Assembly: GCA_043823195.1 (NCBI GenBank)
Contig: JBDRAZ010000103.1
Coordinates: forward strand, 42,038 to 106,037
Length of the DNA: 64,000 bases
From: an archaeon
GTDB taxonomy: Archaea > Nanobdellota > Nanobdellia > Woesearchaeales > JBDRAZ01
Direction: 5' to 3'
Notes under the pieces: model-generated
The model's input: the letters and a program-made list of their open reading frames with translations, nothing else
Database searches by the model: none
What the model was told of the DNA's origin: nothing
Program-made: the position numbers and the translations under genes
In this document: piece by piece, positions 1 to 64,000 of the stretch
Layout: each line of letters begins with the position of its first letter
Numbering within the stretch: the first letter of the stretch is position 1

Positions 1-318
1 CACGCCGAGGGCATGATGGGCGGAGAGCTCAAGCACGGGACAATTGCCCTTGTCGAAAAGGGAACGCCGATTATTGCGCTCATTCCAAACCACTGCCCGG
101 ATATGGTATCCAATGCCAAAGAGGTTGAGGCAAGGGGGGCAGACGTCATAGTCATCTCAAATGTGAATGGGGACTTCACAGTGCCTCCCTGTGACAATGC
201 AGAGTTCGCAATATACGCATGCATCATCGGCCATCTTCTGAGCTATTACATAGCAAAGCTGAGAAAGCTTCCCATCGACAAGCCGAGAAACCTTGCAAAG
301 AGCGTGACCGTGAAGTGA
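1..318 (+). CDS. glmS: glutamine--fructose-6-phosphate aminotransferase, C-terminal SIS-domain fragment (5' end lies outside the window)
   Basis: Frame 1 reads [24 protein letters not shown]...LAKSVTVK, matching the conserved GlmS C-terminus (..HAEGYAAGELKHGPLALID.., ends ..VTVE). Confidence 0.6.
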
Positions 319-354
319 GCCGGATATCTGAAGAATTCTCCAGCCATATTAATC

Positions 355-1224
355 TCAGCGCAGCATCCTTTTGTATGTGTGCCTGAGGTTCTTTGCAATA
401 ACGGGATTCCTGAATGTGATAAATTTCACATCGCAGGTGGCATGGACTATCTTGGCGACCTCTTTCATGCTCATCTCCTGTGTGCTTTTGTAGGTGACGT
501 AGAATCTCCTCAGTTCCTCAACGACACTCTTTGGGTATTTCACCTGAATGACTGTATCGCCAAGTATATTGACATCGACGAAATCGTCAATGGCATCCAT
601 CTCCCTGCCTGAAGACAGTTTAACGTGCACGCCAACCTCCCCGTAGAGTTTGGCACTCCATCTGTTTAGGGGAAGGTCCAGCGGGAATATGTGGTGGCAC
701 GATATCCCTTTTGACAGCAGGTGGCTGTAGAGCCTGGTTTCTCTCCCCAGGTTTATCAGGTACCACCAATGGTAATAGCAGTACCCGACAAACTCTTTAT
801 CCTCGTTCTCACCTATATGATCGGCCCAGTACCACATCATATCCCCCCAGAAATTATCCACCTCAAGGAGCGTGCTGAATGTGTAGACAGCATAATTCTC
901 TCTGCCGAGGCTGGCTGTGAAGGAGGAAACATGCTTGCCGTCCGAATACTTGGCAAGAAGTGTGTCGAAATAGCCCTTAACCTCCAGGATCCACTCTTTC
1001 TTTATGCTGTACTTGCGTCCCTCTTTTCGCAGCACGCCCTGGCCTGCGAGTGCCCGCACTGCCTTTCTTACTGCCTGGTATGTCATAGCCGTATTATATT
1101 GCCTGTGGACCCGGTTCATCAGTTCAATGATTGAAAGTGGCTGTTCCAGGGTCAGTATGCTGAATACCAGATCCTTTGCATTTCCTTCCTCCCTGTGCAT
1201 CTGGGGGATGCTTATGTTCAGCAT
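355..1224 (-). CDS. hypothetical protein, possible N-terminal winged-helix DNA-binding domain
   Basis: Long ORF of 289 aa. The N-terminus resembles a wHTH (..LMNRVHRQYNTAMTYQAVRKAVRALAGQGVL..). A divergent TATA-like AT box lies in the 1225-1316 spacer. Confidence 0.4.
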   Translation of the reverse strand: MLNISIPQMHREEGNAKDLVFSILTLEQPLSIIELMNRVHRQYNTAMTYQAVRKAVRALAGQGVLRKEGRKYSIKKEWILEVKGYFDTLLAKYSDGKHVSSFTASLGRENYAVYTFSTLLEVDNFWGDMMWYWADHIGENEDKEFVGYCYYHWWYLINLGRETRLYSHLLSKGISCHHIFPLDLPLNRWSAKLYGEVGVHVKLSSGREMDAIDDFVDVNILGDTVIQVKYPKSVVEELRRFYVTYKSTQEMSMKEVAKIVHATCDVKFITFRNPVIAKNLRHTYKRMLR

Positions 1225-1316
1225 AATGTGAGACTTATCTTTAATTATTTAAACCTTTTGGCACCATAAAAATTGAACCCAAATTATATATAATTGTAGT
1301 CACTTCAAAGTAATTA

Positions 1317-2336
1317 ATGAATCGAGCAAATCGCAACCAGGCCTGGATGGACCTTTCAAAGAACACCTTCAACTGGGAACATCATCCGGATGTATTGCAT
1401 TATGATAAACACCAGGTTGATCCGCGCAGCTATAACTTTGAGCCGGCCTTTGTCTCTGCCATTGCCGACAACATGGGCCTTAGCAGGCACCATGTCCAGT
1501 ATGCAAGCGGGGGCGCATATTCCCTGCTGCGGGACCTCCTGATATGGGTTGCACCGGGCAAACTGGTACTCATGTCACCTTTTTGGGACCAATATCTGCT
1601 CGGGTTGGCTGCTCCGCTCCGGATCCCGGTGGAATCGACTGAGGATCTATTTGGCATGTGCCCTGAGGACAAACTGTCTGCAGTGGAAAAAAAGCTATGT
1701 GGGAATGATGCGGCAATCATCTGCAGCCCCAACAATCCCACTGGCGAGGTTATTTCACTGGATAAAATAATCTCTCTTGCAGAGGCACACCCCGATACTT
1801 CTTTTCTTATTGATGAGGCTTATATGGAGTTCCAGTGGCTTGGTGCTGGGCTAGATGCGGATGCATCTCTTCAGAGGATACTCGATCATAACCGAAAAAT
1901 TGACCGCCTGGTCGGTGAACGCCCCAATATGGTCTTCATCAGATCAACATCGAAGTTTTATGGCCTGGCTGGCTGCGTGGGCTATGCTGTTTTGCAGAAG
2001 CCAACAAACCCCTATCTTGGCTTATATTCCCGTGCAGATGCTGATGCAGAGGCAGCCATTATTCATTCCCCTTATTACGCGGAAACGGGGGTAAAGACGG
2101 TCCGTAACCGTAATGAACTGGATGCAACACTGAATGACGCCGGATTTAAGGTGCGGGAGTCGCACGCGAATTTCTCATACCTGCGCAGTGATGTGGGGCA
2201 TCTGTCAGGATTGAGAAGGGAGATGGAAGCCAGGCACATCCTGATTAAATACATGGGAAATGCAGTCAGGATAACTGCCCCTAACGACCAGCAAAAGCCG
2301 TACCTTTTTGACGCAATCCAATCGGCAGGCGGATAA
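1317..2336 (+). CDS. class I/II PLP-dependent aminotransferase, HisC/CobD-like
   Basis: Motifs ICSPNNPTGEV, LIDEAYMEF and STSKFYGLAG (Lys for PLP). TATA box aaattatatataatt lies about 25 nt upstream. Confidence 0.6.
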   Translation: MNRANRNQAWMDLSKNTFNWEHHPDVLHYDKHQVDPRSYNFEPAFVSAIADNMGLSRHHVQYASGGAYSLLRDLLIWVAPGKLVLMSPFWDQYLLGLAAPLRIPVESTEDLFGMCPEDKLSAVEKKLCGNDAAIICSPNNPTGEVISLDKIISLAEAHPDTSFLIDEAYMEFQWLGAGLDADASLQRILDHNRKIDRLVGERPNMVFIRSTSKFYGLAGCVGYAVLQKPTNPYLGLYSRADADAEAAIIHSPYYAETGVKTVRNRNELDATLNDAGFKVRESHANFSYLRSDVGHLSGLRREMEARHILIKYMGNAVRITAPNDQQKPYLFDAIQSAGG

Positions 2337-2338
2337 CC

Positions 2339-3091
2339 TTGAAAATATTCAATGAACTTGCTGATCTTTACCCGCTATGGAGGTCAGCACTGCAGGGAAA
2401 GAACGGGGACGAATTTGACCAGGCAGACTATCTCTATGGTATTTTATCAGAACCCCCGTCACGAATCAGATCAGTAATTGACCTGGGCGGCGGGCACGGA
2501 CACCATGCATGCCCGCTCTCAGACAAGGGTTTAGATATGACGGTATTTGACCAGTCGGGATCTGCACTGGATATGGTCAAAAAAAATAATCCCGGCATTA
2601 CCACAAGGCTCGGTTCCTTTGAAACAATTGAAGACAACGAAAGTTATGATGCGGCAATCTGCATGTGGTCGACGGCAAATTATATAATGGCCCCCCGGGA
2701 CAGGGAGCACTTCTATGGATGGGTTGATGATCATATAGGCGCGGTATTTATTCTGGACCAGCCAAATTTTGCCAGATATCCGGAGACATTCAGCTGCGAA
2801 TACGCTGTTGAGGATGAAAGGTACAGTCTGCATATACAGCGCAGGTGGCATCTTGGCAGTGACCTCATCAGGAGAACAGAATACGCATACAACATAACAT
2901 ATAAGGAGACTGGCACGAGGATAGCCGCAACCGATCGGGAACTTCAGCAGTTTCTGACCCTTGACGGGATTGAAGTTCTTTTGGGCCGGAATTGGACGCT
3001 GAAATATCTCAACGGCAATTACAGTTCCGGGGAAGCATATGATCCCAAGACTTCGACCAGGATGATTGCTGTTTTTCAGAGGATTGCATGA
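2339..3091 (+). CDS. class I SAM-dependent methyltransferase (TTG start)
   Basis: Motif VIDLGGGHGHHACPLSDKGLDMTVFDQS fits the G-x-G-x-G SAM-binding fold. It follows the upstream gene's stop by 2 nt. Confidence 0.55.
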   Translation: MKIFNELADLYPLWRSALQGKNGDEFDQADYLYGILSEPPSRIRSVIDLGGGHGHHACPLSDKGLDMTVFDQSGSALDMVKKNNPGITTRLGSFETIEDNESYDAAICMWSTANYIMAPRDREHFYGWVDDHIGAVFILDQPNFARYPETFSCEYAVEDERYSLHIQRRWHLGSDLIRRTEYAYNITYKETGTRIAATDRELQQFLTLDGIEVLLGRNWTLKYLNGNYSSGEAYDPKTSTRMIAVFQRIA

Positions 3092-3130
3092 GGCCGGTTT
3101 TATCCGGGGTACATGATTGCATCATCCGGT

Positions 3131-3808
3131 TCACTTTGTCAACCTGACTATAGAAAGGTATGTCTCAAACCGCTGGCCATCTCTCAGGCTGAAGCGCCCC
3201 TCATCCTTTGGCATAAAGAATGTCTGGCCGTCAGAGATATACCGCCCAGAGCCATCCTCAAGCAGCGCCTGATACGGCAGGCCATTCAGGCTGTGTTCCA
3301 CACCGTCGAGAATAAAGGGTTTGTCCGGGAAGATTGAGCCGGCCTCTCTGTAGGCAATCTGGTATCTGGTCGGTTCCGGAACAGCCAGCTCTCCGTTGGG
3401 CGTCCCGATGATGCTGCGCGGCACATTATCTTCAGCATCCGCTGTCCAGTCATCAATAAATTCCCTTGTGTGGTAAAGGACGAATCTGAGCTGTTCCAAT
3501 ATCTGCTCCGGCGGCAGGATGGCTCCCGGGAGTGCCAGATTAATGATCTGGGACAGCGGCATTACACTATCGAAAGGTTCAGGCATGAGGACATGCCCGT
3601 GGAAAAAATCATCTTCGGAAAGCCTGTAAGCATATCCCCCCTCAAGGATATTCTGCACATGCGCCTGCACAAGCTCCCCCAGGTTTAATGGGGCTGGAAT
3701 CAGATAATACCCTTCAGGAATCCTGTCAGGTCCGAATATCCTTTCAACAACGTAATTCGGAATTGCTTCATATCCGCAGACCTGTACCGTGTTGCTCATT
3801 ATCCGCAA
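3131..3808 (-). CDS. hypothetical protein
   Basis: 225-aa ORF with no recognisable motif. It lies tail-to-tail and head-to-tail with its neighbouring genes. Confidence 0.35.
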   Translation of the reverse strand: MRIMSNTVQVCGYEAIPNYVVERIFGPDRIPEGYYLIPAPLNLGELVQAHVQNILEGGYAYRLSEDDFFHGHVLMPEPFDSVMPLSQIINLALPGAILPPEQILEQLRFVLYHTREFIDDWTADAEDNVPRSIIGTPNGELAVPEPTRYQIAYREAGSIFPDKPFILDGVEHSLNGLPYQALLEDGSGRYISDGQTFFMPKDEGRFSLRDGQRFETYLSIVRLTK

Positions 3809-3844
3809 AAAATCCTCTTCTTGATCGCTCCTGAAATAAGAATC

Positions 3845-5227
3845 CTACGCCCTGAAATTATCCGGGATGTGCAGCCCCTTGCCTATTGTCACAAGGCCGT
3901 CAGGGTCAACATTGACGTGGACACCATCTTGATAGCCAATACCTTCGAATGCCTGGATCCGTCTCTCGTACCGGAGTCCGTTTGCTGGAGTTATCGAGAC
4001 GCCGTGTCCAATTCTGACATTCTTGTCTGTTATTACATTCTCGAGAGTTACGCCCCTTCCGATATACTGGACAGGTCTGATCGGGCCATTGGGTCCCACT
4101 TCATTCCTGTCAGCTCCGTTCAGGATGCTTCTCTTGATGACGGTCGGGTGGTCCGCATCGGTGTCTTCAGTGAACACCTGGTAGCCCAGGACAGAAAACT
4201 CTACGGTGACGTTTTCTCCTATCATTGTGCCCGGGCTCTTCATGCTCCTTATTAGGGTTCCGTATACCTGCATATCGGACAGTTGCCTCGCTCTGGAAGT
4301 TATCAGGCCTGCATGAAATACCTCCTCACCAAATGCCCTGTCCTCCAGGGCCCGCATATGCAGCCCGTGATACGCGTGGCGTTCCCCGATATCGCACCAG
4401 ACTCCATCAAAAGGGACAGCATAAAGCCTGTGAGTCTTAATCATTTTGGGGATTACATGTTTTCCGAAATCAGTATAGCCATCTAAAAATGCGTACTCTC
4501 TTAGCGGCTCCTTCATGAATAGGTATACGCCCATTGACCCAAGAAAGACCCTGCCATCCCTTTCTATCCCCATAGAATCCTTCATCTCATCGGTGAGCAC
4601 CAGTCTCTCCAGCTCCTCTTCGGTCTGCGGCTTCTCGACGAATTTGATGATCCTGCCGCTTTTGTTCACCCGCATAATGCCGAATCGTTTCGCATCTTCC
4701 TCGCCCACAGGGTAGACGAATATGGCACCATGTGCAGGCCTGGAACTTGTGCTATGGCGGTTTATGCCGTCGATGAGTTGCCTGTAGTTTGCGCGGTATA
4801 CGTGATCGGTTGTCGCTACCAGTACGGCTGTGTGGCCGCGGTCGAAGATATAGTCCCATTTTTGCGTGAGGGGCCGGACAGTACCGCTCCATGCTTCAAT
4901 TTTGTCAGATTCATTTGTCTGGACAGGATACTCCATATGGAGCCTCATGTCCCGGTCACTAAAACCCCATGCCTCTCCTGTTCCCACGTGGCGGTGCAAT
5001 GAGCGGGGATTCCACTGGAGCATCAGGTAGGTGTCGGTAGCTTGGCCCTCGCCTGCTCTGTTGGTCTCTGAAATATTTGTCAGGGGGTAATCGACTAATC
5101 GGAACTTGCCCCCCACTGCCACAGCTCCCTTTGTTCGCTTTGCATATTGTGTCATAACACCCAGTCTTGTGCTTCTTCCGCCACCCAGCAATACATTGAC
5201 GACCTGGTTTATTGTGAGCTTACCCAT
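3845..5227 (-). CDS. sugar-1-phosphate adenylyltransferase, GlgC/ADP-glucose pyrophosphorylase family
   Basis: N-terminal LLGGGRSTRL..AKRTKGAVAVGGKFRLVDYPLTN matches the GlgC (G)GxGTRL..KRAKPAV.FGGK.RIIDF..SN signature. The C-terminus is a left-handed beta-helix of hexapeptide repeats. Confidence 0.6.
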   Translation of the reverse strand: MGKLTINQVVNVLLGGGRSTRLGVMTQYAKRTKGAVAVGGKFRLVDYPLTNISETNRAGEGQATDTYLMLQWNPRSLHRHVGTGEAWGFSDRDMRLHMEYPVQTNESDKIEAWSGTVRPLTQKWDYIFDRGHTAVLVATTDHVYRANYRQLIDGINRHSTSSRPAHGAIFVYPVGEEDAKRFGIMRVNKSGRIIKFVEKPQTEEELERLVLTDEMKDSMGIERDGRVFLGSMGVYLFMKEPLREYAFLDGYTDFGKHVIPKMIKTHRLYAVPFDGVWCDIGERHAYHGLHMRALEDRAFGEEVFHAGLITSRARQLSDMQVYGTLIRSMKSPGTMIGENVTVEFSVLGYQVFTEDTDADHPTVIKRSILNGADRNEVGPNGPIRPVQYIGRGVTLENVITDKNVRIGHGVSITPANGLRYERRIQAFEGIGYQDGVHVNVDPDGLVTIGKGLHIPDNFRA

Positions 5228-5367
5228 CCGTGAACAAAAGTGACCTCATTATTTAAATGTTACTATTTTACGGTGGTAGTTAACTATCTTTTTATGCTAA
5301 ATGTCCGGCATATCGCGAACCGCAAAACTTATTAGAGACTTCCAAAACACATGCGGAGGGTGGTAAG

Positions 5368-6522
5368 ATGTTGTCTACAAAACTGAGTCAGATTGAGCCC
5401 AGTGCAACGCTGGCAATTACTGCAAAGGCAAAGCAGATGAAAAAAGAGGGCAAGGATGTCGTTGCCTTCGGTGCAGGCGAGCCGGACTTTGACACCCCAG
5501 ATAACATCAAGCAGGCTGCAATAAAGGCCATCAATGACGGCTTTACCAAGTATACTCCTGCAAGCGGCATAAACGAGCTGAAGGACGCGATTGTCGAAAA
5601 ATTCCGTAAAGACAACGGGATTGAATACAGGCGTGAGAACGTGATGGTGTCCTGCGGCGCAAAGCACATCCTCTATAACGCAACCCTGGCAACTGTAAAC
5701 GAAGGTGACGAAGTAATTCTGCCAAGCCCCTACTGGGTAACCTTTATTGAGCAGATCAGGCTTGCCGGCGGAAAGCCAGTGGTTGTTGACACCGGTTCAG
5801 GCTTCAAGTTCACGGCAGCGATGTTCAAGAAGCACGTGACAGGCAGGACAAAGCTACTGATATTCAACTCCCCGAACAACCCCACGGGCGCGATTGTTGA
5901 CCGCGATGAGCTGGAAAAGATTGCCAAAATCGCCGTGGAAAACAAGATCTATGTCATTTCAGACGAGTGCTATGAGAAGCTCATATATGATGGCAACGAG
6001 CACGTCAGCATTGCATCGCTCAACAACAGCATAAGGGAGCTGACTATCACGGTGAATGCAGTGTCAAAGGCGTATTCAATGACAGGCTGGCGCATTGGCT
6101 ACTGTGCTGGGCCCGTCGACCTGATAAAGGGCATGGGGGGCCTGCAGGACCACTGCACAAGCAATCCAACGTCAATTGCCCAGATGGCTGCTCTCGAGGC
6201 ACTGACCGGTCCGCAGGATTCAGTCGGGGTAATGGCAAAGGCATTTGATGAGCGGAGAAAATACATGGTCATGCGCCTTAACCGGATGAAGGGCATAACA
6301 TGCAACACGCCCGAGGGCGCATTCTATGCATTTCCCGATGTAAGCGCAACAGGCCTTTCCTCAGCCGAGTTCTGCGCAAGACTCCTGGAGCAGGAGCTTG
6401 TTGCGGCTGTGCCGGGCGCCGCCTTCGGCGATGACAAATGCATACGCCTGAGCTATGCGACCTCCATGAAGGAGATTGGGCGCGGCATGGATCGGATGGA
6501 GAAATTTGCCGCAAATCTTTAA
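5368..6522 (+). CDS. aspartate/aromatic aminotransferase (class I)
   Basis: Motifs GAGEPDFDTP, NSPNNPTGA and SKAYSMTGWRIGY. A GGAGGGTGG ribosome-binding site lies 6 nt upstream. Confidence 0.75.
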   Translation: MLSTKLSQIEPSATLAITAKAKQMKKEGKDVVAFGAGEPDFDTPDNIKQAAIKAINDGFTKYTPASGINELKDAIVEKFRKDNGIEYRRENVMVSCGAKHILYNATLATVNEGDEVILPSPYWVTFIEQIRLAGGKPVVVDTGSGFKFTAAMFKKHVTGRTKLLIFNSPNNPTGAIVDRDELEKIAKIAVENKIYVISDECYEKLIYDGNEHVSIASLNNSIRELTITVNAVSKAYSMTGWRIGYCAGPVDLIKGMGGLQDHCTSNPTSIAQMAALEALTGPQDSVGVMAKAFDERRKYMVMRLNRMKGITCNTPEGAFYAFPDVSATGLSSAEFCARLLEQELVAAVPGAAFGDDKCIRLSYATSMKEIGRGMDRMEKFAANL

Positions 6523-6523
6523 T

Positions 6524-6575
6524 TTATTACGAAATTCGTAATAATTTATCTCTTTTTTCTTCAAAATTCGTAAGA
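6524..6575. promoter_or_regulatory. perfect 10-bp inverted repeat TTATTACGAA-A-TTCGTAATAA (6524-6544) plus a third half-site AAATTCGTAAG (6563-6573) next to the lrp TATA box; candidate Lrp operator
   Basis: Read directly from the sequence. The half-site GAAATTCGTAATAA is reiterated as AAAATTCGTAAGAT just 5' of the TATA box. Confidence 0.4.
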
Positions 6576-6576
6576 T

Positions 6577-6586
6577 TTATATAATA
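6577..6586 (+). promoter_or_regulatory. TATA box (tttatataat) about 25 nt upstream of the lrp ATG, implying a leaderless transcript
   Basis: AT-rich box at the canonical archaeal -26 position relative to the start codon. Confidence 0.4.
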
Positions 6587-6605
6587 TTCCGTTTCTCAGC
6601 CGTTT

Positions 6606-7013
6606 ATGGATCCGGTTGACCAGCAGATACTGAGGCTTCTTGAGGAAAACTCGAGGATTGCAAACAATGAGATTGCCCAGGTAATCGGAGTATCTGAGGG
6701 GACCGTACGAAACCGGATATCGAGGCTTCTGGAAGAAGGGACCATTAGGCGCTTTACAGTGCAGCTCCGCGACCGCATAAGCGCACTGTGCTTTATCAAG
6801 CTCAGCACCAGGATAAGGACAGCCGAATTCGCAGATGTGCTAAAGAAAATGAATCCTGCAATCTCAAACATCTGCCATATAACCGGCGATTTCAGCGTGT
6901 CCTGCAACCTTGATACCCGGACAATTGAAGAGAGCGATGACATCATCGAGTGCATAAGGGACATCCCCGGGGTCCTTAAGACCCAGACCATTACAATTCT
7001 GAAGAAATACTGA
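6606..7013 (+). CDS. lrp: Lrp/AsnC family transcriptional regulator
   Basis: N-terminal HTH DQQILRLLEENSRIANNEIAQVIGVSEGTVRNRISRL, then a RAM-type C-terminal domain. Confidence 0.8.
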   Translation: MDPVDQQILRLLEENSRIANNEIAQVIGVSEGTVRNRISRLLEEGTIRRFTVQLRDRISALCFIKLSTRIRTAEFADVLKKMNPAISNICHITGDFSVSCNLDTRTIEESDDIIECIRDIPGVLKTQTITILKKY

Positions 7014-7022
7014 GGTGCATAA

Positions 7023-8870
7023 ATGACGGCTATTGATGAAACCAACATGACAAAGCTAAAGGAACTGAACAATCCGCGTGTGATAGAAATCGTGGAGCAG
7101 TATGTCAAGCTATGCAATCCGGATGCAGTCAAGGTCCTGACTGATTCGGCTGAGGATATTGAGTACATCAGGCAGAAGGCAATCAGCAATGGGGAAGAGG
7201 CAAGGCTTAAGACAGAGGGCCACACCATCCACTTTGACGGCCCTGATGACCAGGGCAGGGACCTCATAAACACCAGGGTTCTTGTGCCAAAGGGGGTAAC
7301 GCTTTCTAAGGCAATACAGACCATTGACAGGGATGAAGGCCTGCGGGAGGTTTTCTCTCTCCTTGACGGTATCATGAAGGGAAGGGAGATGTTTGTTAAG
7401 TTCTACTGCCTTGGCCCGGAGGCGTCAGCCTTCTCAATTCCTGCACTGCAATTGACTGATTCAGCCTACGTTGTCCACAGCGAGGACATCCTGTACCGGC
7501 AGGGCTACCGGGAATTCCAGCGCCTGGGCGGCTCAGGCAATTTCTTCCACTTTATCCATTCCGCCGGAAGAACTGAAAACAGCGTAAGCGTTGATGTTGG
7601 CAAGAGGCGCGTCTACATGGATCTTGAGGAGGAGCGTGTCATAACGATAAACAACCAGTACGCAGGCAACAGTGTCGGCCTGAAGAAGCTGTCCCTCCGC
7701 CTGGCGATAAGCAAGGCGAATAAAGAGGACTGGCTCTGCGAGCACATGTTTGTGATGGGTGTCAGGCCCGAGGGAAAAGACAGGATAACCTACTTTACCG
7801 GGGCGTTTCCCACAGCATGCGGAAAGACCAGCACGGCAATGGTTCCCGGCCAGACCATTGTCGGGGATGACATAGCATATATACGGCCCGATGAAGAGGG
7901 CGTTCCCAGGGCGGTGAATGTTGAGCAGGGAATCTTCGGGATAATCGCGGACATTAATCCGGAAGACGACGCCCTTATCTACAGGGCGCTGGCAACGCCA
8001 AGGGAGCTTATTTTTTCAAACGTGCTGGTAACAGAAGGCAGGCCCTACTGGCAGGGAATGGGGTCCGATATACCCGGCAGCGGAATTAATTTTTCAGGGA
8101 AATGGGCAAAGGGCAAGACCGATAAAGCCGGCAATGAGGTCCCGTTTGCCCATAAGAATGCCAGGTACACGATACGCATCAATGACCTGGACAATGCAGA
8201 CAGCTTGGCTGACGATCCGAACGGCGTTCCTGTGTCAGGGTTCATCTACGGGGGCAGGGATTCAGACACCTCTGTCCCGGTTGCACAGTCGCTTTCATGG
8301 CCGCACGGGGTGTTTGTGGGTGCTGCGCTTGAATCAGAGACAGTGACCGGCACGACAGACAAGGCAGGCATGCGGAAGCACAACCCCATGTCAAACATCG
8401 AGTTTCTTACTGTGCCGCTGGGCGTATACATCAAGAACCACCTGAAATTTGGCGAGGATGTAAGCAAGCAGCCCCTGATCTTTGCCACCAATTATTTCAT
8501 AAAAGAGAACGGCAGGTTCCTGAACCAGAAAGTTGATAAGAAGGTCTGGCTCCTCTGGATGGAGGGCCGTGTGCATCAGGAGTACGATGCCATTGAAACG
8601 CCGATCGGCCTTATCCCGAAATATGATGACTTAAAAGGGCTTTTTGCGCAGGTATTTGGCAGGGAATACAGCAAAGGGGAATACGAGAAGCAGTTCTCCA
8701 TCAGGGTTCCCAACTATCTGGACAAGCTTGACCGGATTGAGGAAATCTACAGCGTTGAGGAAGACATCCCCGGGATATTCCATCGGCAGCTTGAGGAGCA
8801 GCGCCGGCGTCTCAGGGATGCAAGGGAGAAATACGCAAAGGACATTATCCCGCCGTGCGATTTTGAGTAA
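7023..8870 (+). CDS. pckG: phosphoenolpyruvate carboxykinase (GTP)
   Basis: 615 aa. Kinase-1a P-loop FPTACGKTS and overall PEPCK-GTP architecture. Confidence 0.85.
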   Translation: MTAIDETNMTKLKELNNPRVIEIVEQYVKLCNPDAVKVLTDSAEDIEYIRQKAISNGEEARLKTEGHTIHFDGPDDQGRDLINTRVLVPKGVTLSKAIQTIDRDEGLREVFSLLDGIMKGREMFVKFYCLGPEASAFSIPALQLTDSAYVVHSEDILYRQGYREFQRLGGSGNFFHFIHSAGRTENSVSVDVGKRRVYMDLEEERVITINNQYAGNSVGLKKLSLRLAISKANKEDWLCEHMFVMGVRPEGKDRITYFTGAFPTACGKTSTAMVPGQTIVGDDIAYIRPDEEGVPRAVNVEQGIFGIIADINPEDDALIYRALATPRELIFSNVLVTEGRPYWQGMGSDIPGSGINFSGKWAKGKTDKAGNEVPFAHKNARYTIRINDLDNADSLADDPNGVPVSGFIYGGRDSDTSVPVAQSLSWPHGVFVGAALESETVTGTTDKAGMRKHNPMSNIEFLTVPLGVYIKNHLKFGEDVSKQPLIFATNYFIKENGRFLNQKVDKKVWLLWMEGRVHQEYDAIETPIGLIPKYDDLKGLFAQVFGREYSKGEYEKQFSIRVPNYLDKLDRIEEIYSVEEDIPGIFHRQLEEQRRRLRDAREKYAKDIIPPCDFE

Positions 8871-8902
8871 ATTTAAATAAGAGCCTCTCTTAAGCGGGCC
8901 CT

Positions 8903-9994
8903 ATGAAAGCATCCCTTACGGCACTGGAGCTCAGCCACGTAGTGAAGGAACTGCAGTTTCTCATCGGCGCCAGGGTGCAGAAGATATACAACCCTGAGAA
9001 AAAGGTATTCATCTTTGACCTCCACGTTCCCTCCAGGGGCCGCGCAATCCTGAAGGCCAATCTTGCAGGGATGATGCATCTTATGGGCGCGAAAGGCTCA
9101 TACGGCGAGCCTTCGGGCTTTTGCATGTTTCTCAGGAGGCGGCTGGCAAATGCCAGGCTGCGGGCCCTGTCCCAGATTGAGTTTGAGCGCATTGTTGAGT
9201 TCTTGTTTGAGACAAAGGATAATTCGTACATTCTGATCATCGAGCTGTTCGGCGGCGGGAATATGATACTCTGCGACAAGGACAGGATCATCCTGTCGCC
9301 TCTCGAAAACCAAAAATGGAAGGGCAGGACAGTGGCTCCGAAAGAGAAGTACGCACATCCGGGCAAGGGCATCAATTTCCTCACCCTGAAAAAGGAAAAT
9401 CTGGATGAGCTGATTAAGGCCTCGAAGCGGGACTCGGTCGTCAAGCTTCTGGCGATGGATCTTGGGCTTGGGGGGGTGTATGCGGAGGAGGCCTGCCTCA
9501 TGTCAGGTGTTGACAAGGGCAGCCTGCCAAAAGAAACAGGAAAGCTCTATGATGCCCTGAAAAAACTGAGAGGCAAAAAGACCAAGGCATTCGTAGTGGA
9601 GAAGGGCGGGGTTGTGGTCGACATAATTCCATTTGATCTGCAGCACTATGACTCTGAAAAAAAGCCATACAGCAGTTATTCAGAGGCGCTCGACAGCATA
9701 TCTGTCGAGACCGCAGCACAGGCCGCACCCGACAAAAAGCATGAAAAGCTCAAGCGGATAATTGAGCGGCAGGAAAGCACCATCATTGACCTGGAAAAAT
9801 CAGTCAGGGAAAACACCGGGAAGGGCGATCTTCTCTACCTGAAATATGCACAGGTCAGGCAGATTCTTGATGACCTGAAACAGGCCAGAATGAAGTATTC
9901 ATGGAAGGAGATAAAGGAAAAGCTCAGGGGCCATAAGGTGGTAAAAGAGATCAACGAAAAAGAGAGGACGATCGTTCTGGATCTAAATGAATAA
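8903..9994 (+). CDS. NFACT-family protein (archaeal Rqc2/RqcH-like, FbpA N-domain)
   Basis: N-terminal MKASLTALELSHVVKELQFLIGARVQKIY..FIFDLH.. is typical of NFACT-N. The short archaeal-type length (363 aa) has a coiled-coil C-terminus. Confidence 0.5.
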   Translation: MKASLTALELSHVVKELQFLIGARVQKIYNPEKKVFIFDLHVPSRGRAILKANLAGMMHLMGAKGSYGEPSGFCMFLRRRLANARLRALSQIEFERIVEFLFETKDNSYILIIELFGGGNMILCDKDRIILSPLENQKWKGRTVAPKEKYAHPGKGINFLTLKKENLDELIKASKRDSVVKLLAMDLGLGGVYAEEACLMSGVDKGSLPKETGKLYDALKKLRGKKTKAFVVEKGGVVVDIIPFDLQHYDSEKKPYSSYSEALDSISVETAAQAAPDKKHEKLKRIIERQESTIIDLEKSVRENTGKGDLLYLKYAQVRQILDDLKQARMKYSWKEIKEKLRGHKVVKEINEKERTIVLDLNE

Positions 9995-10568
9995 GCTAAC
10001 AATCAGGCCGAATCTCTATTGCGCACTTCTGCTCAAGTTCATTACAATTGTATCCTTTGCAGGGGTCTTATCTGCCTCTGTATTTTTTGTCAGCAGGCTG
10101 GCAGGCTTCAATGTATGGCAGTTCCTTTTTGACACCATTGATACGGTGATCGGGGTCATCCCGCTCATGCCCCCAAGCGCGCTCCATACCTATCTTGAGG
10201 TTGTTATGCATGTTATTGAGGATTATTTTATTGAGGCCGCCGTGCTCATCTGGCTGACTCCGCTCAGGCTGTCCCTAACAAGATGGACATTCTCCCTTGA
10301 TTATTTCCAGGCAGTCTACGGCTTCATCTTGAGGAGCACCAAGACCACACCCTATTCAGAGGTAGTCCACCTGCGCTACAGGAAATACCTCGGATGGTGG
10401 GATTTCGGCAGCCTGGAAGTGGAGCTCTCGTCAAAGACAATCAGGCTCCCTTATGTGGTAGACGTTGAAAAAATTGCAGGTTTGCTGAATCATACGCTGG
10501 AACGCTACAAGGCAATACAGTATGAGCGGCACCTGAAGGGGCGCAGCACCCATAAAGCCTCCGGATAA
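9987..10568 (+). CDS. hypothetical membrane protein
   Basis: Two hydrophobic segments at the N-terminus. It overlaps the NFACT stop by 8 nt. Confidence 0.4.
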   Translation: MNKLTIRPNLYCALLLKFITIVSFAGVLSASVFFVSRLAGFNVWQFLFDTIDTVIGVIPLMPPSALHTYLEVVMHVIEDYFIEAAVLIWLTPLRLSLTRWTFSLDYFQAVYGFILRSTKTTPYSEVVHLRYRKYLGWWDFGSLEVELSSKTIRLPYVVDVEKIAGLLNHTLERYKAIQYERHLKGRSTHKASG

Positions 10569-10651
10569 GCTGAAAATTCCCGCCTTTTTCTTCGAAAACC
10601 CATATTAAGCCACAGATCACCCCTTATTTATCAATTAACGGGGGTGAGAAC

Positions 10652-10834
10652 ATGGCCTTAACTGAAAAGCAGGAGGAGCAGCTTGGCAAGATGCCTATTG
10701 TTGAGACGCGGATACAGAAGAGCAAGGACGGCAAATACATAATGCACAAGACTGTGATAACAGACATCAAGCCGGCTGAATACTACCGGGTTGTCCTGGA
10801 CAAAGCTGCCGAGCCGTCAGAAGCAGGGACCTAG
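10652..10834 (+). CDS. small hypothetical protein (60 aa)
   Basis: GGGGGTGA ribosome-binding site 6 nt upstream. Followed by a T-rich terminator (gttttttgtttttttttt). Confidence 0.35.
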   Translation: MALTEKQEEQLGKMPIVETRIQKSKDGKYIMHKTVITDIKPAEYYRVVLDKAAEPSEAGT

Positions 10835-10925
10835 TTTTTTGTTTTTTTTTTGCTTCCATCCGCCTCAAAGCCATGATTAAATATTTATATGTGCTCCGGT
10901 TTATTTGTTCTTGAGGTGATTTATT

Positions 10926-11294
10926 ATGAAGCAAATCGGATATTTAATCCTGGTCACTGTTCTGCTTGGCTGCGCCCGGGAGGCCCAGGAAATCCAGCCG
11001 GGGCCTGACGTGTGCACCATGGAGTATGCGCCGGTCTGCGGCACAGACGGCAACACCTATTCAAATGGTTGCACAGCCGGAGAGGCCGAGATAGCATACG
11101 CCGGGGAGTGCGGAAGCAGTGGCCATTGTGCAGCGCTTGGCGGTCATTGGATTGAGGGTGCAAACGAGTGCGAAGGAGTCTCTGCACTGGATTGCGACGA
11201 AATCGGCGGCACATTCAACGAGTGCGCATCAGCCTGCAGGAATGAGCAGTCAGAAATCTGCACAATGCAGTGCGTCCCTGTATGTGAACTCTGA
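10926..11294 (+). CDS. secreted Cys-rich lipoprotein with Kazal-type domain
   Basis: Lipobox LLGC at residues 13-16. [33 protein letters not shown] matches the Kazal core C..Y.PVCGTDG.TYSN.C. 18 Cys in 122 aa. Confidence 0.6.
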
Positions 11295-11455
11295 AGAAAA
11301 GGGTGACAGCTTTCCGTGTTTCCCGTATTGAAATACAGTACAGCACGGAACGGAAACCCGCTTGACTTCCGTGTTCGAAATGGGAACGGGTAGGACCGGG
11401 TACCTTTGGCCGTCTGAAGGGGTGGAATACGTTTCTTTTTAAAAAGTTAACGGTT

Positions 11456-11605
11456 TTACCTCCTTCTCTTCCTCTCGACCTCAACCTCAATATCCTGTGA
11501 GCCGCATGCCTTGCAGACCCTCACCATTGTCACACGGGATTTCTTGCCGTGCGTATAGTTGCTCCTTGTCTTGATCTTCCTGCCTTTGCAGCTTTTGCAT
11601 ATCAT
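11456..11605 (-). CDS. small basic C4 zinc-ribbon protein (49 aa; ribosomal/transcription-factor-like)
   Basis: My own translation: MICKSCKGRKIKTRSNYTHGKKSRVTMVRVCKACGSQDIEVEVERKRRR. Two CxxC pairs spaced 24 residues apart. A GAGGT ribosome-binding site lies 7 nt upstream. Not in the ORF track because it is under 60 aa. Confidence 0.4.
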   Translation of the reverse strand: MICKSCKGRKIKTRSNYTHGKKSRVTMVRVCKACGSQDIEVEVERKRRR

Positions 11606-11721
11606 CTTGAAACCTCAGGCATCGCTGATTATTCTCAGTTCAGCCTCCATCAGAAACAGACCGCCTCCCGAACCTATAGAAACAGAACGCCACGTTCCCG
11701 ATTGGGGCGGTGAATATGGCC

Positions 11722-13606
11722 TTACATATAAATGCTTCGGACCCTGAGCTCCTCAACTACCTTCTGCAAACGCCTGATGCGCTCAGCCATCTCCTGGCTG
11801 GATTTGTGGAAATCATTCATGACAGATATCAGCTCTCCAAGGACGGCCTTGTTGTCCCTGTACCTTGAAAGCTCCTGCCTGAGCTTCCTGGTCTGCGTCA
11901 CATCGCTGGGTGCGCATTTATTGCAGTGGGATGAGAGTTTCCCCTTTATCCCCTCCTCTCTCTTCCTGGCGAAAAACTCCCCCCGCCAGATATCCAGAAG
12001 CGGCCTGTCCCTTATATTATCGCCTTCCTCGGCAAAAAGCCCCGTGAGCCCGCATACACCGGTCCGGCCGTCGTGCTTAATCGCCATGTTGTACCAGGGC
12101 TTCAGGCAGTGGACATCCTCAAGTTTCATTTGCATCCTCCAGTATTGCCTTTCCGAGCTCCCCCGCAGACTTAACAAGCCTGTCCTGCAGTGTCTGGTCT
12201 TTATGGGTGAAGTTTGTCTCAATCCCGTACCTATCTGCGAGCACCCTCGCCTTTTCCACATATCCCGGCAGTTCCCCCCGCTCGGGACCGGTAAGCTTCA
12301 GTCCTGATCCCCCGCTATGATACTCGATTAGGGGCTCAGTGAACACATACTTTACATTCAGCCCGTGCGCAAGCTCAATCATCTCTGGCAGTTCCCTGTA
12401 GTTCAGCCTGTTTGTGACAAAGTTTATGTATATCTCGGGCCGCCCCCCCTTTCTCAGCCTGTTAAACTGCTGAATCGTGTCCAGCGTCTTGTCAAAAGCC
12501 CCCTTAACGCCCCTTAGCATGTCATGGGTTTCAGCCTTTGCACCGTCAATGCTGAAATGCAGCCTGTCCCATCCGATGCTGATGGTATCCTTGATCAGCC
12601 TTTCAGTCCACAGCGTTCCGTTGGTTGTCATCACTCCGTACATCCTGTCATTCTCCTTGACTGATTTCATGACCGGCATGCAGAGTTCAGGCACCATCAT
12701 CGGCTCGCATGCACCCTCAATGTTCCATATAAGCACTCCTGCCCTGTATGACTCCTCGACAATATCAAGCCATTTCCCAAGGGGCATCTCCCTTTTCATG
12801 CTCCTCATATTAAGGTCAGGGCCCGCACCCTGCCGCGTGCATGCCCTGCATTTCAGGTTGCATCTTGTGTGGAGTTCTGCATCAATTTTAAGCGGCGGCG
12901 CCTCAATCCCGTTCTCCCATGACATGAACCTCATAGCCCGCAGGCGCGCAATGATATCCTCCTTCCTGAACCCAATCATAAGCTTCTGTTCCTTCAGGAA
13001 ATATTCAAGCAGCGCGCTTCGTATGTAGTTATCATAGCCGGCCCTGTGCTCAGCATTGCCTGCATTCGAAAAGTCAGCATGGTATTGATCCAGATTCGCA
13101 GTCAGCATCTTTTTTTGTTTCCCGCTAAGCTGGTCGAATCCCCTCTCGCCTTTTATATCCGGCCTCGCCACAGGCCTTTCGGTCTCAACCCACGGCCGCT
13201 TAACGCCGAACTCGCTTTTCCATCTCTCAATCTGTCCGATGACAATCTCAGCCTCCGGTCCATCCCTGAATATCAGCCTGTCCCATTCAATCCTCACCAG
13301 ATTCCTAATTGTGTCCTGCCCCAGGGTCCTGCCGCTAAGATAGCCAACACCGTAGATCCGGTCACCCTTCTTCAGCTCCTTAAGAAATTCAAATCTCCCA
13401 TTTGCCGACTCATCAAGGTCAGCAACCTCGATTATCCTAATCCTGCTTTTCTTGATCCTGGTTATAAGCGGCAAATCGGCTTCCCCGATCTTAAGGGTGC
13501 CGCAGAACGGCTCAAACGGCCCGCCCTCGCACCAGCAAAGCGCCCTTTCCCTCAGCTCGAGAAGAAGCTCACCTAACCTTTCCTTTGGGTCAACGGCGTC
13601 CGGCAT
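11722..13606 (-). pseudogene. radical SAM/SPASM-type enzyme with ~215-aa N-terminal extension, disrupted by a 19-bp insertion near 12121-12139
   Basis: ORF 12119..13606 has CNLKCRACTRQ, GGEP-like and TNGTLW motifs, then stops at ...AILEDANET*. The SPASM half (MKLEDVHCLKPWYN..GRTGVCGL..HCNKC) continues in another frame as ORF 11722..12261. Removing caaatgaaacttgaggatg restores ..AILEDVHCLKPW.., which is collinear with the paralogs. Confidence 0.6.
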
Positions 13607-14753
13607 GTTCCTCCATCTCCTTCTTTATTGCCTGGACCTCAAAAACCCTCCAGACGCAGCAGGTGGCGCACGCCTCAGGCAATCTGCGTGTCAGTATCTG
13701 CCTCCTGTACTGGTCGAAATACTCGCCATGCCAGAGCTCCTTGAGGGTATGGTTCTTGATGTTGACCTTTGTCTCCCAGACATAGTTGTTGAAGCATGCA
13801 GCGATGTTTCCGTTGCCAATAATTGTGACATGGCTCCATGGCTCAAAGCACGGTACTGTCATGAAGTTTTCCAGCGGGTCCTCACTCTCATCCTCGATCA
13901 GCCTCTCGCCCCGCTCTATCCTCTTCCTGATTTCAGTCTTCTCAGCCTCTTCCATAAGGACCTCATGCATGGAGCCAGTCTTCTCAACATACCTGAGATC
14001 CAGAAACCTCTCGAGGTTTGACCATATTTCATGCTTCCTCAGGATCGGAAGGCATTTCCTGATTATGCCCTGGAATTCAGCCATCTGATCGATGTCCATC
14101 TTCAGCCTTTCCCCCTCTTTTGAGAACACGGTAAGCGGCAGTATGTGCAGTTCGTTGCAGCCGACGCTGCGGCCAATTTCGATAATGTTCGGCAGGTCCT
14201 TGTAGTTCCTGTTGGAGACAACGGTGTTGAACCCTATCCTTGGGCGGTCGCTCCCCATGGCCTTCTTCAGCCCTGCAAGCCTCCTGATGTTTGCAAGGAC
14301 CATGTTGTAGCACTTGGCACCCCGCAGGTCATCCTGGATCCTGGCAACAGAGCCGTCGATGCTGAATTTGACCATGGTCCACCTGCTCTTCACCAGGCCA
14401 CGCATCATCTCCTCGGTGAGGAGGCTTCCGTTCGTAACAATATCCCCATCCATGCCGCGCTTCCTGATCCTCATCATGAGCTCAAAGGTAATTTCACGCG
14501 ACAGCGGCTCCCCTCCGCCGACCAGGGCAATCTCCCTGACCCCAAGCTCTGCTGCCTCATCAACAAGCCCCATCAGGCGCTCATCACTCATCTCCTCTGA
14601 ATACCTCTTTTGAAGGTCTCCTGCGGAAACACCCTGCCTCCAGCAGCTGCGGCAGCTGAAATTGCACCTATCGGTAGGAATCAGTTCAATTGTGACCGGA
14701 GGCTGAGGTCTGCCTCTGGCCCATTCAATAAGCCTCTCGGTTTTCAGGTTCAA
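13590..14753 (-). CDS. radical SAM enzyme with SPASM/twitch-type C-terminal Cys domain
   Basis: LIEWARGRP..TDRCNFSCRSCWRQ (CxxxCxxC), VGGGEPL, VTNGSLL, C-terminal VPCFEPW..GNIAAC..CATCC. Family N-terminal motif RL..W..G. TATA ctttataaaaagg about 30 nt upstream on the minus strand. Confidence 0.75.
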   Translation of the reverse strand: MNLKTERLIEWARGRPQPPVTIELIPTDRCNFSCRSCWRQGVSAGDLQKRYSEEMSDERLMGLVDEAAELGVREIALVGGGEPLSREITFELMMRIRKRGMDGDIVTNGSLLTEEMMRGLVKSRWTMVKFSIDGSVARIQDDLRGAKCYNMVLANIRRLAGLKKAMGSDRPRIGFNTVVSNRNYKDLPNIIEIGRSVGCNELHILPLTVFSKEGERLKMDIDQMAEFQGIIRKCLPILRKHEIWSNLERFLDLRYVEKTGSMHEVLMEEAEKTEIRKRIERGERLIEDESEDPLENFMTVPCFEPWSHVTIIGNGNIAACFNNYVWETKVNIKNHTLKELWHGEYFDQYRRQILTRRLPEACATCCVWRVFEVQAIKKEMEEHAGRR

Positions 14754-14795
14754 AGCTACCCCCCGGGACAGGAATATCCGGCCTTTTTATAAAGA

Positions 14796-16574
14796 TTATC
14801 CAAGTTTCTCAAGCTTTCGCCGTGCAGATCTCTCCTCAGGTATCTCAGCAAAATCATATCCCTGTGCTCTTCTGAAGTAGCTGGCTGCCTCCTTGAGGTT
14901 GTCCAGCCTGTATGAGCAGATGGCCAGGAAATACAGTGTATGAAATATAGCGGCCTCGGGCTGCTTTACCTTCAGGCTTTTTTTCAGGCATCTTGCCGCC
15001 TCTTTGTAATTGCCCGATTTTGCATGGCACTTGCCCAGGGAAAACCAGCTCCATTCCAGCTCAGGATCCATTTCAACAGACCTCAGCAGGCAATCCCTGG
15101 CCTTTTCATATTGCCCGAGCTCCATGTGGCACTCACCCAGGTCCCTCAGGGCAAGGGCGCCGGGCGGAATATTCTCAAGCAGCCCGATCGCTTCTTCAAA
15201 TCTCCCCAGCTCCCTCTTGCACCTGGCAATGCTGTATCTTGCCAGGTCCCTTCTTTCACTGCTGTCCTCAAGCCCCTCCAGCTTTTCATAGCACCCGAGG
15301 GCCATGGCGTGCTTTCTGGTCTGCATGTAAATCCTGCCCAGCACAAGCCAGGCATTCCTATTGTCCGGGTTAACCTTAAGCAGATGTTTCATGTAATCGA
15401 TGGCTCTGCCGAACATGCTGTTTTCATAGAAGAATGTGCCGATCTCCCCGAAGCGTTCCATGACCTCCTTTTTTGTGGCCTTTTTTTTCCTGTATTTGTC
15501 ATATAGGCTGAAATGCATGTCCCTTCTGAGCATCTGGGTGCGTATGTACTGCCAGGCGCCGCATCTTGAGCATTCTGCCGGGAGCCTGCCCTCCAGCAGG
15601 TCACTGCGGAACATGGCAAACTCCCTGCTGTTCCATATGTGATTCAGGTCTGTTTTGGCGTTGAGGCCCGGAATCGTGCGCTCGCAGCAGGCACCAACCC
15701 TTCCGTCCGGGTGGATCATCAGGTTATACCAGGGCTCATAGCATGGCACAGACAGAAAACCTCTTTTCTCATATTCAATTTTCTGGTGCGCATGAGAACT
15801 CACAACAGATTTCATCTCATTGGATCTGCGGATCAGGTCAACATCAAGCTTGTCAAGGTCGCTTTCAATGCCATACTCCTCAACTTTGCCGATTGCCTTA
15901 AAGAGGGAGTTTTTCAGCTTGTCGGATTGCTCTTTGGAGAGCCTCAGCTTGTCGAGATGCCCGCTGCCCTTGATTGGATTAACATTGAGAAAATCGCATC
16001 CCATCTGTTTCGCAAGGTCAACCATGCCGGGAAGCTCTTTGTAGTTCCTGTTGCACAGCACCATTGTCAGGACCGCGCTGGGCAGCTTCACCGCGGCCGC
16101 CCTCTTGAATTCGGCCAGCTTCTGCATTGCTGCAGTCGCCCTCCCAAACGAGCCCCTCCCCCTGAGGCAATCATTGGTCTTTTCGCAAGCGCCCTCAATG
16201 CTGAAGCATATGCTCTCCCAGCCCATCAGGACAAGGTTTTTAATCATATCATCTGTGAGGAGGGTCCCGTTTGTTATCACCGTTCCGTTCATCCCGTGGT
16301 CCCTGATCTGCTTCATCAGCATGATTGTTACCGGGCGCATGAAGGGCTCGCCGCCGCCGGACAACAGCCATTCCCGCACCCCCAGCCTATGTGCCTCATC
16401 AACAATCCCTCTGAGCCTGGCATCGCTAAGCTCCGGCCTATCGCGGGACAGCCCCCTGCAGAATACGCAGTTCAGGTTGCACCTGTCAGTTACGTTGAGC
16501 TGTATCCTGAACGGCGGGCTGGTTTTTCCCTCTGACCAGTTCAGCAGCCTTTGCGTTTTTTCATAATCTTTCAT
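14796..16574 (-). CDS. radical SAM/SPASM-type enzyme fused to C-terminal TPR repeats
   Basis: N-terminal LLNWSEGKT..TDRCNLNCVFCRG, SGGGEPF, ITNGTLL, VPCYEPW..GRVGACC..CSRCG. The last ~230 aa are TPR-like helical repeats (LGRIYMQ..ALGCYEKL..). Confidence 0.75.
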   Translation of the reverse strand: MKDYEKTQRLLNWSEGKTSPPFRIQLNVTDRCNLNCVFCRGLSRDRPELSDARLRGIVDEAHRLGVREWLLSGGGEPFMRPVTIMLMKQIRDHGMNGTVITNGTLLTDDMIKNLVLMGWESICFSIEGACEKTNDCLRGRGSFGRATAAMQKLAEFKRAAAVKLPSAVLTMVLCNRNYKELPGMVDLAKQMGCDFLNVNPIKGSGHLDKLRLSKEQSDKLKNSLFKAIGKVEEYGIESDLDKLDVDLIRRSNEMKSVVSSHAHQKIEYEKRGFLSVPCYEPWYNLMIHPDGRVGACCERTIPGLNAKTDLNHIWNSREFAMFRSDLLEGRLPAECSRCGAWQYIRTQMLRRDMHFSLYDKYRKKKATKKEVMERFGEIGTFFYENSMFGRAIDYMKHLLKVNPDNRNAWLVLGRIYMQTRKHAMALGCYEKLEGLEDSSERRDLARYSIARCKRELGRFEEAIGLLENIPPGALALRDLGECHMELGQYEKARDCLLRSVEMDPELEWSWFSLGKCHAKSGNYKEAARCLKKSLKVKQPEAAIFHTLYFLAICSYRLDNLKEAASYFRRAQGYDFAEIPEERSARRKLEKLG

Positions 16575-16581
16575 TTCGATC

Positions 16582-18729
16582 CTACTGCACGCATTCCCTG
16601 CATGTAAGGTTATCGCCGGCCCTTCCCCCCAGGCTTACGCTGTCGATATATATGACCCTCTCTTCCTGCGCATTAAGATCATTGTCAATCCTGAACCTGT
16701 AGGACTTTACCATGTCAAGGTCCCGTCTCCCGTTCCCCTGAAAAGGGAATGATTCGTCCTGCGGCTCAAGCTCATCGAACAGGACGGTAATAAGTGTCCA
16801 GTTCCTGCCAAGCAGGACATCTGCGTTCCTGTATTCCCACCAGTCATCATCCCTGTCAACAATGTACAGGTGCAGCATCCCGCCCATCCCGTCCCCCCTC
16901 ACCGCAAAACTGATGCTCTCATAATCACTCCAGTCCTGACCAATATTCCGGTATGCCTTTATGTGCTTGACAACCCCCTGATCCTCGCCGAAGCTGACCG
17001 AGAGCCTGAGTGAGTTCCTGCCTTCAAATGCATGGCTGTCCGCAGACGCGGCAATAAAAACGGATGGCTCGTGGTCCGGGTCGCCGCTGCCAAATCCCTC
17101 AAAAACCATGTTGCTGAGGTCGCCGTCCTCAAAGTCATCTATGGTCTGATCTGCATCTCCCGCTTCACCTTCACTGTCAATCACCTTGTAGATGAAGAAT
17201 ATCTCCTCGCCCTTTGAGTCCCTTATCTTTTCAAGAATGGCCAGCTCCTTTCCCGCCTCCCGGGCCGCCTGTTCAAGCCCCTCCAGCCTGCCCCTGAATA
17301 TCGTGTGCCTCTTGGAATAAAACACATAGGCATTGGCCGGATCATTGACCCTGTCCTTAATGTCGGCGATATATTCCGCCGGCGGGCCCTCCTCCGCAGG
17401 ATTCTCGCTGACATAAATGTCAATTGGCGCGACCGCACCCCTCGTATTGATCAGTACCGGGTTAGATATTCCCCAATCCATGATCAGGGGTTCAGCTATC
17501 CCGTTTTCCATGAGGTATTCAGATAACCTGTACAGCGCATCTGAATAGCGGGCGGCATCGCCGGGATGTATTATGTGGGTCTCGTAGCGCAGAGTGTAGA
17601 TGCTGCCGGCAATCACCAGGAAAATTACCCAGAGCCACAGGTAAATCTTATTATGCCCAAAAACCCGGACAACAGAAACAGCAATGATCTGCGCCATGAG
17701 CGGAAGCAGTATCAGCTTATGGTGTGCGCCGAAATTTGTGACTGTTACTGTCAGGGTCAACAAGATCACCGCGAAATTGACAAGCACAAAGGCCAGGTTT
17801 CTTCTTATGCTGCGAATGCCCGCCAGGATGATAATGACTGATGCCAGAAGCAACAGGTTGTAAATCACGGGTGATACTGAGAGCAGTTGCGTGATGTTTG
17901 TGGCAAGATTGCCTGATACATCCAGGTTGTTGGTGCCGAATCTGGTGCCAGGAAAATTTGAAAAAAAGAACTTAAAGGTCCCAAGGGTGATTATGTTGTA
18001 AATCAGGAGCGGCATGCACCCCGCTGCAAAGCTGCAGGCTGCAAGGGCTGCCTCTTTGCGCTTCAGTGGCAGGACCGGCCGCACGTTCTTCCACCTGAGG
18101 AGAACCGGCGCAGACGCCGCCAGGGCAAACAGGTAGAAGAGGAACAGCAGAAGGGTGTATGTCCCGAACCCGAGCATAAAGAATCCCGCGTAAAGATACC
18201 GGCGTTTCTTTGTATCCGCATATCTCAGGAAGCAGAGCAGGGCAGCATAATAAAGCAGCATAAGGAAATGGATAATCAGTGTGCTCCGGTTCATGTAGAG
18301 GAAATTGATATGGAATGCAAGTGCGGCTGTGGCCACATATGCAACTTTCCTTGAAAAGAATCCCTTAGTGAACAGGTAATATGCCACGAGCATGAGCATC
18401 TGCAGCATAATCAGGGGAATTCTTATCGAGTATACGCTGATGTCAAAGACCCCGAAGATCCCCATATAGAGGTAGGCAAGTGTCCATCCCGCATACGGGG
18501 TAGCCATAACCGGAAGCTCCACCCCTGACACGTTCACGCTGTACTCCACCATTCTTTCCTTAACCTCGTCACTCAGCCCGCCGGACAGCATCTGCATGGC
18601 AACTATCGGCTCAATCACGGCATCATAGGAGAGCGCAGGCATGCCAATATCACGGATATTAAGGAAGAAGAACAATGCCAGCACCGCAGCAAGAAAGGCA
18701 ATCTCGCTTCTCCTCATCTGTCTTTTCAT
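16582..18729 (-). CDS. polytopic membrane protein (GT-C-type glycosyltransferase-like) with C-terminal CBM11/CIA30-like beta-sandwich domain
   Basis: About 13 predicted TM helices in the first 450 aa. The C-terminal ~200 aa are paralogous to 24126..24905 and 30936..31688 (shared ..DWSxYxxxxFAVxGDGxGGxLxLxxVDxDxDWWxYxxxxxLxxxxWTxxTxxFxxLxxxxxxFPxxGxG..YRxRID). Confidence 0.55.
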   Translation of the reverse strand: MKRQMRRSEIAFLAAVLALFFFLNIRDIGMPALSYDAVIEPIVAMQMLSGGLSDEVKERMVEYSVNVSGVELPVMATPYAGWTLAYLYMGIFGVFDISVYSIRIPLIMLQMLMLVAYYLFTKGFFSRKVAYVATAALAFHINFLYMNRSTLIIHFLMLLYYAALLCFLRYADTKKRRYLYAGFFMLGFGTYTLLLFLFYLFALAASAPVLLRWKNVRPVLPLKRKEAALAACSFAAGCMPLLIYNIITLGTFKFFFSNFPGTRFGTNNLDVSGNLATNITQLLSVSPVIYNLLLLASVIIILAGIRSIRRNLAFVLVNFAVILLTLTVTVTNFGAHHKLILLPLMAQIIAVSVVRVFGHNKIYLWLWVIFLVIAGSIYTLRYETHIIHPGDAARYSDALYRLSEYLMENGIAEPLIMDWGISNPVLINTRGAVAPIDIYVSENPAEEGPPAEYIADIKDRVNDPANAYVFYSKRHTIFRGRLEGLEQAAREAGKELAILEKIRDSKGEEIFFIYKVIDSEGEAGDADQTIDDFEDGDLSNMVFEGFGSGDPDHEPSVFIAASADSHAFEGRNSLRLSVSFGEDQGVVKHIKAYRNIGQDWSDYESISFAVRGDGMGGMLHLYIVDRDDDWWEYRNADVLLGRNWTLITVLFDELEPQDESFPFQGNGRRDLDMVKSYRFRIDNDLNAQEERVIYIDSVSLGGRAGDNLTCRECVQ

Positions 18730-19976
18730 TTGCTATGGTACCTTCTTACATTCACGAGCGCAGTTGCCCGGGAGATGCCGTAATCCGTGGATATCTCGCC
18801 CTGGTTGCAGCATGACATCACCTGATAATCAATGCGGGCGGGATCGCAGATAACAGCAAAGGCCAGGATCATGCAGCCGGCGCCGCCCGCCTTTGTGAAT
18901 GTCAGGGGGCCCGAATAGGCCAGCCTGAAAAGGCTAGGCAGCAGGAGCAGGCTTCGCCACCGCATTGCCGTGATGAGCCTCATCCAGCTTATGATGCGGG
19001 CATTGCCCGGGATAGCGGCCAATCTCCTGAGGTCAACAAAATCGGCAAGTGTTCTTACCCTTTTTCCCCTGAACAGGGGGTAGTACAGGTTGTAAAAGCA
19101 TTTCTTCCTGCCAAAGATATGCGAGAGCAGGTACAGGAGCGGCTGGCTGCGGTATACCCTGCCTGTTGAAACCCTCCCCCCGGTTGACCTGCAGAGTTCA
19201 TCCATAATATCCTCAACGCACATCAGGCCTCCGGGCATCTTCATGTGCGCCACCGGCCTGAACACCACTGCTTTAACGAACCTGTTATTCAGGGCATAGC
19301 GCAGTATCCCTGGCGTCTCGCCAATATTATTCTCATCCACCGTGGCTTCGATTACCGTTGGCATGCGGCATCCCCTCAGGTTCCGGAGCGCCAGGAGCTT
19401 GCTGTCCAGGAGGTCAGCTCCGCGACGCCCGATATAATAGTCCCTGTCAAAACCGTCAAACTGAAGATGAACCTCAGAGACCCCTGATTTCTTAAGCATC
19501 TCAACATAAGGCTTCTGAGCCAGCCTGATGCCGTTTGTATGCAATAGGGCAGCATTGCCTGATTCTCTGACTATCCTGATTATGTCGGCCAGGTCTTCCC
19601 TGATTGTCGGCTCCCCGCCGAACAGGCCGATCTTCTTTCCCCTGAATCCCGCCAGCAGCTGCCTGATCTCCCTGAGCGACGGCTCACGGTATTTGTGGTA
19701 GTTGGCCCTCACAAAGCATTCCCTGCAGCTGATGTTGCAATCAAGCGTCAGCATCAGCTGATACAAATCAGGCCCCGGACCCTTGCCGGGATATGAGAAA
19801 TAGGAATCATGCATTGCCCGGTAATCCCCCGGATGCGAAGAAAGCATCACACTGAAATCCCCGTGGTCGCTGCAGCTCTTGACCATCTTCACTGTCCCGG
19901 ACGTTTCAACCACATCTGCACTGATCTTCCTGAGGCATACCGGGCACAATGAGTGCGTCTTTCTCAGCACGTTCAT
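18726..19976 (-). CDS. zinc-ribbon-radical SAM fusion enzyme (paralog of 22728..24047)
   Basis: N-terminal CPVCLRK..(20)..CSDHG ribbon, then LTLDCNISCRECFV (CxxxCxxC), GLFGGEPT, LHTNGIRL. C-terminal Cys cluster (..CDP..SCCNQG). Confidence 0.6.
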   Translation of the reverse strand: MNVLRKTHSLCPVCLRKISADVVETSGTVKMVKSCSDHGDFSVMLSSHPGDYRAMHDSYFSYPGKGPGPDLYQLMLTLDCNISCRECFVRANYHKYREPSLREIRQLLAGFRGKKIGLFGGEPTIREDLADIIRIVRESGNAALLHTNGIRLAQKPYVEMLKKSGVSEVHLQFDGFDRDYYIGRRGADLLDSKLLALRNLRGCRMPTVIEATVDENNIGETPGILRYALNNRFVKAVVFRPVAHMKMPGGLMCVEDIMDELCRSTGGRVSTGRVYRSQPLLYLLSHIFGRKKCFYNLYYPLFRGKRVRTLADFVDLRRLAAIPGNARIISWMRLITAMRWRSLLLLPSLFRLAYSGPLTFTKAGGAGCMILAFAVICDPARIDYQVMSCCNQGEISTDYGISRATALVNVRRYHSK

Positions 19977-19980
19977 AACC

Positions 19981-20008
19981 TTAATAAACTATGCTCGGTT
20001 TATATAAT
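19981..20008. promoter_or_regulatory. 38-bp divergent promoter region with TATA-like boxes for the minus-strand rSAM operon and the plus-strand B12-rSAM gene
   Basis: ccttaataaactatgctcggtttatataatttatt between divergent start codons at 19976 and 20014. Confidence 0.35.
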
Positions 20009-20013
20009 TTATT

Positions 20014-21448
20014 ATGGCGGATGTCATTCTTGTGCAGCCCAGAAGCGAGTTTCTTGATCGTCTGCAGGTGCACCCAAACATCCCTTTGAACCTTCTGGCG
20101 CTCGCATCCCGTCTGGACAGCTACAATGTCCGGATTATTGACCAGCGCACGGAACCCGGCTGGAGGGGCCAGCTCAAAAGGCACCTCCGGACTGACCCGG
20201 TTGCAGTAGGCATATCCTCAATAACCGGGAAACAGATCTCAAGCGCGCTGGATATTTCACAATTTGTCAAAAAGCACTCAGCGGCCGCAGTTGTCTGGGG
20301 CGGCCCGCACGCAACCCTTGAGCCCAGGCAGACCGTTGAAAACCAGTACATCGACATTGTGGCTGAAGGTGACGCAGAGGAGTCGTTCCCATCTGTTGTT
20401 GACCATCTTGAGGCGGGCTCCGGCCTGGACAGGGTCAAGGGCATCTGGCACAAGAGCAAAAGGATCACCTGCAATGGCCCGTCAAAGCCCTTTGACCTCA
20501 ACATGCAAAGGGACCTGCCTTTTGGGCTTCTTGACATGAGGAGGTACCTGGGTAAGGAAAAAAGGCTCATGATCGAGACCTCCCGCGGGTGCCCATCTGC
20601 CTGCACATACTGTTCTGCAAACAGGCACCCCTACAACGCCATGTCCCCTGAAAAAGCCGTTGACCTGATCCAGGCAGTATCTGGCTCGTATCATCTGGAG
20701 CACATCGCGCTTGCTGATTCAAATTTTTTTTTTTGACCACCGGCGCGCCCTGAGGATTATCCGGGGAATGATCAGGGAAAAGGTTGCCGCCAGGCTGTGG
20801 GTCCCAGGAACCCACATCATTCCGTTTTCGCGCTATGCAGGCCCTGAGCTCCGGCTTGTGCAGAAAGGCTGCAGCTATCTTGGGGTTGGAGCGGAATCAG
20901 GTTCCGACGCAGTCCTGAAAGAAATCGGAAAGAACATTACTGTCAGGCAGGTCACTGACTTCAACAGGAAGATAAAGGAATACGGCATCACGGTAAACTA
21001 CAATTTCATGAGCGGCTTCAGGGGCGAGACAGTGGATGACCTGGCATCAACAATCAGGCTTATGCTGGACCTGATCAGGCAGAACCCAAACGCAATCGGC
21101 GGACCGGTCAACCCTGTTCAGATCCTCCCTAGGACCCAGGTCTACAAACAGGCTGTACATGATGGCCTGCCGCCTCCGCGCAGGCTTGAAGACTGGATCC
21201 AGTTCAACAGCACCCTGGGAAGCAAGCTTGGGCATCTTCCGTGGGTTGACGCAGAACGGGCCGGCCTCCTCAGGGGCATCTATATATCTTCGCTGTTTCT
21301 GAACGACCAGTCGTCATACCTTCACACAAAGGCACTCAAGCCCGTGCATAAGCTGTTCAGGCGCATCTCAGAATACCGGCTGCGCAACCTGGCCTTTGGG
21401 CTTATGCCTGAAAGAGCAGTATACAACGCTCTTGAGGGGTTGCTCTAA
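20014..21448 (+). pseudogene. B12-binding (class B) radical SAM enzyme, frameshifted in a T11 homopolymer (20724-20734)
   Basis: ORF 20014..20736 has the B12-domain N-terminus and SRGCPSACTYCS, and ends ..ADSNFFF*. ORF 20711..21448 continues the TIM-barrel in the +1 frame. Joined they read ..ADSNFFFDHRRALRII.. One extra or missing T in the run restores the frame. Confidence 0.6.
20724..20734 (+). repeat. T11 homopolymer at the frameshift point
   Basis: Counted directly: aaa + 11 t + gacc. Confidence 0.8.
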
Positions 21449-22728
21449 AAGTGCTCGCCCCGCGCATGCCTCAGCCAGTAGTAGGCCCCATACACAGGCA
21501 GGAATCCCATAACCGGATACCTGAGGGGGCCTGGGTTATAGAACTGCATCTTCTCAAGCAGGTTTGTTCCCGGCCGCACTATCCCTTCCCTCACTGCCTG
21601 CTCATATAATTCTGTATGGGGGTAGATCCTGATGAGGCCGAAGAGCACCCTTCTGCCAGGCGACGATATCTTTGCCGCAAGCCGCAGCGTTTCAGATAAT
21701 GTGGAGACGGTCTCGCCGGGCGGATTAAGGAAGAACATGAATCCTGTATTGAGCTCTCTTGTTTTTTTTGCGCAGTCAATTATCTGGCCCACAGTAATTT
21801 CCTTCTTCAGCATGTCCAGCGTCCTCTGTGAGCCGGCATCAGGCGAAAATTCAAGGTAGCTGCAGCCCGATCTCTTCATCAGGCTGATGCTCTCCCTGTC
21901 TGCGTGGTCCGCCCTCATATAGGTGGCCCACGAAACATCCAGGTTCCTTGCGGCAATTCCCTTGCAGATGCCCCTCAGCTGCCGCTTATTGTCGCCGAAT
22001 ATGCAGTCGGCAAACCATGCCTTCCTGATTCCGTGGCCGGCCAGCTCCTCAACCTCATCAGCCACAGCCGCGGGGTCCCTGTACCTGACCTCGGCATTCT
22101 GGATGTTTGAGTATGTGCAGTATGTGCACTTGTAGCGGCACCCCCTCCTGGTCTGCACGCCATGGTCGGTATACCTGCTGAGCCGGATTCCGGGAAAATC
22201 CCTTTTTACCGGGCCGTCAATATCATGGATTGCGCTCGCCGGCCTGGTGAAGACAACCCTCCTGTTTTTCCTGTAGCATATCCCGCGGACTGATCCGGGA
22301 TCCCGCAGGTTTTCCAGCAGCTCGCAGACTGACCTCTCACCCTCTCCGATAATTCCGAAATCGATCCCCGTCTTTTCCATGATCTCCCTGCTGAACAATG
22401 TGAACCCTGATCCGCCCGCGATAAGGATGGCATTGCTGTTCTCTTTTATCAGCTTTACAGCCTTATAAAACCAGAAGATGTTCCTGTTCCTGATAAAGAG
22501 GTTCTCTGTCTGCGAGTCCGCATTCCTCAAGGATACCCCTATGACATCAAAGCCATCTCCTGCCTTCCTCCGCAGGCCCCCAAAGGGGTCTTCGGCAACA
22601 TTCATGTCAAATATCTCAACAGTGTGGCCTGCATTCTCAAGGGCTGTGCCTATATAGCAGAGGTTAAGCGGGAAAACCTTCCTTTTCCTGATATCCTGGC
22701 CAGGGGATTGCACAAGGAGGCAGTGCAC
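21445..22728 (-). CDS. B12-binding (class B) radical SAM enzyme (GTG start overlapping upstream TAG as TAGTG)
   Basis: Motifs VHCLLVQSPGQD..(B12 domain)..RRGCRYKCTYCTYS..FGDNK. The ORF track extends it to 22815, but a GTG at 22726-22728 overlaps the stop of the upstream gene. Confidence 0.6.
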   Translation of the reverse strand: MHCLLVQSPGQDIRKRKVFPLNLCYIGTALENAGHTVEIFDMNVAEDPFGGLRRKAGDGFDVIGVSLRNADSQTENLFIRNRNIFWFYKAVKLIKENSNAILIAGGSGFTLFSREIMEKTGIDFGIIGEGERSVCELLENLRDPGSVRGICYRKNRRVVFTRPASAIHDIDGPVKRDFPGIRLSRYTDHGVQTRRGCRYKCTYCTYSNIQNAEVRYRDPAAVADEVEELAGHGIRKAWFADCIFGDNKRQLRGICKGIAARNLDVSWATYMRADHADRESISLMKRSGCSYLEFSPDAGSQRTLDMLKKEITVGQIIDCAKKTRELNTGFMFFLNPPGETVSTLSETLRLAAKISSPGRRVLFGLIRIYPHTELYEQAVREGIVRPGTNLLEKMQFYNPGPLRYPVMGFLPVYGAYYWLRHARGEHF

Positions 22729-24047
22729 TATCTCATCCTCTCCCTCTCTATGTTCCCGTATGCCAGGCTGCTGGTTCTTCCGGAGCTCGAAATCTCGCCG
22801 CCGTCGCAGTTGCATGCGCTCTGGGTATCGAGGTTATGCATGTCGCATATGCTGCCGAATTCGATTATCAGGTATCTTCTCGTGAGACCAGACTGGCCAA
22901 AGACAAAGTGCTTTCCAAGGCGTTTCATCGCCAGTGTCTGGATCGCGCGGTATATCAGTCCGAGTGAGCCCCGGTTCAGATTCGTGAGGAGTCTGAACAG
23001 GACAATCCGGTTTTTTGATCTGATAAAATCCATCAGTGCATCCTGCATGTCATCAAGCCTCATGATCCCGCTTATCGGATCATAGCCCCCCTTGTTTCTC
23101 CGGACTACGTAGTAGTGGTTGTAGAAGCACCTGGGCTGGCCGAGCATATAAAAAAAGGCATAAATGAGCCTCTGGAAATTCAGGACATCTGCCTTTGTGA
23201 TCCTCCCATCGGTGCCCTTCTCAATGATGCCTATCTGCTCATCTATTGTCAACGAAACATCCCTGCTTAGTCCGGCCCTCCCGAGGTGGCTGTAGCTCTT
23301 GTAGAGGATTGCCCTTACAAACCCATGCTGCGCAGCATAATCCAGTATGCCTGCCATATTATTTTCATTAATTCCCCTTCCCACCGCAACCTGCAGTATG
23401 GTCGGCATGCTGAGCATCTCAAGATTCCTAAGGGCCCTGAGCTTTACGTCAAGCAGCTTTTTTCCCCTAAAAATCGAGCAGGGCTTATCAGAGAATCCGT
23501 CGAACTGCAGGTGCACCTCAACAAGCCCGGCACGCTTCAGCGATTTGAGGTATCCATGATCCGCTAGCCTTATCCCGTTAGTATGCAGGGCCGGGATGTT
23601 CCCGCTCTTCAGCACAGCCCTGATTACCTCAGCCAGGTCATCCCTCAGGGTTGGCTCGCCCCCGAACAAACCAATCTTGCAGTTCCGGAGGTCTTTCAGC
23701 TGCCCGGTAATCTGCTGGACAGATGGTTCACTGTATTCCCTGTTTGCGCTGACATGGCATATCGGGCAGTCCAGGTTGCACCGAAGGGTCAGGAACAGGT
23801 TATAGTACTCCTGGCTCATGTTCCATAGCAGGCCCTTTGAGCAGTCATTAAGCGAGAAATAGGCCTCAGAGGCAGCCCTGTAATAGCTGCTGTCATTTGA
23901 GATGACCGAGGATATCATCCCATGCTTTTTGCACCGGCGCTCCAGGAAAACCCTCGGCTTCCTCTCAACAACAGAAGCATTCAGCTCAGACACGCATATG
24001 GGGCAATAGGCCTTAGTCTTCCTTAATATCATGCATGCAGTAATCAA
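22728..24047 (-). CDS. zinc-ribbon-radical SAM fusion enzyme (paralog of 18726..19976)
   Basis: CPICVSEL..(20)..CKKHG, LTLRCNLDCPICHV, GLFGGEPT, LHTNGIRL. Collinear with 18726..19976 including HLQFDGF. Confidence 0.6.
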   Translation of the reverse strand: MITACMILRKTKAYCPICVSELNASVVERKPRVFLERRCKKHGMISSVISNDSSYYRAASEAYFSLNDCSKGLLWNMSQEYYNLFLTLRCNLDCPICHVSANREYSEPSVQQITGQLKDLRNCKIGLFGGEPTLRDDLAEVIRAVLKSGNIPALHTNGIRLADHGYLKSLKRAGLVEVHLQFDGFSDKPCSIFRGKKLLDVKLRALRNLEMLSMPTILQVAVGRGINENNMAGILDYAAQHGFVRAILYKSYSHLGRAGLSRDVSLTIDEQIGIIEKGTDGRITKADVLNFQRLIYAFFYMLGQPRCFYNHYYVVRRNKGGYDPISGIMRLDDMQDALMDFIRSKNRIVLFRLLTNLNRGSLGLIYRAIQTLAMKRLGKHFVFGQSGLTRRYLIIEFGSICDMHNLDTQSACNCDGGEISSSGRTSSLAYGNIERERMR

Positions 24048-24125
24048 AACGGTTTATATAATCTTTTTCATCCCGGTCTCATCCGGCCCATCGCGAGCCA
24101 GAATTCGGCGGTTTCAGGCAGAAAC

Positions 24126-24905
24126 TCAGCCAAGGGCGATTCTGTCAATATACAAAACGCGGTCTTCGCCAAGATTATCCGGAGTCGGCTGATCGATGCG
24201 TATTCTGTAATTTGTCACCCGGTCAAGATTCTTCACGCCATTGCCCCTGAACGGAAAATTTTCCCCCGGCGCTTCCAGGCTTTCAAACGGTATTGTAATT
24301 GATGTCCAGTTTCTCATATGCAGCACATCCCCGGAGGCATAATGCCACCAGTCTCCGTCTTCATCAACGACCCAGAATTGCAGAACCCCGCCTGACCCGT
24401 CCGGCTTCAATGACAGTTGGACACTCCCGTACCTGCTCCAGTTTTGACTTATTCTCTTGTATATCTTTATGTGCTTCCCGGCCTCATATTCGCCGAAATT
24501 GAACTCGATCATCATCGAGCTGTTGCCATCAAAGGAGACGCCTGAGGCAATGCTGGCATTCATTCTGATGGTGGGCTCATTGATGTCGTCTTTTCTTCCG
24601 AACCTTTCAAAAACAAAACCATCAATGCCCCGCTCAAAATCATCAAGTACTGTCAGGTTGCCCTCGGCCCTGCCAAAGGCGTCATCAAACAGCCCATCCC
24701 GCAAGCCTGCATCCTGTCTGCCTTCATTGTTATGCACCCAGAAGAAAAAGGCCACGATGAGAAATGCACTGATCCCCATGGCCAGGAAAAATGTCTTTCT
24801 TTCCCAGTCATCGGCTCTGCTTTTCCCGGTCAAGTCGTGCTCAGGTGATTTCATCGATCCTGCATAAGTGATGCTCTTATTTATTTCTGCCTGTCTGCCG
24901 GACAA
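24126..24905 (-). CDS. membrane-anchored CBM11/CIA30-like beta-sandwich domain protein
   Basis: One N-terminal TM helix (FFLAMGISAFLIVAFFFWV), then a domain paralogous to the C-terminus of 16582..18729 and to 30936..31688. Confidence 0.5.
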   Translation of the reverse strand: MSGRQAEINKSITYAGSMKSPEHDLTGKSRADDWERKTFFLAMGISAFLIVAFFFWVHNNEGRQDAGLRDGLFDDAFGRAEGNLTVLDDFERGIDGFVFERFGRKDDINEPTIRMNASIASGVSFDGNSSMMIEFNFGEYEAGKHIKIYKRISQNWSRYGSVQLSLKPDGSGGVLQFWVVDEDGDWWHYASGDVLHMRNWTSITIPFESLEAPGENFPFRGNGVKNLDRVTNYRIRIDQPTPDNLGEDRVLYIDRIALG

Positions 24906-25125
24906 TTCAGGGGCTCAAACACGCACCCGGGCAATAAGGCCCTGTCTGATTATCATGCACAAAAATTTCGCGGAATTGTCAAGAACCCATGGTCCACGAA
25001 GGGGGGATGTATCGGATGATGTCTGCTCATGCGCTGTGCAATCGGTTTTTGGAAATGATCAATAATTTTCAGCCAGTGATTGATCCCGGGGGCCAGGACC
25101 AGATGGAAAATTTCTGACTTTCTGA

Positions 25126-25186
25126 CATTGCGAAGGGCATTAAATCCAGCATTTCAGGGCGGGGCACTTTCGGTGGATTTTTATGA
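25126..25186. repeat. copy A of a recurrent intergenic GC-hairpin/U-tract element (ttgcgaagggc..gggcggggcactttcggtggatttttatga)
   Basis: Shares cgcagggc / c(c)cgcac / cgg(c)gg(g/a)ttttt(at) blocks with copies at 31952, 34662, 52757 and 57278. Confidence 0.45.
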
Positions 25187-25203
25187 TGCCGGTTTTCAAT
25201 AAG

Positions 25204-25215
25204 GTTTTTATAATC
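25204..25215 (+). promoter_or_regulatory. TATA box (ggtttttataatc) about 25 nt upstream of 25236
   Basis: AT-rich box at the canonical distance from the start codon. Confidence 0.4.
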
Positions 25216-25235
25216 TTTAATCTTTGACATGACTC

Positions 25236-26765
25236 ATGTCCCGCTCATTACTCATCTCCCGCTCATTATTGCTCATTTTGCTTGTCCTTCCGGCGGCATG
25301 CAATCCGGCAAAGCCCGGCAATACAAAGGTTGTGGTCCTGGCGATCGACGGCCTGTCATGGAACGTTATTCAGCCCATGCTCAACAACGGAGAGCTTGAA
25401 ACCTTTGGAAGCCTGATGGATAATGGCAGCTACGGCACACTCAATGTCCCGGAATGGGAAAGCTCACCCGTATTATGGACAACCATGGCAACCGGACGCC
25501 CCCGCCAGTATCATGGTATAGATGGGTGGTATTATTTCGATGCTGAGACTAGGTCATGGATGCCGACCGAATCAACAGCGAGGAAACTGCCGGCAATCTG
25601 GAACATTCTGTCAGGTTTCAACAGGACAGAAGTCATAATTGACTGGCCCGTCACCTCTCCGCCTGAGCAGATTAACGGGATCATGATAACCCGCTTCAAC
25701 TCAATTGAGCATATGGACATTTATCCTCATGACCGGCGGCCCGAGCTGGAGTCGCTTTTATCCTCTGCAGTCTATGATAATTCCCACCCAGACCCGTGGG
25801 TGAATTCCGAGCTCAGCGGCTTTGCCCGCTGGAAACTGCTGACATCAGCCTACCTGCGCGAATCCCCTGACCTTCTTGCCTCATATCTTCAGACCGCGGA
25901 TGGTCTGCAGCACAGGCTGTGGAAATACTATGAGCCTGAGCTGTTTGTCCATCCTGTCTGGGGGATCGATGAGGAAAACATAAAAGCCTACGGACAGGTA
26001 ATACCTGGCCATTACCGGGATATAGATGGCTACATTGGATCGCTCCGGGCCGGGCTGGATGAGCACACAGTCCTGATAATTATCTCTGATCATGGCCTAA
26101 GGCCGGTACCCAGCCCGACAATCAAGAAGTTCGACATTAACCGCATACTGCAAAAGGGGGGCCTGTTATCCCTTAACGCGGCAGGTGATATTGATTACAA
26201 CAGAAGTTCTGCCTACGAATGCGGGACTGCAGAAGAAGACATCAAAGTCTGCCTGAACCCTGATTACCTCAAAGATGCCTCGCGTCTCAGTCACGTGATC
26301 GACTCTGTCCGCGTAGGGGGCATCCGCCCTCTGATGCTTATGGAAGCTGAAGACTCCTATGCAGTCGTGCGGAATCTGCTCTTCAGAACCAGCCTGCCTG
26401 AGCAGATGGGCACAATTGAGGTCTTGTCTCATGACTACAATCTTTCGGGTTTTATAACGCTCTCCTTTTCAGGCGGCCACGACAACAGCGGCGTCATCTT
26501 CATGTCCGGGCCGAACCTCAAGAAGAACGTCCACCTGCGCAATGCAAGCCAGTTTGATGTGCTGCCGACGGTCCTGTATATCCTGGGCTTGCCTGTTGCA
26601 GAGGATATGGAGGGGCAGGTCCTCACCGAGGCATTTGATGCAGCTTACCTGGAAAAGAATCCGGTCAGGTTCATTGCCAGCTATGGGAAGAGAAGCATAA
26701 CCCCGGACCTGGCATCCAGCGACATGGAGTTAATTGACAAGCTGCGGTCTGTTGGCTATGTGTAG
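25236..26765 (+). CDS. secreted alkaline-phosphatase-superfamily enzyme, nucleotide pyrophosphatase/phosphodiesterase (NPP)-like
   Basis: Signal peptide/lipobox (LLLILLVLPAAC). VVVLAIDGLSWNV and SSPVLWTTMATGRPRQYHGI resemble NPP motifs (..TGLYPESHGI). The sulfatase C/S-x-P-x-R motif is absent. Confidence 0.55.
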   Translation: MSRSLLISRSLLLILLVLPAACNPAKPGNTKVVVLAIDGLSWNVIQPMLNNGELETFGSLMDNGSYGTLNVPEWESSPVLWTTMATGRPRQYHGIDGWYYFDAETRSWMPTESTARKLPAIWNILSGFNRTEVIIDWPVTSPPEQINGIMITRFNSIEHMDIYPHDRRPELESLLSSAVYDNSHPDPWVNSELSGFARWKLLTSAYLRESPDLLASYLQTADGLQHRLWKYYEPELFVHPVWGIDEENIKAYGQVIPGHYRDIDGYIGSLRAGLDEHTVLIIISDHGLRPVPSPTIKKFDINRILQKGGLLSLNAAGDIDYNRSSAYECGTAEEDIKVCLNPDYLKDASRLSHVIDSVRVGGIRPLMLMEAEDSYAVVRNLLFRTSLPEQMGTIEVLSHDYNLSGFITLSFSGGHDNSGVIFMSGPNLKKNVHLRNASQFDVLPTVLYILGLPVAEDMEGQVLTEAFDAAYLEKNPVRFIASYGKRSITPDLASSDMELIDKLRSVGYV

Positions 26766-26859
26766 CCTGACTGACCAGCTGGTTCGGTCTGTGGGATTCT
26801 GCCCGCTGGATTCTGCTCCTGTAGGTTCCCCCAGTCAGCAGGCAGCTCAGCCATTCTCC

Positions 26860-27984
26860 TCAGTCATCCCCTTCAATCATCCTCCTCAGCCATCTCCTCT
26901 GGGTTGTATGGCTGGGGTTGCACTGCGCGCAGTAGGAAGGTATCTCCCTCGCGAGAAGCCCCTTCCTGATCCTCTCAAAATACGGGCCGTACCATATGTC
27001 CGAAAGCGGCCGGTCACGTATGCTGTCCCCTTCATCTGTTGCAACGTCGCATGAAATCACCCTGCCGTCTGCCTTGACAGTCATGTGCAGCCAGGGGTCA
27101 TAGCATGGGACTGAAAGCAGGGACCGGCCATCGAACTCTTCGGAATCCTTCCTTACCACTTCGTGCATCGAGCTGCTCTTTTCGATAAGCTCATCATCAA
27201 CATTGCAGTCCAGGGTTGAGAAATTGCTGTCGATGCCGTACTTGCGGCCAAGCGCAATTGCCTTTTTCAGGTATTTCGGAAACTCTTTCCTGTGTTCCGC
27301 TGTGAGCCTTAATTCCTCGCCCCATTTTGAATATATGATTATTGGCTCAACAAACATGTACTCGGTCCCGATATCCCTTGCCAGCCTAACCATCTCAGGC
27401 AGCTGTTCGCAGTTCTTCACAGAGAGGACCGTATTCGTATTGATCATTGGCTTGCTGCTTTTCAGCCTCTTCTTGATCTGGCTGAGCCTCTTTGCCGCGC
27501 CGGTTGCCTTATCAAATGTCCCGGGGATTCCGCGCAGGTAGTCATGCGTCTTTGCATCAGGCCCGTCTATGCTGAAATGGATCCTGTCCCATCCGATCTC
27601 AACCAGGGTTTGGAGCTGCCCGGCAGAAAGGTTAGTGCCGTTTGTTGTCAGTATTCCGTACATGCCGTGCTTTTTAATCTCCCTTATCACAGGGAATGCG
27701 ACCTCCGGCACAAATGGCGGATCACCCCCGCCGGCAATATGCCATTCCCTAACGCCAAGTTCAGCCGCCTCGCGGACGATGGATACCCACTTCTCCTTCG
27801 GCATCTCAATTGTCCTGGAAAACTCATTTATGCGCCCGTATTTCTCATCAGCCCTCCTTGAGCATGACAGGCAGGTCAGGTTGCATCTCCGGTGCAGCTC
27901 AATATCTATCTTGACCGGCCCGGTTGGCCTGCCCTTATGCCAGCTGACCAGCCTCCTTATCTTTTCACGCTCAAGATCATCCAT
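26860..27984 (-). CDS. radical SAM enzyme with SPASM/twitch-type C-terminal domain
   Basis: RRLVSWHKGRP..HRRCNLTCLSCSRR, AGGGDP, TTNGTNL, VPCYDPW..GRVISC..CAQC. Confidence 0.75.
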   Translation of the reverse strand: MDDLEREKIRRLVSWHKGRPTGPVKIDIELHRRCNLTCLSCSRRADEKYGRINEFSRTIEMPKEKWVSIVREAAELGVREWHIAGGGDPPFVPEVAFPVIREIKKHGMYGILTTNGTNLSAGQLQTLVEIGWDRIHFSIDGPDAKTHDYLRGIPGTFDKATGAAKRLSQIKKRLKSSKPMINTNTVLSVKNCEQLPEMVRLARDIGTEYMFVEPIIIYSKWGEELRLTAEHRKEFPKYLKKAIALGRKYGIDSNFSTLDCNVDDELIEKSSSMHEVVRKDSEEFDGRSLLSVPCYDPWLHMTVKADGRVISCDVATDEGDSIRDRPLSDIWYGPYFERIRKGLLAREIPSYCAQCNPSHTTQRRWLRRMIEGDD

Positions 27985-27997
27985 CTAAGATAGCCCC

Positions 27998-29199
27998 CTA
28001 TTGAAAATTGCGCGGTGTACCCTGCACGAGCGGGGATAGGCGGTGATTATTCCTGATTCTGTTTCTCAGCTTATGGAGCGGGCTCTTAAGCAATCTGGCC
28101 AGGCTGTCTCTTGTCTTCCTTGTCTCGACGACAATACCTGAGGCACAGGTCCTGCAGTAAGACGGCAGTCTGCCGCTGACGACATCTTCCCGCAATTTTG
28201 CAAAATATGGCCCGTACCATATCTCATGAAGCGGCCTGCTATGTATCTTCTCTGCGTCATCCTGGAAATCGCACAGCCTGCACATCACCACATGCCCGCT
28301 GGCCCGGATCTCCATGTTAAGCCATGGCTCGTAGCATGGCGCTGAGAGAAACGGGTCATCACTGGGTTTCTTTTTGGCGTCATCAACCAGTATCATGTCC
28401 ATCTTGGTCTTGTCGATAAGCCTTGACTCCTGCAGGCTCTCCAGGTTTGTCGGCACGCTGAGCTTCCAGGACAGCTCCAGTGCTTCCTGTATCCCTTTCT
28501 GGAATTCCGTCTTCTGCCCCTCAGACAGCTTCAGCGTCTCGCCGGCTTCAGACCACACATTCAATGGCTCAAAGCACACCCCGTCGCAGCCCAGCTCATG
28601 CCCCCACTCTACCATCTCTTTGAGATGATTGTAGTTGCGGTTCGTCAGAACGGCATGAAAGCTGTAGGCCGGAACCCTGCTCCCGTACTCTTCCCTGTAT
28701 TTCTTGAAGTATCTCATGGTATTGACACTCCTCTCAAATGAGCCGGCAACCCCGGTCACATAATCATGGATCTCCGGGTTTGGGCCCTCCAGGCTGAACA
28801 GTATCTTGTCCCATCCGATCTCCACAAGGTTTCTTGCGGATTCCTCTGTAAACAGCGTCCCGTTTGTGGTCAGGCAGCCGAACATGCCGTATTGCTTTAT
28901 GAGGTTCATAATCCTCAGGGCGGTATCCGGCCTTGCCATCGGCTCCCATCCCCCGGCAATCTGCCACTCCAGTACGCCAAGCGCCGCAGCCTCATGGACA
29001 ATCTGCAGCAGCCTTTCCTCAGTCAGTGCTCTGGAATAGTTTGTGATCTTAAGCCGGTCCTCAGACCTCTGCCAGCAGAATTTGCACTTAAGGTTGCATG
29101 AATGCGTGGGCTCAAAATCTATCTTGACAGGTCCGGCCCTTTCGCCCCCGGCCCACCTGGCAAGCCTCTTTATGCGTTCTTTTTGAATTCCCTCATTCA
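27998..29199 (-). CDS. radical SAM enzyme with SPASM/twitch-type C-terminal domain (start taken at MNEGIQKERIKRLARW; the ORF extends to 29302)
   Basis: THSCNLKCKFCWQR, AGGWEP, TTNGTLF, APCYEPW..GHVVMC..CRTC. A TATA-like ttataggatatatga lies just upstream of the chosen ATG. Confidence 0.7.
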
Positions 29200-29361
29200 T
29201 CTGCTCTAGCTCATATATCCTATAATGCCCCCGGCACATGATGGGAAAGTCAAGTTTTTTATATAGTTTATGATGGGCCGGGGCATGCCTGCCTTGCGGC
29301 ACGGGTGCGTCAAACCCTTTTTAGGCCCGGGAAAATAATATCTCGCGCCTTGCCTGGCACC

Positions 29362-29375
29362 TAGCTAACATTTAT
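29362..29375 (+). promoter_or_regulatory. TATA box (acatttatatagat) about 30 nt upstream of 29403
   Basis: AT-rich box at the canonical distance from the start codon. Confidence 0.4.
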
Positions 29376-29402
29376 ATAGATAATTGCGATACAAAGAGTA
29401 AA

Positions 29403-30926
29403 TTGGGGGCACCTCTAACGATGGGCTACAGGACTGCCATGGCAGCATCTCTTAAACGGGACAGGTATTTTTGCCTGCTTATTGGAATTCTTCTGTTGTC
29501 TCTTTTTTTCAGGGTCTATGGCCTGTCTGCCGGCCCGCTGAGGAATGATGAGGCATATGATACTGTTTTCAGGGGAATGGATGCCGGTGTCGCAATCCAG
29601 CTTTACAGGTTGCTTGATTGGGGTCCGCCGGTTTTTTACCGCCTCATTATCAGGTTATCATCTTCTTTTCTGCCTTACAATGAATGGGGTTTAAGGTATC
29701 CTTCAGTGATATTTGGGGCAATAAGCGTATTATTGATTTATTATCTGGGTGCGCATCTATTTAGCAAAAAGACCGGCCTTATTGCAGCCCTCTTAATGGG
29801 CATAAATCCGTTTCATATTTACTATTCGCAGCTGGCGAGGGGCTATTCATTGTTCATAATGCTGGTCATGCTTTCCAGCCTGGCATTTTTTCAGTTCATA
29901 AAAAGCAGGGGCTATAGGTCCCTTCTGGCTTACACTGCGGTCACCCTGCTCGCATTGTACACCCATGAGACGCTTGTATTTCTTGTGGTTGTCCAAAACG
30001 TGCTGTTCTTTCTTCAGTACCGGGGTTCCGGAAGGGCCTTATTAAAATGGCTGATCCCCAATTTTTTATTTGTGGCGGCATTTTTCGGGATATACAATTT
30101 TTTTTTTTTCCATCGGGTAAAGGTACGTTACACTGAGACCCTGTGGTGGATTCCGCGGCCGGAACCCGGCGCCCTGTTCGGGACTCTCAAATCCTTTCTT
30201 TACGGTCCGTACTATCACCTCACAAACCATTGGTTTCAGCTATTGCTTGGTATGTTTGCTTTTTTTGTTCTATTCCTGCTGATTCATTCACTGGCCAGTC
30301 CCGGGAGGGAAGCATGGAAGCTGTCTTATCTGGTCCTGCTTCTTATTGTGCCCGTTGCATCCGTCTATATCTGGTCTGTTCTGGGAACCCCCTATTCCCT
30401 TTATAACAATGACTATCTGGTTGTGTGCCTTCCTCCTCTCATCTTATTGCTGTCTTATGCAATCTCCGGCCTAAAAAGGGGACACATTCCGGTGTTTGTG
30501 ATTCTGTTTCTTGCCGTTGTGGGTCCCCTGATTGTGTTGGGCGGCTATTCAACGGTTCAAAACAGGGATGTGAGAGGCGCAGCCGGCTACATACAATCAA
30601 TAAATCCCGATGCTTTGATTCTGGTCTACCCGTCATGGTACATGCAGCTCGCAAATTTCTATCTTGGTCAGCGGTCAAGAATATCGTCAACAAAATCCGG
30701 TGAGGAATTCAGGCAGGCAATAGGCAATGAGACTGAATTCTGGATCTTGTTTGGCTCTGCAGAATTGCCCGGAGACTATGAGAGCATCTATGGGATAACC
30801 GATAATGAAACAGCAAAAGGCTATGATGTCACTGTATCAAGGGCGAGGGGGATTGATATCTTTCGCTTTGTCCGCAGGGGGTGTGGGCATCATCCCTGCA
30901 GATCCACAGATAATGGTGATGAATAA
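29403..30926 (+). CDS. GT-C-type glycosyltransferase, PMT/ArnT (GT39/GT83)-like polytopic membrane protein
   Basis: RVYGLSAGPLRNDEAYD..RYPSVIFGAISVLLIYYLGAHLFSKKTGLIAALLMGINPFHIYYSQLARGY matches the conserved first-loop DE motif plus TM2-4 of the PMT_2/ArnT family. About 11 TM helices. Confidence 0.6.
   Translation: MGAPLTMGYRTAMAASLKRDRYFCLLIGILLLSLFFRVYGLSAGPLRNDEAYDTVFRGMDAGVAIQLYRLLDWGPPVFYRLIIRLSSSFLPYNEWGLRYPSVIFGAISVLLIYYLGAHLFSKKTGLIAALLMGINPFHIYYSQLARGYSLFIMLVMLSSLAFFQFIKSRGYRSLLAYTAVTLLALYTHETLVFLVVVQNVLFFLQYRGSGRALLKWLIPNFLFVAAFFGIYNFFFFHRVKVRYTETLWWIPRPEPGALFGTLKSFLYGPYYHLTNHWFQLLLGMFAFFVLFLLIHSLASPGREAWKLSYLVLLLIVPVASVYIWSVLGTPYSLYNNDYLVVCLPPLILLLSYAISGLKRGHIPVFVILFLAVVGPLIVLGGYSTVQNRDVRGAAGYIQSINPDALILVYPSWYMQLANFYLGQRSRISSTKSGEEFRQAIGNETEFWILFGSAELPGDYESIYGITDNETAKGYDVTVSRARGIDIFRFVRRGCGHHPCRSTDNGDE
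30098..30109 (+). repeat. T12 homopolymer inside the GT-C coding region (encodes N-F-F-F-F), currently in frame
   Basis: Counted directly. Same AAT(T)n codon context as the frameshifted T11 tract at 20724. Confidence 0.8.
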
Positions 30927-30935
30927 CAGGATCAG

Positions 30936-31688
30936 ATGGCGTTAAAACCGATAATGAAATGGATTAGGCGGCATTTTATGTATAAAGAATCTGCATGGCC
31001 CGACATGGCCGGCCTGCCGGGAGTCCTGGGGATAAGCATAGTCATCATGGCCTGCATTGCCCTCCTTGGCGCATTTGGGGTTCTCGGGGGCCATGATAGT
31101 CACAGTGCAGTGTATGTAAGCTATCTTAACTCCAACATTAGCGGGGAAACAGCCATGCTGTCTGATTTTGAGGGCGGCGGTGTTGATTTCAGGCTGGAAA
31201 AGTATGGCAAAAACCACGGCACAGATGAGGGCACCATATTGCTGGAAGCGAACCTGGACCGGTCAGCACCCTATGCCGGCAGTCAATCCCTGAGGCTTTC
31301 GTTCAATTTCGGGGAGCCGATCACAGGCACACCCAAGCACATAAAAGCCATTAAGGCAGTCAGGCAGGACTGGAGCCGGTTTGAATACCTGAATTTTGCT
31401 GTGAAGGGTGATGGCCGCGGCGGAAGATTGTATCTGTGGGTTGTTGATGGTGATGGGGACTGGTGGTATTATTCCAGCGACCATCTATTGTACTCAACAG
31501 ACTGGAACCTTGTTACAGTCCCGCTGGACCAGCTGAGCGGGACTGGGCCGAATTTTCCATATCATGGTGATGGGAACAAGGACTTTCATGATGTGGCAGA
31601 ATACAGGATAAGGATAGAGCAGCCGGTAAGGGAGACAAATGGCGCGGATCGGGAAATATACCTTGACAGCATATTCCTGGGGCGGTGA
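30936..31688 (+). CDS. membrane-anchored CBM11/CIA30-like beta-sandwich domain protein
   Basis: N-terminal TM (GISIVIMACIALLGAFGVLGG), then a domain paralogous to 24126..24905 and to the C-terminus of 16582..18729. Starts 10 nt after the GT-C gene's stop. Confidence 0.5.
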   Translation: MALKPIMKWIRRHFMYKESAWPDMAGLPGVLGISIVIMACIALLGAFGVLGGHDSHSAVYVSYLNSNISGETAMLSDFEGGGVDFRLEKYGKNHGTDEGTILLEANLDRSAPYAGSQSLRLSFNFGEPITGTPKHIKAIKAVRQDWSRFEYLNFAVKGDGRGGRLYLWVVDGDGDWWYYSSDHLLYSTDWNLVTVPLDQLSGTGPNFPYHGDGNKDFHDVAEYRIRIEQPVRETNGADREIYLDSIFLGR

Positions 31689-31898
31689 TGCGCAGGCACC
31701 CCTGCAATGCCTATGCCAATGAACCCGCGCGGCCTCATATTTATTGTGCCGTAAAACATTTGACTCTTTCTCAACCCGGGGCCGGCATGGGCATGAGGCT
31801 GCCGGGACATTCACTGAAAAAGCAGAGGGAATCATGGATGACGGCGACGGGTCACAAACGCCTCAGACCTGCGCACAGCCTAATCTGCATAAAGCCAA

Positions 31899-31910
31899 TA
31901 TTTATATAAA
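31899..31910 (+). promoter_or_regulatory. strong TATA box (atatttatataaat) about 130 nt upstream of the rSAM gene at 32040
   Basis: The implied leader of ~105 nt contains two hairpins and a U-tract (element copy B). Confidence 0.4.
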
Positions 31911-31951
31911 TCTTGCTGCAGCAACCGGGTTGGGATCTGTGCGCATATTCA

Positions 31952-32015
31952 TTGAAAATTGCGCAGGGCCTAAAACCCCGCACTTTCGGAAATTGCTCCG
32001 GGCGGCGGGTTTTTG
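31952..32015 (+). repeat. copy B of the recurrent GC-hairpin/U-tract element (ttgaaaattgcgcagggcctaaaaccccgcactttcgg..ccgggcggcgggtttttg)
   Basis: AAAACCCCGC..GCGGCGGGTTTTT inverted repeat. Lies between the TATA box and the start codon. Confidence 0.5.
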
Positions 32016-32039
32016 TCATGTGAGTTCCTCGCCGAAAAA

Positions 32040-33128
32040 ATGAAATCCTGCCTAAAATTAATGCCTTACGTTATGGGGTATCGCCTTTCCAGGCTATCAC
32101 TCCTGCAAACACCGCTGCCTGTAAACATTACTCTCTCGCTGACAAACAGATGCAATTCAAAATGCAAAACCTGCAATATCTGGAAGTGCCCGCAGGTTGA
32201 AGAGCCAACCCTGGATGAGCTGGAAATGATATTGAGGTCACTGGGTACCGTGCCTTTCTGGTTCACACTTACAGGCGGCGAGCCCTTTCTGAGGGGCGAT
32301 CTCGCGGATATCGTGGGGCTCATATGCACAATAAGCAGGCCGGCCATTATCGCCATACCGAGCAATGCATCACTCCCTGGCGCCATTGAGCGAACAGCGC
32401 GGAAAATGCTGGGCATCTGCAAAAAGAATGGTGTTCATTTGGTGATAAACCTCTCCCTGGACAACATAGCGGGCAAGCACGACCGGTTAAGGGGCCATCC
32501 GGGCAGCTTTGACAGGTTTAATGATACGTTCCGGAGGCTGGCCGGCCTGCGGTCCGACTACAAAAACTTTACTCTGGGAATTAATACCGTGATCTCGCGG
32601 TATAACGCAGACGATTTCTTTTCGATCTATAGGTATGTGAATCACATTAGCCCCGACAGCTACATAGTTGAGCCCGCCCAGGAGAGAAAGGAATACATGA
32701 ATCTTGGAGACAACCCGCTCCCTGATATGCAAAAGTATGCAGGCATCATAGGGTTTCTCCGGAAAAATCCGCAGCATCGCAGGAATAATGTGCATGGCAT
32801 GAATAATATATATTCGCTCCTGGTCAATGTGCTGAGGAGAAGATACTACATAGCGACATTGCCTCAGCCAGGGAAAAAGCAGGCCGTCCCCTGTTATGCG
32901 GGAAGGGCATCGATGTACATATCAGGCCGGGCAGACGTCTGTCCCTGTTCGGTATTATGCGAATCCCTGGGAAACCTTAAACGCCGGAAGTATGATTTTA
33001 AGGGGATCTGGCGTGGTGAAAAAGCAGACAGGTTACGAAATGCAATTAAACAGCGGAAATGTGCCTGCACCCAGGCAAATGTCAGCTACACGAATCTAAT
33101 GTGCGGGTGGCCGGTTTGGCAGGTTTAA
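32040..33128 (+). CDS. radical SAM enzyme with SPASM-type C-terminal domain (subfamily distinct from the six paralogs)
   Basis: LTNRCNSKCKTCNIWK, TGGEPF, C-terminal VPCYAG..GRADVCPCS..KCACT. The ORF track starts at TTG 32013; ATG 32040 is preferred because the hairpin/U-tract ends at ~32015. Confidence 0.65.
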   Translation: MKSCLKLMPYVMGYRLSRLSLLQTPLPVNITLSLTNRCNSKCKTCNIWKCPQVEEPTLDELEMILRSLGTVPFWFTLTGGEPFLRGDLADIVGLICTISRPAIIAIPSNASLPGAIERTARKMLGICKKNGVHLVINLSLDNIAGKHDRLRGHPGSFDRFNDTFRRLAGLRSDYKNFTLGINTVISRYNADDFFSIYRYVNHISPDSYIVEPAQERKEYMNLGDNPLPDMQKYAGIIGFLRKNPQHRRNNVHGMNNIYSLLVNVLRRRYYIATLPQPGKKQAVPCYAGRASMYISGRADVCPCSVLCESLGNLKRRKYDFKGIWRGEKADRLRNAIKQRKCACTQANVSYTNLMCGWPVWQV

Positions 33129-33129
33129 A

Positions 33130-34197
33130 TTGAAACAGCTGGATGTCCTTGAAACCCTTCTTGCCAAAAAGGGGCGGTATTCGGTCTTTCTAGATTTCTA
33201 TGGTGTCCGGGCCAGGCTGGAGAGCGATAACCGGGGGATAATTGATTCAATGGAGTTTCACTTCAGATATTTTGTTGCTGATGAAGCAGCGGACCATGAG
33301 ATAACAATCAGGATTTTTCATGAAAAAATAGATTACTCGGTGCTGCCGTACGCTGAAGCCTCATCTCACGCTCCGCATTCATTTTCCTATGACCTCAGAC
33401 AATACAGGATTGTTGATTATTTTGGCAGGGCACTGGCAATTTATAATTATGATACCGACACGGGCGCAATATTCTTTGCCGACTCAGAGTTTGAAGATGA
33501 AACCACATATCTGCTGGTCATGTCAAGAGTCGGGGAATTTCTCGACAGGAAGAAAATTCACCGGATTCATGCACTGGGCGTTTCCTGCAAAGGCAGCGGG
33601 GTGGTTTGCGTTCTGCCTCAGGGCGGTGGGAAGACAACCCTGGCACTTGATCTGCTTAAGGAAAGGGATATTCAGCTGCTGTCAGAAGACACGCCGCTGA
33701 TAAACAAAAAGCTGAAACTGCTGCCCTTTCCGATACGGATGGGCATCAGGATGGAAGATGTAAAGAGGTCAGGAATAGGAACCGGGCATCTTAAGGAATT
33801 TCGCCGTGCATATCATCCTGACAAATACGTGCTGGATTTAACTGCCAGCAGGGAAAAAATATCAAGGCCCTGCAGTGCCAGGGTCCTTATCGTGGGCAAG
33901 CGCGTTCTGGGCGACAAGTCAATAATCGTGCCGGTCAATAAAGCAAGGCTTTTCATGCCCTTATTGAAGACGGTAGTCTTTGGCCTTGGGCTTCCCCAGG
34001 TAGTGGAATACTTCTTGCGCGGGAATCCTGTTTGCGTTATGAAAAACATCAGGATCGCATCGCTGAGATTAATGCTGGCAGTTAAGCTGTTATTGAGGTG
34101 CGATACCTACATCTTCTTCCTGGGTCAAGACACCGGCAAAAATGCCCGGACATTGAAAAAGGCATGCAGGCGGTTAACGCGGAAGGCGTCTTCATGA
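33130..34197 (+). CDS. HPr-kinase-like P-loop protein (HprK-related kinase); TTG start 1 nt after the rSAM stop
   Basis: RIHALGVSCKGSGVVCVLPQGGGKTTLALDLLKERDIQLLSEDTPLI matches the HprK C-domain pattern (H.s.V..G.GVL..G.SG.GKS..AL.L...G..LV.DD). Confidence 0.55.
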   Translation: MKQLDVLETLLAKKGRYSVFLDFYGVRARLESDNRGIIDSMEFHFRYFVADEAADHEITIRIFHEKIDYSVLPYAEASSHAPHSFSYDLRQYRIVDYFGRALAIYNYDTDTGAIFFADSEFEDETTYLLVMSRVGEFLDRKKIHRIHALGVSCKGSGVVCVLPQGGGKTTLALDLLKERDIQLLSEDTPLINKKLKLLPFPIRMGIRMEDVKRSGIGTGHLKEFRRAYHPDKYVLDLTASREKISRPCSARVLIVGKRVLGDKSIIVPVNKARLFMPLLKTVVFGLGLPQVVEYFLRGNPVCVMKNIRIASLRLMLAVKLLLRCDTYIFFLGQDTGKNARTLKKACRRLTRKASS

Positions 34198-34631
34198 TGA
34201 TTAAGATTGATATAAGGGATCAGTATCGGGCAGATATCTATGGGTTTGGAGAGATATACGAGATTGTATCCGTAAACTACCTGTTGCAGAAGCTTAGGGC
34301 GCGATACGCCGGGGGGGACCTTTACCTGTTTGACGGATCTGATGTGCGTTACACCGGCCTGAGGGATTATCTGATTATGGGGGAAATCCCCTTTGAAGAG
34401 GGGACTGCGGACCGTCCCCCCTGGAAACCCAAAACGAGGACGCATCAGAGGCCCGTCACAGCCTATCCTGCTGTCCGGGATCTGGCAGCCCTTGCATTCC
34501 GTTTATTGGTCAGGCTTGAGTTTTTGTGGTCGCAGGCCCATTTGAGGTATGTCTTTACAGCTATGCCCGTTGCATATATGCCGGTTGCAGATGTGCCTGT
34601 TGCAGATATGCCTGTGCGCGGGTTAAGCTGA
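34193..34631 (+). CDS. hypothetical 146-aa protein with C-terminal pentapeptide repeats (MPVAY/MPVAD/VPVAD/MPV); start ATG overlaps the kinase stop (ATGATGA)
   Basis: Start/stop overlap indicates translational coupling. The C-terminus is encoded by four tandem 15-nt repeats. Confidence 0.4.
34563..34622 (+). repeat. 4 x 15-nt tandem direct repeats (atgcccgttgcatat / atgccggttgcagat / gtgcctgttgcagat / atgcctgtgcgcggg)
   Basis: Read directly. In frame at the 3' end of the 146-aa ORF. Confidence 0.7.
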
Positions 34632-34661
34632 TCCGGGGTCCGGCTGATCCCGTATCTTGTT

Positions 34662-34740
34662 TCCGGGCGGCTCAGGATGGTTACAAAGCGCCGGGTCTAA
34701 AACCCCGCACTTCAGTGCAGGGATGAGCGGCGGGTTTTTG
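34662..34740. terminator. copy C of the recurrent element, acting as a bidirectional intrinsic terminator between convergent genes
   Basis: CTAAAACCCCGCAC..agtgcaggg..GCGGCGGGTTTTTG: GC stem flanked by an A-run and a T-run, located between the stops at 34631 and 34712. Confidence 0.45.
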
Positions 34741-35803
34741 CGATAAGCTGGTGCTTGATTCTCTCATTCTCCACATGCACTACAGCACAGCACTGTCTGC
34801 AGTAATGCGGCAGGTCCCCCGCAAGGAGCCTTTTTCGTATTGTGCCAAATGCCCTGCCATCCCATATGTCACGGAGTGACCTGCCGTTCAGGTTGTCCCC
34901 TCCGTGGCCTCCTGACATGCTGCACGGCCCGACCGATCCGTCAGGAAGAATTATCATATTGTACCATGGCTCAAAGCAGGGGGCATTGAGGAACGGGTTC
35001 TTCTCGCAGCTGCCTTTTTTTTTGATTAGCTCATCCATGCTCTCTGATGCGTTCTCAACGATCTGCCCATCAAGAAATGACAACACGTTGGTATATGTCC
35101 CATGCTTCTCTGCGATTTCAGCAGCTTTCTTGATGTGCCTGGGCAGCAATGAGCGTTCGTCCGGACTGAGTTCCAGTTCCCTGCCCTCTCTTCCCCAGAC
35201 AGTCATGGGCTGAAACTGGATGTCGCTGCATTTCAGCCTATTGGCCAGTTCCGCCATCTCAGCAATCCTGTTATAGTTCCTGTTGCTGATTACGGTATTG
35301 ATCCGCAGCACCGGCAGCCGGGCCCCTGTCTCCTTCTTGAGCTGATTCAGGGCCTCAATGTTCCTGATTATCTTATTAAACGTCCCGTCCCTGCCCCTCA
35401 GATAATCGTTTACTTCGGGGTCAGGCCCGTCTATGCTCACAGTTACTACGTCCCATTTGCTATCTACCAGAAGGGGTATTGCCGAATCCAGCAGGGTTCC
35501 GTTTGTTATCAGGAGCCCATGCATTCCCTCGCTCTTGATCTGCCCGATTGCCTCCCTGATTCCCTCTGAGAGCAAAGGCTCGCCGCTGCCCGGAATCCTT
35601 ATCTCCTTTACGCCAAGCCGGGACGCCTCGCTAATGACAGATGCAATCCTGCCCCGGTCCAGCTCTGCAGGTTCAGGTTCATGCTCCCTGAGCCAGCAGC
35701 TCCGGCATTTCAGGTTGCACCTGTTAGTGGGGTTAAGCTCTATTGTCACCGGTCCTGCGCTTCCACCTTCTGCCCATCTGCTGAGCCTCTCGATCTTATC
35801 CAT
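34712..35803 (-). CDS. radical SAM enzyme with SPASM/twitch-type C-terminal domain
   Basis: IERLSRWAEGGS..TNRCNLKCRSCWLR, GSGEPL, ITNGTLL, APCFEPW..GSVGPC..CRQCC. Confidence 0.75.
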   Translation of the reverse strand: MDKIERLSRWAEGGSAGPVTIELNPTNRCNLKCRSCWLREHEPEPAELDRGRIASVISEASRLGVKEIRIPGSGEPLLSEGIREAIGQIKSEGMHGLLITNGTLLDSAIPLLVDSKWDVVTVSIDGPDPEVNDYLRGRDGTFNKIIRNIEALNQLKKETGARLPVLRINTVISNRNYNRIAEMAELANRLKCSDIQFQPMTVWGREGRELELSPDERSLLPRHIKKAAEIAEKHGTYTNVLSFLDGQIVENASESMDELIKKKGSCEKNPFLNAPCFEPWYNMIILPDGSVGPCSMSGGHGGDNLNGRSLRDIWDGRAFGTIRKRLLAGDLPHYCRQCCAVVHVENERIKHQLIAKTRRSSLH

Positions 35804-35855
35804 GCAGCCCCCATCAATGAATTAACCATCAATAAATTAAAATAGTTGGTTCAAA

Positions 35856-35870
35856 TGCTTAATATAAATT
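35856..35870 (+). promoter_or_regulatory. TATA box (cttaatataaattag) about 30 nt upstream of ATG 35897
   Basis: AT-rich box at the canonical distance from the start codon. Confidence 0.35.
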
Positions 35871-35896
35871 AGTTGCGCTATTTTGATGATTACAAT

Positions 35897-37324
35897 ATGC
35901 GATACAAAAAAGCACTGCTGATAGTGCCCCCGACAGGGCTCTACCGCAGGGAGGACCGGTGCCAGTCGCGTGTGGACACCCAGACTGCCCGCGTTATCTT
36001 CCCGCCCATGGCCCTTGCGCACATGGCATCGTCCATGGTTAACGGGGGAGTTAAATGCCTGATCCGGGACTACGCAGCCAAAGGCGCGGGATGGTCTGAT
36101 TTCACAGATGACCTTAAGAAAACCCCTGCCGATCTTCTGATTATCAGCACCACCGGCGCAACACTGGAATCTGACCTGAAGGCAGCCCGCCTGGCAAAGA
36201 AGGCCAATCCCGGCATCCGGGTTGCAGTAATCGGGATGGCGGCAGGCCTCCGGGATTCCTGGGTTCTGGCCAGATACCCCGCAGATTTCATAATCCGCGA
36301 GTCTCCGGAATCAACAATCAGCTGGCTCATTGATGCGCCCGTCGGCAGGGTGCCCAACATATCATACCTAAAAGACGGAAAGCTGGTCAGGGCCCGGAGC
36401 CTGAAGCTGACCGGCCCCCTGGATGAACTGTTTCCGGCTGCACGCCATCTGCTCGACAACCGGCTTTACAGGGATCCGCGCACCGGAAGGATGCTCACAA
36501 TGATTGAGTGTGAGCGCGGCTGCCCGAATTCCTGCATATTCTGCACAGCGCCAATGACGCACGGGAAGATTCCCAGGTACAGGAGGCACGAGCACGTCAT
36601 ATATGAGATCAGCCAGTCGCTGAAATTGGGGATCGGGAGTTTTATCATGAACGGTGACACCTTTACGCATAACCCCGGCTGGGTGATGGGGCTGTGCAGG
36701 AAAATTGCACCCCTCGGGATTGAGTGGGCCTGCAACAGCCGCGTTGATGCGCTTAATCTCCGGATGCTCAGGGCCATGAAGGATTCCGGCTGCTATCTCA
36801 TTGGGTTTGGCATAGAAAGCGGAAACCAGCAGATCCTGCGGAAGATCCGCAAAGGGACCACTGTTAATGCAATCAGGAGAGCAATTGCCCTCTGCAGGCA
36901 GGCGGGGATAAGGGTGCATACCTTTTCTGTGATAGGCTTTCCCTGGGACACTGAAAAAACAATCTACGATACCTACCGGCTGATCAGGCAGGCGGATCCG
37001 GATTATTTTGACATCAATCTCGCAACTCCGCTGCCGGGATCGGAATATTACGCCATTGCCTGCCGCGAGGGCCTGGTAAAAAAACTGACCTATGACTACG
37101 CCCGGGCGTCTGTCTCCACTTTCAGCCTCAGCGCGCCCAGGCTGGAAAGACTCAGGGCCCGGATTCTCATGCGGCTGTATGCCCGGCCGGGTTATGTAAT
37201 CAGGACCCTTTTGCGGGCCAGGTCAGCAGCTGAACTGAAACGCCTTTTCTGGTCAGGTGCCAGACGAATAGAACATCTGCTGTCCGGCAGCTTATTTTTG
37301 CTTTGCGCGCAGGTCACTCTCTGA
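35897..37324 (+). CDS. B12-binding (class B) radical SAM enzyme
   Basis: MRYKKALLIVPP..(B12 domain)..ECERGCPNSCIFCTAP..FIMNGDTF..SRVD..FGIESGNQ. The ORF track starts 24 nt earlier at 35873. Confidence 0.7.
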   Translation: MRYKKALLIVPPTGLYRREDRCQSRVDTQTARVIFPPMALAHMASSMVNGGVKCLIRDYAAKGAGWSDFTDDLKKTPADLLIISTTGATLESDLKAARLAKKANPGIRVAVIGMAAGLRDSWVLARYPADFIIRESPESTISWLIDAPVGRVPNISYLKDGKLVRARSLKLTGPLDELFPAARHLLDNRLYRDPRTGRMLTMIECERGCPNSCIFCTAPMTHGKIPRYRRHEHVIYEISQSLKLGIGSFIMNGDTFTHNPGWVMGLCRKIAPLGIEWACNSRVDALNLRMLRAMKDSGCYLIGFGIESGNQQILRKIRKGTTVNAIRRAIALCRQAGIRVHTFSVIGFPWDTEKTIYDTYRLIRQADPDYFDINLATPLPGSEYYAIACREGLVKKLTYDYARASVSTFSLSAPRLERLRARILMRLYARPGYVIRTLLRARSAAELKRLFWSGARRIEHLLSGSLFLLCAQVTL

Positions 37325-38116
37325 ATGCACATGCCTCTCCTTTTCTGAGCTGATGTGGCCGCACAGGAGTCCCTTTTCGGCCAGGTGCGGAAAAACGTCG
37401 CCTTCGAGTGTGGCGCCATCCAGGTTGAATATGTCGGCATCAGCTGCAAATATCGGCGAGAACACCAGATAGTGGTCAGACATCCTTGGCTTCTGCACAA
37501 AGCTAAGGATGCGGCTCCCCTCCATCCTTACCGTCCCTTTTTCAGAAGGCGTAGCAGACGTTGTGAGCATCAGGGTGGCGACGGCGCTGTTTCTCATGTG
37601 GTCATTCCACAACTCTTCAATGTTGATGTTGTTGAATACAATATCCCCGTAAACGACCAGGAAATTGCCGCCAATCCTGCCCTTCAGCAGCCTGAGTGAA
37701 TTTGCGGTGCCGAGTGACTGGGTTTCCTCAACATACTCCATGTCAACGCCGTGCTGAGAGCCGTTTTTCAGTATCTCAAAAATCCGCGTCAGGATCCTCT
37801 CTCTTGCGACAACAAATACCTTGCGGAAGCCGTCTTCCCTCAGCTTCCTGACCGCGAGCTCTGCAACGCTGATCCCACTGATCTTTGCAGCAGGGCTGTA
37901 CAGGCCATCGGAGATCATCATCCGCTCTTCAGGTCCGCCGGCCAGAATGGCAGCAATCTTGTTCTTTCCCAGCGAATTCCGTATCAGGTGTTCCATTGCC
38001 TGGCTCCTGTTCCTTATGAAGATGTAATCAACTATTGAATCAATCTCATCGAGAGTTTCGCTGTTGATGGTTATGGATATTTTTTTCTTCATTCTAAAGC
38101 GGCGGTGCCGGTGCAT
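37292..38116 (-). CDS. sugar-phosphate nucleotidyltransferase with N-terminal ribbon-helix-helix (CopG-like) domain
   Basis: N-terminal KKISITINSETLDEIDSIVDYIFIRNRSQAMEHLIRNSL has an RHH beta-alpha-alpha pattern. Then AAILAGGPEERM..VVYGDIVF resembles the NTP_transferase G-x-G-x-R core. The 3' end overlaps 35897..37324 by 33 nt (convergent). Confidence 0.5.
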   Translation of the reverse strand: MHRHRRFRMKKKISITINSETLDEIDSIVDYIFIRNRSQAMEHLIRNSLGKNKIAAILAGGPEERMMISDGLYSPAAKISGISVAELAVRKLREDGFRKVFVVARERILTRIFEILKNGSQHGVDMEYVEETQSLGTANSLRLLKGRIGGNFLVVYGDIVFNNINIEELWNDHMRNSAVATLMLTTSATPSEKGTVRMEGSRILSFVQKPRMSDHYLVFSPIFAADADIFNLDGATLEGDVFPHLAEKGLLCGHISSEKERHVHSESDLRAKQK

Positions 38117-38355
38117 AAGGTCTCATCTTCTGGCATGCCGGCGGGTCCGCCAATCAGGAACGCACGCGCCATGCCCCGACTGGGCAGGATTGGTGTGCGC
38201 CCGTCGGATATCTGTTGCTTATCCCGGGATGTCCTACTTATTTATATAACTATCGGATAAAGTATGATGGAGGTAAGATATTTTAAAGGGTATCTTTTTG
38301 TAGCTGATTATGCAGGAAATTCATTTGCATAATGCCTTGCTAAACGGGTGATTGA

Positions 38356-39657
38356 ATGAACATCGCAGTAATTGGAACCGGATATGTCGGCCTGACTGTC
38401 GGCGCATGCCTTGCAAACCTCGGCAACGACGTGATATGCGCCGATAAGGCGAAGGAGAAGATTGAAAACCTCAAAAAAGGCGTGCTCCCTATCTACGAGC
38501 CCGGACTGAAGGAGATTGTGGACCGGAACGCAGCAGAGGGCAGGCTCAGCTTCACCACTGATGCAGCCTCAGCCGTGAGTACCTCGGATGTCATATATAT
38601 TGCTGTCGGAACCCCTTCGGGTGAAGATGGCTCAGTGGACCTGTCCCAGGTCAGGGATGCGGCGCAATGCATTGGCCGGAACATGCATTCCTGCAAGATT
38701 GTTGTGGTCAAGAGCACTGTTCCTGTCGGCACATCCGGAAAAATCAGGGAGATCATCAGGGACAATCAGGCAGAGCCATATGACTTTGACATGGTGTCAA
38801 ACCCGGAGTTCCTGCGTGAGGGTTTTGCAATACAGGATTTTACCAGTCCCGACAGGATAGTGGTGGGGGCAGACAATGACGGGGCCAGGGAGACCATGGT
38901 TTCGATATACAAGGCAATAGAGCGGACAGGCAAGCCGATTTTGTTCACAGACATAAACAGCTCTGAGATGATCAAGTACGCGAGCAACGCGTTTCTTGCA
39001 ACAAAAATATCCTTCATCAATGAGATCGCAGGGCTCTGCGAGATTGCCGGCGCGGATATCAAGATGGTTGCAAGGGGAATGGGGCTTGATACCAGGATAG
39101 GCCCGAGGTTTCTCCAGGCAGGGGCCGGCTATGGGGGGAGCTGCTTTCCGAAAGATGTTAAGGCGCTTATTGCGACCGGCAGGGATAACGGGCTGAAGCT
39201 GTCAATACTTGAGGCTGTGGAAGATGTCAACCGCAGCCAGCGCAGGGTTATACTGGAAAAGGTGAAACGCTTGCTGCCGGATCTCAAAGAAAAAAAGATC
39301 GCCGTCTGGGGTCTTGCATTCAAGCCAAATACCGACGACATCAGGGAAGCCCCGGCAATTGAGATCATCCAGGAACTTCAGAAAGAGGGGGCGGCCATCC
39401 ATGCCTTTGATCCTGCCGCAGTTGAGACCTCAAGGGAGGTAATTCCTGACGCAGTGTTCCACAGGAAGGCCCTCGATGCGGTCAGGGGGGCTGACCTGCT
39501 CCTCATAATGACTGAGTGGGACGAGTTCCGCGAGCTTAACTTGAAGAAGCTCAGGGCCCTGATGGGCTCTCCCAACATTGTGGATGCAAGGAACATCTAT
39601 GAGCCGAAGGACATGTGCAGCCTTGGCATTAATTATGCCGGGGTGGGCCGGAAATGA
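38356..39657 (+). CDS. ugd: UDP-glucose 6-dehydrogenase
   Basis: [30 protein letters not shown].., catalytic GGSCFPKD, 433 aa. Confidence 0.8.
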
Positions 39658-40616
39658 GAATCCTGGTCACCGGTGGGGCAGGCTTTCTTGGAAGCCACCT
39701 GTGCGATTATCTCCTGGCCAGAGGCCACAGCGTAATCTGCATGGACAACTACATTACCGGGAAGAGGGACAACATCGGCCACCTTCTCGGAAAAGAGGGC
39801 TTTGCCGTTAGTGAGCACGATGTTACTAAGTATATCCGCCTGGAGGGCAGGCTTGATGCGATCCTGCATTTTGCGTCCCCTGCGTCCCCCATCGACTATC
39901 AGCAGATACCCATCAAGACGCTTAAGGTTGGCAGCCTCGGCACCCATAATGCCCTGGGCCTGGCCCTTGCCAAAAAGGCCAGGTTCCTGCTGGCCAGCAC
40001 ATCTGAGGTTTACGGCGATCCGAAGGTTCATCCGCAGCCCGAGACATACTGGGGCCACGTAAATCCTGTGGGCCCGAGGGGCTGCTATGATGAGGCCAAG
40101 CGCTTTGCAGAGGCAATTACAATGGCATACCATCGCGCGCACAAGGTCGACACCAGGATTGTCAGGATATTCAACACATACGGCCCGAGGATGAGGGCAT
40201 CAGACGGAAGGGTCGTCCCGACCTTCATCAGCCAGGCGCTCAGGAACGAGCCCATCACTGTGTTTGGCGATGGGTCACAGACAAGAAGCTTCTGCTACGT
40301 CGCCGATCTGATCGAAGGCATATACCGGCTGCTTGAGTCCCGGCCTGAACGTGGGCCCGGCAATGAGCCTGATGTTCACGACCCGGTGAACATAGGCAAT
40401 CCGCACGAGATGACTGTCCGGGGGTTTGCAGAGAAGGTGATTGCATTGACCGGCAGCAGCAGCAGGATCGTGCAAAAGCCGCTTCCCATAGATGATCCGC
40501 TGGTAAGGCAGCCGGATATATCGCGCGCAAGGAAGCTGCTGGGCTGGGAGCCAAGGGTTTCCCTGGAAGAGGGCCTTAGCCATACCATATCGTTCTTCCG
40601 GGACAATAACCTTTAA
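39654..40616 (+). CDS. UDP-glucuronate decarboxylase (UDP-xylose synthase) family SDR
   Basis: [18 protein letters not shown].., YDEAKR, about 320 aa, directly downstream of ugd with a 4-nt overlap. Confidence 0.7.
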
Positions 40617-40623
40617 ATAAGCT

Positions 40624-41814
40624 ATGACATCTTTCCATCATATGACGCCCCTGGCCATTGACGGCGGAAAACCTGTAAGATCTGAACCTCTTCCAATATC
40701 CCGTGTCGAGGTCGGCGCCAGAGGGATCGCTGCAGTGACCGGTGTTCTGGCAAGCGGCCAGATCTCGCGCGGCAGCATGCCCCTTGAGTTTGAGAAGAGA
40801 TTCGCCCGGATGGTTGGAGCCAAAGAGGGGGTTGTTGTCGGTTCCGGGACCGCTGCGCTTCATCTGGCAGTCAAGTCACTCCATCTGCCCGTGGGCTCAG
40901 AGGTCCTTGTGCCCAGCTTTACCTTTGTTGCAACAGCCCTCGCCCCGGTCTACTGCAGCCTGAAGCCGGTTTTTGTGGAAATCGATCCTGACACGCTGAA
41001 CATTGATCCTGCTGACCTGGAGAGAAAAATCACACCGAAGACCAAGGCCGTCATACCTGTCCATTATGGCGGCAGGGTCTGCGATATGGGCGCGATAGGC
41101 AAAATCGCCGGAAAGCACAATCTGAAGGTGATCGAGGATGCTGCCCATGCCATCGGGGCTAAATGCAGCGGGCGCATGGTGGGCTCACTATCGGACATGA
41201 CCTGCTTTTCATTCTATGCAACAAAGAACATAACCGGCGGGGAGGGCGGCATCATAACAACAGACAGCAGGGGACTGGCAGAAGGGATGCGCCTTATGAA
41301 AGCCCATTGCATGGCACCGCTCAATGGCCTGCCCCACGCATCGGGATATTACGATGTAACCGGCGAGGGCTACAACTATCATCTCAGCAATCTCAACATT
41401 GCGCTTGTCTCATCACAGCTGGGCATTCTCAATGATGTAACAAAAAAGAGGAGGGAGATTGCAGCCAAACTAAGCGAAAGGCTCTCCAGGATTGCCTGCG
41501 TTGAGGTCCCTGCCTCAGTAAAAGACCACGTATATCATCTTTACACAATCAAGCTTAATACCCGGATGCTGAGGGTCTCCAGAGATAAGGTAGTTGAAGC
41601 GCTTCTCGCTGAAAACATAGGGTGCGGGGTCTACTACAGGCCGGTGCACCGGTTCTCATATTTCATCAGGCGTTTCGGGGCAGCCAGGCTTCCTTCCACC
41701 GAGGATGTATCCGGACGCATCATCACTCTTCCCATTTATCCTCTCATGACTGACAGCGACATAAATGATGTCTGCATTGCGGTGGAGAAGGTAACATCTT
41801 TTTATATGAAATAG
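40624..41814 (+). CDS. DegT/DnrJ/EryC1-family PLP-dependent sugar aminotransferase
   Basis: FSFYATKNITGGEGGIITT with canonical Lys. IEDAAHAIGA. Confidence 0.7.
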   Translation: MTSFHHMTPLAIDGGKPVRSEPLPISRVEVGARGIAAVTGVLASGQISRGSMPLEFEKRFARMVGAKEGVVVGSGTAALHLAVKSLHLPVGSEVLVPSFTFVATALAPVYCSLKPVFVEIDPDTLNIDPADLERKITPKTKAVIPVHYGGRVCDMGAIGKIAGKHNLKVIEDAAHAIGAKCSGRMVGSLSDMTCFSFYATKNITGGEGGIITTDSRGLAEGMRLMKAHCMAPLNGLPHASGYYDVTGEGYNYHLSNLNIALVSSQLGILNDVTKKRREIAAKLSERLSRIACVEVPASVKDHVYHLYTIKLNTRMLRVSRDKVVEALLAENIGCGVYYRPVHRFSYFIRRFGAARLPSTEDVSGRIITLPIYPLMTDSDINDVCIAVEKVTSFYMK

Positions 41815-41818
41815 CGGG

Positions 41819-42772
41819 GTGCTTTATATGGCAGATTTGGATTATTTCAAAGGAAAAAAAGTGCTCATAACAGGCGGCTGCGGTTTTATCGGGAGCAACA
41901 TCGCACGGGAACTGAACCGGCTGGGGGCCAGTGTGACCGTTTTTGACCTTGAGGAAAAGGGCCTTGCGCCCGGAATACGGTTCTTGGCCGGCGATGTATC
42001 AAGCCAGGGGCAGCTTGACAAGGCCATGGTGGGTGTTGATGTTGTGTTTCACATGGCTGCACTGCTGGGCGTGGAAAAGATAGCCAACATGCCCCTTGAG
42101 GTTATGGAGATCAATACCGGCGGGACAGTCAAGGCGCTCACGGCAGCCCGCAAGGCAGGGGTGAAACGGTTTGTCTATACATCCTCGTCTGAGATTTACG
42201 GCGAGCCCTACGAGATTCCGCTGAAAGAGGATGACCCGCCTGCGCCGGTCTCAATTTACGGGATCAGCAAGCTCGCGGGCGAGGCGTATTGCCAGGGTTT
42301 CTATGCCAGGTGGGGCCTCCCTACCATAAGGATCAGGTATTTCAATGTATACGGGCCCGGCCAGACTGAGCGCTTTGTCATGCCAATCTTTATCTCCAGG
42401 GTCGTGAAGAATGAGGCTCCGGTAATCTACGGGAACGGCGAGCAGTCAAGATCATACACCTTCGTGTCTGACGCGGTCAGGGGAACGCTGCAGGCAGCAG
42501 CCTGTGAAAAGGCAGTGAACAATGTTTTCAACATTGGAAATGACGAGATGGTGACATTAACCGAGCTTGCAGATTACATAATCCATCTTTCGGGCAGGGA
42601 TCTAAAGCCGGTCTACAAATCCTTTGGTGACGGGATCCGGGTCGAAAAGAGGGAAATCCTAAGGCGCCAGCCTGACACCACCCGGGCAAGGGAGGCGTTC
42701 GGCTTTTCGATAACCACGCCCTGGAAAGAAGGGGTCAAGAAATTCATGGACTGGTACGTCAATAACCAATGA
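41819..42772 (+). CDS. NAD-dependent nucleotide-sugar epimerase/dehydratase (SDR)
   Basis: VLITGGCGFIGSNIAREL.., YGISKLAGE (YxxxK). Confidence 0.7.
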   Translation: MLYMADLDYFKGKKVLITGGCGFIGSNIARELNRLGASVTVFDLEEKGLAPGIRFLAGDVSSQGQLDKAMVGVDVVFHMAALLGVEKIANMPLEVMEINTGGTVKALTAARKAGVKRFVYTSSSEIYGEPYEIPLKEDDPPAPVSIYGISKLAGEAYCQGFYARWGLPTIRIRYFNVYGPGQTERFVMPIFISRVVKNEAPVIYGNGEQSRSYTFVSDAVRGTLQAAACEKAVNNVFNIGNDEMVTLTELADYIIHLSGRDLKPVYKSFGDGIRVEKREILRRQPDTTRAREAFGFSITTPWKEGVKKFMDWYVNNQ

Positions 42773-42805
42773 ATGGCTGCAGGACAGATGGCTGCTGAAT
42801 AACAG

Positions 42806-44242
42806 ATGAAACCGCACATCCATGTTGGCAGGGGCGTTATCTACCTGACTTCAGCAGAGCTTTTTTTCTTCCTGACATCGTACATCACCTACTTTTTCAT
42901 CGGCAGGGCCCTGCGGCCCGAGGAGTTCGGGATATTCGGCGTTGTTGTGTTCCTGGCATCCATGATCAACACTGTCATAACAACTGCATTCCAGCAGACC
43001 ATCTCCAGGTTTGTTGCGCAGGACACCCGATATGCCTCTGATGTCAGGACAAAGGGCCTGCTCGTGGTTTTATGCTTCTCTTTTGCTATCACTCTGCTCT
43101 ATCTGGCGTCTGCCGGCTGGATAGCATCACTGCTTAACGATGCGTCCCTTGCAGTTTTTATCAGGATATCATCTGCGCTTATTCTGGTCAGTTCGGTCTT
43201 TCACGGCTATCTTGGCTATCTTAACGGCCTCAAGAGGTTTAGGGAACACGCGATAATCACATACATATACAGCCTCCTGAGGCTCCTCCTGATAGTATCT
43301 GCTGTCTGGCTGGGTTATGGTGTTAAGGGGGCTCTGGTGGCAATTATCCTGTCGCCGCTGGCGTTTGTCCTGGTCTTTATGTTCAGGTACAGTGGAGGAA
43401 GGATTTCGGGCTCGGTAACCCTGCGCAGGATATTCGCTTTTGCCTACCCGCTCATGCTCTTCACCATTGTGCTGAACCTTTTCCTCAACCTTGATCTCTT
43501 TATGGTCAAATCGCTTTCTGATGAGTCCTCCGCAAACCTTCTGGCCGGACTCTACACCGCAGCTTCGACACTGGCAAGGATCCCCTATTACCTGATACTC
43601 GGGCTGTCAATGGTCCTGTTTCCCCTGATCTCTGAATCAACCCATGCGAACAATCATGAGCGGACAAGGAAGCAGATATCGCGCTCAATGAGGTATTGCC
43701 TTCTGTTCCTGGTCCCGATTGTTGCAGTGATCTCTTCGACATCCCGCGGGCTCCTGACCCTTGTCTACTCGGCAGCCTACGCCGGTGCAGCCCCCGCCCT
43801 TGGGATACTGATTATTGGCAACGCCTTCTTTGCGCTCTTTGTCATCCTTACTACGGTAGTCTCTGGCAGCGGGCAGCCGAAAAAATCTTTCCTGATCTCA
43901 GTACCGCTTCTGGTGCTGGACCTCATCCTGAACTACCTCCTCATCACAAGGTGGGGCATCTCGGGCGCTGCTGCCGGGACAACCATCGCATCTGCTGCGG
44001 CTTTTTTCATTGCCGCATATTACGTGCACAGGAAATTCAAAGCCCTCATATCCGCGGCAAGCACTATAAGGATTATTGCATCGGGGGCCGCTGTTTACGC
44101 AGTCAGCCTCGCTGTAGGCATGCAGCATGTCCTGCTCCCCCTTAAATTTCTGCTGCTGGGCTCCCTGTACCTCATTGTGCTTTTCATATCAGGAGAGGTT
44201 AGAAAGGACGATATCCGGTTCTTCAGAAGCCTGGTACCATGA
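42806..44242 (+). CDS. Wzx-like polysaccharide flippase (MOP superfamily)
   Basis: 478 aa, about 12-14 TM helices, composition typical of Wzx/polysaccharide biosynthesis proteins. Confidence 0.55.
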   Translation: MKPHIHVGRGVIYLTSAELFFFLTSYITYFFIGRALRPEEFGIFGVVVFLASMINTVITTAFQQTISRFVAQDTRYASDVRTKGLLVVLCFSFAITLLYLASAGWIASLLNDASLAVFIRISSALILVSSVFHGYLGYLNGLKRFREHAIITYIYSLLRLLLIVSAVWLGYGVKGALVAIILSPLAFVLVFMFRYSGGRISGSVTLRRIFAFAYPLMLFTIVLNLFLNLDLFMVKSLSDESSANLLAGLYTAASTLARIPYYLILGLSMVLFPLISESTHANNHERTRKQISRSMRYCLLFLVPIVAVISSTSRGLLTLVYSAAYAGAAPALGILIIGNAFFALFVILTTVVSGSGQPKKSFLISVPLLVLDLILNYLLITRWGISGAAAGTTIASAAAFFIAAYYVHRKFKALISAASTIRIIASGAAVYAVSLAVGMQHVLLPLKFLLLGSLYLIVLFISGEVRKDDIRFFRSLVP

Positions 44243-44319
44243 TAACGATACCACATATAACGATACTATGTATAGGGATACGATGTATAACGATACTATG
44301 CTGATGATACCATGATAAC
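44235..44319. repeat. 73-bp repeat-rich spacer flanked by 12-bp direct repeats TACCATGATAAC (44235-44246 and 44308-44319) with internal (T)ATAACGATAC(TATG) reiterations
   Basis: Read directly. Collapsing the direct repeats would give an ATGA overlap of the wzx stop with the next gene's start. Confidence 0.6.
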
Positions 44320-45460
44320 CAGAGTCGGACCGGAAATTGGCATTTGGGATATCATTGTCTCACTGGTACCAAGGCCCGGGGACAGCAGGGCGGATTTCGC
44401 GGAGTCTCTCAGGTCATTCTTCGGCGTCAAAAAAGCCGTCCTGTTTCCGAGCGGGAGGTCGGCCCTCTACTACATCCTGAGGGCGCTGCCGCAAAAGAGG
44501 GTATACCTGCCCGGCTTTGACTGCAGGGCGGTTGTTGAGGCCGCCCTCCTTGCGGGAAAAAAGCCGATTTATGTTGATGCCGGCACTGACGGCCTTAACA
44601 TGGACCCGCAGGACCTCAGGAAGAAGATTCAGGCGGATTCGATTGTTGTTGCCACGCATCAGCTGGGCATGCCATGCGACCTGGACGGGATATCCTCCGT
44701 ATGCAATGAAAACAGCTGCATCATGATCGAGGACAACGCCGCATCGTTCGGGGCAGAGTACCGCGGGCGCAGGACCGGGGCCTACGGCGCAGCCTCGATA
44801 GTGAGCTTTGAATATACAAAGGCCCTCACAGCTGCCCGCGGCGGTGCCGCGCTATTTCAGGATGCTGCCCTGTGCGAAAAAGTAGAGGCCCTCTGCGCAA
44901 AAGAAATGGCCGTGCAGCCCCTCTCCACCAGAATAAAGAAGCTCGTGCGTCTGACCGGGTTTCTGCTGGCAACCAAATCATATGTCTACAGGCACCTGGT
45001 TCTTCCCCGGCTGAAAAGGCAGGGCTATTACACAGACAAGGGCGTCCCTGTCCTTTCAAAGGACCCTGAACTCTACTTTGAGGGCATGACCCGGTTCCAG
45101 GCCAGGCTCGGATTGCTCGGGATGGGCCGGATCAGGAGAACCCTCATGCGGAGAAGGTCGATTGCCGATGCCTATGGCCGGTCTCTGGGCGGTATAATTC
45201 ATCTGATTAAGGAGGGCGAACACACGGTACCCTCCTATATGAGATATCCGGTCCTGGTCACGGGCAAGATGGATTTCTACAAAGAAGTCCTGGCGAAGGG
45301 GGTGGACCTGGGCTTCAGTTTCAGCTATGTCTGCGGCGATATGAAAAACCTTAAAAACACCAAAAAGATCGCTGAACAGATACTGAATCTGCCGATGAGA
45401 TCAGCACTCTCTGATGCGGACGTAGCCGCCATAATTCGTGCAGTTAAGGACTCGATATGA
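44312..45460 (+). CDS. DegT-family PLP-dependent sugar aminotransferase-like protein (divergent)
   Basis: IEDNAASFGA.., SFEYTKALTAARGG (Lys present, GEGG degenerate). Confidence 0.5.
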   Translation: MITRVGPEIGIWDIIVSLVPRPGDSRADFAESLRSFFGVKKAVLFPSGRSALYYILRALPQKRVYLPGFDCRAVVEAALLAGKKPIYVDAGTDGLNMDPQDLRKKIQADSIVVATHQLGMPCDLDGISSVCNENSCIMIEDNAASFGAEYRGRRTGAYGAASIVSFEYTKALTAARGGAALFQDAALCEKVEALCAKEMAVQPLSTRIKKLVRLTGFLLATKSYVYRHLVLPRLKRQGYYTDKGVPVLSKDPELYFEGMTRFQARLGLLGMGRIRRTLMRRRSIADAYGRSLGGIIHLIKEGEHTVPSYMRYPVLVTGKMDFYKEVLAKGVDLGFSFSYVCGDMKNLKNTKKIAEQILNLPMRSALSDADVAAIIRAVKDSI

Positions 45461-46836
45461 AATTCCTGTTTGCAGTGCCAAGATTTGAAAGGGATACGAA
45501 CCCCCCGCTGGGTGTTGCCTATCTGGCGGCCTCGCTTAGGCAGGCCGGGTTTCCGGTTGACATTCTCGATCCGACGTTCGGGGGGGAAAGCTATGCAAAA
45601 AAAGAGCTGGGCCGCAGGAAATTCGATGTTTTTGGCGTCTCAGCCTACACCAAGAACTATGAATCCGGCCTGGAGCTGGCACGCCTGGCAAGGGCCCATA
45701 ATCCCAAATGCAGGATTGTGTTCGGCGGCGTCCACCCGACTATACTCGGTGATGAGGTGATCCAGGAGCCGCTTGTCGACATTGTTGTTCTGGGTGAGGC
45801 AGAAGAGACAATTGTGGATCTGGCCGTTGCGCTATCCAAGGGAAAACCGCTTTCCGAGGTTAAGGGCATCATCTACAAGGAGAACGGCCGCCCCCGCACG
45901 ACAGCGCCCCGTTCGCTGATCCGGGATCTTGACAAGATACCCTTTCCTGCACGCGACCTCCTTCCTATGAGGGAATATCTCAACGCCAACTACGGCAGGG
46001 CTGCCTGGTCTGTAAAGCAGCCCGCGACGTCCGTGATAACCTCCCGGGGGTGTCCGTACCGGTGCACATACTGTTCATCCCACCTTATGTTCGGAAGGAC
46101 GGTGAGGTTCCGGTCGCCTGAAAACATTGTCGGCGAGATCAGGGCGCTCATCAGGGATTACGGCATCAGGGGCCTGACATTTGTTGATGACACCTTCACG
46201 CTGAAGGCAGACAGGATTGAGGGGCTTCATGCGCTTCTTAAAAAGGAATCTATCAGGATTGAGTGGATCTGCAACGGCCGTGTTGACACAGTCACAAAGG
46301 ACATGCTGCGCACAATGAAGAAGTCAGGATGCGAGGTCATTGCCTTCGGCGTGGAATCAGGCAACCAGAGGATACTTGATGATATTCTCCACAAGAACCT
46401 GAAGCTTGCCCGGGTCAGGGAAGTATTCAGATGGTGCAGGGAGCTTAAGATCAAGACAGATGCCTATTTCATGATCGGGATCCCCGGCGAGACATTGCAG
46501 GACATAAGGAACACGATCAGGTTTGCCAAGGAGATCAGGGCAGATGCTGTGAATTTCTCGATCACAAGCCCGATGCCCAAGACTGAGCTGTATGACATCG
46601 CGCAAAAGCACGGGAAGATCATTGCAGAGAAATACAGTGACTTCGACTATGCAAAGAAGTCAGTCTTTGTCTCCGATACCCTTGACCCTGAGACAATTGA
46701 AAAATGGAAGCGTTACGCAAACCGGAGCTTCTATTTTGATCCGCGCTATGTTCTTAGGCAGCTGCTCTCAATCAGGGGCACAGGCGATATAATAAAGAAG
46801 CTCAAGGGTTTTCTTATGGTCCTGGACAGGCAATAG
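45457..46836 (+). CDS. B12-binding (class B) radical SAM enzyme
   Basis: B12-domain N-terminus, SRGCPYRCTYCSS, FVDDTF, FGVESGNQ. 4-nt overlap with the upstream gene. Confidence 0.7.
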   Translation: MKFLFAVPRFERDTNPPLGVAYLAASLRQAGFPVDILDPTFGGESYAKKELGRRKFDVFGVSAYTKNYESGLELARLARAHNPKCRIVFGGVHPTILGDEVIQEPLVDIVVLGEAEETIVDLAVALSKGKPLSEVKGIIYKENGRPRTTAPRSLIRDLDKIPFPARDLLPMREYLNANYGRAAWSVKQPATSVITSRGCPYRCTYCSSHLMFGRTVRFRSPENIVGEIRALIRDYGIRGLTFVDDTFTLKADRIEGLHALLKKESIRIEWICNGRVDTVTKDMLRTMKKSGCEVIAFGVESGNQRILDDILHKNLKLARVREVFRWCRELKIKTDAYFMIGIPGETLQDIRNTIRFAKEIRADAVNFSITSPMPKTELYDIAQKHGKIIAEKYSDFDYAKKSVFVSDTLDPETIEKWKRYANRSFYFDPRYVLRQLLSIRGTGDIIKKLKGFLMVLDRQ

Positions 46837-46837
46837 A

Positions 46838-48001
46838 TCAGCCAAAAATAAATCTGTTCACCAGGGCGTATGCAGCAGGGTTTCGGTAGAGTATCAGGGC
46901 GGCCGCGTTGAGCGCAAGATATGTCCCGATAAAGATGGCCCACATCCATTTTTTGTGCCTGAACCGCCCGATCCACTGCCCCATTCCATCGACTCCAAGC
47001 GGAATGGCGAACAGGAAGGCGAGAAAGGCATACCTGTCCAGCAGCACTTTCCACATGAACGTAGATACGACCCCGCTGATCAGGAGGGCTGTAAAAAGCA
47101 CTTTCTTGTTGTAGGTGCCGCCGCGCATAATCCTGTAATAGGCATACAGGCAGGGCGGCAGCAGTATGCTGAACGCGCTGATATATGCAACAATGAACCT
47201 CAGGATTGTAAACTGGCTCTTGACATCCGAGGTTGCGAAATCATGTGCCAGCCACTGAAACAGGTTGTAGTCAAAAAGGACCGTATTGATGACCTGGTTA
47301 ATTGCGTAGGGTATCAGAAACCCTGCCGAGATAACGATCAGGACAGCAAGCTTGTCAAGAGCCCGGTTCTTTAATCCGGTAAGCCTAAGCCTTCCCCTGT
47401 CAAACAGTATGACCAGAAACAGGAGGACTATGCCCATTCCTGCATTCTCCTTCATAAGTGTGGCAGTCCCGCACAGAACGCTTATTAGAACGGGCCTGGC
47501 CAGGCTGCCGGGATATCTGCCGGCATAATCCAGGGTAAGATACACAGTCAGGGCATAGAAAAAGTGTGTGCCTGCATCAGCAAGGAGCGAATAGTCAAAA
47601 TGCAGGACCACAAGAGAGCTGTTATAGATTATGGCCGAGATGAGACCGACGTGCCGGCCGAATCCTAATCTGAGGCAGACCAGGTAAACCAGGATGCTTG
47701 TCCCCAAAACAAAGAGTATGTTTGAGATGTGGAATATGTCTTTCATCAAGGGGGGGTACAGGCTGATCAGAAGCGACTGCATCGGCCTGAGAAACCTGCT
47801 TTTGTCCTCGTGGTGTTCCTCATGGTCCCAAAGCCTGACCTGCTCAATGCTGCCGTTCACCATAATGTTGGCGGCCTTGATGTATCCGGCAGTGTCAGAC
47901 TGCTCGTAGTACCCATACCCCAATGTAAGCAGCAGGGCTACAAAGAGGCTGAACCCCGCGATGATTAAGGCGTCATTCCGCAATCTTTCTGTAGGCTTCA
48001 T
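46838..48001 (-). CDS. polytopic membrane protein (possible Wzy-like polymerase or GT-C)
   Basis: 387 aa, about 10 TM segments, no soluble domain. Confidence 0.4.
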   Translation of the reverse strand: MKPTERLRNDALIIAGFSLFVALLLTLGYGYYEQSDTAGYIKAANIMVNGSIEQVRLWDHEEHHEDKSRFLRPMQSLLISLYPPLMKDIFHISNILFVLGTSILVYLVCLRLGFGRHVGLISAIIYNSSLVVLHFDYSLLADAGTHFFYALTVYLTLDYAGRYPGSLARPVLISVLCGTATLMKENAGMGIVLLFLVILFDRGRLRLTGLKNRALDKLAVLIVISAGFLIPYAINQVINTVLFDYNLFQWLAHDFATSDVKSQFTILRFIVAYISAFSILLPPCLYAYYRIMRGGTYNKKVLFTALLISGVVSTFMWKVLLDRYAFLAFLFAIPLGVDGMGQWIGRFRHKKWMWAIFIGTYLALNAAALILYRNPAAYALVNRFIFG

Positions 48002-49142
48002 AGTATCTTTCTGCAGATTTCTTCAATGAGAAATTGCTGACCGCGAGTTTCCTCACATTTTCCCGGCAAATCTTCCGAAGGCCGCCGCTTTCCATCATTG
48101 TGACAACGGCGCTGCTGAACCCCTGAACATCCCCGTACCTGGCCAGGAGGCCTGTCTTGCCTGGCTTCACGACCAGCTCGGTGTCCCTGGCATCGGTTGC
48201 GACAATCGCTGCGCCGCACGCCGCCGCCTCAAAAAGCGATGCAGTTGAATAGTTGCATGTGTCAGATGCAAAAAGCACAACCTCTGCGAGATTGTAATAG
48301 TCAACAAGGCAGGCATTGTCGACATTGCCGGCAAAATCCACGCTCTTGTGCACCCCGGTTTCCCGCGCCAGCGCCTCAACCTCTTTCCTGGTCGGGCCGT
48401 CGCCGGCCAGCACGAGGACCGCATTCGGGACTTTCCTCAGTATCTCAGGCATGCACCTCACAGCGAAATCCTGGCCCCTGACCTTCCTGAGCCATCCGAC
48501 TAGCAGCAGGACCCGCCTGCCCCTGTATCTGGCAGAGATTGACCTGGCCGGCTCCCCAGGTGCAAAATGGTCCACATCTGTGCCTGCCGGGATATGGATC
48601 CTGTTGGGATTCGTGACCCCTATCCTGTCTGCATATAAGAACATCTCGCTTGCATCATCTGAGACCATGCAGTCGACCCTGTTCAGGTAGTGCTTCAGGA
48701 TGCTCCTTACGACAGGGATCCTGTGCCCGACCCGCAGCCCGCTTCCAAGGAACGTCACCAACACGGGTTTTCCGGTGCTCCTGCCGACCCTGTACGCAAC
48801 AAGCCCGCCCGGAACAGCCCAGCACCCGTGAATTATGTCAGGGTTTATCTGCCCGGCGGTCTTCTTTGCATATGCAAGCATGGTGCGTGAATACTGCAGC
48901 CATGAGAGGAAGTTCCTGGGACCGAAATCCGAAAGATTGACTGGCGGCAGGTCAAACTGGTGGATCTTTATGCCCTCATACTCACTGACCCGCTTTCCTG
49001 CCTCAACACCCGTAACCACATGTATTTCGCACCCCATGCCCAGCAGTTCCTTCATTATCTTATGGATGAATATTCCGCGGTAGCTCTTCTTTGACTGCGG
49101 ATAGCTGGAGCTGATAAGGAGTACCTTAATCATTGGAGACAA
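47973..49142 (-). CDS. glycosyltransferase family 4 (GT-B, RfaB-like)
   Basis: N-terminal MIKVLLISSSYP.., C-terminal ..LFEAAACGAAIVATD.. with GT4 E-x7-E-like region. Confidence 0.65.
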   Translation of the reverse strand: MSPMIKVLLISSSYPQSKKSYRGIFIHKIMKELLGMGCEIHVVTGVEAGKRVSEYEGIKIHQFDLPPVNLSDFGPRNFLSWLQYSRTMLAYAKKTAGQINPDIIHGCWAVPGGLVAYRVGRSTGKPVLVTFLGSGLRVGHRIPVVRSILKHYLNRVDCMVSDDASEMFLYADRIGVTNPNRIHIPAGTDVDHFAPGEPARSISARYRGRRVLLLVGWLRKVRGQDFAVRCMPEILRKVPNAVLVLAGDGPTRKEVEALARETGVHKSVDFAGNVDNACLVDYYNLAEVVLFASDTCNYSTASLFEAAACGAAIVATDARDTELVVKPGKTGLLARYGDVQGFSSAVVTMMESGGLRKICRENVRKLAVSNFSLKKSAERYYEAYRKIAE

Positions 49143-50814
49143 CCCAGTTTCCCATCACAAGGACATCGCATGTGCCCTTCTTAAATGACCTGAGTGCGTC
49201 ATCAGGAGAGCACACAATCGGCTCCTCATGGATATTGAAGCTGGTGTTGACAAAGATAGGGAGGCCTGTCTCCTGCTCATAATGCTTAAGAATCTTATAG
49301 TATCTCGGGTTCTGCTTTGCGCTGACAACCTGGGGTCTGGTTGTGTTGTCAACATGCACAACAGCCTTCGCCTTCTGCGCCTCTTTTTTGTCATCAAAGG
49401 TTATGGTCATGAACCGGGCCGGGTATTGCCCTCTTTCATACCCCTCATAATATTCTGGTGCAGCCCTGTCAAGGATTGATGGCGCAAACGGCATGAACTC
49501 TGTCCTCTTCAGCCTCTGGTTCAGCCAGTCGTTGATTGTTGTATCGGTCGGATCAGCAAGTATGCTCCTGTTTCCGAGGGCTCTCGGCCCGTATTCCATC
49601 CTGCCGCCGAAATGCCCGACAACCTTTTTATCTGCAATCTTTTCAGCAGTGTACTTCTCAATATTAGCTATATGCTCTCCGGTCAGCCCGTTATTTTCAA
49701 TTGATGCCTCAACCTCGGCATTGGTGAATCCGGGTCCGAAGTAGACATTGTCAAGCTGGTATGGCTTTAGCCCGGATCCCCTGTCAAGCATATTCTGTGC
49801 TGAGACCTGAAGCGCTGCCCCCACGCCTATTCCGCCGTCACCCATATGCGGATGGATATATACGGATCTTATGCCCTTTGTTTCAAGGATCTTCTGGTTA
49901 AGCTTGACGTTTGCAAATATCCCCCCGGCAGCAGCCAGGTCAGGGATTTTCGTCTTTCCTGCGTAATCAGCAGCAAATTTTGACATGACCTCCTCAAGCC
50001 TCTGCTGGACAGCAGCCGAATAGTGCTTGGGATCCACGCCCGCGAGGTTCTTCTTAAGGTAGTCAATGGCCCCCTGGCCCATAAGGCCTATGGTGTTGGT
50101 TGGCTGCCCATTCTTATACGCAAATGCCCTCCTGAACGTGTCATAGCAGACACTTGCATCGCCGTAGGCGGCAAGCCCTGTGATCTTTCCCTCATGCCTG
50201 AACATCTTGAAGCCGGCAAGGAGGGTTACATATGCATAATAATATGCAATGGAATGGAATGTAGGAACCTGCTTTATGCATTTAAGGTCATTGTCCCTGC
50301 CCAGGTAGACCGTGGAGCTGTTGGCGTCGCCGGACCCGTCTGAAGTCAGCACCAAACATTCATCCTTGCCGGATGTGTAATATGCACTGGCTGCATGGCA
50401 CAGGTGATGGTCAACATACTCAACAGGCGCGTCAACGCCGAGCGACCTCGTGTATTCCGCAGTCTCCTGGCTCCTTGTGCGTGAGAACACTGCCCGCTGC
50501 AGGTTGGCAAAGCTGTTCGTAGATGCCCAGAAGCCGGCCCTGTTGCAGAGGAACTGGTAGACTTTTTTCTTCAGGCTGAGGTTTGTCCAGCCCATCGATG
50601 CCATGTAGCCAAGCCTTGCAGCAATCGCCACCTTGTCGACCTGCCCCGGCCCGATTCCTGCCAGATCAAGGACCTTTGCTATGGACTTCCTGGGTGTGCC
50701 AAAGAACAGCTTTTCCCTTGCAAGCCTCTCCTCATTTACGGCAGCAAGGATTTTACCGTCTTTAATAACTGCCGCACCCGAATCGTGGCCGTCTGTAATG
50801 CCTAGTACAATCAT
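49126..50814 (-). CDS. NodU/CmcH-family carbamoyltransferase
   Basis: MIVLGITDGHDSGAAVIKDGKILAAVNEERLAREK.., 562 aa with the characteristic YrdC-less Kae1-like N-domain and C-terminal carbamoyltransferase domain. Confidence 0.75.
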   Translation of the reverse strand: MIVLGITDGHDSGAAVIKDGKILAAVNEERLAREKLFFGTPRKSIAKVLDLAGIGPGQVDKVAIAARLGYMASMGWTNLSLKKKVYQFLCNRAGFWASTNSFANLQRAVFSRTRSQETAEYTRSLGVDAPVEYVDHHLCHAASAYYTSGKDECLVLTSDGSGDANSSTVYLGRDNDLKCIKQVPTFHSIAYYYAYVTLLAGFKMFRHEGKITGLAAYGDASVCYDTFRRAFAYKNGQPTNTIGLMGQGAIDYLKKNLAGVDPKHYSAAVQQRLEEVMSKFAADYAGKTKIPDLAAAGGIFANVKLNQKILETKGIRSVYIHPHMGDGGIGVGAALQVSAQNMLDRGSGLKPYQLDNVYFGPGFTNAEVEASIENNGLTGEHIANIEKYTAEKIADKKVVGHFGGRMEYGPRALGNRSILADPTDTTINDWLNQRLKRTEFMPFAPSILDRAAPEYYEGYERGQYPARFMTITFDDKKEAQKAKAVVHVDNTTRPQVVSAKQNPRYYKILKHYEQETGLPIFVNTSFNIHEEPIVCSPDDALRSFKKGTCDVLVMGNWVVSND

Positions 50815-50823
50815 ATGGTTACC

Positions 50824-51702
50824 CTATTTTTTCCTGAACATGTCAGCGAGAAAGCCAAAGAGCCAGATCTGGATTCCTATGCTCAGCAGCAGCACAGTAA
50901 GCATAACCCTCGGCAGCCCGCCCACAGTTCCGGTAGTCATCAGATTAATTACAATCCACAGGCCGGTTCCCACTCCGCCCAGGCAGAACAGGCCCCCGAA
51001 CAGCCCGAAGAACTTGAGGGGCTCATAGTCCCGGTACACCCGGAATATGGTGATCCATGCCTTAATGGCGTATTCAAACGGGTTTCCCATAAGCCTGCTC
51101 TTCCCGTTCCGGCGCGAAAAGGTGACCGGAATCTCCTTGATCCGGAACTTGAGGTTTGCAGCCCTGATGATCTGCTCCTGGGTATAGGTGTATTTTGACA
51201 CGATGCTGATCTTCTCGGCAACCTCCCTTGTGAACGCCCTGAATCCTGTCTGGCCGTCTGATATCTTCATCTGCGTGATATTGGAAATTACCTTTGAAAA
51301 TGCCCTGTTGCCCAGCCTTTTGATTAGCGGCATGCCCTCTATGCGCCCCTTGAATCTGCTCCCAAGAACAAGGTCATAGCCCTTGCCAATCTGCTGGATG
51401 AGCCGCGGAATATCAGAACAGGAGTACTGGTTATCGGCGTCAATATGGACTATCACGTCGGGTTTAAGCTCAAGGCATTTCTGCATCTCTGTCCTGAAGG
51501 TCTCTGCAAGGCCGTAGTTGCGGGAATGCCTGACGACGAGCGCACCCTTTTCCCTGGCTGCTTTTGCAGTGTTATCGGAGGATCCGTCGTCTACCACGAG
51601 CACCTGGTATTTTTGCCCCCGAAGAGCCGAGTTTACCCCGTCCAGGACTTTTGCCACGGTCTTTTCCTCGTTGAAGGCCGGTATTGTCACGACTATATTC
51701 AT
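50824..51702 (-). CDS. glycosyltransferase family 2 (Dpm1/polyprenyl-phosphate glycosyltransferase-like) with C-terminal TM helices
   Basis: MNIVVTIPAFNEE..VVDDGSSDNT..HIDADNQ (DxD), two C-terminal TM segments. Confidence 0.7.
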   Translation of the reverse strand: MNIVVTIPAFNEEKTVAKVLDGVNSALRGQKYQVLVVDDGSSDNTAKAAREKGALVVRHSRNYGLAETFRTEMQKCLELKPDVIVHIDADNQYSCSDIPRLIQQIGKGYDLVLGSRFKGRIEGMPLIKRLGNRAFSKVISNITQMKISDGQTGFRAFTREVAEKISIVSKYTYTQEQIIRAANLKFRIKEIPVTFSRRNGKSRLMGNPFEYAIKAWITIFRVYRDYEPLKFFGLFGGLFCLGGVGTGLWIVINLMTTGTVGGLPRVMLTVLLLSIGIQIWLFGFLADMFRKK

Positions 51703-51749
51703 GCAGCAATAGAACTGGCGAGTATTTTAAATATGTTTCGCAAATAATT

Positions 51750-52703
51750 TTATTGGGTGACTGTTTCTCTCCAATATTCAAGCAGGTCCCTTAATGTTTG
51801 TTCAAAAGGGATCGTGGGTTTCCAGCCGGTTGCTTCATAGAATTTGGTGCAGTCTCCCAGCAGAATGGGGACATCGCTTGGCCTCATGCGCTCGGGATCA
51901 GGGATGACCTTGATGTCTGCCTTTGTCATGCTCAGCAGCGTGTCCAGCACCTTCTGAATGCTCCAAGCTGTTCCGGAGCATATGTTGTACCGCTCTCCGG
52001 GCTTGCCCTTTTGCACGGCCAGGTAGTAGCCCTTAACCATGTCGCGCACATCTGTGAAATCCCGCCGGGCCTGCAGGCTCCCAACATGGATCTCTGGTTT
52101 GGCGCCCCTTTCTATCTCAGCAATCTGCTTTGAGAAGCTGCTGCATACAAATACTTCCCCCCTGCGGGGGCCGGTGTGGTTGAATCCCCTGGTTATAATC
52201 GCTTTTATGCCGTAAGAACGAAAGTACTGGTATGATGCCATGTCCTGTGCGACCTTTGAAACTCCGTATGGGCTCAGCGGCCGGAACGGATTGGTTTCCT
52301 TGATGGGGATCTCATCCTCTTTTACAAGCCCGTACTCCTCTGATGAGCACGCCACCTGTATCCTTACATCGATATCTGACTTCCTTACAGCCTCGAAAAG
52401 GTTTACTGTCCCGATGACATTCGTCTCGATTGTGTTGTTGGGAGCGATCCATGATGTTGGCACAAAGCTCTGTGCAGCCAGATGATATATCTCGTTAGGC
52501 TGCACCTCATTCAGGACCTTGTATATGCTGTGCGAGTCATTCAGGTCTGCCTGGATCAGGTTAAGCTTGTCCTTGATGTGCCTGATATTTGCAGTGTTGC
52601 TTCTCCACCGCAGGGTACCATAGACTTCATATCCCTTATCCAGAAGCAGATCAGAGAGGTGGCTTCCGACAAACCCAGAAATGCCTGTTATCAGCGCCCT
52701 CAT
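51750..52703 (-). CDS. GDP-mannose 4,6-dehydratase/reductase-like SDR
   Basis: MRALITGISGFVGSHLSDLLLDKGYEVYG.., YGVSK. Confidence 0.6.
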   Translation of the reverse strand: MRALITGISGFVGSHLSDLLLDKGYEVYGTLRWRSNTANIRHIKDKLNLIQADLNDSHSIYKVLNEVQPNEIYHLAAQSFVPTSWIAPNNTIETNVIGTVNLFEAVRKSDIDVRIQVACSSEEYGLVKEDEIPIKETNPFRPLSPYGVSKVAQDMASYQYFRSYGIKAIITRGFNHTGPRRGEVFVCSSFSKQIAEIERGAKPEIHVGSLQARRDFTDVRDMVKGYYLAVQKGKPGERYNICSGTAWSIQKVLDTLLSMTKADIKVIPDPERMRPSDVPILLGDCTKFYEATGWKPTIPFEQTLRDLLEYWRETVTQ

Positions 52704-52756
52704 GGGCTTCTGAGAATCATGAATATTATAAAAAGCTTTTGATACCGTGGGATGCT

Positions 52757-52848
52757 ATTGAACTTTTCGCAGGGCACCCCCGCACAGCGAATCCATGGGG
52801 TGAAAAACTCCGCACCTTAGTGCAGGGGCCGTCGGCGGATTTTTATGA
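52757..52848. repeat. copy D of the recurrent GC-hairpin/U-tract element (ttgaacttttcgcagggcacccccgcac..aaaaactccgcaccttagtgcaggggccgtcggcggatttttatga)
   Basis: Shares its blocks with copies A, B, C and E. Confidence 0.5.
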
Positions 52849-54289
52849 ATTTCAGGATGGACTGCGCAATCGGCGATATCGTGCCCAGGGTCCATTTCAG
52901 TTCCCGGTAGGATCTGATGGTCAGAAGCATCTCCACCATCTTTCGCGGCCTAAAAAAGAACCCGAGGTAGGCCTTGCGCTGGAATGCCCTGAGCTCTTCT
53001 TCAGTTAGCTTCGGGCACCTGTGATATAGGTTAGCATCATAAAAACCGCTCTGGTAGACCAGGGCTGACTCGTCCTTAAGCAGGCCTGACTTTTTCATTG
53101 ACTCATACATCTCTGTTCCCGGGAAAGGCGTAAGCATGCAGAAGTTTGCAATTGATGGGTTGCTCTTTATTGCGAACCTGATTGTCCGCTCGATAGATTC
53201 CCTGCTGTCATTTGGAAATCCCAGGATAAAGAACCCGACTGTGATTATCCCGGCCTTTCTGAACCACGCCAGCGCCCTGATGACTTTGTCGGGGTCCAGG
53301 CTTTTCCTGATTGATTTCAGCACATCCCCATCAGCGGATTCAATGCCCACACCCGCCTTGAACACGCCCGCGCGTTTCATCTTCATGACAATGTCCCAGG
53401 TTAGCCTGTCAGCCCTCACTCCATTCTGCAGGTTGATGAGGATGTCCAGCTTCCGCTCAATGATCAGGTCCAGAATCCTGCCGGCCCTTTCGATATCAAG
53501 AGTAAAGTTGTCATCCAGCACATCAAGTTGGCCAATCCCGTATTTCCTGACAAGCATCTCTATCTCATCAACAACATTCTCCGGGCTTCTGGCGCGGTAT
53601 CGCTTACCGAATATGCTGGAGTTGCAGAATGTGCACTGATATGGGCAGCCGCGGCTGCTCATTATGACCCCAACGGGAAACCTCCTCGCACGGGACTCGT
53701 ATTTGCGCAGGGGTGGCATGATGTCATAATCAGGAAAGGGAATCGCATCAAGATCCTCAATAAGTTTCCGCGGCTCGGTCCTGAAAAACTTTCCTTTTTT
53801 CAGGTAGGCAACCCCCGCCACCTTGTCAGGCTGCCTTCCCTCGCAGATTTCGAGGAATGTCTGTTCGCTTTCCCCGACAAACGCAATATCTGCGCCCGAG
53901 AGTGCAAGCATCTCTTCGGGATTCGAGGATGTCAGGGGTCCCCCTATGCATACCATGGCATCATGGGCGGCCTTTATCGCCTTGGCAATCTGTATTCCTG
54001 ATGCAGCCAGGATGACATTCATGTGGATGCCAACAACATCGGGTCTGAATGCGGAGGCCTCTTTCAGCACTGCCTCTAATCCCAGCCCCAGGGCATTTGC
54101 ATCAATTATCCGGACATGATACTGATTTATTGTTGCATATTTTTTCAGATAGGATGAGAGGTAGCCGAGGCCTATCGGCGGATACATTGTTGACTCATTA
54201 ATCCCCTTGCTCAGTGTGGCCGGAGGATTGATGAGTAGTATTTTTTTGGCACTCATTCTGGATTCAGACAATGCGCGATCACCTGACAA
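52817..54289 (-). CDS. B12-binding (class B) radical SAM enzyme
   Basis: KKILLINPP..(B12 domain)..SRGCPYQCTFCNSS..LDDNF..GIESADG. The start may be the internal MSAKK at 54256. Confidence 0.7.
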   Translation of the reverse strand: MSGDRALSESRMSAKKILLINPPATLSKGINESTMYPPIGLGYLSSYLKKYATINQYHVRIIDANALGLGLEAVLKEASAFRPDVVGIHMNVILAASGIQIAKAIKAAHDAMVCIGGPLTSSNPEEMLALSGADIAFVGESEQTFLEICEGRQPDKVAGVAYLKKGKFFRTEPRKLIEDLDAIPFPDYDIMPPLRKYESRARRFPVGVIMSSRGCPYQCTFCNSSIFGKRYRARSPENVVDEIEMLVRKYGIGQLDVLDDNFTLDIERAGRILDLIIERKLDILINLQNGVRADRLTWDIVMKMKRAGVFKAGVGIESADGDVLKSIRKSLDPDKVIRALAWFRKAGIITVGFFILGFPNDSRESIERTIRFAIKSNPSIANFCMLTPFPGTEMYESMKKSGLLKDESALVYQSGFYDANLYHRCPKLTEEELRAFQRKAYLGFFFRPRKMVEMLLTIRSYRELKWTLGTISPIAQSILKFIKIRRRPLH

Positions 54290-54962
54290 GCTCTCTGAAT
54301 ATGATCCTTAACAGAAGCCATCCGGTCGCAAAAGTATGGGCGGTGCTTTCCCCCCCGATGCGGGGTTCCTCCTTCGTGGGGATCTCCTTTATCCTGTAGC
54401 GCTTCTTGAGGGCCCGGATTGAAAGCTGATATTCAATCCCAAATCCCTCTGTATCCGGGCGGAGCGCCAGGAATTTGTCTCTCTTCACGGCCCGGAAACC
54501 GTTTATTGCATCGGTCAGCCTGCCGTTCCAGAGAAGGTTTGAGATTGCAGTGAAAACCTTGTTTCCTATGCCACGGATCGGGAAAGGGAGGTGGCTGTCA
54601 TCTGCCTGAGCACCCTTCATGAACCGGGATGCCACTGACATGTCATAGCCTTTTTCCAGCCAGCTGATCAGCCTGATGATGTCGTTCGGGTCTTCGTTGC
54701 CGTCCGGACCGAAGTACACGATATGCTCATTTTTGGCGATCCGTGCCCCGATCCTGAAGGCCTCGGCCCTGCCGCGTTTTTTCTGCAGGACAATTCTCAC
54801 GCCCTTCTTCTTGAGGAATTCAACGCTTCCGTCAGTGGACCCCGGATCAATCGCAAATGTTTCATCGAGCCTGTTAATCGGAATCTTGCTGTAAAGTGAT
54901 TTCAGCCCTTCGATCTCGTTGTAATTCAGGATCACCAGCGTGGCTTTTATTTTATTTTTCAT
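54279..54962 (-). CDS. glycosyltransferase family 2
   Basis: LVILNYNEIEG..DPGSTDGS..YFGPDGNE. Confidence 0.65.
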   Translation of the reverse strand: MKNKIKATLVILNYNEIEGLKSLYSKIPINRLDETFAIDPGSTDGSVEFLKKKGVRIVLQKKRGRAEAFRIGARIAKNEHIVYFGPDGNEDPNDIIRLISWLEKGYDMSVASRFMKGAQADDSHLPFPIRGIGNKVFTAISNLLWNGRLTDAINGFRAVKRDKFLALRPDTEGFGIEYQLSIRALKKRYRIKEIPTKEEPRIGGESTAHTFATGWLLLRIIFRELVR

Positions 54963-55929
54963 TTTCTTTCCTCTTGTACCATTCGATAGTCTGCCTCAGG
55001 CCCTCTTTCAGCCGGACCTTAGGGGCAAATCCGAGGATTTCTCCGGCTCTGGATGAATCGCAGTTCCGCCTGGGCTGCCCGGTTGGCTTCGCAGTATCAT
55101 AATGGATGCTGATGTCTTTTTCAGATGCGTCGGCAATCATCCTCACGAGGTCTTTTATTTTTATTTCTTCAACAGTGCCCAGGTTGATGGGGCCCTTTCC
55201 GCAGCCCTTTTCTGCTGCCAGGAGGATTCCCTCTGCAAAATCAGTAACATACAGGAATGATCTGCTCTGTTCGCCGTTTCCCCATACGACCAGAGGGTCC
55301 TCGCCTGAGAAAACCCTCCTTATCAGTGCGGGTATGACGTGCGACTTTTCAGGGTCAAAGTGGTCACGGGGCCCATAGGCGTTGTAGGGGCGCACAACAG
55401 CAATTGCCATGCCGAATTCAGTTTCGTAGAGCTTGGCCTGCAGCTCTGCCATCCTCTTTGCCCAGCCGTACCCTTCATTGGTTGGCTCAGGGACACCCTC
55501 GAATCCCTCTGACTCGGGGGTTGGGATTGTGCAATCCCGCCGGTATACGCAGGCCGAACTGACCATGACCAGCCTGCTTACCCTGTTAACCCTCGCAGCC
55601 TCAAGCACATTTATCTGCATCATCATGTTGGACCTGAACATGGTGCCCGGGTGCTCCTTGTTGTAGCCGATGCCCCCTACCTTAGCGGCAAGGTGCAGGA
55701 TGATATCCATGCCGCGCGCAGCCCTGGCTGCATCCCCAGGGTCTTTCAGGTCGCACTTGACAAACTCTATCTGTTCTCTTACTCTCTCTAGGTTTTTCAG
55801 GTTCCCGTTTTCCAGGTTATCCGCAACAGTCACCCTGGCCCCCTTTTCAACAAGGAGTTCAGCTGCATGGCTGCCTATGAATCCCGCTCCGCCGGTTACC
55901 AGAACCCGTTTATCATTCCAGAAAGTCAT
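54952..55929 (-). CDS. NAD-dependent nucleotide-sugar epimerase/dehydratase (SDR)
   Basis: [18 protein letters not shown].., YGWAK. Confidence 0.7.
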   Translation of the reverse strand: MTFWNDKRVLVTGGAGFIGSHAAELLVEKGARVTVADNLENGNLKNLERVREQIEFVKCDLKDPGDAARAARGMDIILHLAAKVGGIGYNKEHPGTMFRSNMMMQINVLEAARVNRVSRLVMVSSACVYRRDCTIPTPESEGFEGVPEPTNEGYGWAKRMAELQAKLYETEFGMAIAVVRPYNAYGPRDHFDPEKSHVIPALIRRVFSGEDPLVVWGNGEQSRSFLYVTDFAEGILLAAEKGCGKGPINLGTVEEIKIKDLVRMIADASEKDISIHYDTAKPTGQPRRNCDSSRAGEILGFAPKVRLKEGLRQTIEWYKRKENEK

Positions 55930-57149
55930 TTTAGGATCTTCTTGAAAACACCCACAATATAATCGATGTCATCTGCCTCGAGGTATTGGTGGCAGCCTAT
56001 ATAAAATGCATTCTCGCCAATGTAATCTGCATTTGGCAGCCTGTTCCTGTAGGTCTCCCTCAGGTGTGCGTAGGCCGGCTGCTGGGTCGGGATACTTCCG
56101 AAGAGAGGCCTCGTCTCCACACCGTTTTCCTCAAGCTGCATCCTCAGCCTCTTCCTTGGGATGACATTCGGCTTATTTATGAGAATGGGATATGCAAGAT
56201 AGCTTATATCTGTTGAGAATCTGGGCAGCTGCAGAATATCGCTGAACTCCTCAAGGCCCTCATTAAGCAGCCTGACGTTTTCCTGCCTTGCCTTTATTAT
56301 CCACTCGGCCTTCTTGATCTGTGTAAGCCCCAGGGCAGCCTGAAACTCCGTTGTTTTGAAGTTCAGGCCAATTATATCATGATGGAATCTTGGATCAAAA
56401 TCATGGCCCTTATCCGAATCCATATGCGGACATTTGCCGGTGGCCCGCGTGCATACATTGCAGTCGCACATGCGTCCGTTGGCCTTTATCTTCCTGACGA
56501 GCCGGCTAATCTCCTTGTCATTTGTTGTTATTGCACCCATCTCTCCGACCTGGATGTTATGGGCAATGTAAAATGAGAAGTCTGAAAGATGGGAAAGGGA
56601 TCCGGTGCGCTTTCCTTTGTAGAGGGAGCCATGGGCCTGCGCAGAATCCTCAAAGACCACCATGTCATGCTCTTTTGCTATGCGGTTTATGCCATCCATG
56701 TCGCAGGGGTAGCCCATCAGGTGGACCGGCAGCACAACCGAGTGCTCAGAGGCATCGTCACTGTTTTCCAGGGCCTCTTTAATGTTTTCGGGGGTAATGT
56801 TGAAAGTCTCCCTGTTGACATCAACGTAGACCGGGTCAAGATTGGCTGCGACAACCGCATTGCTTGTCGCAATGTAGGTTATGGGTGTGGTGATCACCTT
56901 TGGCCGGTTTCGGAGGTCATGGATATTTTTCAGCGCCATGAGCCCGGCAAGGATGGCCGAGGTGCCCGAGCTAAGCACGACGCAATGGTCGGTTCCGACA
57001 AAACCAGACCACTGTTTCTCGAACTCCCTGACTTTCCTGCCTTCGGATATCCGTCCGCTTTCCACGACTTCCAGGATGGCAGACCGCTCTGCATCGCCTA
57101 GCCTGAAATCGCCAACATGAATCTTTTTCATACGCTGCCCCCTTATCAC
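55926..57149 (-). CDS. DegT-fold PMP-dependent sugar 3-dehydratase-like enzyme (E1/ColD-like; His replaces the Schiff-base Lys) with Cys cluster motif
   Basis: SFYIAHNIQVGEMGAITTND (AHN in place of AK/TK), FEDSAQAHGS, C-x-C-x2-C-x6-C (CDCNVCTRATGKC). Confidence 0.5.
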   Translation of the reverse strand: MIRGQRMKKIHVGDFRLGDAERSAILEVVESGRISEGRKVREFEKQWSGFVGTDHCVVLSSGTSAILAGLMALKNIHDLRNRPKVITTPITYIATSNAVVAANLDPVYVDVNRETFNITPENIKEALENSDDASEHSVVLPVHLMGYPCDMDGINRIAKEHDMVVFEDSAQAHGSLYKGKRTGSLSHLSDFSFYIAHNIQVGEMGAITTNDKEISRLVRKIKANGRMCDCNVCTRATGKCPHMDSDKGHDFDPRFHHDIIGLNFKTTEFQAALGLTQIKKAEWIIKARQENVRLLNEGLEEFSDILQLPRFSTDISYLAYPILINKPNVIPRKRLRMQLEENGVETRPLFGSIPTQQPAYAHLRETYRNRLPNADYIGENAFYIGCHQYLEADDIDYIVGVFKKILK

Positions 57150-57277
57150 TTCTGCAAGATAGCTACGTGTTTAAATAAGTTTTGCTAGTTGAATCCAAAC
57201 TTATGCTGTTGATATCCTGTTCACAGCAGGCCGGCTCCCCAGGCCCGCCTCCCCGGCACCCATCTGGCCTCAGTTTT

Positions 57278-57314
57278 ATGGAGGGCATGCTCCGCATATC
57301 AGCGGATTTTTAGA
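57278..57314. repeat. copy E of the recurrent element (ggagggcatgctccgcatatcagcggatttttaga)
   Basis: Matches the cgcagggc..ccgcac..cggcggattttta consensus. Confidence 0.4.
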
Positions 57315-57385
57315 GCTTCGCTCTTGAAAGGCTCCCCGCCCTAAATGCTAAGTTTTAAATAATTCTGTGATAACCTCAAATAAAA

Positions 57386-58672
57386 ATGAGATTCAGCAAA
57401 ATATGCATTGTCGGGATGGGGTATGTCGGGCTAACGCTCTCAGTGGTTCTGGCTGAGAAGGGTTACAAAGTGCACGGCATGGAGATCAACAAGGACGTAG
57501 CTGCACAGTTGAATAGGGGAAAGCCGCATTTTCATGAAAACCGGCTGGACGTTCTGCTGAAAAAGCATCTTAACAATAATCTCACAATATCTGATGATGC
57601 CCCTGATGATTACGAGGTTTTCATAATCTGTGTCGGTACACCCCTTGACAAGGGCACCAAGAAGCCAATCCTGGATTATATCATGCGGTCTGCCGAGGCG
57701 ACGGCAAAACACCTTTCTGACGGGTCTTTGGTGATTCTGAGAAGCACGGTTCCCGTCGGCATAACAAGGAATGTTGTCAAGCCGATACTGGAGACCGCGG
57801 GCAAGAAGTTCTACCTGGCGTTCTGTCCTGAACGGACAGCTGAGGGAAACGCACTCAGGGAGCTGCGTGAACTGCCGCAGGTAATCGGCGGCCTGGACCA
57901 GGACAGCGTGGACCTTGCTGTAGACCTTTTCAGGAAAGTGACTCCGACAACAATAGAGGTATCATCCCTTGAGGCTGCTGAGATGGTCAAGCTCCTTAAC
58001 AACACATATCGTGATCTTACCTTTGCCTATGCAAACGAAGTCGCCAGGATATGCGAGCATGCCGGTCTGTCTGCCCTTGAAACGATCAGGGCAGCAAACC
58101 TTGGCTATTTTAGGTCAGATATCCCGATGCCCGGATTTGTAGGCGGCGCATGCCTGGAAAAGGACCCCTACATACTTGCAGAATACTCCGGAAAAAGAGG
58201 CTATGACCCAAAGCTCGTCAGGCAGGCGAGGGAAATAAACGAGGCCCTTCCGGGCCACATAGCTGACACGGTTAGCAGGATGTTATCTGAGAACAATGTA
58301 ACCAGGGCAAAGGTGTTCATCAGCGGATTCGCATTCAAAGGCAGGCCCGAAACTGACGATCTCCGCGGATCCCTTACGATACCGCTGGCAAATGAGCTGC
58401 AGAGAAATCACAGCGTCTTTGCTCATGATTTTGTTGTAAAGCCGGAGATGCTGGAATTGGCAGGATACAAGGCCTGCTCAATTGATGACGGCTTCCGGGA
58501 TGCCGATTGTGTCATCATAGCCAACAACCACAACTCCTATCAGAAACTCAATTTCGGAAAACTGCTCCCCACTATGAAGCGGCCTGCTCTGCTCTATGAT
58601 GTCTGGAGAATCTTTGAAAAGGACGAGATTGCGCAGGATGGGGTTATTTACGGGGGGGTTGGGATTGGCTAA
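57386..58672 (+). CDS. nucleotide-sugar dehydrogenase (UDP-glucose/GDP-mannose dehydrogenase family; WecC-like)
   Basis: ICIVGMGYVGLTLSVVLAEKGYKVHGMEIN.., GGACLEKD catalytic Cys. Confidence 0.7.
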   Translation: MRFSKICIVGMGYVGLTLSVVLAEKGYKVHGMEINKDVAAQLNRGKPHFHENRLDVLLKKHLNNNLTISDDAPDDYEVFIICVGTPLDKGTKKPILDYIMRSAEATAKHLSDGSLVILRSTVPVGITRNVVKPILETAGKKFYLAFCPERTAEGNALRELRELPQVIGGLDQDSVDLAVDLFRKVTPTTIEVSSLEAAEMVKLLNNTYRDLTFAYANEVARICEHAGLSALETIRAANLGYFRSDIPMPGFVGGACLEKDPYILAEYSGKRGYDPKLVRQAREINEALPGHIADTVSRMLSENNVTRAKVFISGFAFKGRPETDDLRGSLTIPLANELQRNHSVFAHDFVVKPEMLELAGYKACSIDDGFRDADCVIIANNHNSYQKLNFGKLLPTMKRPALLYDVWRIFEKDEIAQDGVIYGGVGIG

Positions 58673-59645
58673 AGTGCTCGTCACAGGCGGTGCAGGCTTT
58701 ATTGGGTTTCATCTCTCCAGGCACCTGGCAGGACAGGGCTACGATGTAACAATCTGTGATAATTTCTTCAGGGGCAGCAGGGATGACGAATTAAAAGCCC
58801 TCCTGAAACAGCCGAATGTCAGCCTGATTGAATGCGACATGGCAGACAGTTCCTGCGTGACCCTGCTGGGGGCGGGCTATGATTATGTTTACCATCTCGC
58901 AGCAATCAACGGCACCAGGTATTTCTACGAGATTCCTGACAAGGTCCTGCGGGTTAACATATTGTCTGCAATCAATGTGCTGGACTGGTTCGTGAAAAGC
59001 GGTTCAGGCAAAATCCTGTTTGCATCTTCATGCGAGGCATACGCATCCAATAAGGACCTTCCCCTGCCTACGCCGGAGGACGTCCCCCTTGCGGTTTCAG
59101 ACGTGAAAAATTCCCGCTTTTCCTATGGCGGGAGCAAAATCGCGGGCGAACTGCTGTTTTACAACTATGCAAAGGTGCATAAATTCAGAATGACCATACT
59201 GCGCTATCATAACCTCTATGGCCCGCGCATGGGCTTTGAGCATGTGGTTCCTGAATTCTGCATGAGGCTTATAAAAAAGGAGGATCCTTTCAGGATTATT
59301 GGCGGCAAAGATACCCGAAGCTTCTGCTACTGCGATGACGGGGTCCGCGCAACCCAGCAGGTCATGGAATCAGAAAAGACCGACGGGGAGATCATCCATA
59401 CAGGCAACAGCACCGAGGAGATCAGCATTGTTGACCTGGCCGGCAGGCTTATGGATATTGCAGGTTTCCATCCTGAGATAAAGGTATCTCCTGCACCCGA
59501 GGGGAGCGTTAACAGGCGGTGCCCTGACCTGACAAAGATAAAGGCCCTGACAGGATACGAGCCGGAAATCATGCTGGAGGATGGCCTGAAAAAAACACTG
59601 GCCTGGTATAGGGATAACCATTTCGGGCACAAACTGGCAAAATGA
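58665..59645 (+). CDS. NAD-dependent nucleotide-sugar epimerase/dehydratase (SDR); TTG/GTG start near 58665-58674
   Basis: [21 protein letters not shown].., YGGSKIAGE. The ORF track begins at 58596 inside the upstream gene. Confidence 0.6.
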   Translation: MAKVLVTGGAGFIGFHLSRHLAGQGYDVTICDNFFRGSRDDELKALLKQPNVSLIECDMADSSCVTLLGAGYDYVYHLAAINGTRYFYEIPDKVLRVNILSAINVLDWFVKSGSGKILFASSCEAYASNKDLPLPTPEDVPLAVSDVKNSRFSYGGSKIAGELLFYNYAKVHKFRMTILRYHNLYGPRMGFEHVVPEFCMRLIKKEDPFRIIGGKDTRSFCYCDDGVRATQQVMESEKTDGEIIHTGNSTEEISIVDLAGRLMDIAGFHPEIKVSPAPEGSVNRRCPDLTKIKALTGYEPEIMLEDGLKKTLAWYRDNHFGHKLAK

Positions 59646-60931
59646 ATAAGGAAGAAATCCGGAACCGTATTTCAGAGCTGGTTACCCAGTACTATGGCAG
59701 CGAAAAACGCGGGTTTGTCCCAGGCAAGACCAGGATTGGCGTGGGTGCTCCCGTATATGATGACAAAGAAGTGATGCATGTCATTGACTCCCTCTTCTCC
59801 GGCTGGATCTCGCAATCCAGGAACGTCGCTGACCTTGAAAGGGACTATGCAGCCTATCATGGGGTCAAGTATGCTGTTGCCCTTAATTCAGGATCTTCTG
59901 CAAATCTGATCGCGCTCCTGGCCCTCATTGAGTCCGGCAAGATCAAACAGGGTAGCGAGGTCATCGTTCCTGCTACTACTTTCCCTACAGTGGCATCCCC
60001 AATTATTCAGCTTGGGCTGAAACCGGTCTTTGTTGATGTTGACGGGGCGTCATTTAATCTTGATCCTGAAGCAGTCCGCTCTGCAATCACAGCCAAAACC
60101 AGTGTTATCATGCCTGCGCATTTTCTCGGCTATCCGGCAGACATGGAGCAGATGGTGCAGATCGCCAGGGAACACAGCCTGCACATAATTGAAGACTGCT
60201 GCGAGGCGCACGGCGCCAGGTTCAGGGGGAAGCTGGTAGGCACCTTTGGGGACATGGGCACCTATTCATTCTTTGTTGCCCATAACATAACCTGCGGCGA
60301 AGGCGGCATGATAATCACTGATAATGCGGAGTACTATGAGCTGGCAAGGTCACTGCGCGCCTTTGGGAGGGCCTGCACCTGCCCAATTTGCCTGGTCACA
60401 CAAGGTAAGCCATGCAAGCTCAGGGATTTCCATGACCCCGTGCTTGCCAACTACAACATCAGGCAGGTGTTTCTCAGGCTTGGCTATGCGCTTAAGATGA
60501 CTGAGATGCAGGCTGCCTTCTGCATTGAACAGCTGAAAAAGCTGGACAATTTCAACTCCCAAAGAACTGAAAACGCAGAGTTCTACACCGAACACATTCG
60601 TTCAGGGCATCTGCAGCTGCCCGCGGCAGGCGCAGGCATAGCCCATGCATATTATGGATATGCAATCGTTATCAGAAAAGATGCGCCCTTCAGCAGGGAT
60701 CAGTTTGTGAAGCACCTGGAGGACCGCAGGGTTGAGACACGGCCGTTCTTTGGCGGATCACTCCCTGACCAGCCGGCCTTCAGGAATCAGGACATTAAGA
60801 TTGCCGGCAAACTGCCAAATTCTGACTGGGTACGGGATTACGGTGTTTTTATCGGCTGCCATCCCGGCATCGGCAAGGAAGAAAGGCAATATGTGGTTGA
60901 TGTCATCAGGTCCTTTACGTCTCAGTATTGA
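59642..60931 (+). CDS. DegT-fold PMP-dependent sugar 3-dehydratase-like enzyme (E1/ColD-like) with Cys cluster motif
   Basis: SFFVAHNITCGEGGMIITDN (His for Lys), IEDCCEAHGA, C-x-C-x2-C-x7-C (CTCPICLVTQGKPC) reminiscent of the E1 C-x-C..C-x7-C Fe-S ligands. Confidence 0.5.
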   Translation: MNKEEIRNRISELVTQYYGSEKRGFVPGKTRIGVGAPVYDDKEVMHVIDSLFSGWISQSRNVADLERDYAAYHGVKYAVALNSGSSANLIALLALIESGKIKQGSEVIVPATTFPTVASPIIQLGLKPVFVDVDGASFNLDPEAVRSAITAKTSVIMPAHFLGYPADMEQMVQIAREHSLHIIEDCCEAHGARFRGKLVGTFGDMGTYSFFVAHNITCGEGGMIITDNAEYYELARSLRAFGRACTCPICLVTQGKPCKLRDFHDPVLANYNIRQVFLRLGYALKMTEMQAAFCIEQLKKLDNFNSQRTENAEFYTEHIRSGHLQLPAAGAGIAHAYYGYAIVIRKDAPFSRDQFVKHLEDRRVETRPFFGGSLPDQPAFRNQDIKIAGKLPNSDWVRDYGVFIGCHPGIGKEERQYVVDVIRSFTSQY

Positions 60932-62774
60932 CCCGGACCAGCCAGACCTCCCTCCCATGCCCGAACTTCCTTTCAACAACAAATTTATCAGAGCCTTCAA
61001 TGTCTGAATAGAGGTCCGGATTAATGGCAAGCACCCTCATCTGCTCCTCCGGGTCCCCCGCCCAGTCAACCCATCCGGTGTTTTCAGTGATCTGGATTTT
61101 AGGCAGCAGGACATACGAGAACCCGCCCCTGACATGAGAATAAAGGTTCTCCGCATTCTGGGACTCTATGGATGTCCAGTTGTATTCCTCAGTGAAGCTG
61201 CCGGCAACCTTGTACCTGTACCTGTAGAATCTCAAAGGCATGCCGCCGCCGACCTTAATTGCATAAATGCCGGCATCATCAGGGACGTAGTCCGCAATAT
61301 ATGCAACAGCATCCCTGTACGGAAAATTGAGAGGGCGCTCGCGGTAGGTCAATGTTAGGGAATTGGCAGCCAGCAGCAGGGCAATTATCGAATATGCGGC
61401 ATACCCGGCCCATTTGGGATATGGCCTGAGCACCGCCAGAAGGAGGACTGCGCTGATGAATATGCAGGCGGGAAGATACGGCGCAACAAGCCGGCCGAAA
61501 TGCATGCCGATGCCATAGGCAAGGTCTGAAACAAAGAATGCATACCACCCCACGAACCAGGCCAGTGAAACTGTAAACAGCAGATGCCTTCTGCGGGCAG
61601 CCACCATATAGGCCATGCCCAGGATGAAGCAGACATAGAGTATCCAGCCAAGCTGATCCTGCAGCAGGGCAAAATACCGTGTCACGAGGCCGAATGAGGT
61701 CCAGTTTGAGATGTAAAATGTGTATTTTCGCCACGTGAACAGGCTGTTTATTGCAAGGATTGGCACTACCGGGATCATCAGCGGGTATGCGCTTTTTGCA
61801 ATATCCCAGGCTTTCCTGCGATGCAACAGCAGCACAACCGCCATGATTGGCACGGTAAACAGGATAGGCCTTTTGTAAAGAAATCCCAGGTAAAAGAAAA
61901 TGGCAAGGAGCAGTGCGTCCCGCGTACTGCCGTGCATTGCCCACCTGCTGAAGTAGTACATGATGGCCAGCACAAAAAAGACAGTGCCGGCTGTCAGGTA
62001 CCCCAGGTGCGCCCATACAAAGAAGCCCGGGGCAAGCAGCAGGAAGGCCGCGCACTGGAGCGATATGTCCCTGCTGTAGAGCCCTGCAAACCTGAACATA
62101 AAGGCTGCCGACAGGCAATAGAAAATCAGTGACGGCAGTCTGGCAGAAAACTCGCTGACCGGCAGCAACAGGAAGCTCAGGTATGCCGGAATCACGCTTA
62201 ACGGCGGAAAGCGCACCAGGCCCTCATACATTATGCTGATTGTCTGGCCTGATGCGGCAGAGTAGCTTCCTATGAACTGGTTTGCCAGGAAAAAATATCC
62301 GTTGAGGATTGCAGCGGCAGCTATATGTGATATGGCCGGATGGATCTTAAGCCGGATCCTGCCCAGCAGCAGCCATCCGAGAGCCAAGGCGGCAATTGCC
62401 AGGCAGATTGCGGCCTTTGCCGGGATTGGCAGGAGGTCTGCCAGCCTGTCTGTCAGTGTTACAAAGGATATTGCACGGTTAACGTGATAGGCTTCATCCC
62501 CTGACGCATATATCGGGTGGCTCATGGCCGGGATATGCAGTGCAGCCGCTGCCGCCAAAAGCGCAATCAGGGCAAGGTTCATTCTAATCCTTGGAAGCCC
62601 GATTTCGGTCTTGCCGAATATCCGCACGAGGATGATCCTGTTGGCAAAAATCCATATAAGCATAAGGTTGAATGCAAGAAACCTGATCCAGGCAGGGGCT
62701 TCGGGAAACACCCACACCGGATACACAATCAGGGAAAAGACAAGGATCAGGTCAATTATTCTGGTTCCTCTCAT
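60915..62774 (-). CDS. GT-C-like polytopic membrane protein with C-terminal soluble domain
   Basis: 619 aa. First-loop SGDEAYHVNRA resembles the GT-C DE motif. About 13 TM helices, then a ~130-aa hydrophilic tail. Confidence 0.5.
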   Translation of the reverse strand: MRGTRIIDLILVFSLIVYPVWVFPEAPAWIRFLAFNLMLIWIFANRIILVRIFGKTEIGLPRIRMNLALIALLAAAAALHIPAMSHPIYASGDEAYHVNRAISFVTLTDRLADLLPIPAKAAICLAIAALALGWLLLGRIRLKIHPAISHIAAAAILNGYFFLANQFIGSYSAASGQTISIMYEGLVRFPPLSVIPAYLSFLLLPVSEFSARLPSLIFYCLSAAFMFRFAGLYSRDISLQCAAFLLLAPGFFVWAHLGYLTAGTVFFVLAIMYYFSRWAMHGSTRDALLLAIFFYLGFLYKRPILFTVPIMAVVLLLHRRKAWDIAKSAYPLMIPVVPILAINSLFTWRKYTFYISNWTSFGLVTRYFALLQDQLGWILYVCFILGMAYMVAARRRHLLFTVSLAWFVGWYAFFVSDLAYGIGMHFGRLVAPYLPACIFISAVLLLAVLRPYPKWAGYAAYSIIALLLAANSLTLTYRERPLNFPYRDAVAYIADYVPDDAGIYAIKVGGGMPLRFYRYRYKVAGSFTEEYNWTSIESQNAENLYSHVRGGFSYVLLPKIQITENTGWVDWAGDPEEQMRVLAINPDLYSDIEGSDKFVVERKFGHGREVWLVRVNTET

Positions 62775-62867
62775 AATCCGTTGCCAGTATCAATTATAAT
62801 AAATACATTTCGCAACCGCAAAACATATATATATTCATCTGCAAATGGCGGATATGGGGGATCATGG

Positions 62868-64000
62868 ATGGAATTATTCACAATAGCCGTATTTCTGGTC
62901 ATTACATGGGGTCTGGGATTCTCGCTTACATTCTGGCTCAAGGCAGCAAAGGATAATGCCGAGAGGAACATCATGCGTGCCGGTGTTGGGCTATCGGCGA
63001 TACCGGTCCTTGGGTCGGTGCTCAATCTGCTTCATATACCGATTGACTGGCGGGCCTTCCTCCTTGCGGGCATGATTGTCCCGTTATATTCCCTGTACAG
63101 CCACCGGCAGGGGATCGCCGGGTTTCTGAAGTCCGCCGGGCCCAGGATCAGGATCACGAAATCCGCCCTTTCGTTTATGGGCGTGCTGCTGATCTTTATG
63201 CTGGCTTTTTACACCTATCATAAGGGGGCCTTTGCCTACCCCTGGCTGGAAGACGATGATTCCTGGAATCATGCGCTTGGCGCCAAATACGTCGCACTTG
63301 AAAAGACAGCCGATGAGCCTGAGGGCAAAAGCGTTTTGCAGTATCTTGATCCCTACCCGCCTGGCTACGATATACTGGTTGGGATCCTTCACCAGACCAA
63401 TTCATCGGTGAGCTGGACCTTGAAATATTTTAATGCGCTCATCATCTCATTGAGCCTTCTGTTCTTCTATTTCTTTGCCGGCCGCTTTACCCATAACCGG
63501 GGAAAGGCCCTGTTTGCCACATTTATTCTTGCGGCTGTTCCGCCCTACTTCACGCACTTTATCTGGGCTCACTCGCTTGTCATCACGATTTTCATTGTCC
63601 TGATATATGCCCTTCAGATGCTTAAGAAAGACAAGGGGTGGAAGTATCCCGCTGCGGTTGCCTATGCCGGTGTCCTGACAACCCAGCCGACCCAGGCCAT
63701 CAAGGTCACATTGCTGGTCCTGATCTACATGCTGATAAAGTACCTTGTGGAAAAAAAGCACGCAAGGGAGATTATCTTTTCCCTGGCTGCAGGTCTTGCC
63801 CTCTCTCTTTCATGGTGGGCAACCAAATGGCGGGGTATGCTCGGGGTTCATCTTGGCCCCTCAGACGGCCCGATAATGACGCAGTACACCTCGCCGGGAC
63901 TGGCAAACAAGATCATATCCCTCATGAAGACATTTGCGCCGGTCCCAAGCAGGATAGACTATGACTGGAATTCGATTCTCTATGTGTCACTGCAGAACAA
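62868..64000 (+). CDS. polytopic membrane protein, 5' partial in window (possible GT-C; YPWLEDDDSW acidic loop)
   Basis: My own translation from ATG 62868 (MELFTIAVFLVITWGLGF...) runs open to the window end with multiple TM helices. It is not in the ORF track because there is no stop in the window. Confidence 0.4.
   Translation, partial: MELFTIAVFLVITWGLGFSLTFWLKAAKDNAERNIMRAGVGLSAIPVLGSVLNLLHIPIDWRAFLLAGMIVPLYSLYSHRQGIAGFLKSAGPRIRITKSALSFMGVLLIFMLAFYTYHKGAFAYPWLEDDDSWNHALGAKYVALEKTADEPEGKSVLQYLDPYPPGYDILVGILHQTNSSVSWTLKYFNALIISLSLLFFYFFAGRFTHNRGKALFATFILAAVPPYFTHFIWAHSLVITIFIVLIYALQMLKKDKGWKYPAAVAYAGVLTTQPTQAIKVTLLVLIYMLIKYLVEKKHAREIIFSLAAGLALSLSWWATKWRGMLGVHLGPSDGPIMTQYTSPGLANKIISLMKTFAPVPSRIDYDWNSILYVSLQN

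Follow-up and report, generated by a model that had tools for sequence, protein, structure and literature searches.

A ribbon-helix-helix domain fused to a nucleotidyltransferase fold of degenerate catalytic signature, and a candidate direct-repeat operator, at a divergent UDP-glucose dehydrogenase operon of a Woesearchaeales archaeon

A gene on the minus strand of the window (the whole stretch of archaeal DNA that was analysed, 64,000 nucleotides) encodes a protein that joins a ribbon-helix-helix (RHH) domain like that of NikR to a sugar-phosphate nucleotidyltransferase fold whose catalytic signature is degenerate, and between this gene and a divergent UDP-glucose dehydrogenase operon lies a conserved element of phased direct repeats (Table 1). 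As far as can be judged from sequence, the favoured reading, held with some but by no means full confidence, is that the protein is a one-component regulator which controls both its own gene and the divergent operon, with the remodelled nucleotidyltransferase domain as its ligand sensor. The gene and its product are called the regulator below.

Table 1. Features of the regulator locus, in positions of the window
Feature	Position	Strand	Details and basis
Regulator gene	37292..38092	(-)	266 aa + stop; likely start ATG 38092
NikR-like RHH DNA-binding domain, residues 1–44	37961..38092	(-)	Family profile, RHH_1, AF2 topology; beta-strand K4-I-S6-I-T8-I; helix 1, 11–20; NRS helix-2 cap, 28–30; helix 2, 29–44
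Sugar-1-phosphate nucleotidyltransferase-fold domain, residues ~45–257 (proposed ligand sensor)	37322..37960	(-)	PF00483, Foldseek, pLDDT 96
Degenerate signature loop, residues 52–70, GGPEERMMISDGLYSPAAK	37883..37939	(-)	Stands where canonical GxGTRLxPxTxxxPK is expected; alignment to 3hl3, hhalign to the canonical operon enzymes
Convergent overlap of regulator 3' end with B12-binding radical SAM ORF (35873..37324, +)	37292..37324	.	33 nt
TATA box 2, TTATATAAATA (predicted regulator promoter)	38239..38249	(-)	
Candidate operator, three direct repeats TATCTTACC / ATCATAC / TTATCCGATA	38251..38280	(-)	
Operator hexamers TCTTAC / TCATAC / TCCGAT	38278..38273 / 38267..38262 / 38257..38252	(-)	Starts 11 and 10 bp apart
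TATA box 1, TTTAAAATA (predicted + strand promoter of dehydrogenase operon)	38279..38287	(-)	
GGTGAT Shine-Dalgarno of dehydrogenase gene	38347..38352	(+)	
UDP-glucose 6-dehydrogenase-family gene, first in divergent operon	38356..39657	(+)	Three UDPG_MGDP_dh domains
Short-chain dehydrogenase/epimerase (UDP-glucuronate decarboxylase-like), second operon gene	39654..40616	(+)	

The open reading frame at 37292..38116 (minus strand) was present in the ORF check with 274 aa from its first ATG, and its overlap with the convergent B12-binding radical SAM frame was correctly described by the first-pass annotation as a matter of ORF geometry. The in-frame ATG at 38116 adds eight residues (MHRHRRFR) that are absent from every homologue, while an NCBI protein of 266 aa that is 100% identical to the regulator (P0001) begins at the second ATG, 38092 (MKKKISITIN), and all homologues of ~265 aa begin MKKKISIT or MxKxKISIT; the true start is thus most likely 38092. 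No clear Shine-Dalgarno sequence precedes either ATG in the window, which would suit an annotation artefact in which translation really begins 3' of the RHH segment and leaves out the N-terminal extension. Against this, the N-terminal 45 residues are conserved at the amino-acid level and rank among the best-conserved parts of the protein (119 close and >120 distant cluster representatives), and in relatives the ATG keeps a fixed distance to a TATA box, so that the gene looks leaderless; the conservation already effectively refutes a downstream start. The leader in the window is ~100 nt longer than in a set of related loci termed 'group 2'. Present annotations of the regulator protein go no further than "sugar phosphate nucleotidyltransferase" or "hypothetical", and one relative carries the label AglF.

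The N-terminal ~45 aa had been assigned to an RHH fold from the letters alone, and a search with the corresponding Pfam model had been proposed. Taken by itself, the window N-terminus stays below the Pfam thresholds for RHH_1 (PF01402; E 0.018, 15.5 bits vs cutoff 20.5) and RHH_8 (E 0.017), and the NikR NCBIfam models match residues 11–54 only, at E ~2e-3 and far under their cutoffs. At the family level, however, the assignment is unambiguous: RHH_1 was matched at E ≤ 10 by 44 of 48 diverse members (best 1.6e-9), and a profile of these 48 N-termini matches the RHH domain of Escherichia coli NikR (1q5v, residues 1–45) at E 3.5e-12 and NikR of P. horikoshii at E 1.5e-7. The AF2 model of the regulator (monomer; pLDDT 96 with 128 diverse sequences, 59 with 23 close homologues) shows the RHH topology, with an extended strand at residues 1–10 and helices at 11–20 and 29–44. 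Within the clade of the window protein (119 members), K4, S6, T8, R27, N28 and S30 never vary, and R29 occurs in 118; the helix-2 cap aligns with NNRSE of NikR, and the profile alignment places K4, S6 and T8 on NikR residues R3, T5 and T7. In the paper on the 2HZV structure, Arg3, Thr5 and Thr7 of NikR are reportedly the residues that contact bases.

The first gene of the divergent operon matches an NDP-sugar dehydrogenase model with 469 bits (cutoff 189.8). Homologues of the second gene (53–70% identity) occupy the same operon at most loci, and in the window a DegT aminotransferase, another epimerase and a flippase lie downstream of it. A divergent UDP-glucose dehydrogenase stands within 450 bp of the regulator in 57 of the 70 informative loci, i.e., those with enough upstream DNA, and at 49 loci the target operon contains a separate canonical enzyme of 245 aa (GYGTRL..PKP, EEKP, WYDIGT); the window operon is without this enzyme, which most relatives have. 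The regulator has changed place and is without the element in a few genomes (L008, L053), and some distant family members stand outside sugar contexts. Together with the near-invariant repeat element of the shared promoter region, the synteny suggests that the regulator acts on transcription in connection with nucleotide-sugar metabolism, autoregulation included. The earlier proposal of metabolite-coupled autoregulation of the surrounding glycan island is in part supported: synteny and the repeat element link the regulator with its own promoter and the UDP-glucose dehydrogenase operon, but not with the island as a whole. The motif is single in the 64-kb window.

The remainder of the protein is an NTP-transferase core, as had been proposed: NTP_transferase (PF00483) matches residues 55–231 (E 1.1e-16, 61.6 bits vs cutoff 21.2), and Foldseek returned VTC1/GMPPB/GMPPA and RmlA as structural matches (E 1e-17 to 5e-19, TM ~0.7). 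The accompanying view of this domain as a nucleotide-sugar-forming enzyme is probably mistaken, given the replaced signature and the separate canonical enzyme in most relatives' operons. The window loop reads GGPEERM...YSPAAK against the canonical GxGTR...PK. Across the 119 clade members, the second Gly of GxGTR is Glu or Asp in 117 and the Thr is replaced by Glu; the lysine of PK is replaced by Arg (107) or Ser (12, including the window protein), EKP has become QKP with an invariant Q200, and the Asp of WxDxG has given way to an invariant H254. Conservation of the pocket in the clade is strong (E55, Q200, K201, E250, K251, E252, H254, H256) and includes an invariant SSEKExHxH stretch, and G128, D150 and K201 are invariant or nearly so. 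With its canonical signature replaced, the C-terminal domain would probably act as a ligand sensor and not as a synthase.

A bifunctional enzyme-regulator of the PutA, BirA or NadR type, in which nucleotidyl transfer is kept, perhaps with other substrates or another chemistry, and the RHH domain exerts autogenous regulation that depends on occupancy by substrate or product, is the principal alternative and is considered rather unlikely, though well short of negligible. It would fit the purifying selection on the clade pocket, the retention of the GTA motif, of the GD aspartate (D150) and of the (E/Q)KP lysine (K201), the presence of the signature Arg in the window protein (R57), the Arg that takes the place of the PK lysine in most relatives, and the absence of a separate 245-aa canonical enzyme from the window operon; PutA, moreover, sets the precedent of an RHH domain fused to an active enzyme (PMC5293562). 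A canonical GxGTRLxPxTxxxPKP loop and an RHH domain also occur together in a minority of the family (P0143, P0156, P0167, P0176, P0185, P0229), so the ancestral state was probably enzyme plus RHH. Weighing on the other side, the Arg position of GxGTR is not conserved in the clade (His in 56, Arg in 34, Asn in 15 and Lys in 6 of the 119 sequences), and the signature loop has acidic residues at both its Gly and its Thr position. The residues replaced are those that handle NTP phosphates in characterised enzymes of the fold (RmlA, GlmU). Of 128 representatives of the wider family, just 5 fit Gx G[TS][RK] strictly (about a dozen are canonical by eye), and the loop of the others is degenerate or, often, deleted outright. 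No NCBIfam enzyme equivalog came near its cutoff, the best being Arch_glmU with 60 bits vs 292. Because the clade pocket is so strongly conserved, a modified catalytic activity may persist in the window clade; the sensor reading nevertheless remains the preferred one.

In the intergenic element, three TCYTAC hexamers at spacings of 11 and 10 bp come after a TATA box (38287..38239 on the minus strand of the window); the consensus in Woesearchaeota is TATTTAAATATCTTACCATTATCCTACTTTATCCTACC. The block of ~31 bp has a mean pairwise identity of 0.889 (89%) across 64 loci, compared with 0.36 and 0.31 for its flanks, approaches 2 bits per position, and keeps a fixed distance from both start codons: in relatives, TATA box 1 lies 28–31 nt from the dehydrogenase ATG, and in 'group 2' loci repeat 3 is immediately followed by a second TATA box, and the distance from the anchor to the regulator ATG is fixed at ~62–63 nt. 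Where both TATA boxes are present, the block is upstream of each and is therefore not transcribed. The repeat motif is single-copy per locus and unique in the 64-kb window, with 0 occurrences expected by chance. Two expectations for the 38117–38355 spacer fared differently: the TATA-rich segment is real and comprises the second TATA box and part of the third repeat, while no palindromic operator was found, the conserved block being made of direct repeats and without self-complementarity. A structured leader or riboswitch between TATA box 2 and the start codon (38222..38085) was considered and rejected (fold z-score -0.54, no Rfam match); the Rfam search gave only a chance match to CRISPR-DR31 (E 0.12) inside the dehydrogenase gene. 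The repeat element is probably the operator bound by the regulator.

The same layout with other hexamers was found in distant subfamilies, and, across the handful of subfamilies on which this comparison rests, the hexamer covaries with the leading DNA-reading residues of the strand. K-x-S strands pair with TCCTAC or TCTTAC (window clade, P0173), R-x-S strands with TATTAC (one such case having been predicted before its sequence was read), and the R-V-T-I-T-I strand of one subfamily with TCATAC. The operator of E. coli NikR is GTATGA-N16-TCATAC (PMC7055735), so that NikR, with the strand R-V-T-I-T-L, shares the half-site TCATAC with the R-V-T-I-T-I subfamily. For L215 (strand RLTITL), which was likewise set as a prediction, the upstream region is AT-rich and holds only TCATTA- or TCATAA-like words, and the upstream regions of L088, L090 and L092 yielded no convincing phased hexamers. 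The distant subfamily L094 has inverted repeats.

The motif-first scan of metagenomes found the regulator adjoining the motif in 56 of 62 informative cases (both genes flanking it in 52, the regulator only in 4). At five metagenome loci, the element stands beside a dehydrogenase gene with no regulator gene adjacent; such loci, like the moved regulators, are compatible with action in trans or with another factor. The scan matches that did not involve the regulator were chance 17-mer matches, duplicates of these, or 11-bp satellite arrays, and they were rejected as evidence of a wider regulon or generic element, all being without TATA context.

These observations bear on a further alternative, in which the RHH-like N-terminus serves dimerisation only and binds no DNA, or not this DNA, the protein is an enzyme or metabolic accessory, and the block is a compact basal promoter for both directions (BRE/TATA/initiator) or is bound by some other factor. 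The block does include a TATA box, and since the BRE predicted for the dehydrogenase promoter shares bases with repeat 1, part of the block's conservation could reflect basal promoter elements; the five loci with the element beside the dehydrogenase gene also suit this alternative. Yet ~22 conserved bp lie outside the TATA box and adjoining predicted BRE; where there are two TATA boxes, these bp precede both promoters, a position in which one would not look for a basal element. In independent subfamilies, furthermore, the hexamer shifts as the RHH strand residues do, and it equals the NikR half-site where the strand is NikR-like, the residues at the positions reported to contact bases in NikR are invariant, and element and regulator gene occur together in most motif-first matches. 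The alternative is on balance improbable, and the mechanism below is set out for a DNA-binding regulator.

In the proposed mechanism, the N-terminal domain presumably dimerises, as RHH domains do, and the dimers would read TCTTAC, TCATAC and TCCGAT, one helical turn apart, between the two divergent TATA boxes; the conserved phased hexamers beside the gene, which covary with strand residues, are indirect evidence for such binding. The C-terminal domain has kept its fold and the nucleotide-side residues (GTA motif, GD aspartate), and its canonical signature for phosphate handling is gone. Its most likely role is to bind, but not to synthesise, a nucleotide sugar or a precursor, for example UDP-glucose, UDP-glucuronate or UDP-xylose. 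Occupancy by this ligand would alter DNA affinity or oligomer geometry, and the transcription of both the regulator gene and the divergent UDP-glucose dehydrogenase operon would be set in this way. Because the repeats abut or overlap the BRE/TATA regions of near-consensus promoters, the protein is more likely to repress, by blocking access of TFB/TBP or RNA polymerase, than to activate.

The survey of the fusion in other archaea that had been suggested at first pass revealed a large, mostly DPANN-archaeal family, with ~640 cluster representatives at E ≤ 1e-10, in which the fusion is conserved and is not an annotation artefact. No description of an RHH-nucleotidyltransferase fusion was found in the searchable literature (subscription-only literature lay outside the search). 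A broader picture is offered as a tentative proposal, with somewhat less confidence than the local one: the fusions may form a DPANN-wide family of nucleotide-sugar-sensing transcription factors, possibly with members in ultra-small bacteria, in which bifunctional enzyme-repressors became pseudoenzyme sensors as the catalytic loop decayed time and again, and that would follow a simple code (K-x-S/TCCTAC, R-x-S/TATTAC, and R-x-T/TCATAC, the last as in NikR), the window type being a dedicated feedback regulator of the supply of UDP-glucuronate/UDP-xylose-type precursors for surface glycans in Woesearchaeota and relatives. Those members of the family whose catalytic loop is intact may represent the bifunctional state from which the others descend.

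For DPANN archaea such as Woesearchaeota, which are uncultivated, next to nothing is to our knowledge known about gene regulation. If the proposal is true, the locus provides one of very few definable regulator-operator pairs in these uncultivated, regulator-poor archaea, and a concrete testable one: a regulator with a likely operator of ~31 bp that is conserved in >60 species-level genomes and would control entry to UDP-glucuronate-derived surface-glycan precursors. It would also be an example of an enzyme fold turned sensor domain and joined to an RHH domain. Metabolic reconstructions that count the regulator gene as a UDP-sugar pyrophosphorylase may be wrong, and the strand-hexamer link, if it holds, would help to predict the sites of other RHH regulators.

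Compared with known systems, the regulator shares with the PF00483 enzymes (RmlA, GalU/AglF, ManC/VTC1) the fold, the Pfam membership, the GTA motif, the GD aspartate and the (E/Q)KP lysine, but differs from them in the replaced GxGTR...PK and WxDxG aspartate, in the extra N-terminal RHH domain, and in reaching no enzyme equivalog cutoff. A precedent for a sensor of this fold is GMPPA, a non-catalytic paralogue of GDP-mannose pyrophosphorylase that binds the NDP-sugar made by the enzyme and so provides feedback sensing (PMC11228364). The regulator C-terminus has the fold of GMPPA (structural matches 7d72, 7d74) and a degenerate catalytic signature, and for it the binding of an NDP-sugar is a prediction; unlike the regulator, GMPPA is eukaryotic, has no DNA-binding domain, and acts allosterically by binding active GMPPB.

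With NikR (1q5v, 2hzv, 2bj1), the N-terminal RHH domain is clearly homologous, and the order of an RHH domain followed by a ligand-binding, oligomerising C-terminal domain is the same, ligand binding being predicted in the regulator. The C-terminal domain of NikR is a tetrameric nickel-binding domain, whereas that of the regulator is a nucleotidyltransferase fold; the ligand is a metal in NikR and is predicted to be a nucleotide or sugar here; the sites of the present family are mostly direct repeats 10–11 bp apart instead of two half-sites 16 bp apart; and the host promoter of the regulator is an archaeal BRE/TATA promoter. Membership in the NikR family was rejected, as the nickel-binding domain is missing and the NikR NCBIfam scores fall far below cutoff. 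Arc, MetJ, CopG and omega place several RHH dimers on adjacent sites about one helical turn apart, and the co-repressor of MetJ is a small molecule, SAM. The hexamer spacing found here is likewise about one helical turn, but these proteins, of bacterial, phage or plasmid origin, are small, stand alone and have no such sensor domain.

Trifunctional PutA acts from the divergent putA-putP control region. It carries an N-terminal RHH domain on a metabolic enzyme and is the autogenous regulator of its own regulon (PMC5293562). Shared with the regulator are the position of the RHH domain N-terminal to a metabolic enzyme fold and the encoding at a divergent promoter with repeated sites. The catalytic domains are unrelated (PRODH/P5CDH in PutA, only NTP_transferase domains detected in the regulator), and PutA is an active enzyme with a redox-driven membrane-binding switch, as opposed to the degenerate signature and presumed ligand switch of the regulator. 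PutA is, by analogy and not by membership, the best precedent for the idea of autoregulation by an RHH-enzyme fusion.

The putative regulator combines a ribbon-helix-helix (RHH) domain with a nucleotidyltransferase fold whose signature is remodelled. The open reading frame of the first-pass annotation (274 aa) exists, and its 33-nt convergent overlap with a B12-binding radical SAM gene is correct as geometry. Translation from its first ATG would add eight residues (MHRHRRFR) absent from every relative; the second ATG is the start in more than 119 close homologues and in NCBI protein P0001 (266 aa), which is identical and carries the annotation "sugar phosphate nucleotidyltransferase [archaeon]", giving the N-terminus MKKKISITIN. 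The GC content of the window is 51.8%. Three radical SAM genes lie near the regulator (32013..37324), together with a 355-aa ORF that had no Pfam match.

Features of the regulator locus and other genes in the window (residue numbers refer to the 266-aa form)
Feature	Position	Strand	Remark
Second nucleotidyltransferase	3848..5245	-	466 aa
Radical SAM, plain	32013..33128		
355-aa ORF	33130..34197		
Radical SAM, SPASM domain	34712..35803	-	
Radical SAM, B12-binding domain	35873..37324		
Regulator, second ATG	37292..38092	-	266 aa
Regulator ORF, first ATG	37292..38116	-	274 aa
C-terminal (G)H-L-S-S-E-K-E-x-H-x-H	37325..37357		residues 246-256
Leader motif GATATCCGAC	38210..38201	-	downstream of TATA-2
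Leader motif GGGATAAG	38228..38218	-	downstream of TATA-2
TATA-2	38249..38239	-	
Hexamer 3, TCCGAT	38257..38252	-	
Hexamer 2, TCATAC	38267..38262	-	
Hexamer 1, TCTTAC	38278..38273	-	
TATA-1	38287..38279	-	
Dehydrogenase	38356..39657		
UXS-like gene	39654..40616		followed by DegT aminotransferase, epimerase, flippase

The N-terminal RHH domain proposed in the first-pass annotation was borne out by a family profile against NikR and by predicted-structure topology. The window N-terminus alone stays below Pfam thresholds (RHH_1, E 0.018; RHH_8, E 0.017), which is why annotation pipelines miss the domain, and its matches to NikR models, over residues 11-54, are weak (E ~2e-3). When 48 diverse N-termini of the family were combined into one profile, E. 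coli NikR was matched over its RHH domain (1q5v, residues 1-45; E 3.5e-12) and P. horikoshii NikR with E 1.5e-7, and RHH antitoxins and CopG were also recovered; RHH_1 was matched at E<=10 by 44 of these 48 N-termini (best 1.6e-9). AlphaFold2 with a diverse 128-sequence alignment (pLDDT 96, pTM 0.87) placed residues 1-10 in an extended segment, followed by helices 11-20 and 29-44 and a Rossmann-like domain. In the profile alignment, K4, S6, and T8 corresponded to NikR R3, T5, and T7, which we take to be the base-contacting strand residues in the NikR-DNA structure 2HZV. K4, S6, T8, R27, N28, and S30 are invariant among the 119 sequences of the clade, and R29 is present in 118.

The NTP-transferase core that had also been proposed stands as a fold and as a PF00483 match (residues 55-231, E 1.1e-16), and its catalytic signature is remodelled. 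Foldseek matches were GDP-mannose pyrophosphorylases (VTC1, GMPPB/GMPPA complex) and RmlA (E 1e-17 to 5e-19, TM ~0.7), and none of the NCBIfam enzyme equivalogs searched came near its cutoff. The 119 clade sequences were compared with 49 canonical 245-aa nucleotidyltransferases from neighbouring operons of relatives by profile-profile alignment (hhalign probability 96%), column frequencies, and alignment to PDB 3hl3. The canonical G-x-G-T-R-L is replaced by G-G-x-E-E-x-L (second Gly E/D in 117/119, Thr mostly E, Arg position H56/R34/N15/K6), P-K-P by Y-R-P (R in 107, S in 12, the window protein among the latter), E-K-P by an invariant Q-K-P, and W-x-D-I-G by an invariant E-x-H-x-H, whereas the GTA motif (G128), the GD aspartate (D150), and K201 are kept. 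Among 128 family representatives at <=50% identity, only five carry the strict canonical loop pattern and roughly a dozen are canonical by eye; in the remainder the loop is degenerate or deleted, and G128 and D150 are nearly invariant family-wide. Judged from these substitutions, the domain is most simply read as a module that binds a nucleotide or NDP-sugar and would no longer need catalysis; the strong conservation of the pocket residues within the clade makes a modified activity possible. The invariant C-terminal motif stands in place of the canonical W-x-D-x-G, and the two histidines and two glutamates of its SSEKExHxH portion could form a metal or ligand site. A 302-aa homologue (P0005) contains a ~36-residue internal tandem duplication (…GTADSL.LLKGKI..NFIVVYGDIIFSKINI… twice), either a real sensor-domain duplication or an assembly artefact. 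The second nucleotidyltransferase of the window, ~33 kb from the regulator, is a canonical-looking sugar-1-phosphate enzyme (NTP_transferase plus GlgC-type left-handed beta-helix).

The regulator is paired divergently, in a conserved manner, with a nucleotide-sugar operon. Among 70 loci with >=1.5 kb of upstream DNA, 57 have a divergent UDP-glucose 6-dehydrogenase-family gene within 450 bp, and several further loci (e.g., L056) have one extra gene in between. The usual operon order is dehydrogenase, canonical 245-aa nucleotidyltransferase, and UXS-like epimerase/decarboxylase; the window operon is without the small nucleotidyltransferase. In one Woesearchaeota locus (L004, 3737..5692), the UXS-like epimerase is 651 aa long with two Epimerase segments flanking a faint LAGLIDADG match, which suggests an intein. 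The regulator gene is relocated in a few genomes (in locus L053, 5383..5985, directly behind a 200-aa gene); the upstream element is absent at the relocated copies in L053 and L008, where the regulator would therefore have to act in trans.

Between the two genes lies an untranscribed, near-invariant, helically phased repeat element. Alignment of 64 intergenic regions revealed a conserved block (TTTAAATATCTTACCnTTATCCTACTTTAT) with a mean pairwise identity of 0.889 versus 0.36 and 0.31 in its flanks, and the encoded regulators are only 52-65% identical. A palindromic operator had been suggested; in the window clade the block instead consists of a TATA box and three direct repeats TTATC(C/T)TAC(C/T), with hexamer starts 11 and 10 bp apart. 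The dehydrogenase ATG lies 28-31 nt from the anchor in most loci, with the TATA centre at ~ -25, implying a leaderless mRNA. In group 1, the regulator ATG lies 27-45 nt downstream of the anchor and there is a single palindromic TATTTAAATA, which could fire both ways. In group 2, which includes the window, this distance is fixed at 62-63 nt and a second TATA box directly follows repeat 3; the repeats are upstream of both TATA boxes and thus untranscribed and outside the basal elements except the two BREs, and for this reason they are predicted to be a protein-binding site. The 64-kb window contains a single copy of the 23-nt core (0 expected by chance), and each related locus likewise has one, in every case immediately upstream of the regulator; the element is present in 72-74 of 80 genome loci. 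The window leaders of both genes are longer than in relatives, and that of the dehydrogenase has a GGTGAT Shine-Dalgarno. A structured or Rfam-type regulator leader (~100-130 nt, GC-rich) was rejected (z -0.54, not significant; no Rfam match). Within this leader, GATATCCGAC and GGGATAAG resemble repeat 3 (TTATCCGATA) and its complement and could be extra weak half-sites, or chance.

A motif-first scan of public metagenome contigs with ATCTTACCNTTATCCTAC returned at least 120 loci. Counted among the matches listed were 62 instances with TATA context and room on both sides, flanked by both regulator and dehydrogenase in 52, by the regulator alone in 4, by the dehydrogenase alone in 5, and by neither in 1. 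Instances without TATA context were either chance 17-mer matches, which a database this large is expected to yield, or arrays of an 11-bp satellite. Contigs L207 (1..4941), L113, L118, L156, and L210 are almost wholly such satellite; L207 holds 445 copies of TATCCTACCAT, whose unit is the candidate operator repeat with the same 11-bp period. As L210 mixes in other simple satellites, these arrays suggest eukaryote-type DNA with a coincidental, though striking, match.

The hexamer sequence tracks the RHH strand sequence in distant subfamilies. P0173 (locus L093; strand KVSISV), divergent from RmlC, has TATCCTACTTTTTCCTAC with TCCTAC twice, 10 bp apart. P0145 of Micrarchaeota (L091; RVSFFI), divergent from an epimerase-DegT-AglB cluster, has a TATA box with GTATTAC, TTATTAC, and GTATTAC at 10/11 bp, and P0163 (L094; RVSLTI), with glycan genes a few kb downstream, has two inverted repeats TATTAC-N5-GTAATA. 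P0229 of Diapherotrites (L089; RVTITI, canonical loop), divergent from phosphoglucomutase, has a TATA box with two TCATAC hexamers 10 bp apart; the E. coli NikR operator, GTATGA-N16-TCATAC (PMC7055735), has this hexamer as its half-site, and the E. coli NikR strand reads RVTITL. From these pairings TATTAC was predicted for an R-x-S member, and P0146 (L216; RISLTL), divergent from a UDP-sugar dehydrogenase, indeed has TTTTAAATA and then three TATTAC copies with 11/10-bp spacing that run up to the ATG. In a second such test, the AT-rich upstream region of P0278 (L215; RLTITL), in a bacterial-type setting, held only words resembling TCATTA and TCATAA. Three other distant upstream regions inspected gave no convincing repeats, and some distant members occur outside sugar contexts.

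A survey of the fusion, as the first-pass annotation had suggested, revealed a large family with many DPANN members. When 1.84 billion cluster representatives were searched exhaustively, 644 matched at E<=1e-10; of the 150 best, almost all align from query residue 1-3 and ~124 have the RHH motif. Named members come from Woesearchaeota, Nanoarchaeota, Diapherotrites, and Micrarchaeota. Proteins of the close clade, 52-65% identical to the window protein, are present in no fewer than 110 GTDB species representatives, every one a MAG of Woesearchaeota/Nanoarchaeia type. Genes of bacterial type lie next to two distant members (trigger factor and ClpP in L093, EF-P in L215), and the family may extend into ultra-small bacteria. 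Members are labelled hypothetical protein, nucleotidyltransferase, or (one named member) AglF, and in only a few do the precomputed Pfam domains include both RHH_1 and NTP_transferase. In the literature searched, neither the fusion nor its operator or role was described; joining an RHH to a ligand or enzyme domain is a known principle, and the sensor fold, operator, and DPANN distribution appear new. We know of no characterised regulator-operator-ligand system in DPANN archaea, and the finding yields an immediately testable one.

In the mechanism we propose, each RHH dimer would read one hexamer on one DNA face, much as a NikR dimer reads GTATGA. Contacts of higher order would come from the C-terminal domains, which would also bind a nucleotide sugar or a precursor, and ligand occupancy would alter DNA binding. 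Given that the promoters are near-consensus, that the repeats abut or overlap both BREs, and that group 1 repeats cover -22..+1 of the promoter of the regulator itself, we favour repression, in which TFB or RNA polymerase would be occluded, as more probable than activation. The signal could be an end product acting as co-repressor (NikR-like logic) or a precursor acting as inducer.

The regulator is not a NikR, since its C-terminal domain differs, and it belongs to PF00483 by fold and score while failing the catalytic signature of that family. NadR and BirA are further enzyme-regulator precedents, and PutA works from a divergent promoter region. In architecture the regulator resembles PutA, an autogenous regulator in which an RHH is fused to a metabolic enzyme (PMC5293562). 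It would resemble GMPPA (PMC11228364) in that, as proposed here, a pyrophosphorylase fold that has lost its activity would serve as NDP-sugar sensor.

Follow-up and report, generated by a model that had tools for sequence, protein, structure and literature searches.

Two divergent archaeal nucleotide-sugar modules, each built around a candidate PMP-dependent 3-dehydrase with a four-cysteine loop

To our knowledge, the only DegT-fold enzymes so far described without the Schiff-base lysine are 3-dehydrases. The combination of a nucleotide-sugar dehydrogenase, a UXS/ArnA-type SDR and a DegT enzyme is an established logic, found in Ugd/ArnA/ArnB and in CalS8/CalS9/CalS13. Among the 3-dehydrases, SpnQ provides a precedent for an Fe–S dehydrase served by general reductases, and ColD shows that the same fold works without Fe–S (PMC8987622). 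Here we analysed a 64-kb window (the whole stretch of DNA under study) from an uncultured archaeon, with a gene island for surface sugars. On balance, its sequence leads us to favour two divergent, independent nucleotide-sugar modules, each around a PMP-dependent His-type 3-dehydrase with a four-Cys loop, one of colitose type and the other making a 3-deoxy-4-keto-pentose.

An ORF check placed the two DegT genes at 55926–57149 on the minus strand (407 amino acids; NCBI MFH1850451.1, with a start 6 amino acids later) and at 59642–60931 on the plus strand (429 amino acids; MFH1850454.1). Neither is truncated, both retain the conserved active-site motifs, and they match PF01041 (DegT_DnrJ_EryC1) with 298 and 337 bits, respectively. 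The first-pass annotation proposed that each has His in place of the PLP-binding Lys, and this is borne out by phmmer and MAFFT alignments to E1 and ColD: His197 in the SFYIAHN motif of 55926 (codon 56559–56561) and His214 in the SFFVAHN motif of 59642 (codon 60281–60283) occupy the exact column of E1 His220 and the catalytic His of ColD. The same column holds Lys in the E1 H220K mutant (3bb8) and in the window's Lys-type DegT proteins, 40624 ('ATKN') and 44312 ('YTKA'), which the first-pass annotation listed as canonical aminotransferases. No Lys was found within 8 residues on either side of either His, so the objection that Lys is merely displaced by a few residues fails. Moreover, the His is kept in 120/120 homologs of each protein, indicating that it is not a chance substitution. 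In both proteins an Ala precedes the His, as in E1, and an Asn follows it, as in aminotransferases, whereas E1 and ColD have His-His. The view of 55926 and 59642 as candidate PMP-type 3-dehydrases of the E1/ColD superfamily is supported.

The best PDB match of both proteins is E1 (3bcx), with 173 bits for 55926 and the His on H220, and with 286 bits over residues 1–425 for 59642, for which the His and all five Cys align. Against the RfbH profile NF011936 they score 249 and 384 bits, respectively, both below the cut-off of 423. In a neighbour-joining tree without support values, 55926 falls in a deep separate clade and 59642 is sister to E1, and each of the three clades has the Cys loop in its basal branches. 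The top non-dehydrase match of 55926, in both sequence and fold, is GDP-perosamine synthase. We predict that 55926, whose four-Cys loop is invariant in its homologs, acts as a PMP-dependent NDP-4-keto-6-deoxyhexose 3-dehydrase, and that 59642 is an E1-like 3-dehydrase. Both families are widespread and common in archaea; in the 55926 family, the best 80 loci at species level include 37 from archaea (methanogens, Methanoperedens, Bathyarchaeia and DPANN); thus a pathway earlier judged unusual for an archaeal glycan is not so genomically.

Each protein carries a four-Cys loop that aligns in position with the C251–C261 [2Fe–2S] loop of E1: CDCNVCTRATGKC, residues 228–240 of 55926 (C228-x-C230-x2-C233-x6-C240, at 56430–56468), and CTCPICLVTQGKPC, residues 245–258 of 59642 (C245-x-C247-x2-C250-x7-C258, at 60374–60415). 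The likeness to the E1 cluster region noted at first pass holds for position but not for spacing, which is C-x-C-x3-C-x3-C in E1. C193, published as the fourth ligand of E1, has no counterpart in 55926 ('EDSAQA' versus 'EDCC'). In 59642, C187 (60200–60202) is the C193 equivalent, so that every E1 Cys ligand is retained. Conservation of the loop among relatives is likewise split. A fixed C-D-C-x2-C-x6-C loop occurs in 120/120 homologs of 55926, and at genome loci of this family SFYxAHN is found in 80/80 and the loop in 77/80, but only the nearest 7/120 relatives of 59642 have the loop and 113/120 are loop-less. These loop-less relatives still occupy the same cassette (for example, locus L088), indicating that the chemistry has no strict need for the loop; these proteins, and possibly 59642 itself, may work like ColD. 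The loop has a pLDDT below 50 in the AF2 model, too low to be informative. Because 55926 lacks C193 and the spacing is unlike that of E1, Fe–S binding by the loops is an extrapolation, with a structural Zn site as a possible alternative.

The genes around 55926 form a putative module on the minus strand, from 57149 down to around 49126. The most conserved partner of 55926 is a Gmd/Rmd-clade SDR (51750–52703, 'SSEEYG'), a homolog of which lies within 3 kb of 55926 homologs in 33/61 loci, mostly directly upstream. Its PDB matches are Rmd (2pk3, the best, 291 bits), GDP-heptose 4,6-dehydratase (215 bits) and Gmd (191 bits); it is predicted to be a GDP-hexose 4,6-dehydratase and/or 4-reductase, but its nearest match is the reductase Rmd rather than any proven dehydratase, and its active-site motif does not discriminate. 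Canonical Gmd and ManC were absent from the window. An Fcl/GME-like SDR with a catalytic-Cys motif, 'SSACVY' (54952–55929; GDP-L-fucose synthase 167 bits and GDP-mannose 3,5-epimerase 161 bits as best PDB matches, NCBIfam Fcl 200 bits, below cut-off), has its homolog immediately 3′ of the 55926 homolog in 20/61 loci and is predicted to act after the dehydrase as a 5-epimerase/4-reductase, analogous to ColC. The order Rmd-like SDR, His-DegT, Fcl-like SDR recurs in 16/61 loci, and one or both SDRs occur in 38/61, archaeal and bacterial. The operon also encodes a B12-binding radical SAM protein (52817–54289, PF02310 and PF04055), with a counterpart within 5 kb of 55926 homologs in 23/61 loci, and two PF00535 GT2 proteins. 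One is AglJ-like or Dol-P-hexose-transferase-like (54279–54962; TIGR04182 AglJ 92 bits and DPhHxTase 60 bits, neither reaching its cut-off), and the other is an AglJ/ArnC-like polyprenyl-phosphate sugar transferase with a C-terminal transmembrane region (50824–51702; AglJ 152 bits, Dol-P hexose transferase 123 bits and ArnC 77 bits), homologs of which occur in 24–25/61 loci. The annotated NodU/CmcH-type carbamoyltransferase (49126–50814, minus strand) was confirmed by PF16861 (205 bits) and PF02543 (137 bits), with its NodU score of 121 bits far under the cut-off of 1,000.

The conserved synteny gives good support to a 3,6-dideoxyhexose product for 55926, and we read the module as a GDP-linked one of colitose type whose dehydrase is E1-style. 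In such a pathway 51750 would supply GDP-4-keto-6-deoxyhexose to 55926, which would remove O3, and 54952 would epimerise and reduce the product to the colitose-type sugar. Further modification by the radical SAM protein, which may be a methylase or carry out another kind of radical reaction on the sugar, and by the carbamoyltransferase is possible, and the AglJ-like GT2s would load the sugar onto dolichyl phosphate for GT-C transfer.

Across a divergent intergenic region (57150–57385), in which we read two TATA-like 'TTTAAATA' boxes, the 59642 cassette is predicted to span 57386–60931 on the plus strand. Its first gene encodes an NDP-sugar 6-dehydrogenase (57386–58672) with three UDPG_MGDP_dh domains, scoring 352 bits against TIGR03026, over the cut-off, and matching UDP-ManNAc dehydrogenase (4r16, 192 bits) and CalS8 (187 bits) in the PDB. 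The second encodes a UXS-like SDR (58596–59645; 'SSCEAY', 'YGGSK', 'RRCPD'), whose best PDB match is human UXS1 at 130 bits; a profile of 11 cassette SDRs gave UXS1 211, GalE 177, RmlB 161 and ArnA 142 bits, with UXS1 as its best match and only 11 bits ahead of the next SDR. From its context, this SDR is predicted to be an NDP-hexuronate 4-oxidase/decarboxylase releasing a 4-keto-pentose. Overlapping dehydrogenase, UXS-like SDR and His-DegT genes occur in the window and in loci L086, L087, L088, L091, L092, L098 and L099, and a dehydrogenase or SDR gene adjoins the 59642 homolog in L001, L002, L089 and L094. The link holds in 11/16 loci of the family at 41% identity or more and is nearly gone below 41%. 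A natural His-DegT–SDR fusion also exists (P0065). Beside the cassette lies a PMT_2/ArnT-like GT-C membrane glycosyltransferase gene (60915–62774, minus strand, PF13231), with PMT_2 genes also 3′ of the cassette in L087 and L088.

The proposed 3,6-dideoxyhexose product is thus upheld by conserved synteny for 55926 but not for 59642, whose cassette partners (a sugar 6-dehydrogenase, a UXS-like SDR) indicate that its substrate is probably not a 6-deoxyhexose. The dehydrogenase would make a uronic acid, 58596 would oxidise C4 and then decarboxylate to give an NDP-4-keto-pentose, and 59642 would remove O3 to yield NDP-3-deoxy-4-keto-pentose. The module may therefore 3-deoxygenate a 4-keto-pentose, perhaps towards an undescribed 3-deoxy sugar.

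By analogy with E1, ColD and SpnQ, the C4 keto group of the NDP-4-keto-sugar would form a Schiff base with PMP, His197 or His214 would take the C4′ proton of PMP and expel the 3-OH, and the sugar-ene intermediate would be reduced in two one-electron steps via an Fe–S cluster on the Cys loop. The search for an E3-like partner suggested at first pass found none: the window has no Fer2/FAD/NAD reductase or ferredoxin, nor do the conserved neighbours include one. Because no dedicated E3 is encoded, we infer a general reductant, as for SpnQ, with ferredoxin, flavodoxin or similar low-potential carriers as the electron source.

It is rather unlikely that the enzymes instead follow ColD, hydrolysing the sugar-ene with ammonia release and regenerating PMP from L-glutamate, with a Zn-binding or purely structural Cys loop and no electron donor. 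Such a mechanism would suit the missing reductase partner, the predominance of loop-less 59642 relatives in the same cassette and the lack of C193 in 55926, and the ColD fold functions without Fe–S (PMC8987622). Nor is the C193 column specific to Fe–S proteins, as ColD and loop-less proteins also have Cys there. However, the loop is homologous in position to the experimentally established E1 [2Fe–2S] loop, and its four Cys are invariant and fixed in spacing in 120/120 members at around 60–67% identity, indicating strong selection; the family comes overwhelmingly from anaerobes, in which reduced ferredoxin is plentiful, and SpnQ is itself an Fe–S dehydrase without a dedicated reductase. We regard as very unlikely the classical E1/E3 reading, close to the first-pass view, in which both proteins are CDP-6-deoxy-L-threo-D-glycero-4-hexulose-3-dehydrase orthologs making CDP-3,6-dideoxyhexoses of abequose, paratose, tyvelose or ascarylose type and E3 is encoded elsewhere in the genome. 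Their scores under the RfbH equivalog cut-off, the deep separate clade of 55926 and the absence of a cytidylyltransferase, CDP-glucose 4,6-dehydratase and E3 from the window and conserved neighbours all argue against it, as do partner SDRs of GDP-sugar type in one module and of UXS type with a dehydrogenase in the other, and the different neighbours at true E1-clade loci (<41% identity). In its favour, E1 tops the PDB and NCBIfam matches of both proteins, 59642 keeps all E1 Cys ligands, JGI pipelines label many homologs 'CDP-6-deoxy-D-xylo-4-hexulose-3-dehydrase', and the window covers 64 kb of a 160-kb contig.

For the 59642 module, 58596 might instead be a 4,6-dehydratase, giving an ordinary 3,6-dideoxyhexose, with the dehydrogenase serving another sugar of the same glycan. 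Although 58596 scores 135 bits against LegB-type and 112 bits against dTDP-glucose 4,6-dehydratases, has an S-x-E motif common to dehydratases and decarboxylases, and shows a modest UXS1 margin over other SDRs, and although all characterised 3-dehydrases act on 6-deoxy substrates, we think this somewhat improbable: of all neighbours of 59642 the dehydrogenase is the best conserved, the genes are overlapping and translationally coupled in at least eight loci from unrelated environments and lineages, and the same window holds a Lys form of this dehydrogenase/SDR/DegT logic (38356–41814). Least probable is that the His-type proteins catalyse another PMP/PLP reaction (transamination or epimerisation) or are inactive paralogs. 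SpnQ does transaminate without a reductase, and the Asn after the His is aminotransferase-like where E1 and ColD have His-His, but a DegT fold free of the Schiff-base Lys is, as far as we know, peculiar to 3-dehydrases, the His is invariant in 240/240 homologs, both ORFs are intact in length and active-site motifs, and their conserved operons supply SDRs expected before and after 3-dehydration.

Elsewhere in the island, the annotated ugd gene at 38356 and UXS-like SDR gene at 39654 are present, and all five SDRs were confirmed (39654, 41819, 51750, 54952 and 58596). On the plus strand, ugd (38356–39657), a UXS/ArnA-like SDR gene (39654–40616) and a Lys-DegT gene (40624–41814) form a twin cassette that is a putative 4-amino-pentose module, Ara4N-like. 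A second B12-binding radical SAM gene (45457–46836, plus strand, PF02310 and PF04055) directly follows that of the divergent Lys-DegT (44312–45460). The five class-B radical SAM proteins annotated here are found only across the whole window, with 45457 and 52817 within 38356–60931 and the others upstream (35873, 21445 and a split 20014/20711). HpnJ and BchE gave 223 and 214 bits for 45457 and, as best NCBIfam matches, 198 and 175 bits for 52817. The first-pass annotation put the B12 proteins forward as candidate C-methylases; none of their best family matches, which also include P-methylases and the AprD4 diol-dehydratase, comes near its cut-off. Rather than the single heavily decorated sugar first envisaged, the island contains at least three separate nucleotide-sugar modules (Rmd-like SDR, His-DegT and Fcl-like SDR; dehydrogenase, UXS-like SDR and His-DegT; ugd, UXS-like SDR and Lys-DegT), each with its own Dol-P-type GT2 and PMT_2 (GT-C) genes.

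Compared with the described systems, the 55926 module looks GDP/colitose-like and not CDP/E1-like. The 59642 module would follow the Ugd/ArnA/ArnB logic with a dehydrase instead of an aminotransferase, and 3-deoxygenation of a 4-keto-pentose would, if true, be previously undescribed chemistry; its cassette is followed by GT2 and PMT_2 genes, in the manner of ArnC and ArnT.

The two putative sugar 3-dehydrases, which like the other genes are named here by their start coordinates, are encoded at 55926-57149 on the minus strand (407 aa; MFH1850451.1) and at 59642-60931 on the plus strand (429 aa; MFH1850454.1) of the window, which is part of a 160-kb contig of an archaeal MAG. Both matched the DegT/DnrJ/EryC1/StrS family PF01041 (298 bits for 55926, 337 bits for 59642), and in a search of all PDB sequences the top match for each was Yersinia E1 (3bcx; 173 and 286 bits, respectively), to which 59642 aligned end to end over residues 1-425 with 37.5% identity. 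A Foldseek search with an AF2 model of 55926 gave TM scores of 0.75-0.79 to E1, ColD and perosamine synthase, reconfirming the fold only. The catalytic column was placed from the PDB-hit alignments and by aligning both proteins in MAFFT to E1, ColD and 240 homologs (120 per protein). His197 of 55926 (SFYIAHN) and His214 of 59642 (SFFVAHN) coincide exactly with E1 His220 and the catalytic His of ColD, His occupies this column in all 240 homologs, and the preceding residue is Ala in 55926, 59642 and E1. Lys is found there in the E1 H220K mutant (3bb8) and in two further DegT proteins of the window, 40624 (ATKN) and 44312 (YTKA). The two ORFs with His replacing the PLP-lysine are thus as the first-pass annotation described them and, because no Lys lies near either His, the objection that the Lys is merely displaced fails. 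Its enzyme-class reading is also correct, both proteins being candidate 3-dehydrases of the E1/ColD superfamily: they have the fold and the His-for-Lys exchange by which membership can be checked in sequence, and PMP-dependent C3 deoxygenation is their predicted activity.

Closer identities, as an E1 equivalog or as ColD, were rejected for both proteins. Scores against RfbH (NF011936) were 384 bits for 59642 and 249 bits for 55926, below the curated cut-off of 423 bits, and because E3 and a CDP-glucose context are also absent from the window, neither protein should be filed as an E1 equivalog; 55926 additionally lacks C193. Nor is either protein ColD, since each has a Cys loop and neither resembles ColD more closely than it does E1 (28% identity to ColD for 55926).

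This loop contains four Cys and reads CDCNVCTRATGKC in 55926 (residues 228-240) and CTCPICLVTQGKPC in 59642 (residues 245-258). In the PDB-hit alignments both loops occupy the position homologous to E1 C251-C261, with a spacing of C-x-C-x2-C-x6/7-C here versus C-x-C-x3-C-x3-C in E1. The [2Fe-2S] ligand set of E1 was reportedly described by Agnihotri et al. in 2004 as C193-x57-C251-x-C253-x7-C261, a spacing that matches the E1 sequence. Cys residues of 59642 align with E1 C193, C251, C253, C257 and C261, so that all four ligand positions are occupied, albeit with different intra-loop spacing, whereas 55926 has the four loop Cys without a C193 equivalent. Conservation of these motifs proved complete among the retrieved homologs of one protein and confined to the nearest relatives for the other. 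The catalytic His together with a fixed loop, C-D-C-P-[VI]-C-x6-C, was present in 120 of 120 retrieved homologs of 55926 (61-67% identity); among the best 80 of at least 188 species-level loci of this family, SFYxAHN was found in all 80 and the loop in 77. For 59642, by contrast, all 120 relatives have the His, but only the nearest seven have a loop (C-x-C-x2-C-x7/9-C), the other 113 having no Cys there.

The Cys at the E1 C193 column behaves differently. It is C187 in 59642 (window 60200-60202) and is present in 116 of the 120 proteins of the 59642 set, 109 loop-less relatives included, and in ColD, yet in none of the 120 homologs of 55926, being absent throughout that family. Because ColD has no cluster, a Cys in this column is no marker of Fe-S binding. 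Presence or absence of this Cys does not follow that of the Cys loop, and E1 itself has four loop Cys (C251, C253, C257 and C261).

In a neighbour-joining tree, computed without support values, the 55926 family forms a deep separate clade and ColD branches off after it, while true E1 has the 59642 family as its sister group. Each of the three groups of this same unsupported tree has a CxCxxC loop in basal branches, a distribution which suggests that the loop is ancestral in the superfamily and was lost repeatedly; the glutamate chemistry of ColD may be derived from a four-Cys-loop ancestor.

By homology, PMP would form a Schiff base at sugar C4, the catalytic His would take the C4' proton and the 3-OH would leave. 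In E1 and SpnQ the resulting sugar-ene intermediate is reduced via a [2Fe-2S] cluster, and in ColD it is hydrolysed and PMP is regenerated from glutamate (PMC8987622). The position and invariance of the Cys loop argue for its holding a metal cluster, for which 59642 would have all the E1 ligand positions available and 55926 the four loop Cys; the AF2 model of 55926 (pTM 0.81) is uninformative on metal binding, loop pLDDT being below 50. Loop-less enzymes fill the same cassette as 59642, which strengthens a serious rival reading, in which the loop is a Zn site and the chemistry is ColD-like; set against the loop's placement at the E1 cluster site and its constancy in the 55926 family, we think this unlikely. 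Under the preferred reading, a redox cluster, electrons would have to be supplied. A Pfam search of all large ORFs in the 64-kb window revealed no E3-type reductase or ferredoxin (Fer2, FAD_binding_6 or NAD_binding_1), and clustering of neighbours in 61 homologous loci revealed neither of them among conserved genes. We therefore propose that electrons would come from general low-potential carriers, as for SpnQ, and the strictly anaerobic host range fits such carriers. The two enzymes would then share the cofactor logic of E1 or SpnQ, with a colitose-like pathway logic for one operon and an Arn-like logic for the other.

The minus-strand operon of 55926 (module 1) further contains an SDR (54952), an AglJ-like GT2, a B12-binding radical SAM (B12-rSAM) gene (52817), a second SDR (51750), a second, Dol-P-type GT2, a carbamoyltransferase, a GT4 and a PMT_2 protein. 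The top PDB matches of 54952, which has a GME-type 'SSAC' motif, were GDP-fucose synthase (167 bits) and GDP-mannose 3,5-epimerase (161 bits); those of 51750 were the GDP-sugar reductase Rmd (2pk3, 291 bits), GDP-heptose 4,6-dehydratase (215 bits) and Gmd (191 bits). The S-S-E-x-Y-G active-site motif is common to Rmd and Gmd-type dehydratases and does not discriminate for 51750, so 4,6-dehydratase and 4-reductase are not separable by sequence for this enzyme. Because SDR, His-dehydrase and SDR correspond to Gmd, ColD and ColC of the colitose pathway, we read module 1 as a putative GDP-linked 3,6-dideoxyhexose pathway in which 51750 would be either a 4,6-dehydratase or a 4-reductase.

These partners are conserved. 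When a genome collection was scanned, members of the 55926 family turned up in at least 188 species, and 61 of the best 80 loci spanned at least 9 kb and were used for neighbourhood counts. A 51750-like SDR lay within 3 kb in 33 of the 61, mostly directly upstream, and about 20 had a 54952-like SDR directly downstream; 38 loci had one or both, and 16 had the order SDR, His-DegT, SDR. A B12-rSAM gene lay within 5 kb in 23 of the 61 loci (15/30 archaeal, 8/31 bacterial). The first-pass annotation had regarded such a pathway as unusual for an archaeal glycan, which genomically it is not: 37 of the best 80 of at least 188 loci are archaeal, with carriers among Methanobacteriaceae, Methanosarcinales, Bathyarchaeia, Thermoplasmata and numerous DPANN as well as Methanoperedens and the cultured Methanobrevibacter cuticularis. 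The remainder of the 80 include Scalindua and other Brocadiales, Omnitrophota, Chloroflexota and Clostridia. In anammox bacteria, namely Scalindua spp. (loci L034, L039, L050, L059 and L062) and one other Brocadiales locus (L029), the 55926-family gene stands beside a divergent Lys-DegT and SDR pair. The S-layer O-glycan of Kuenenia holds an unidentified 174-Da sugar unit (PMC5088730), which is not tied to these genes. The literature that could be searched yielded no archaeal 3,6-dideoxyhexose.

The plus-strand operon 57386-58596-59642 (module 2) has a different composition. Its first gene, 57386, encodes an NDP-sugar 6-dehydrogenase (TIGR03026, 352 bits; PDB matches UDP-ManNAc dehydrogenase, 192 bits, and, second-best, CalS8, 187 bits), and 58596, which overlaps 59642 by 4 nt, encodes an SDR whose top PDB match is human UDP-glucuronate decarboxylase UXS1. 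A search with a profile of 11 cassette SDRs gave UXS1 (211 bits) ahead of GalE-type enzymes (about 177 bits), dTDP-glucose 4,6-dehydratases (about 161 bits) and ArnA (about 142 bits), with the S-S-E, Y-x3-K and R-R-x-P-D motifs aligned. The overlapping-gene trio recurs beside 59642 relatives on a TARA ocean contig (L086), a JGI contig (L087) and a Methanocellales MAG (L088, where the enzyme is loop-less), and in L091, L092, L098 and L099; the dehydrogenase or the SDR adjoins the relative in L001, L002, L089 and L094. Linkage to one or both was thus seen in 11 of 16 listed loci at 41% identity or above. A metagenome scan listed at least 80 loci, mostly distant E1-clade genes that served as the contrast set, and both partners are almost absent from these 60-odd more distant loci. 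Cassettes of the 57386-60931 type occur in Methanocellales, DPANN archaea, Patescibacteria and marine metagenomes. GT2 (ArnC/AglJ-like) and PMT_2 (ArnT-like) genes commonly lie 3' of the cassette, and an extra SDR often follows it.

A dehydrogenase, a UXS/ArnA-type SDR and a DegT enzyme follow the logic of Ugd/ArnA/ArnB and CalS8/CalS9/CalS13. Because a His-dehydrase replaces the Lys-aminotransferase, the predicted product of module 2 is a 3-deoxy-4-keto-pentose and not a 4-amino-pentose. The most economical reading of the gene context is that 59642 would remove the oxygen at C3 of an NDP-4-keto-pentose, which we regard as possible without calling it probable. Also offered tentatively is the wider proposal that 57386-60931 would constitute a previously undescribed 3-deoxy-pentose nucleotide-sugar pathway with an E1-like 3-dehydrase acting after a uronate decarboxylase. 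The product may be an NDP-3-deoxy-pentose or, should the pathway start from a HexNAc, a 2-acetamido-2,3-dideoxy-pentose, with ArnC/ArnT-like delivery. Coupling of the dehydrase to a following reductase is supported by a natural fusion, the 742-aa metagenomic homolog P0065, which joins a loop-less His-DegT (50% identity to 59642) to one of the extra SDRs at its C terminus ('STDRLYG...YTASK'). A Lys-type twin of the trio, an Ara4N-like 4-amino-pentose set consisting of ugd, a UXS/ArnA-like SDR ('STSEVYG') and a PseC/ArnB-like Lys-type DegT, lies at 38356-41814, so that one island holds both the Lys-type and the His-type (57386-60931) cassette. In a 2022 review of nucleotide-sugar dehydratases, the 3-dehydrase substrates are all 4-keto-6-deoxyhexoses and no pathway like module 2 appears (PMC8987622); literature searches for a 4-keto-pentose 3-dehydratase or archaeal dideoxyhexoses gave nothing relevant.

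The first-pass annotation had combined these genes into one decorated sugar of the E1/E3 type. Divergent operons with different conserved partners instead indicate two modules: the 3,6-dideoxy pathway is kept as the reading of module 1, with its colitose-type SDRs, and is probably wrong for module 2, with its UXS-type SDR and dehydrogenase. Both should be taken as members of two widespread, uncharacterised families, a view that replaces the single-sugar scheme. The operons diverge across a 236-bp spacer (57150-57385) containing two A/T-rich TATA-like TTTAAATA boxes at approximately 57171-57178 and 57353-57362, some 25-35 nt from the nearest start codon, consistent with putative archaeal promoters and short leaders. 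A promoter and terminator scan of the spacer stayed at chance level with models that are bacterial, the host being archaeal.

As to decoration, the carbamoyltransferase (49126-50814), five SDRs, ugd and the UXS-like SDR were all confirmed, and O-carbamoylation by the NodU/CmcH-type enzyme is plausible. The five class-B radical SAM enzymes ascribed to the island do occur in the window, with only two (45457 and 52817) inside 38356-60931; the others lie upstream at 35873, 21445 and, split, 20014/20711. Their best matches were HpnJ, BchE, P-methyltransferases and the AprD4 diol-dehydratase, and since all scored far below cut-off, C-methylation is no more than possible. The split gene comprises a B12-binding ORF (20014-20736) overlapping by 26 nt, in another frame, an ORF (20711-21448) that matches only a C-terminal portion of the radical SAM domain; 20014-21448 looks like a frameshifted or split B12-rSAM gene and would be a pseudogene or the result of an assembly error.

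Upstream, radical SAM genes are packed unusually densely in 12119-37324. Besides B12-type genes this stretch contains five of SPASM type (13590, 14796 with a TPR tail, 26860, 27998 and 34712), two with an HMPTM N-terminal Zn-ribbon (18726 and 22728) and two plain ones (12119 and 32013), interleaved with PMT_2 GT-C genes (16582, with a C-terminal CBM_11, and 29403), a CBM_11 protein (24126) and a type I phosphodiesterase (25236). Two sugar-1-phosphate nucleotidyltransferase-like genes were also found, a short one at 37292-38116, extended at its N terminus by about 50 aa and with weak Arch_glmU and ManC-like matches, and a GlgC-like one at 3845-5227 (460 aa). In L001 (JGI Ga0505005_0000222), L004 and L012 (both Methanoperedens), L020 and L023, relatives of the two His-DegTs share their islands with two to four B12-rSAM genes and with SPASM radical SAM genes. 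Radical SAM-rich regions with exotic-sugar genes are a recurrent archaeal pairing, not peculiar to this MAG, and the linkage of B12-rSAM genes to the 55926 family merits attention in itself.

To our knowledge, E1, ColD and SpnQ are the only characterised sugar 3-dehydrases, all bacterial and all acting on 4-keto-6-deoxyhexoses. The window reveals two more large families, abundant in anaerobic archaea and uncultured bacteria: one pairs an E1-type Cys loop with partners of the colitose type, and the other sits in a putative uronate-decarboxylase cassette and may yield a new class of 3-deoxy sugar, in which case it would provide the first 3-dehydrase substrate other than a 6-deoxyhexose. If confirmed, these pathways would extend the archaeal surface-sugar repertoire, provide candidates for unidentified glycan residues of methanogens and anammox bacteria, and offer a natural series of enzymes with and without the loop in one cassette for asking why some 3-dehydrases need Fe-S. 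The enzymology would extend a known mechanism, with current views not overturned.

Each known system resembles the island in part. E1 (AscC/DdhC/RfbH) of Yersinia and Salmonella, the CDP-6-deoxy-L-threo-D-glycero-4-hexulose-3-dehydrase, shares with both proteins the DegT fold, the His column, the preceding Ala and a Cys-rich loop at the [2Fe-2S] site, but 55926 is missing C193 and falls in its own deep clade. The E1 system also differs in its genes, the window having no dedicated E3 (AscD), the [2Fe-2S] flavoprotein reductase, and no CDP-glucose genes for Glc-1-P cytidylyltransferase and CDP-glucose 4,6-dehydratase: scores for CDP_4_6_dhtase (TIGR02622) did not exceed 113 bits (cut-off 278), and the partner SDRs are of Gmd/Rmd, Fcl/GME and UXS types, that is, GDP- or UXS-type. 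ColD (GDP-4-keto-6-deoxy-D-mannose 3-dehydratase, 2gms), with Gmd and ColC, resembles module 1 in its three-enzyme set of a Gmd-clade SDR, a His-dehydrase and an Fcl-like epimerase/reductase, which would imply a GDP-linked 3,6-dideoxyhexose; however, ColD regenerates PMP with glutamate and has no Cys loop where 55926 has its invariant four Cys. SpnQ, the TDP-4-keto-2,6-dideoxyglucose 3-dehydrase of spinosyn forosamine, is likened by description and not by sequence: it matches the proposed scheme in using PMP and [2Fe-2S] with general ferredoxin or flavodoxin and no dedicated reductase, but belongs to actinomycete secondary metabolism and acts on a dTDP-sugar. Finally, the Ugd/ArnA/ArnB/ArnC/ArnT system of lipid A Ara4N and the CalS8/CalS9/CalS13 system of the calicheamicin aminopentose share with module 2 a 6-dehydrogenase, a UXS/ArnA-type SDR, a DegT enzyme, a polyprenyl-P GT2 and a GT-C (PMT_2), and differ from it in having a Lys-type aminotransferase where module 2 has the His-type dehydrase 59642.
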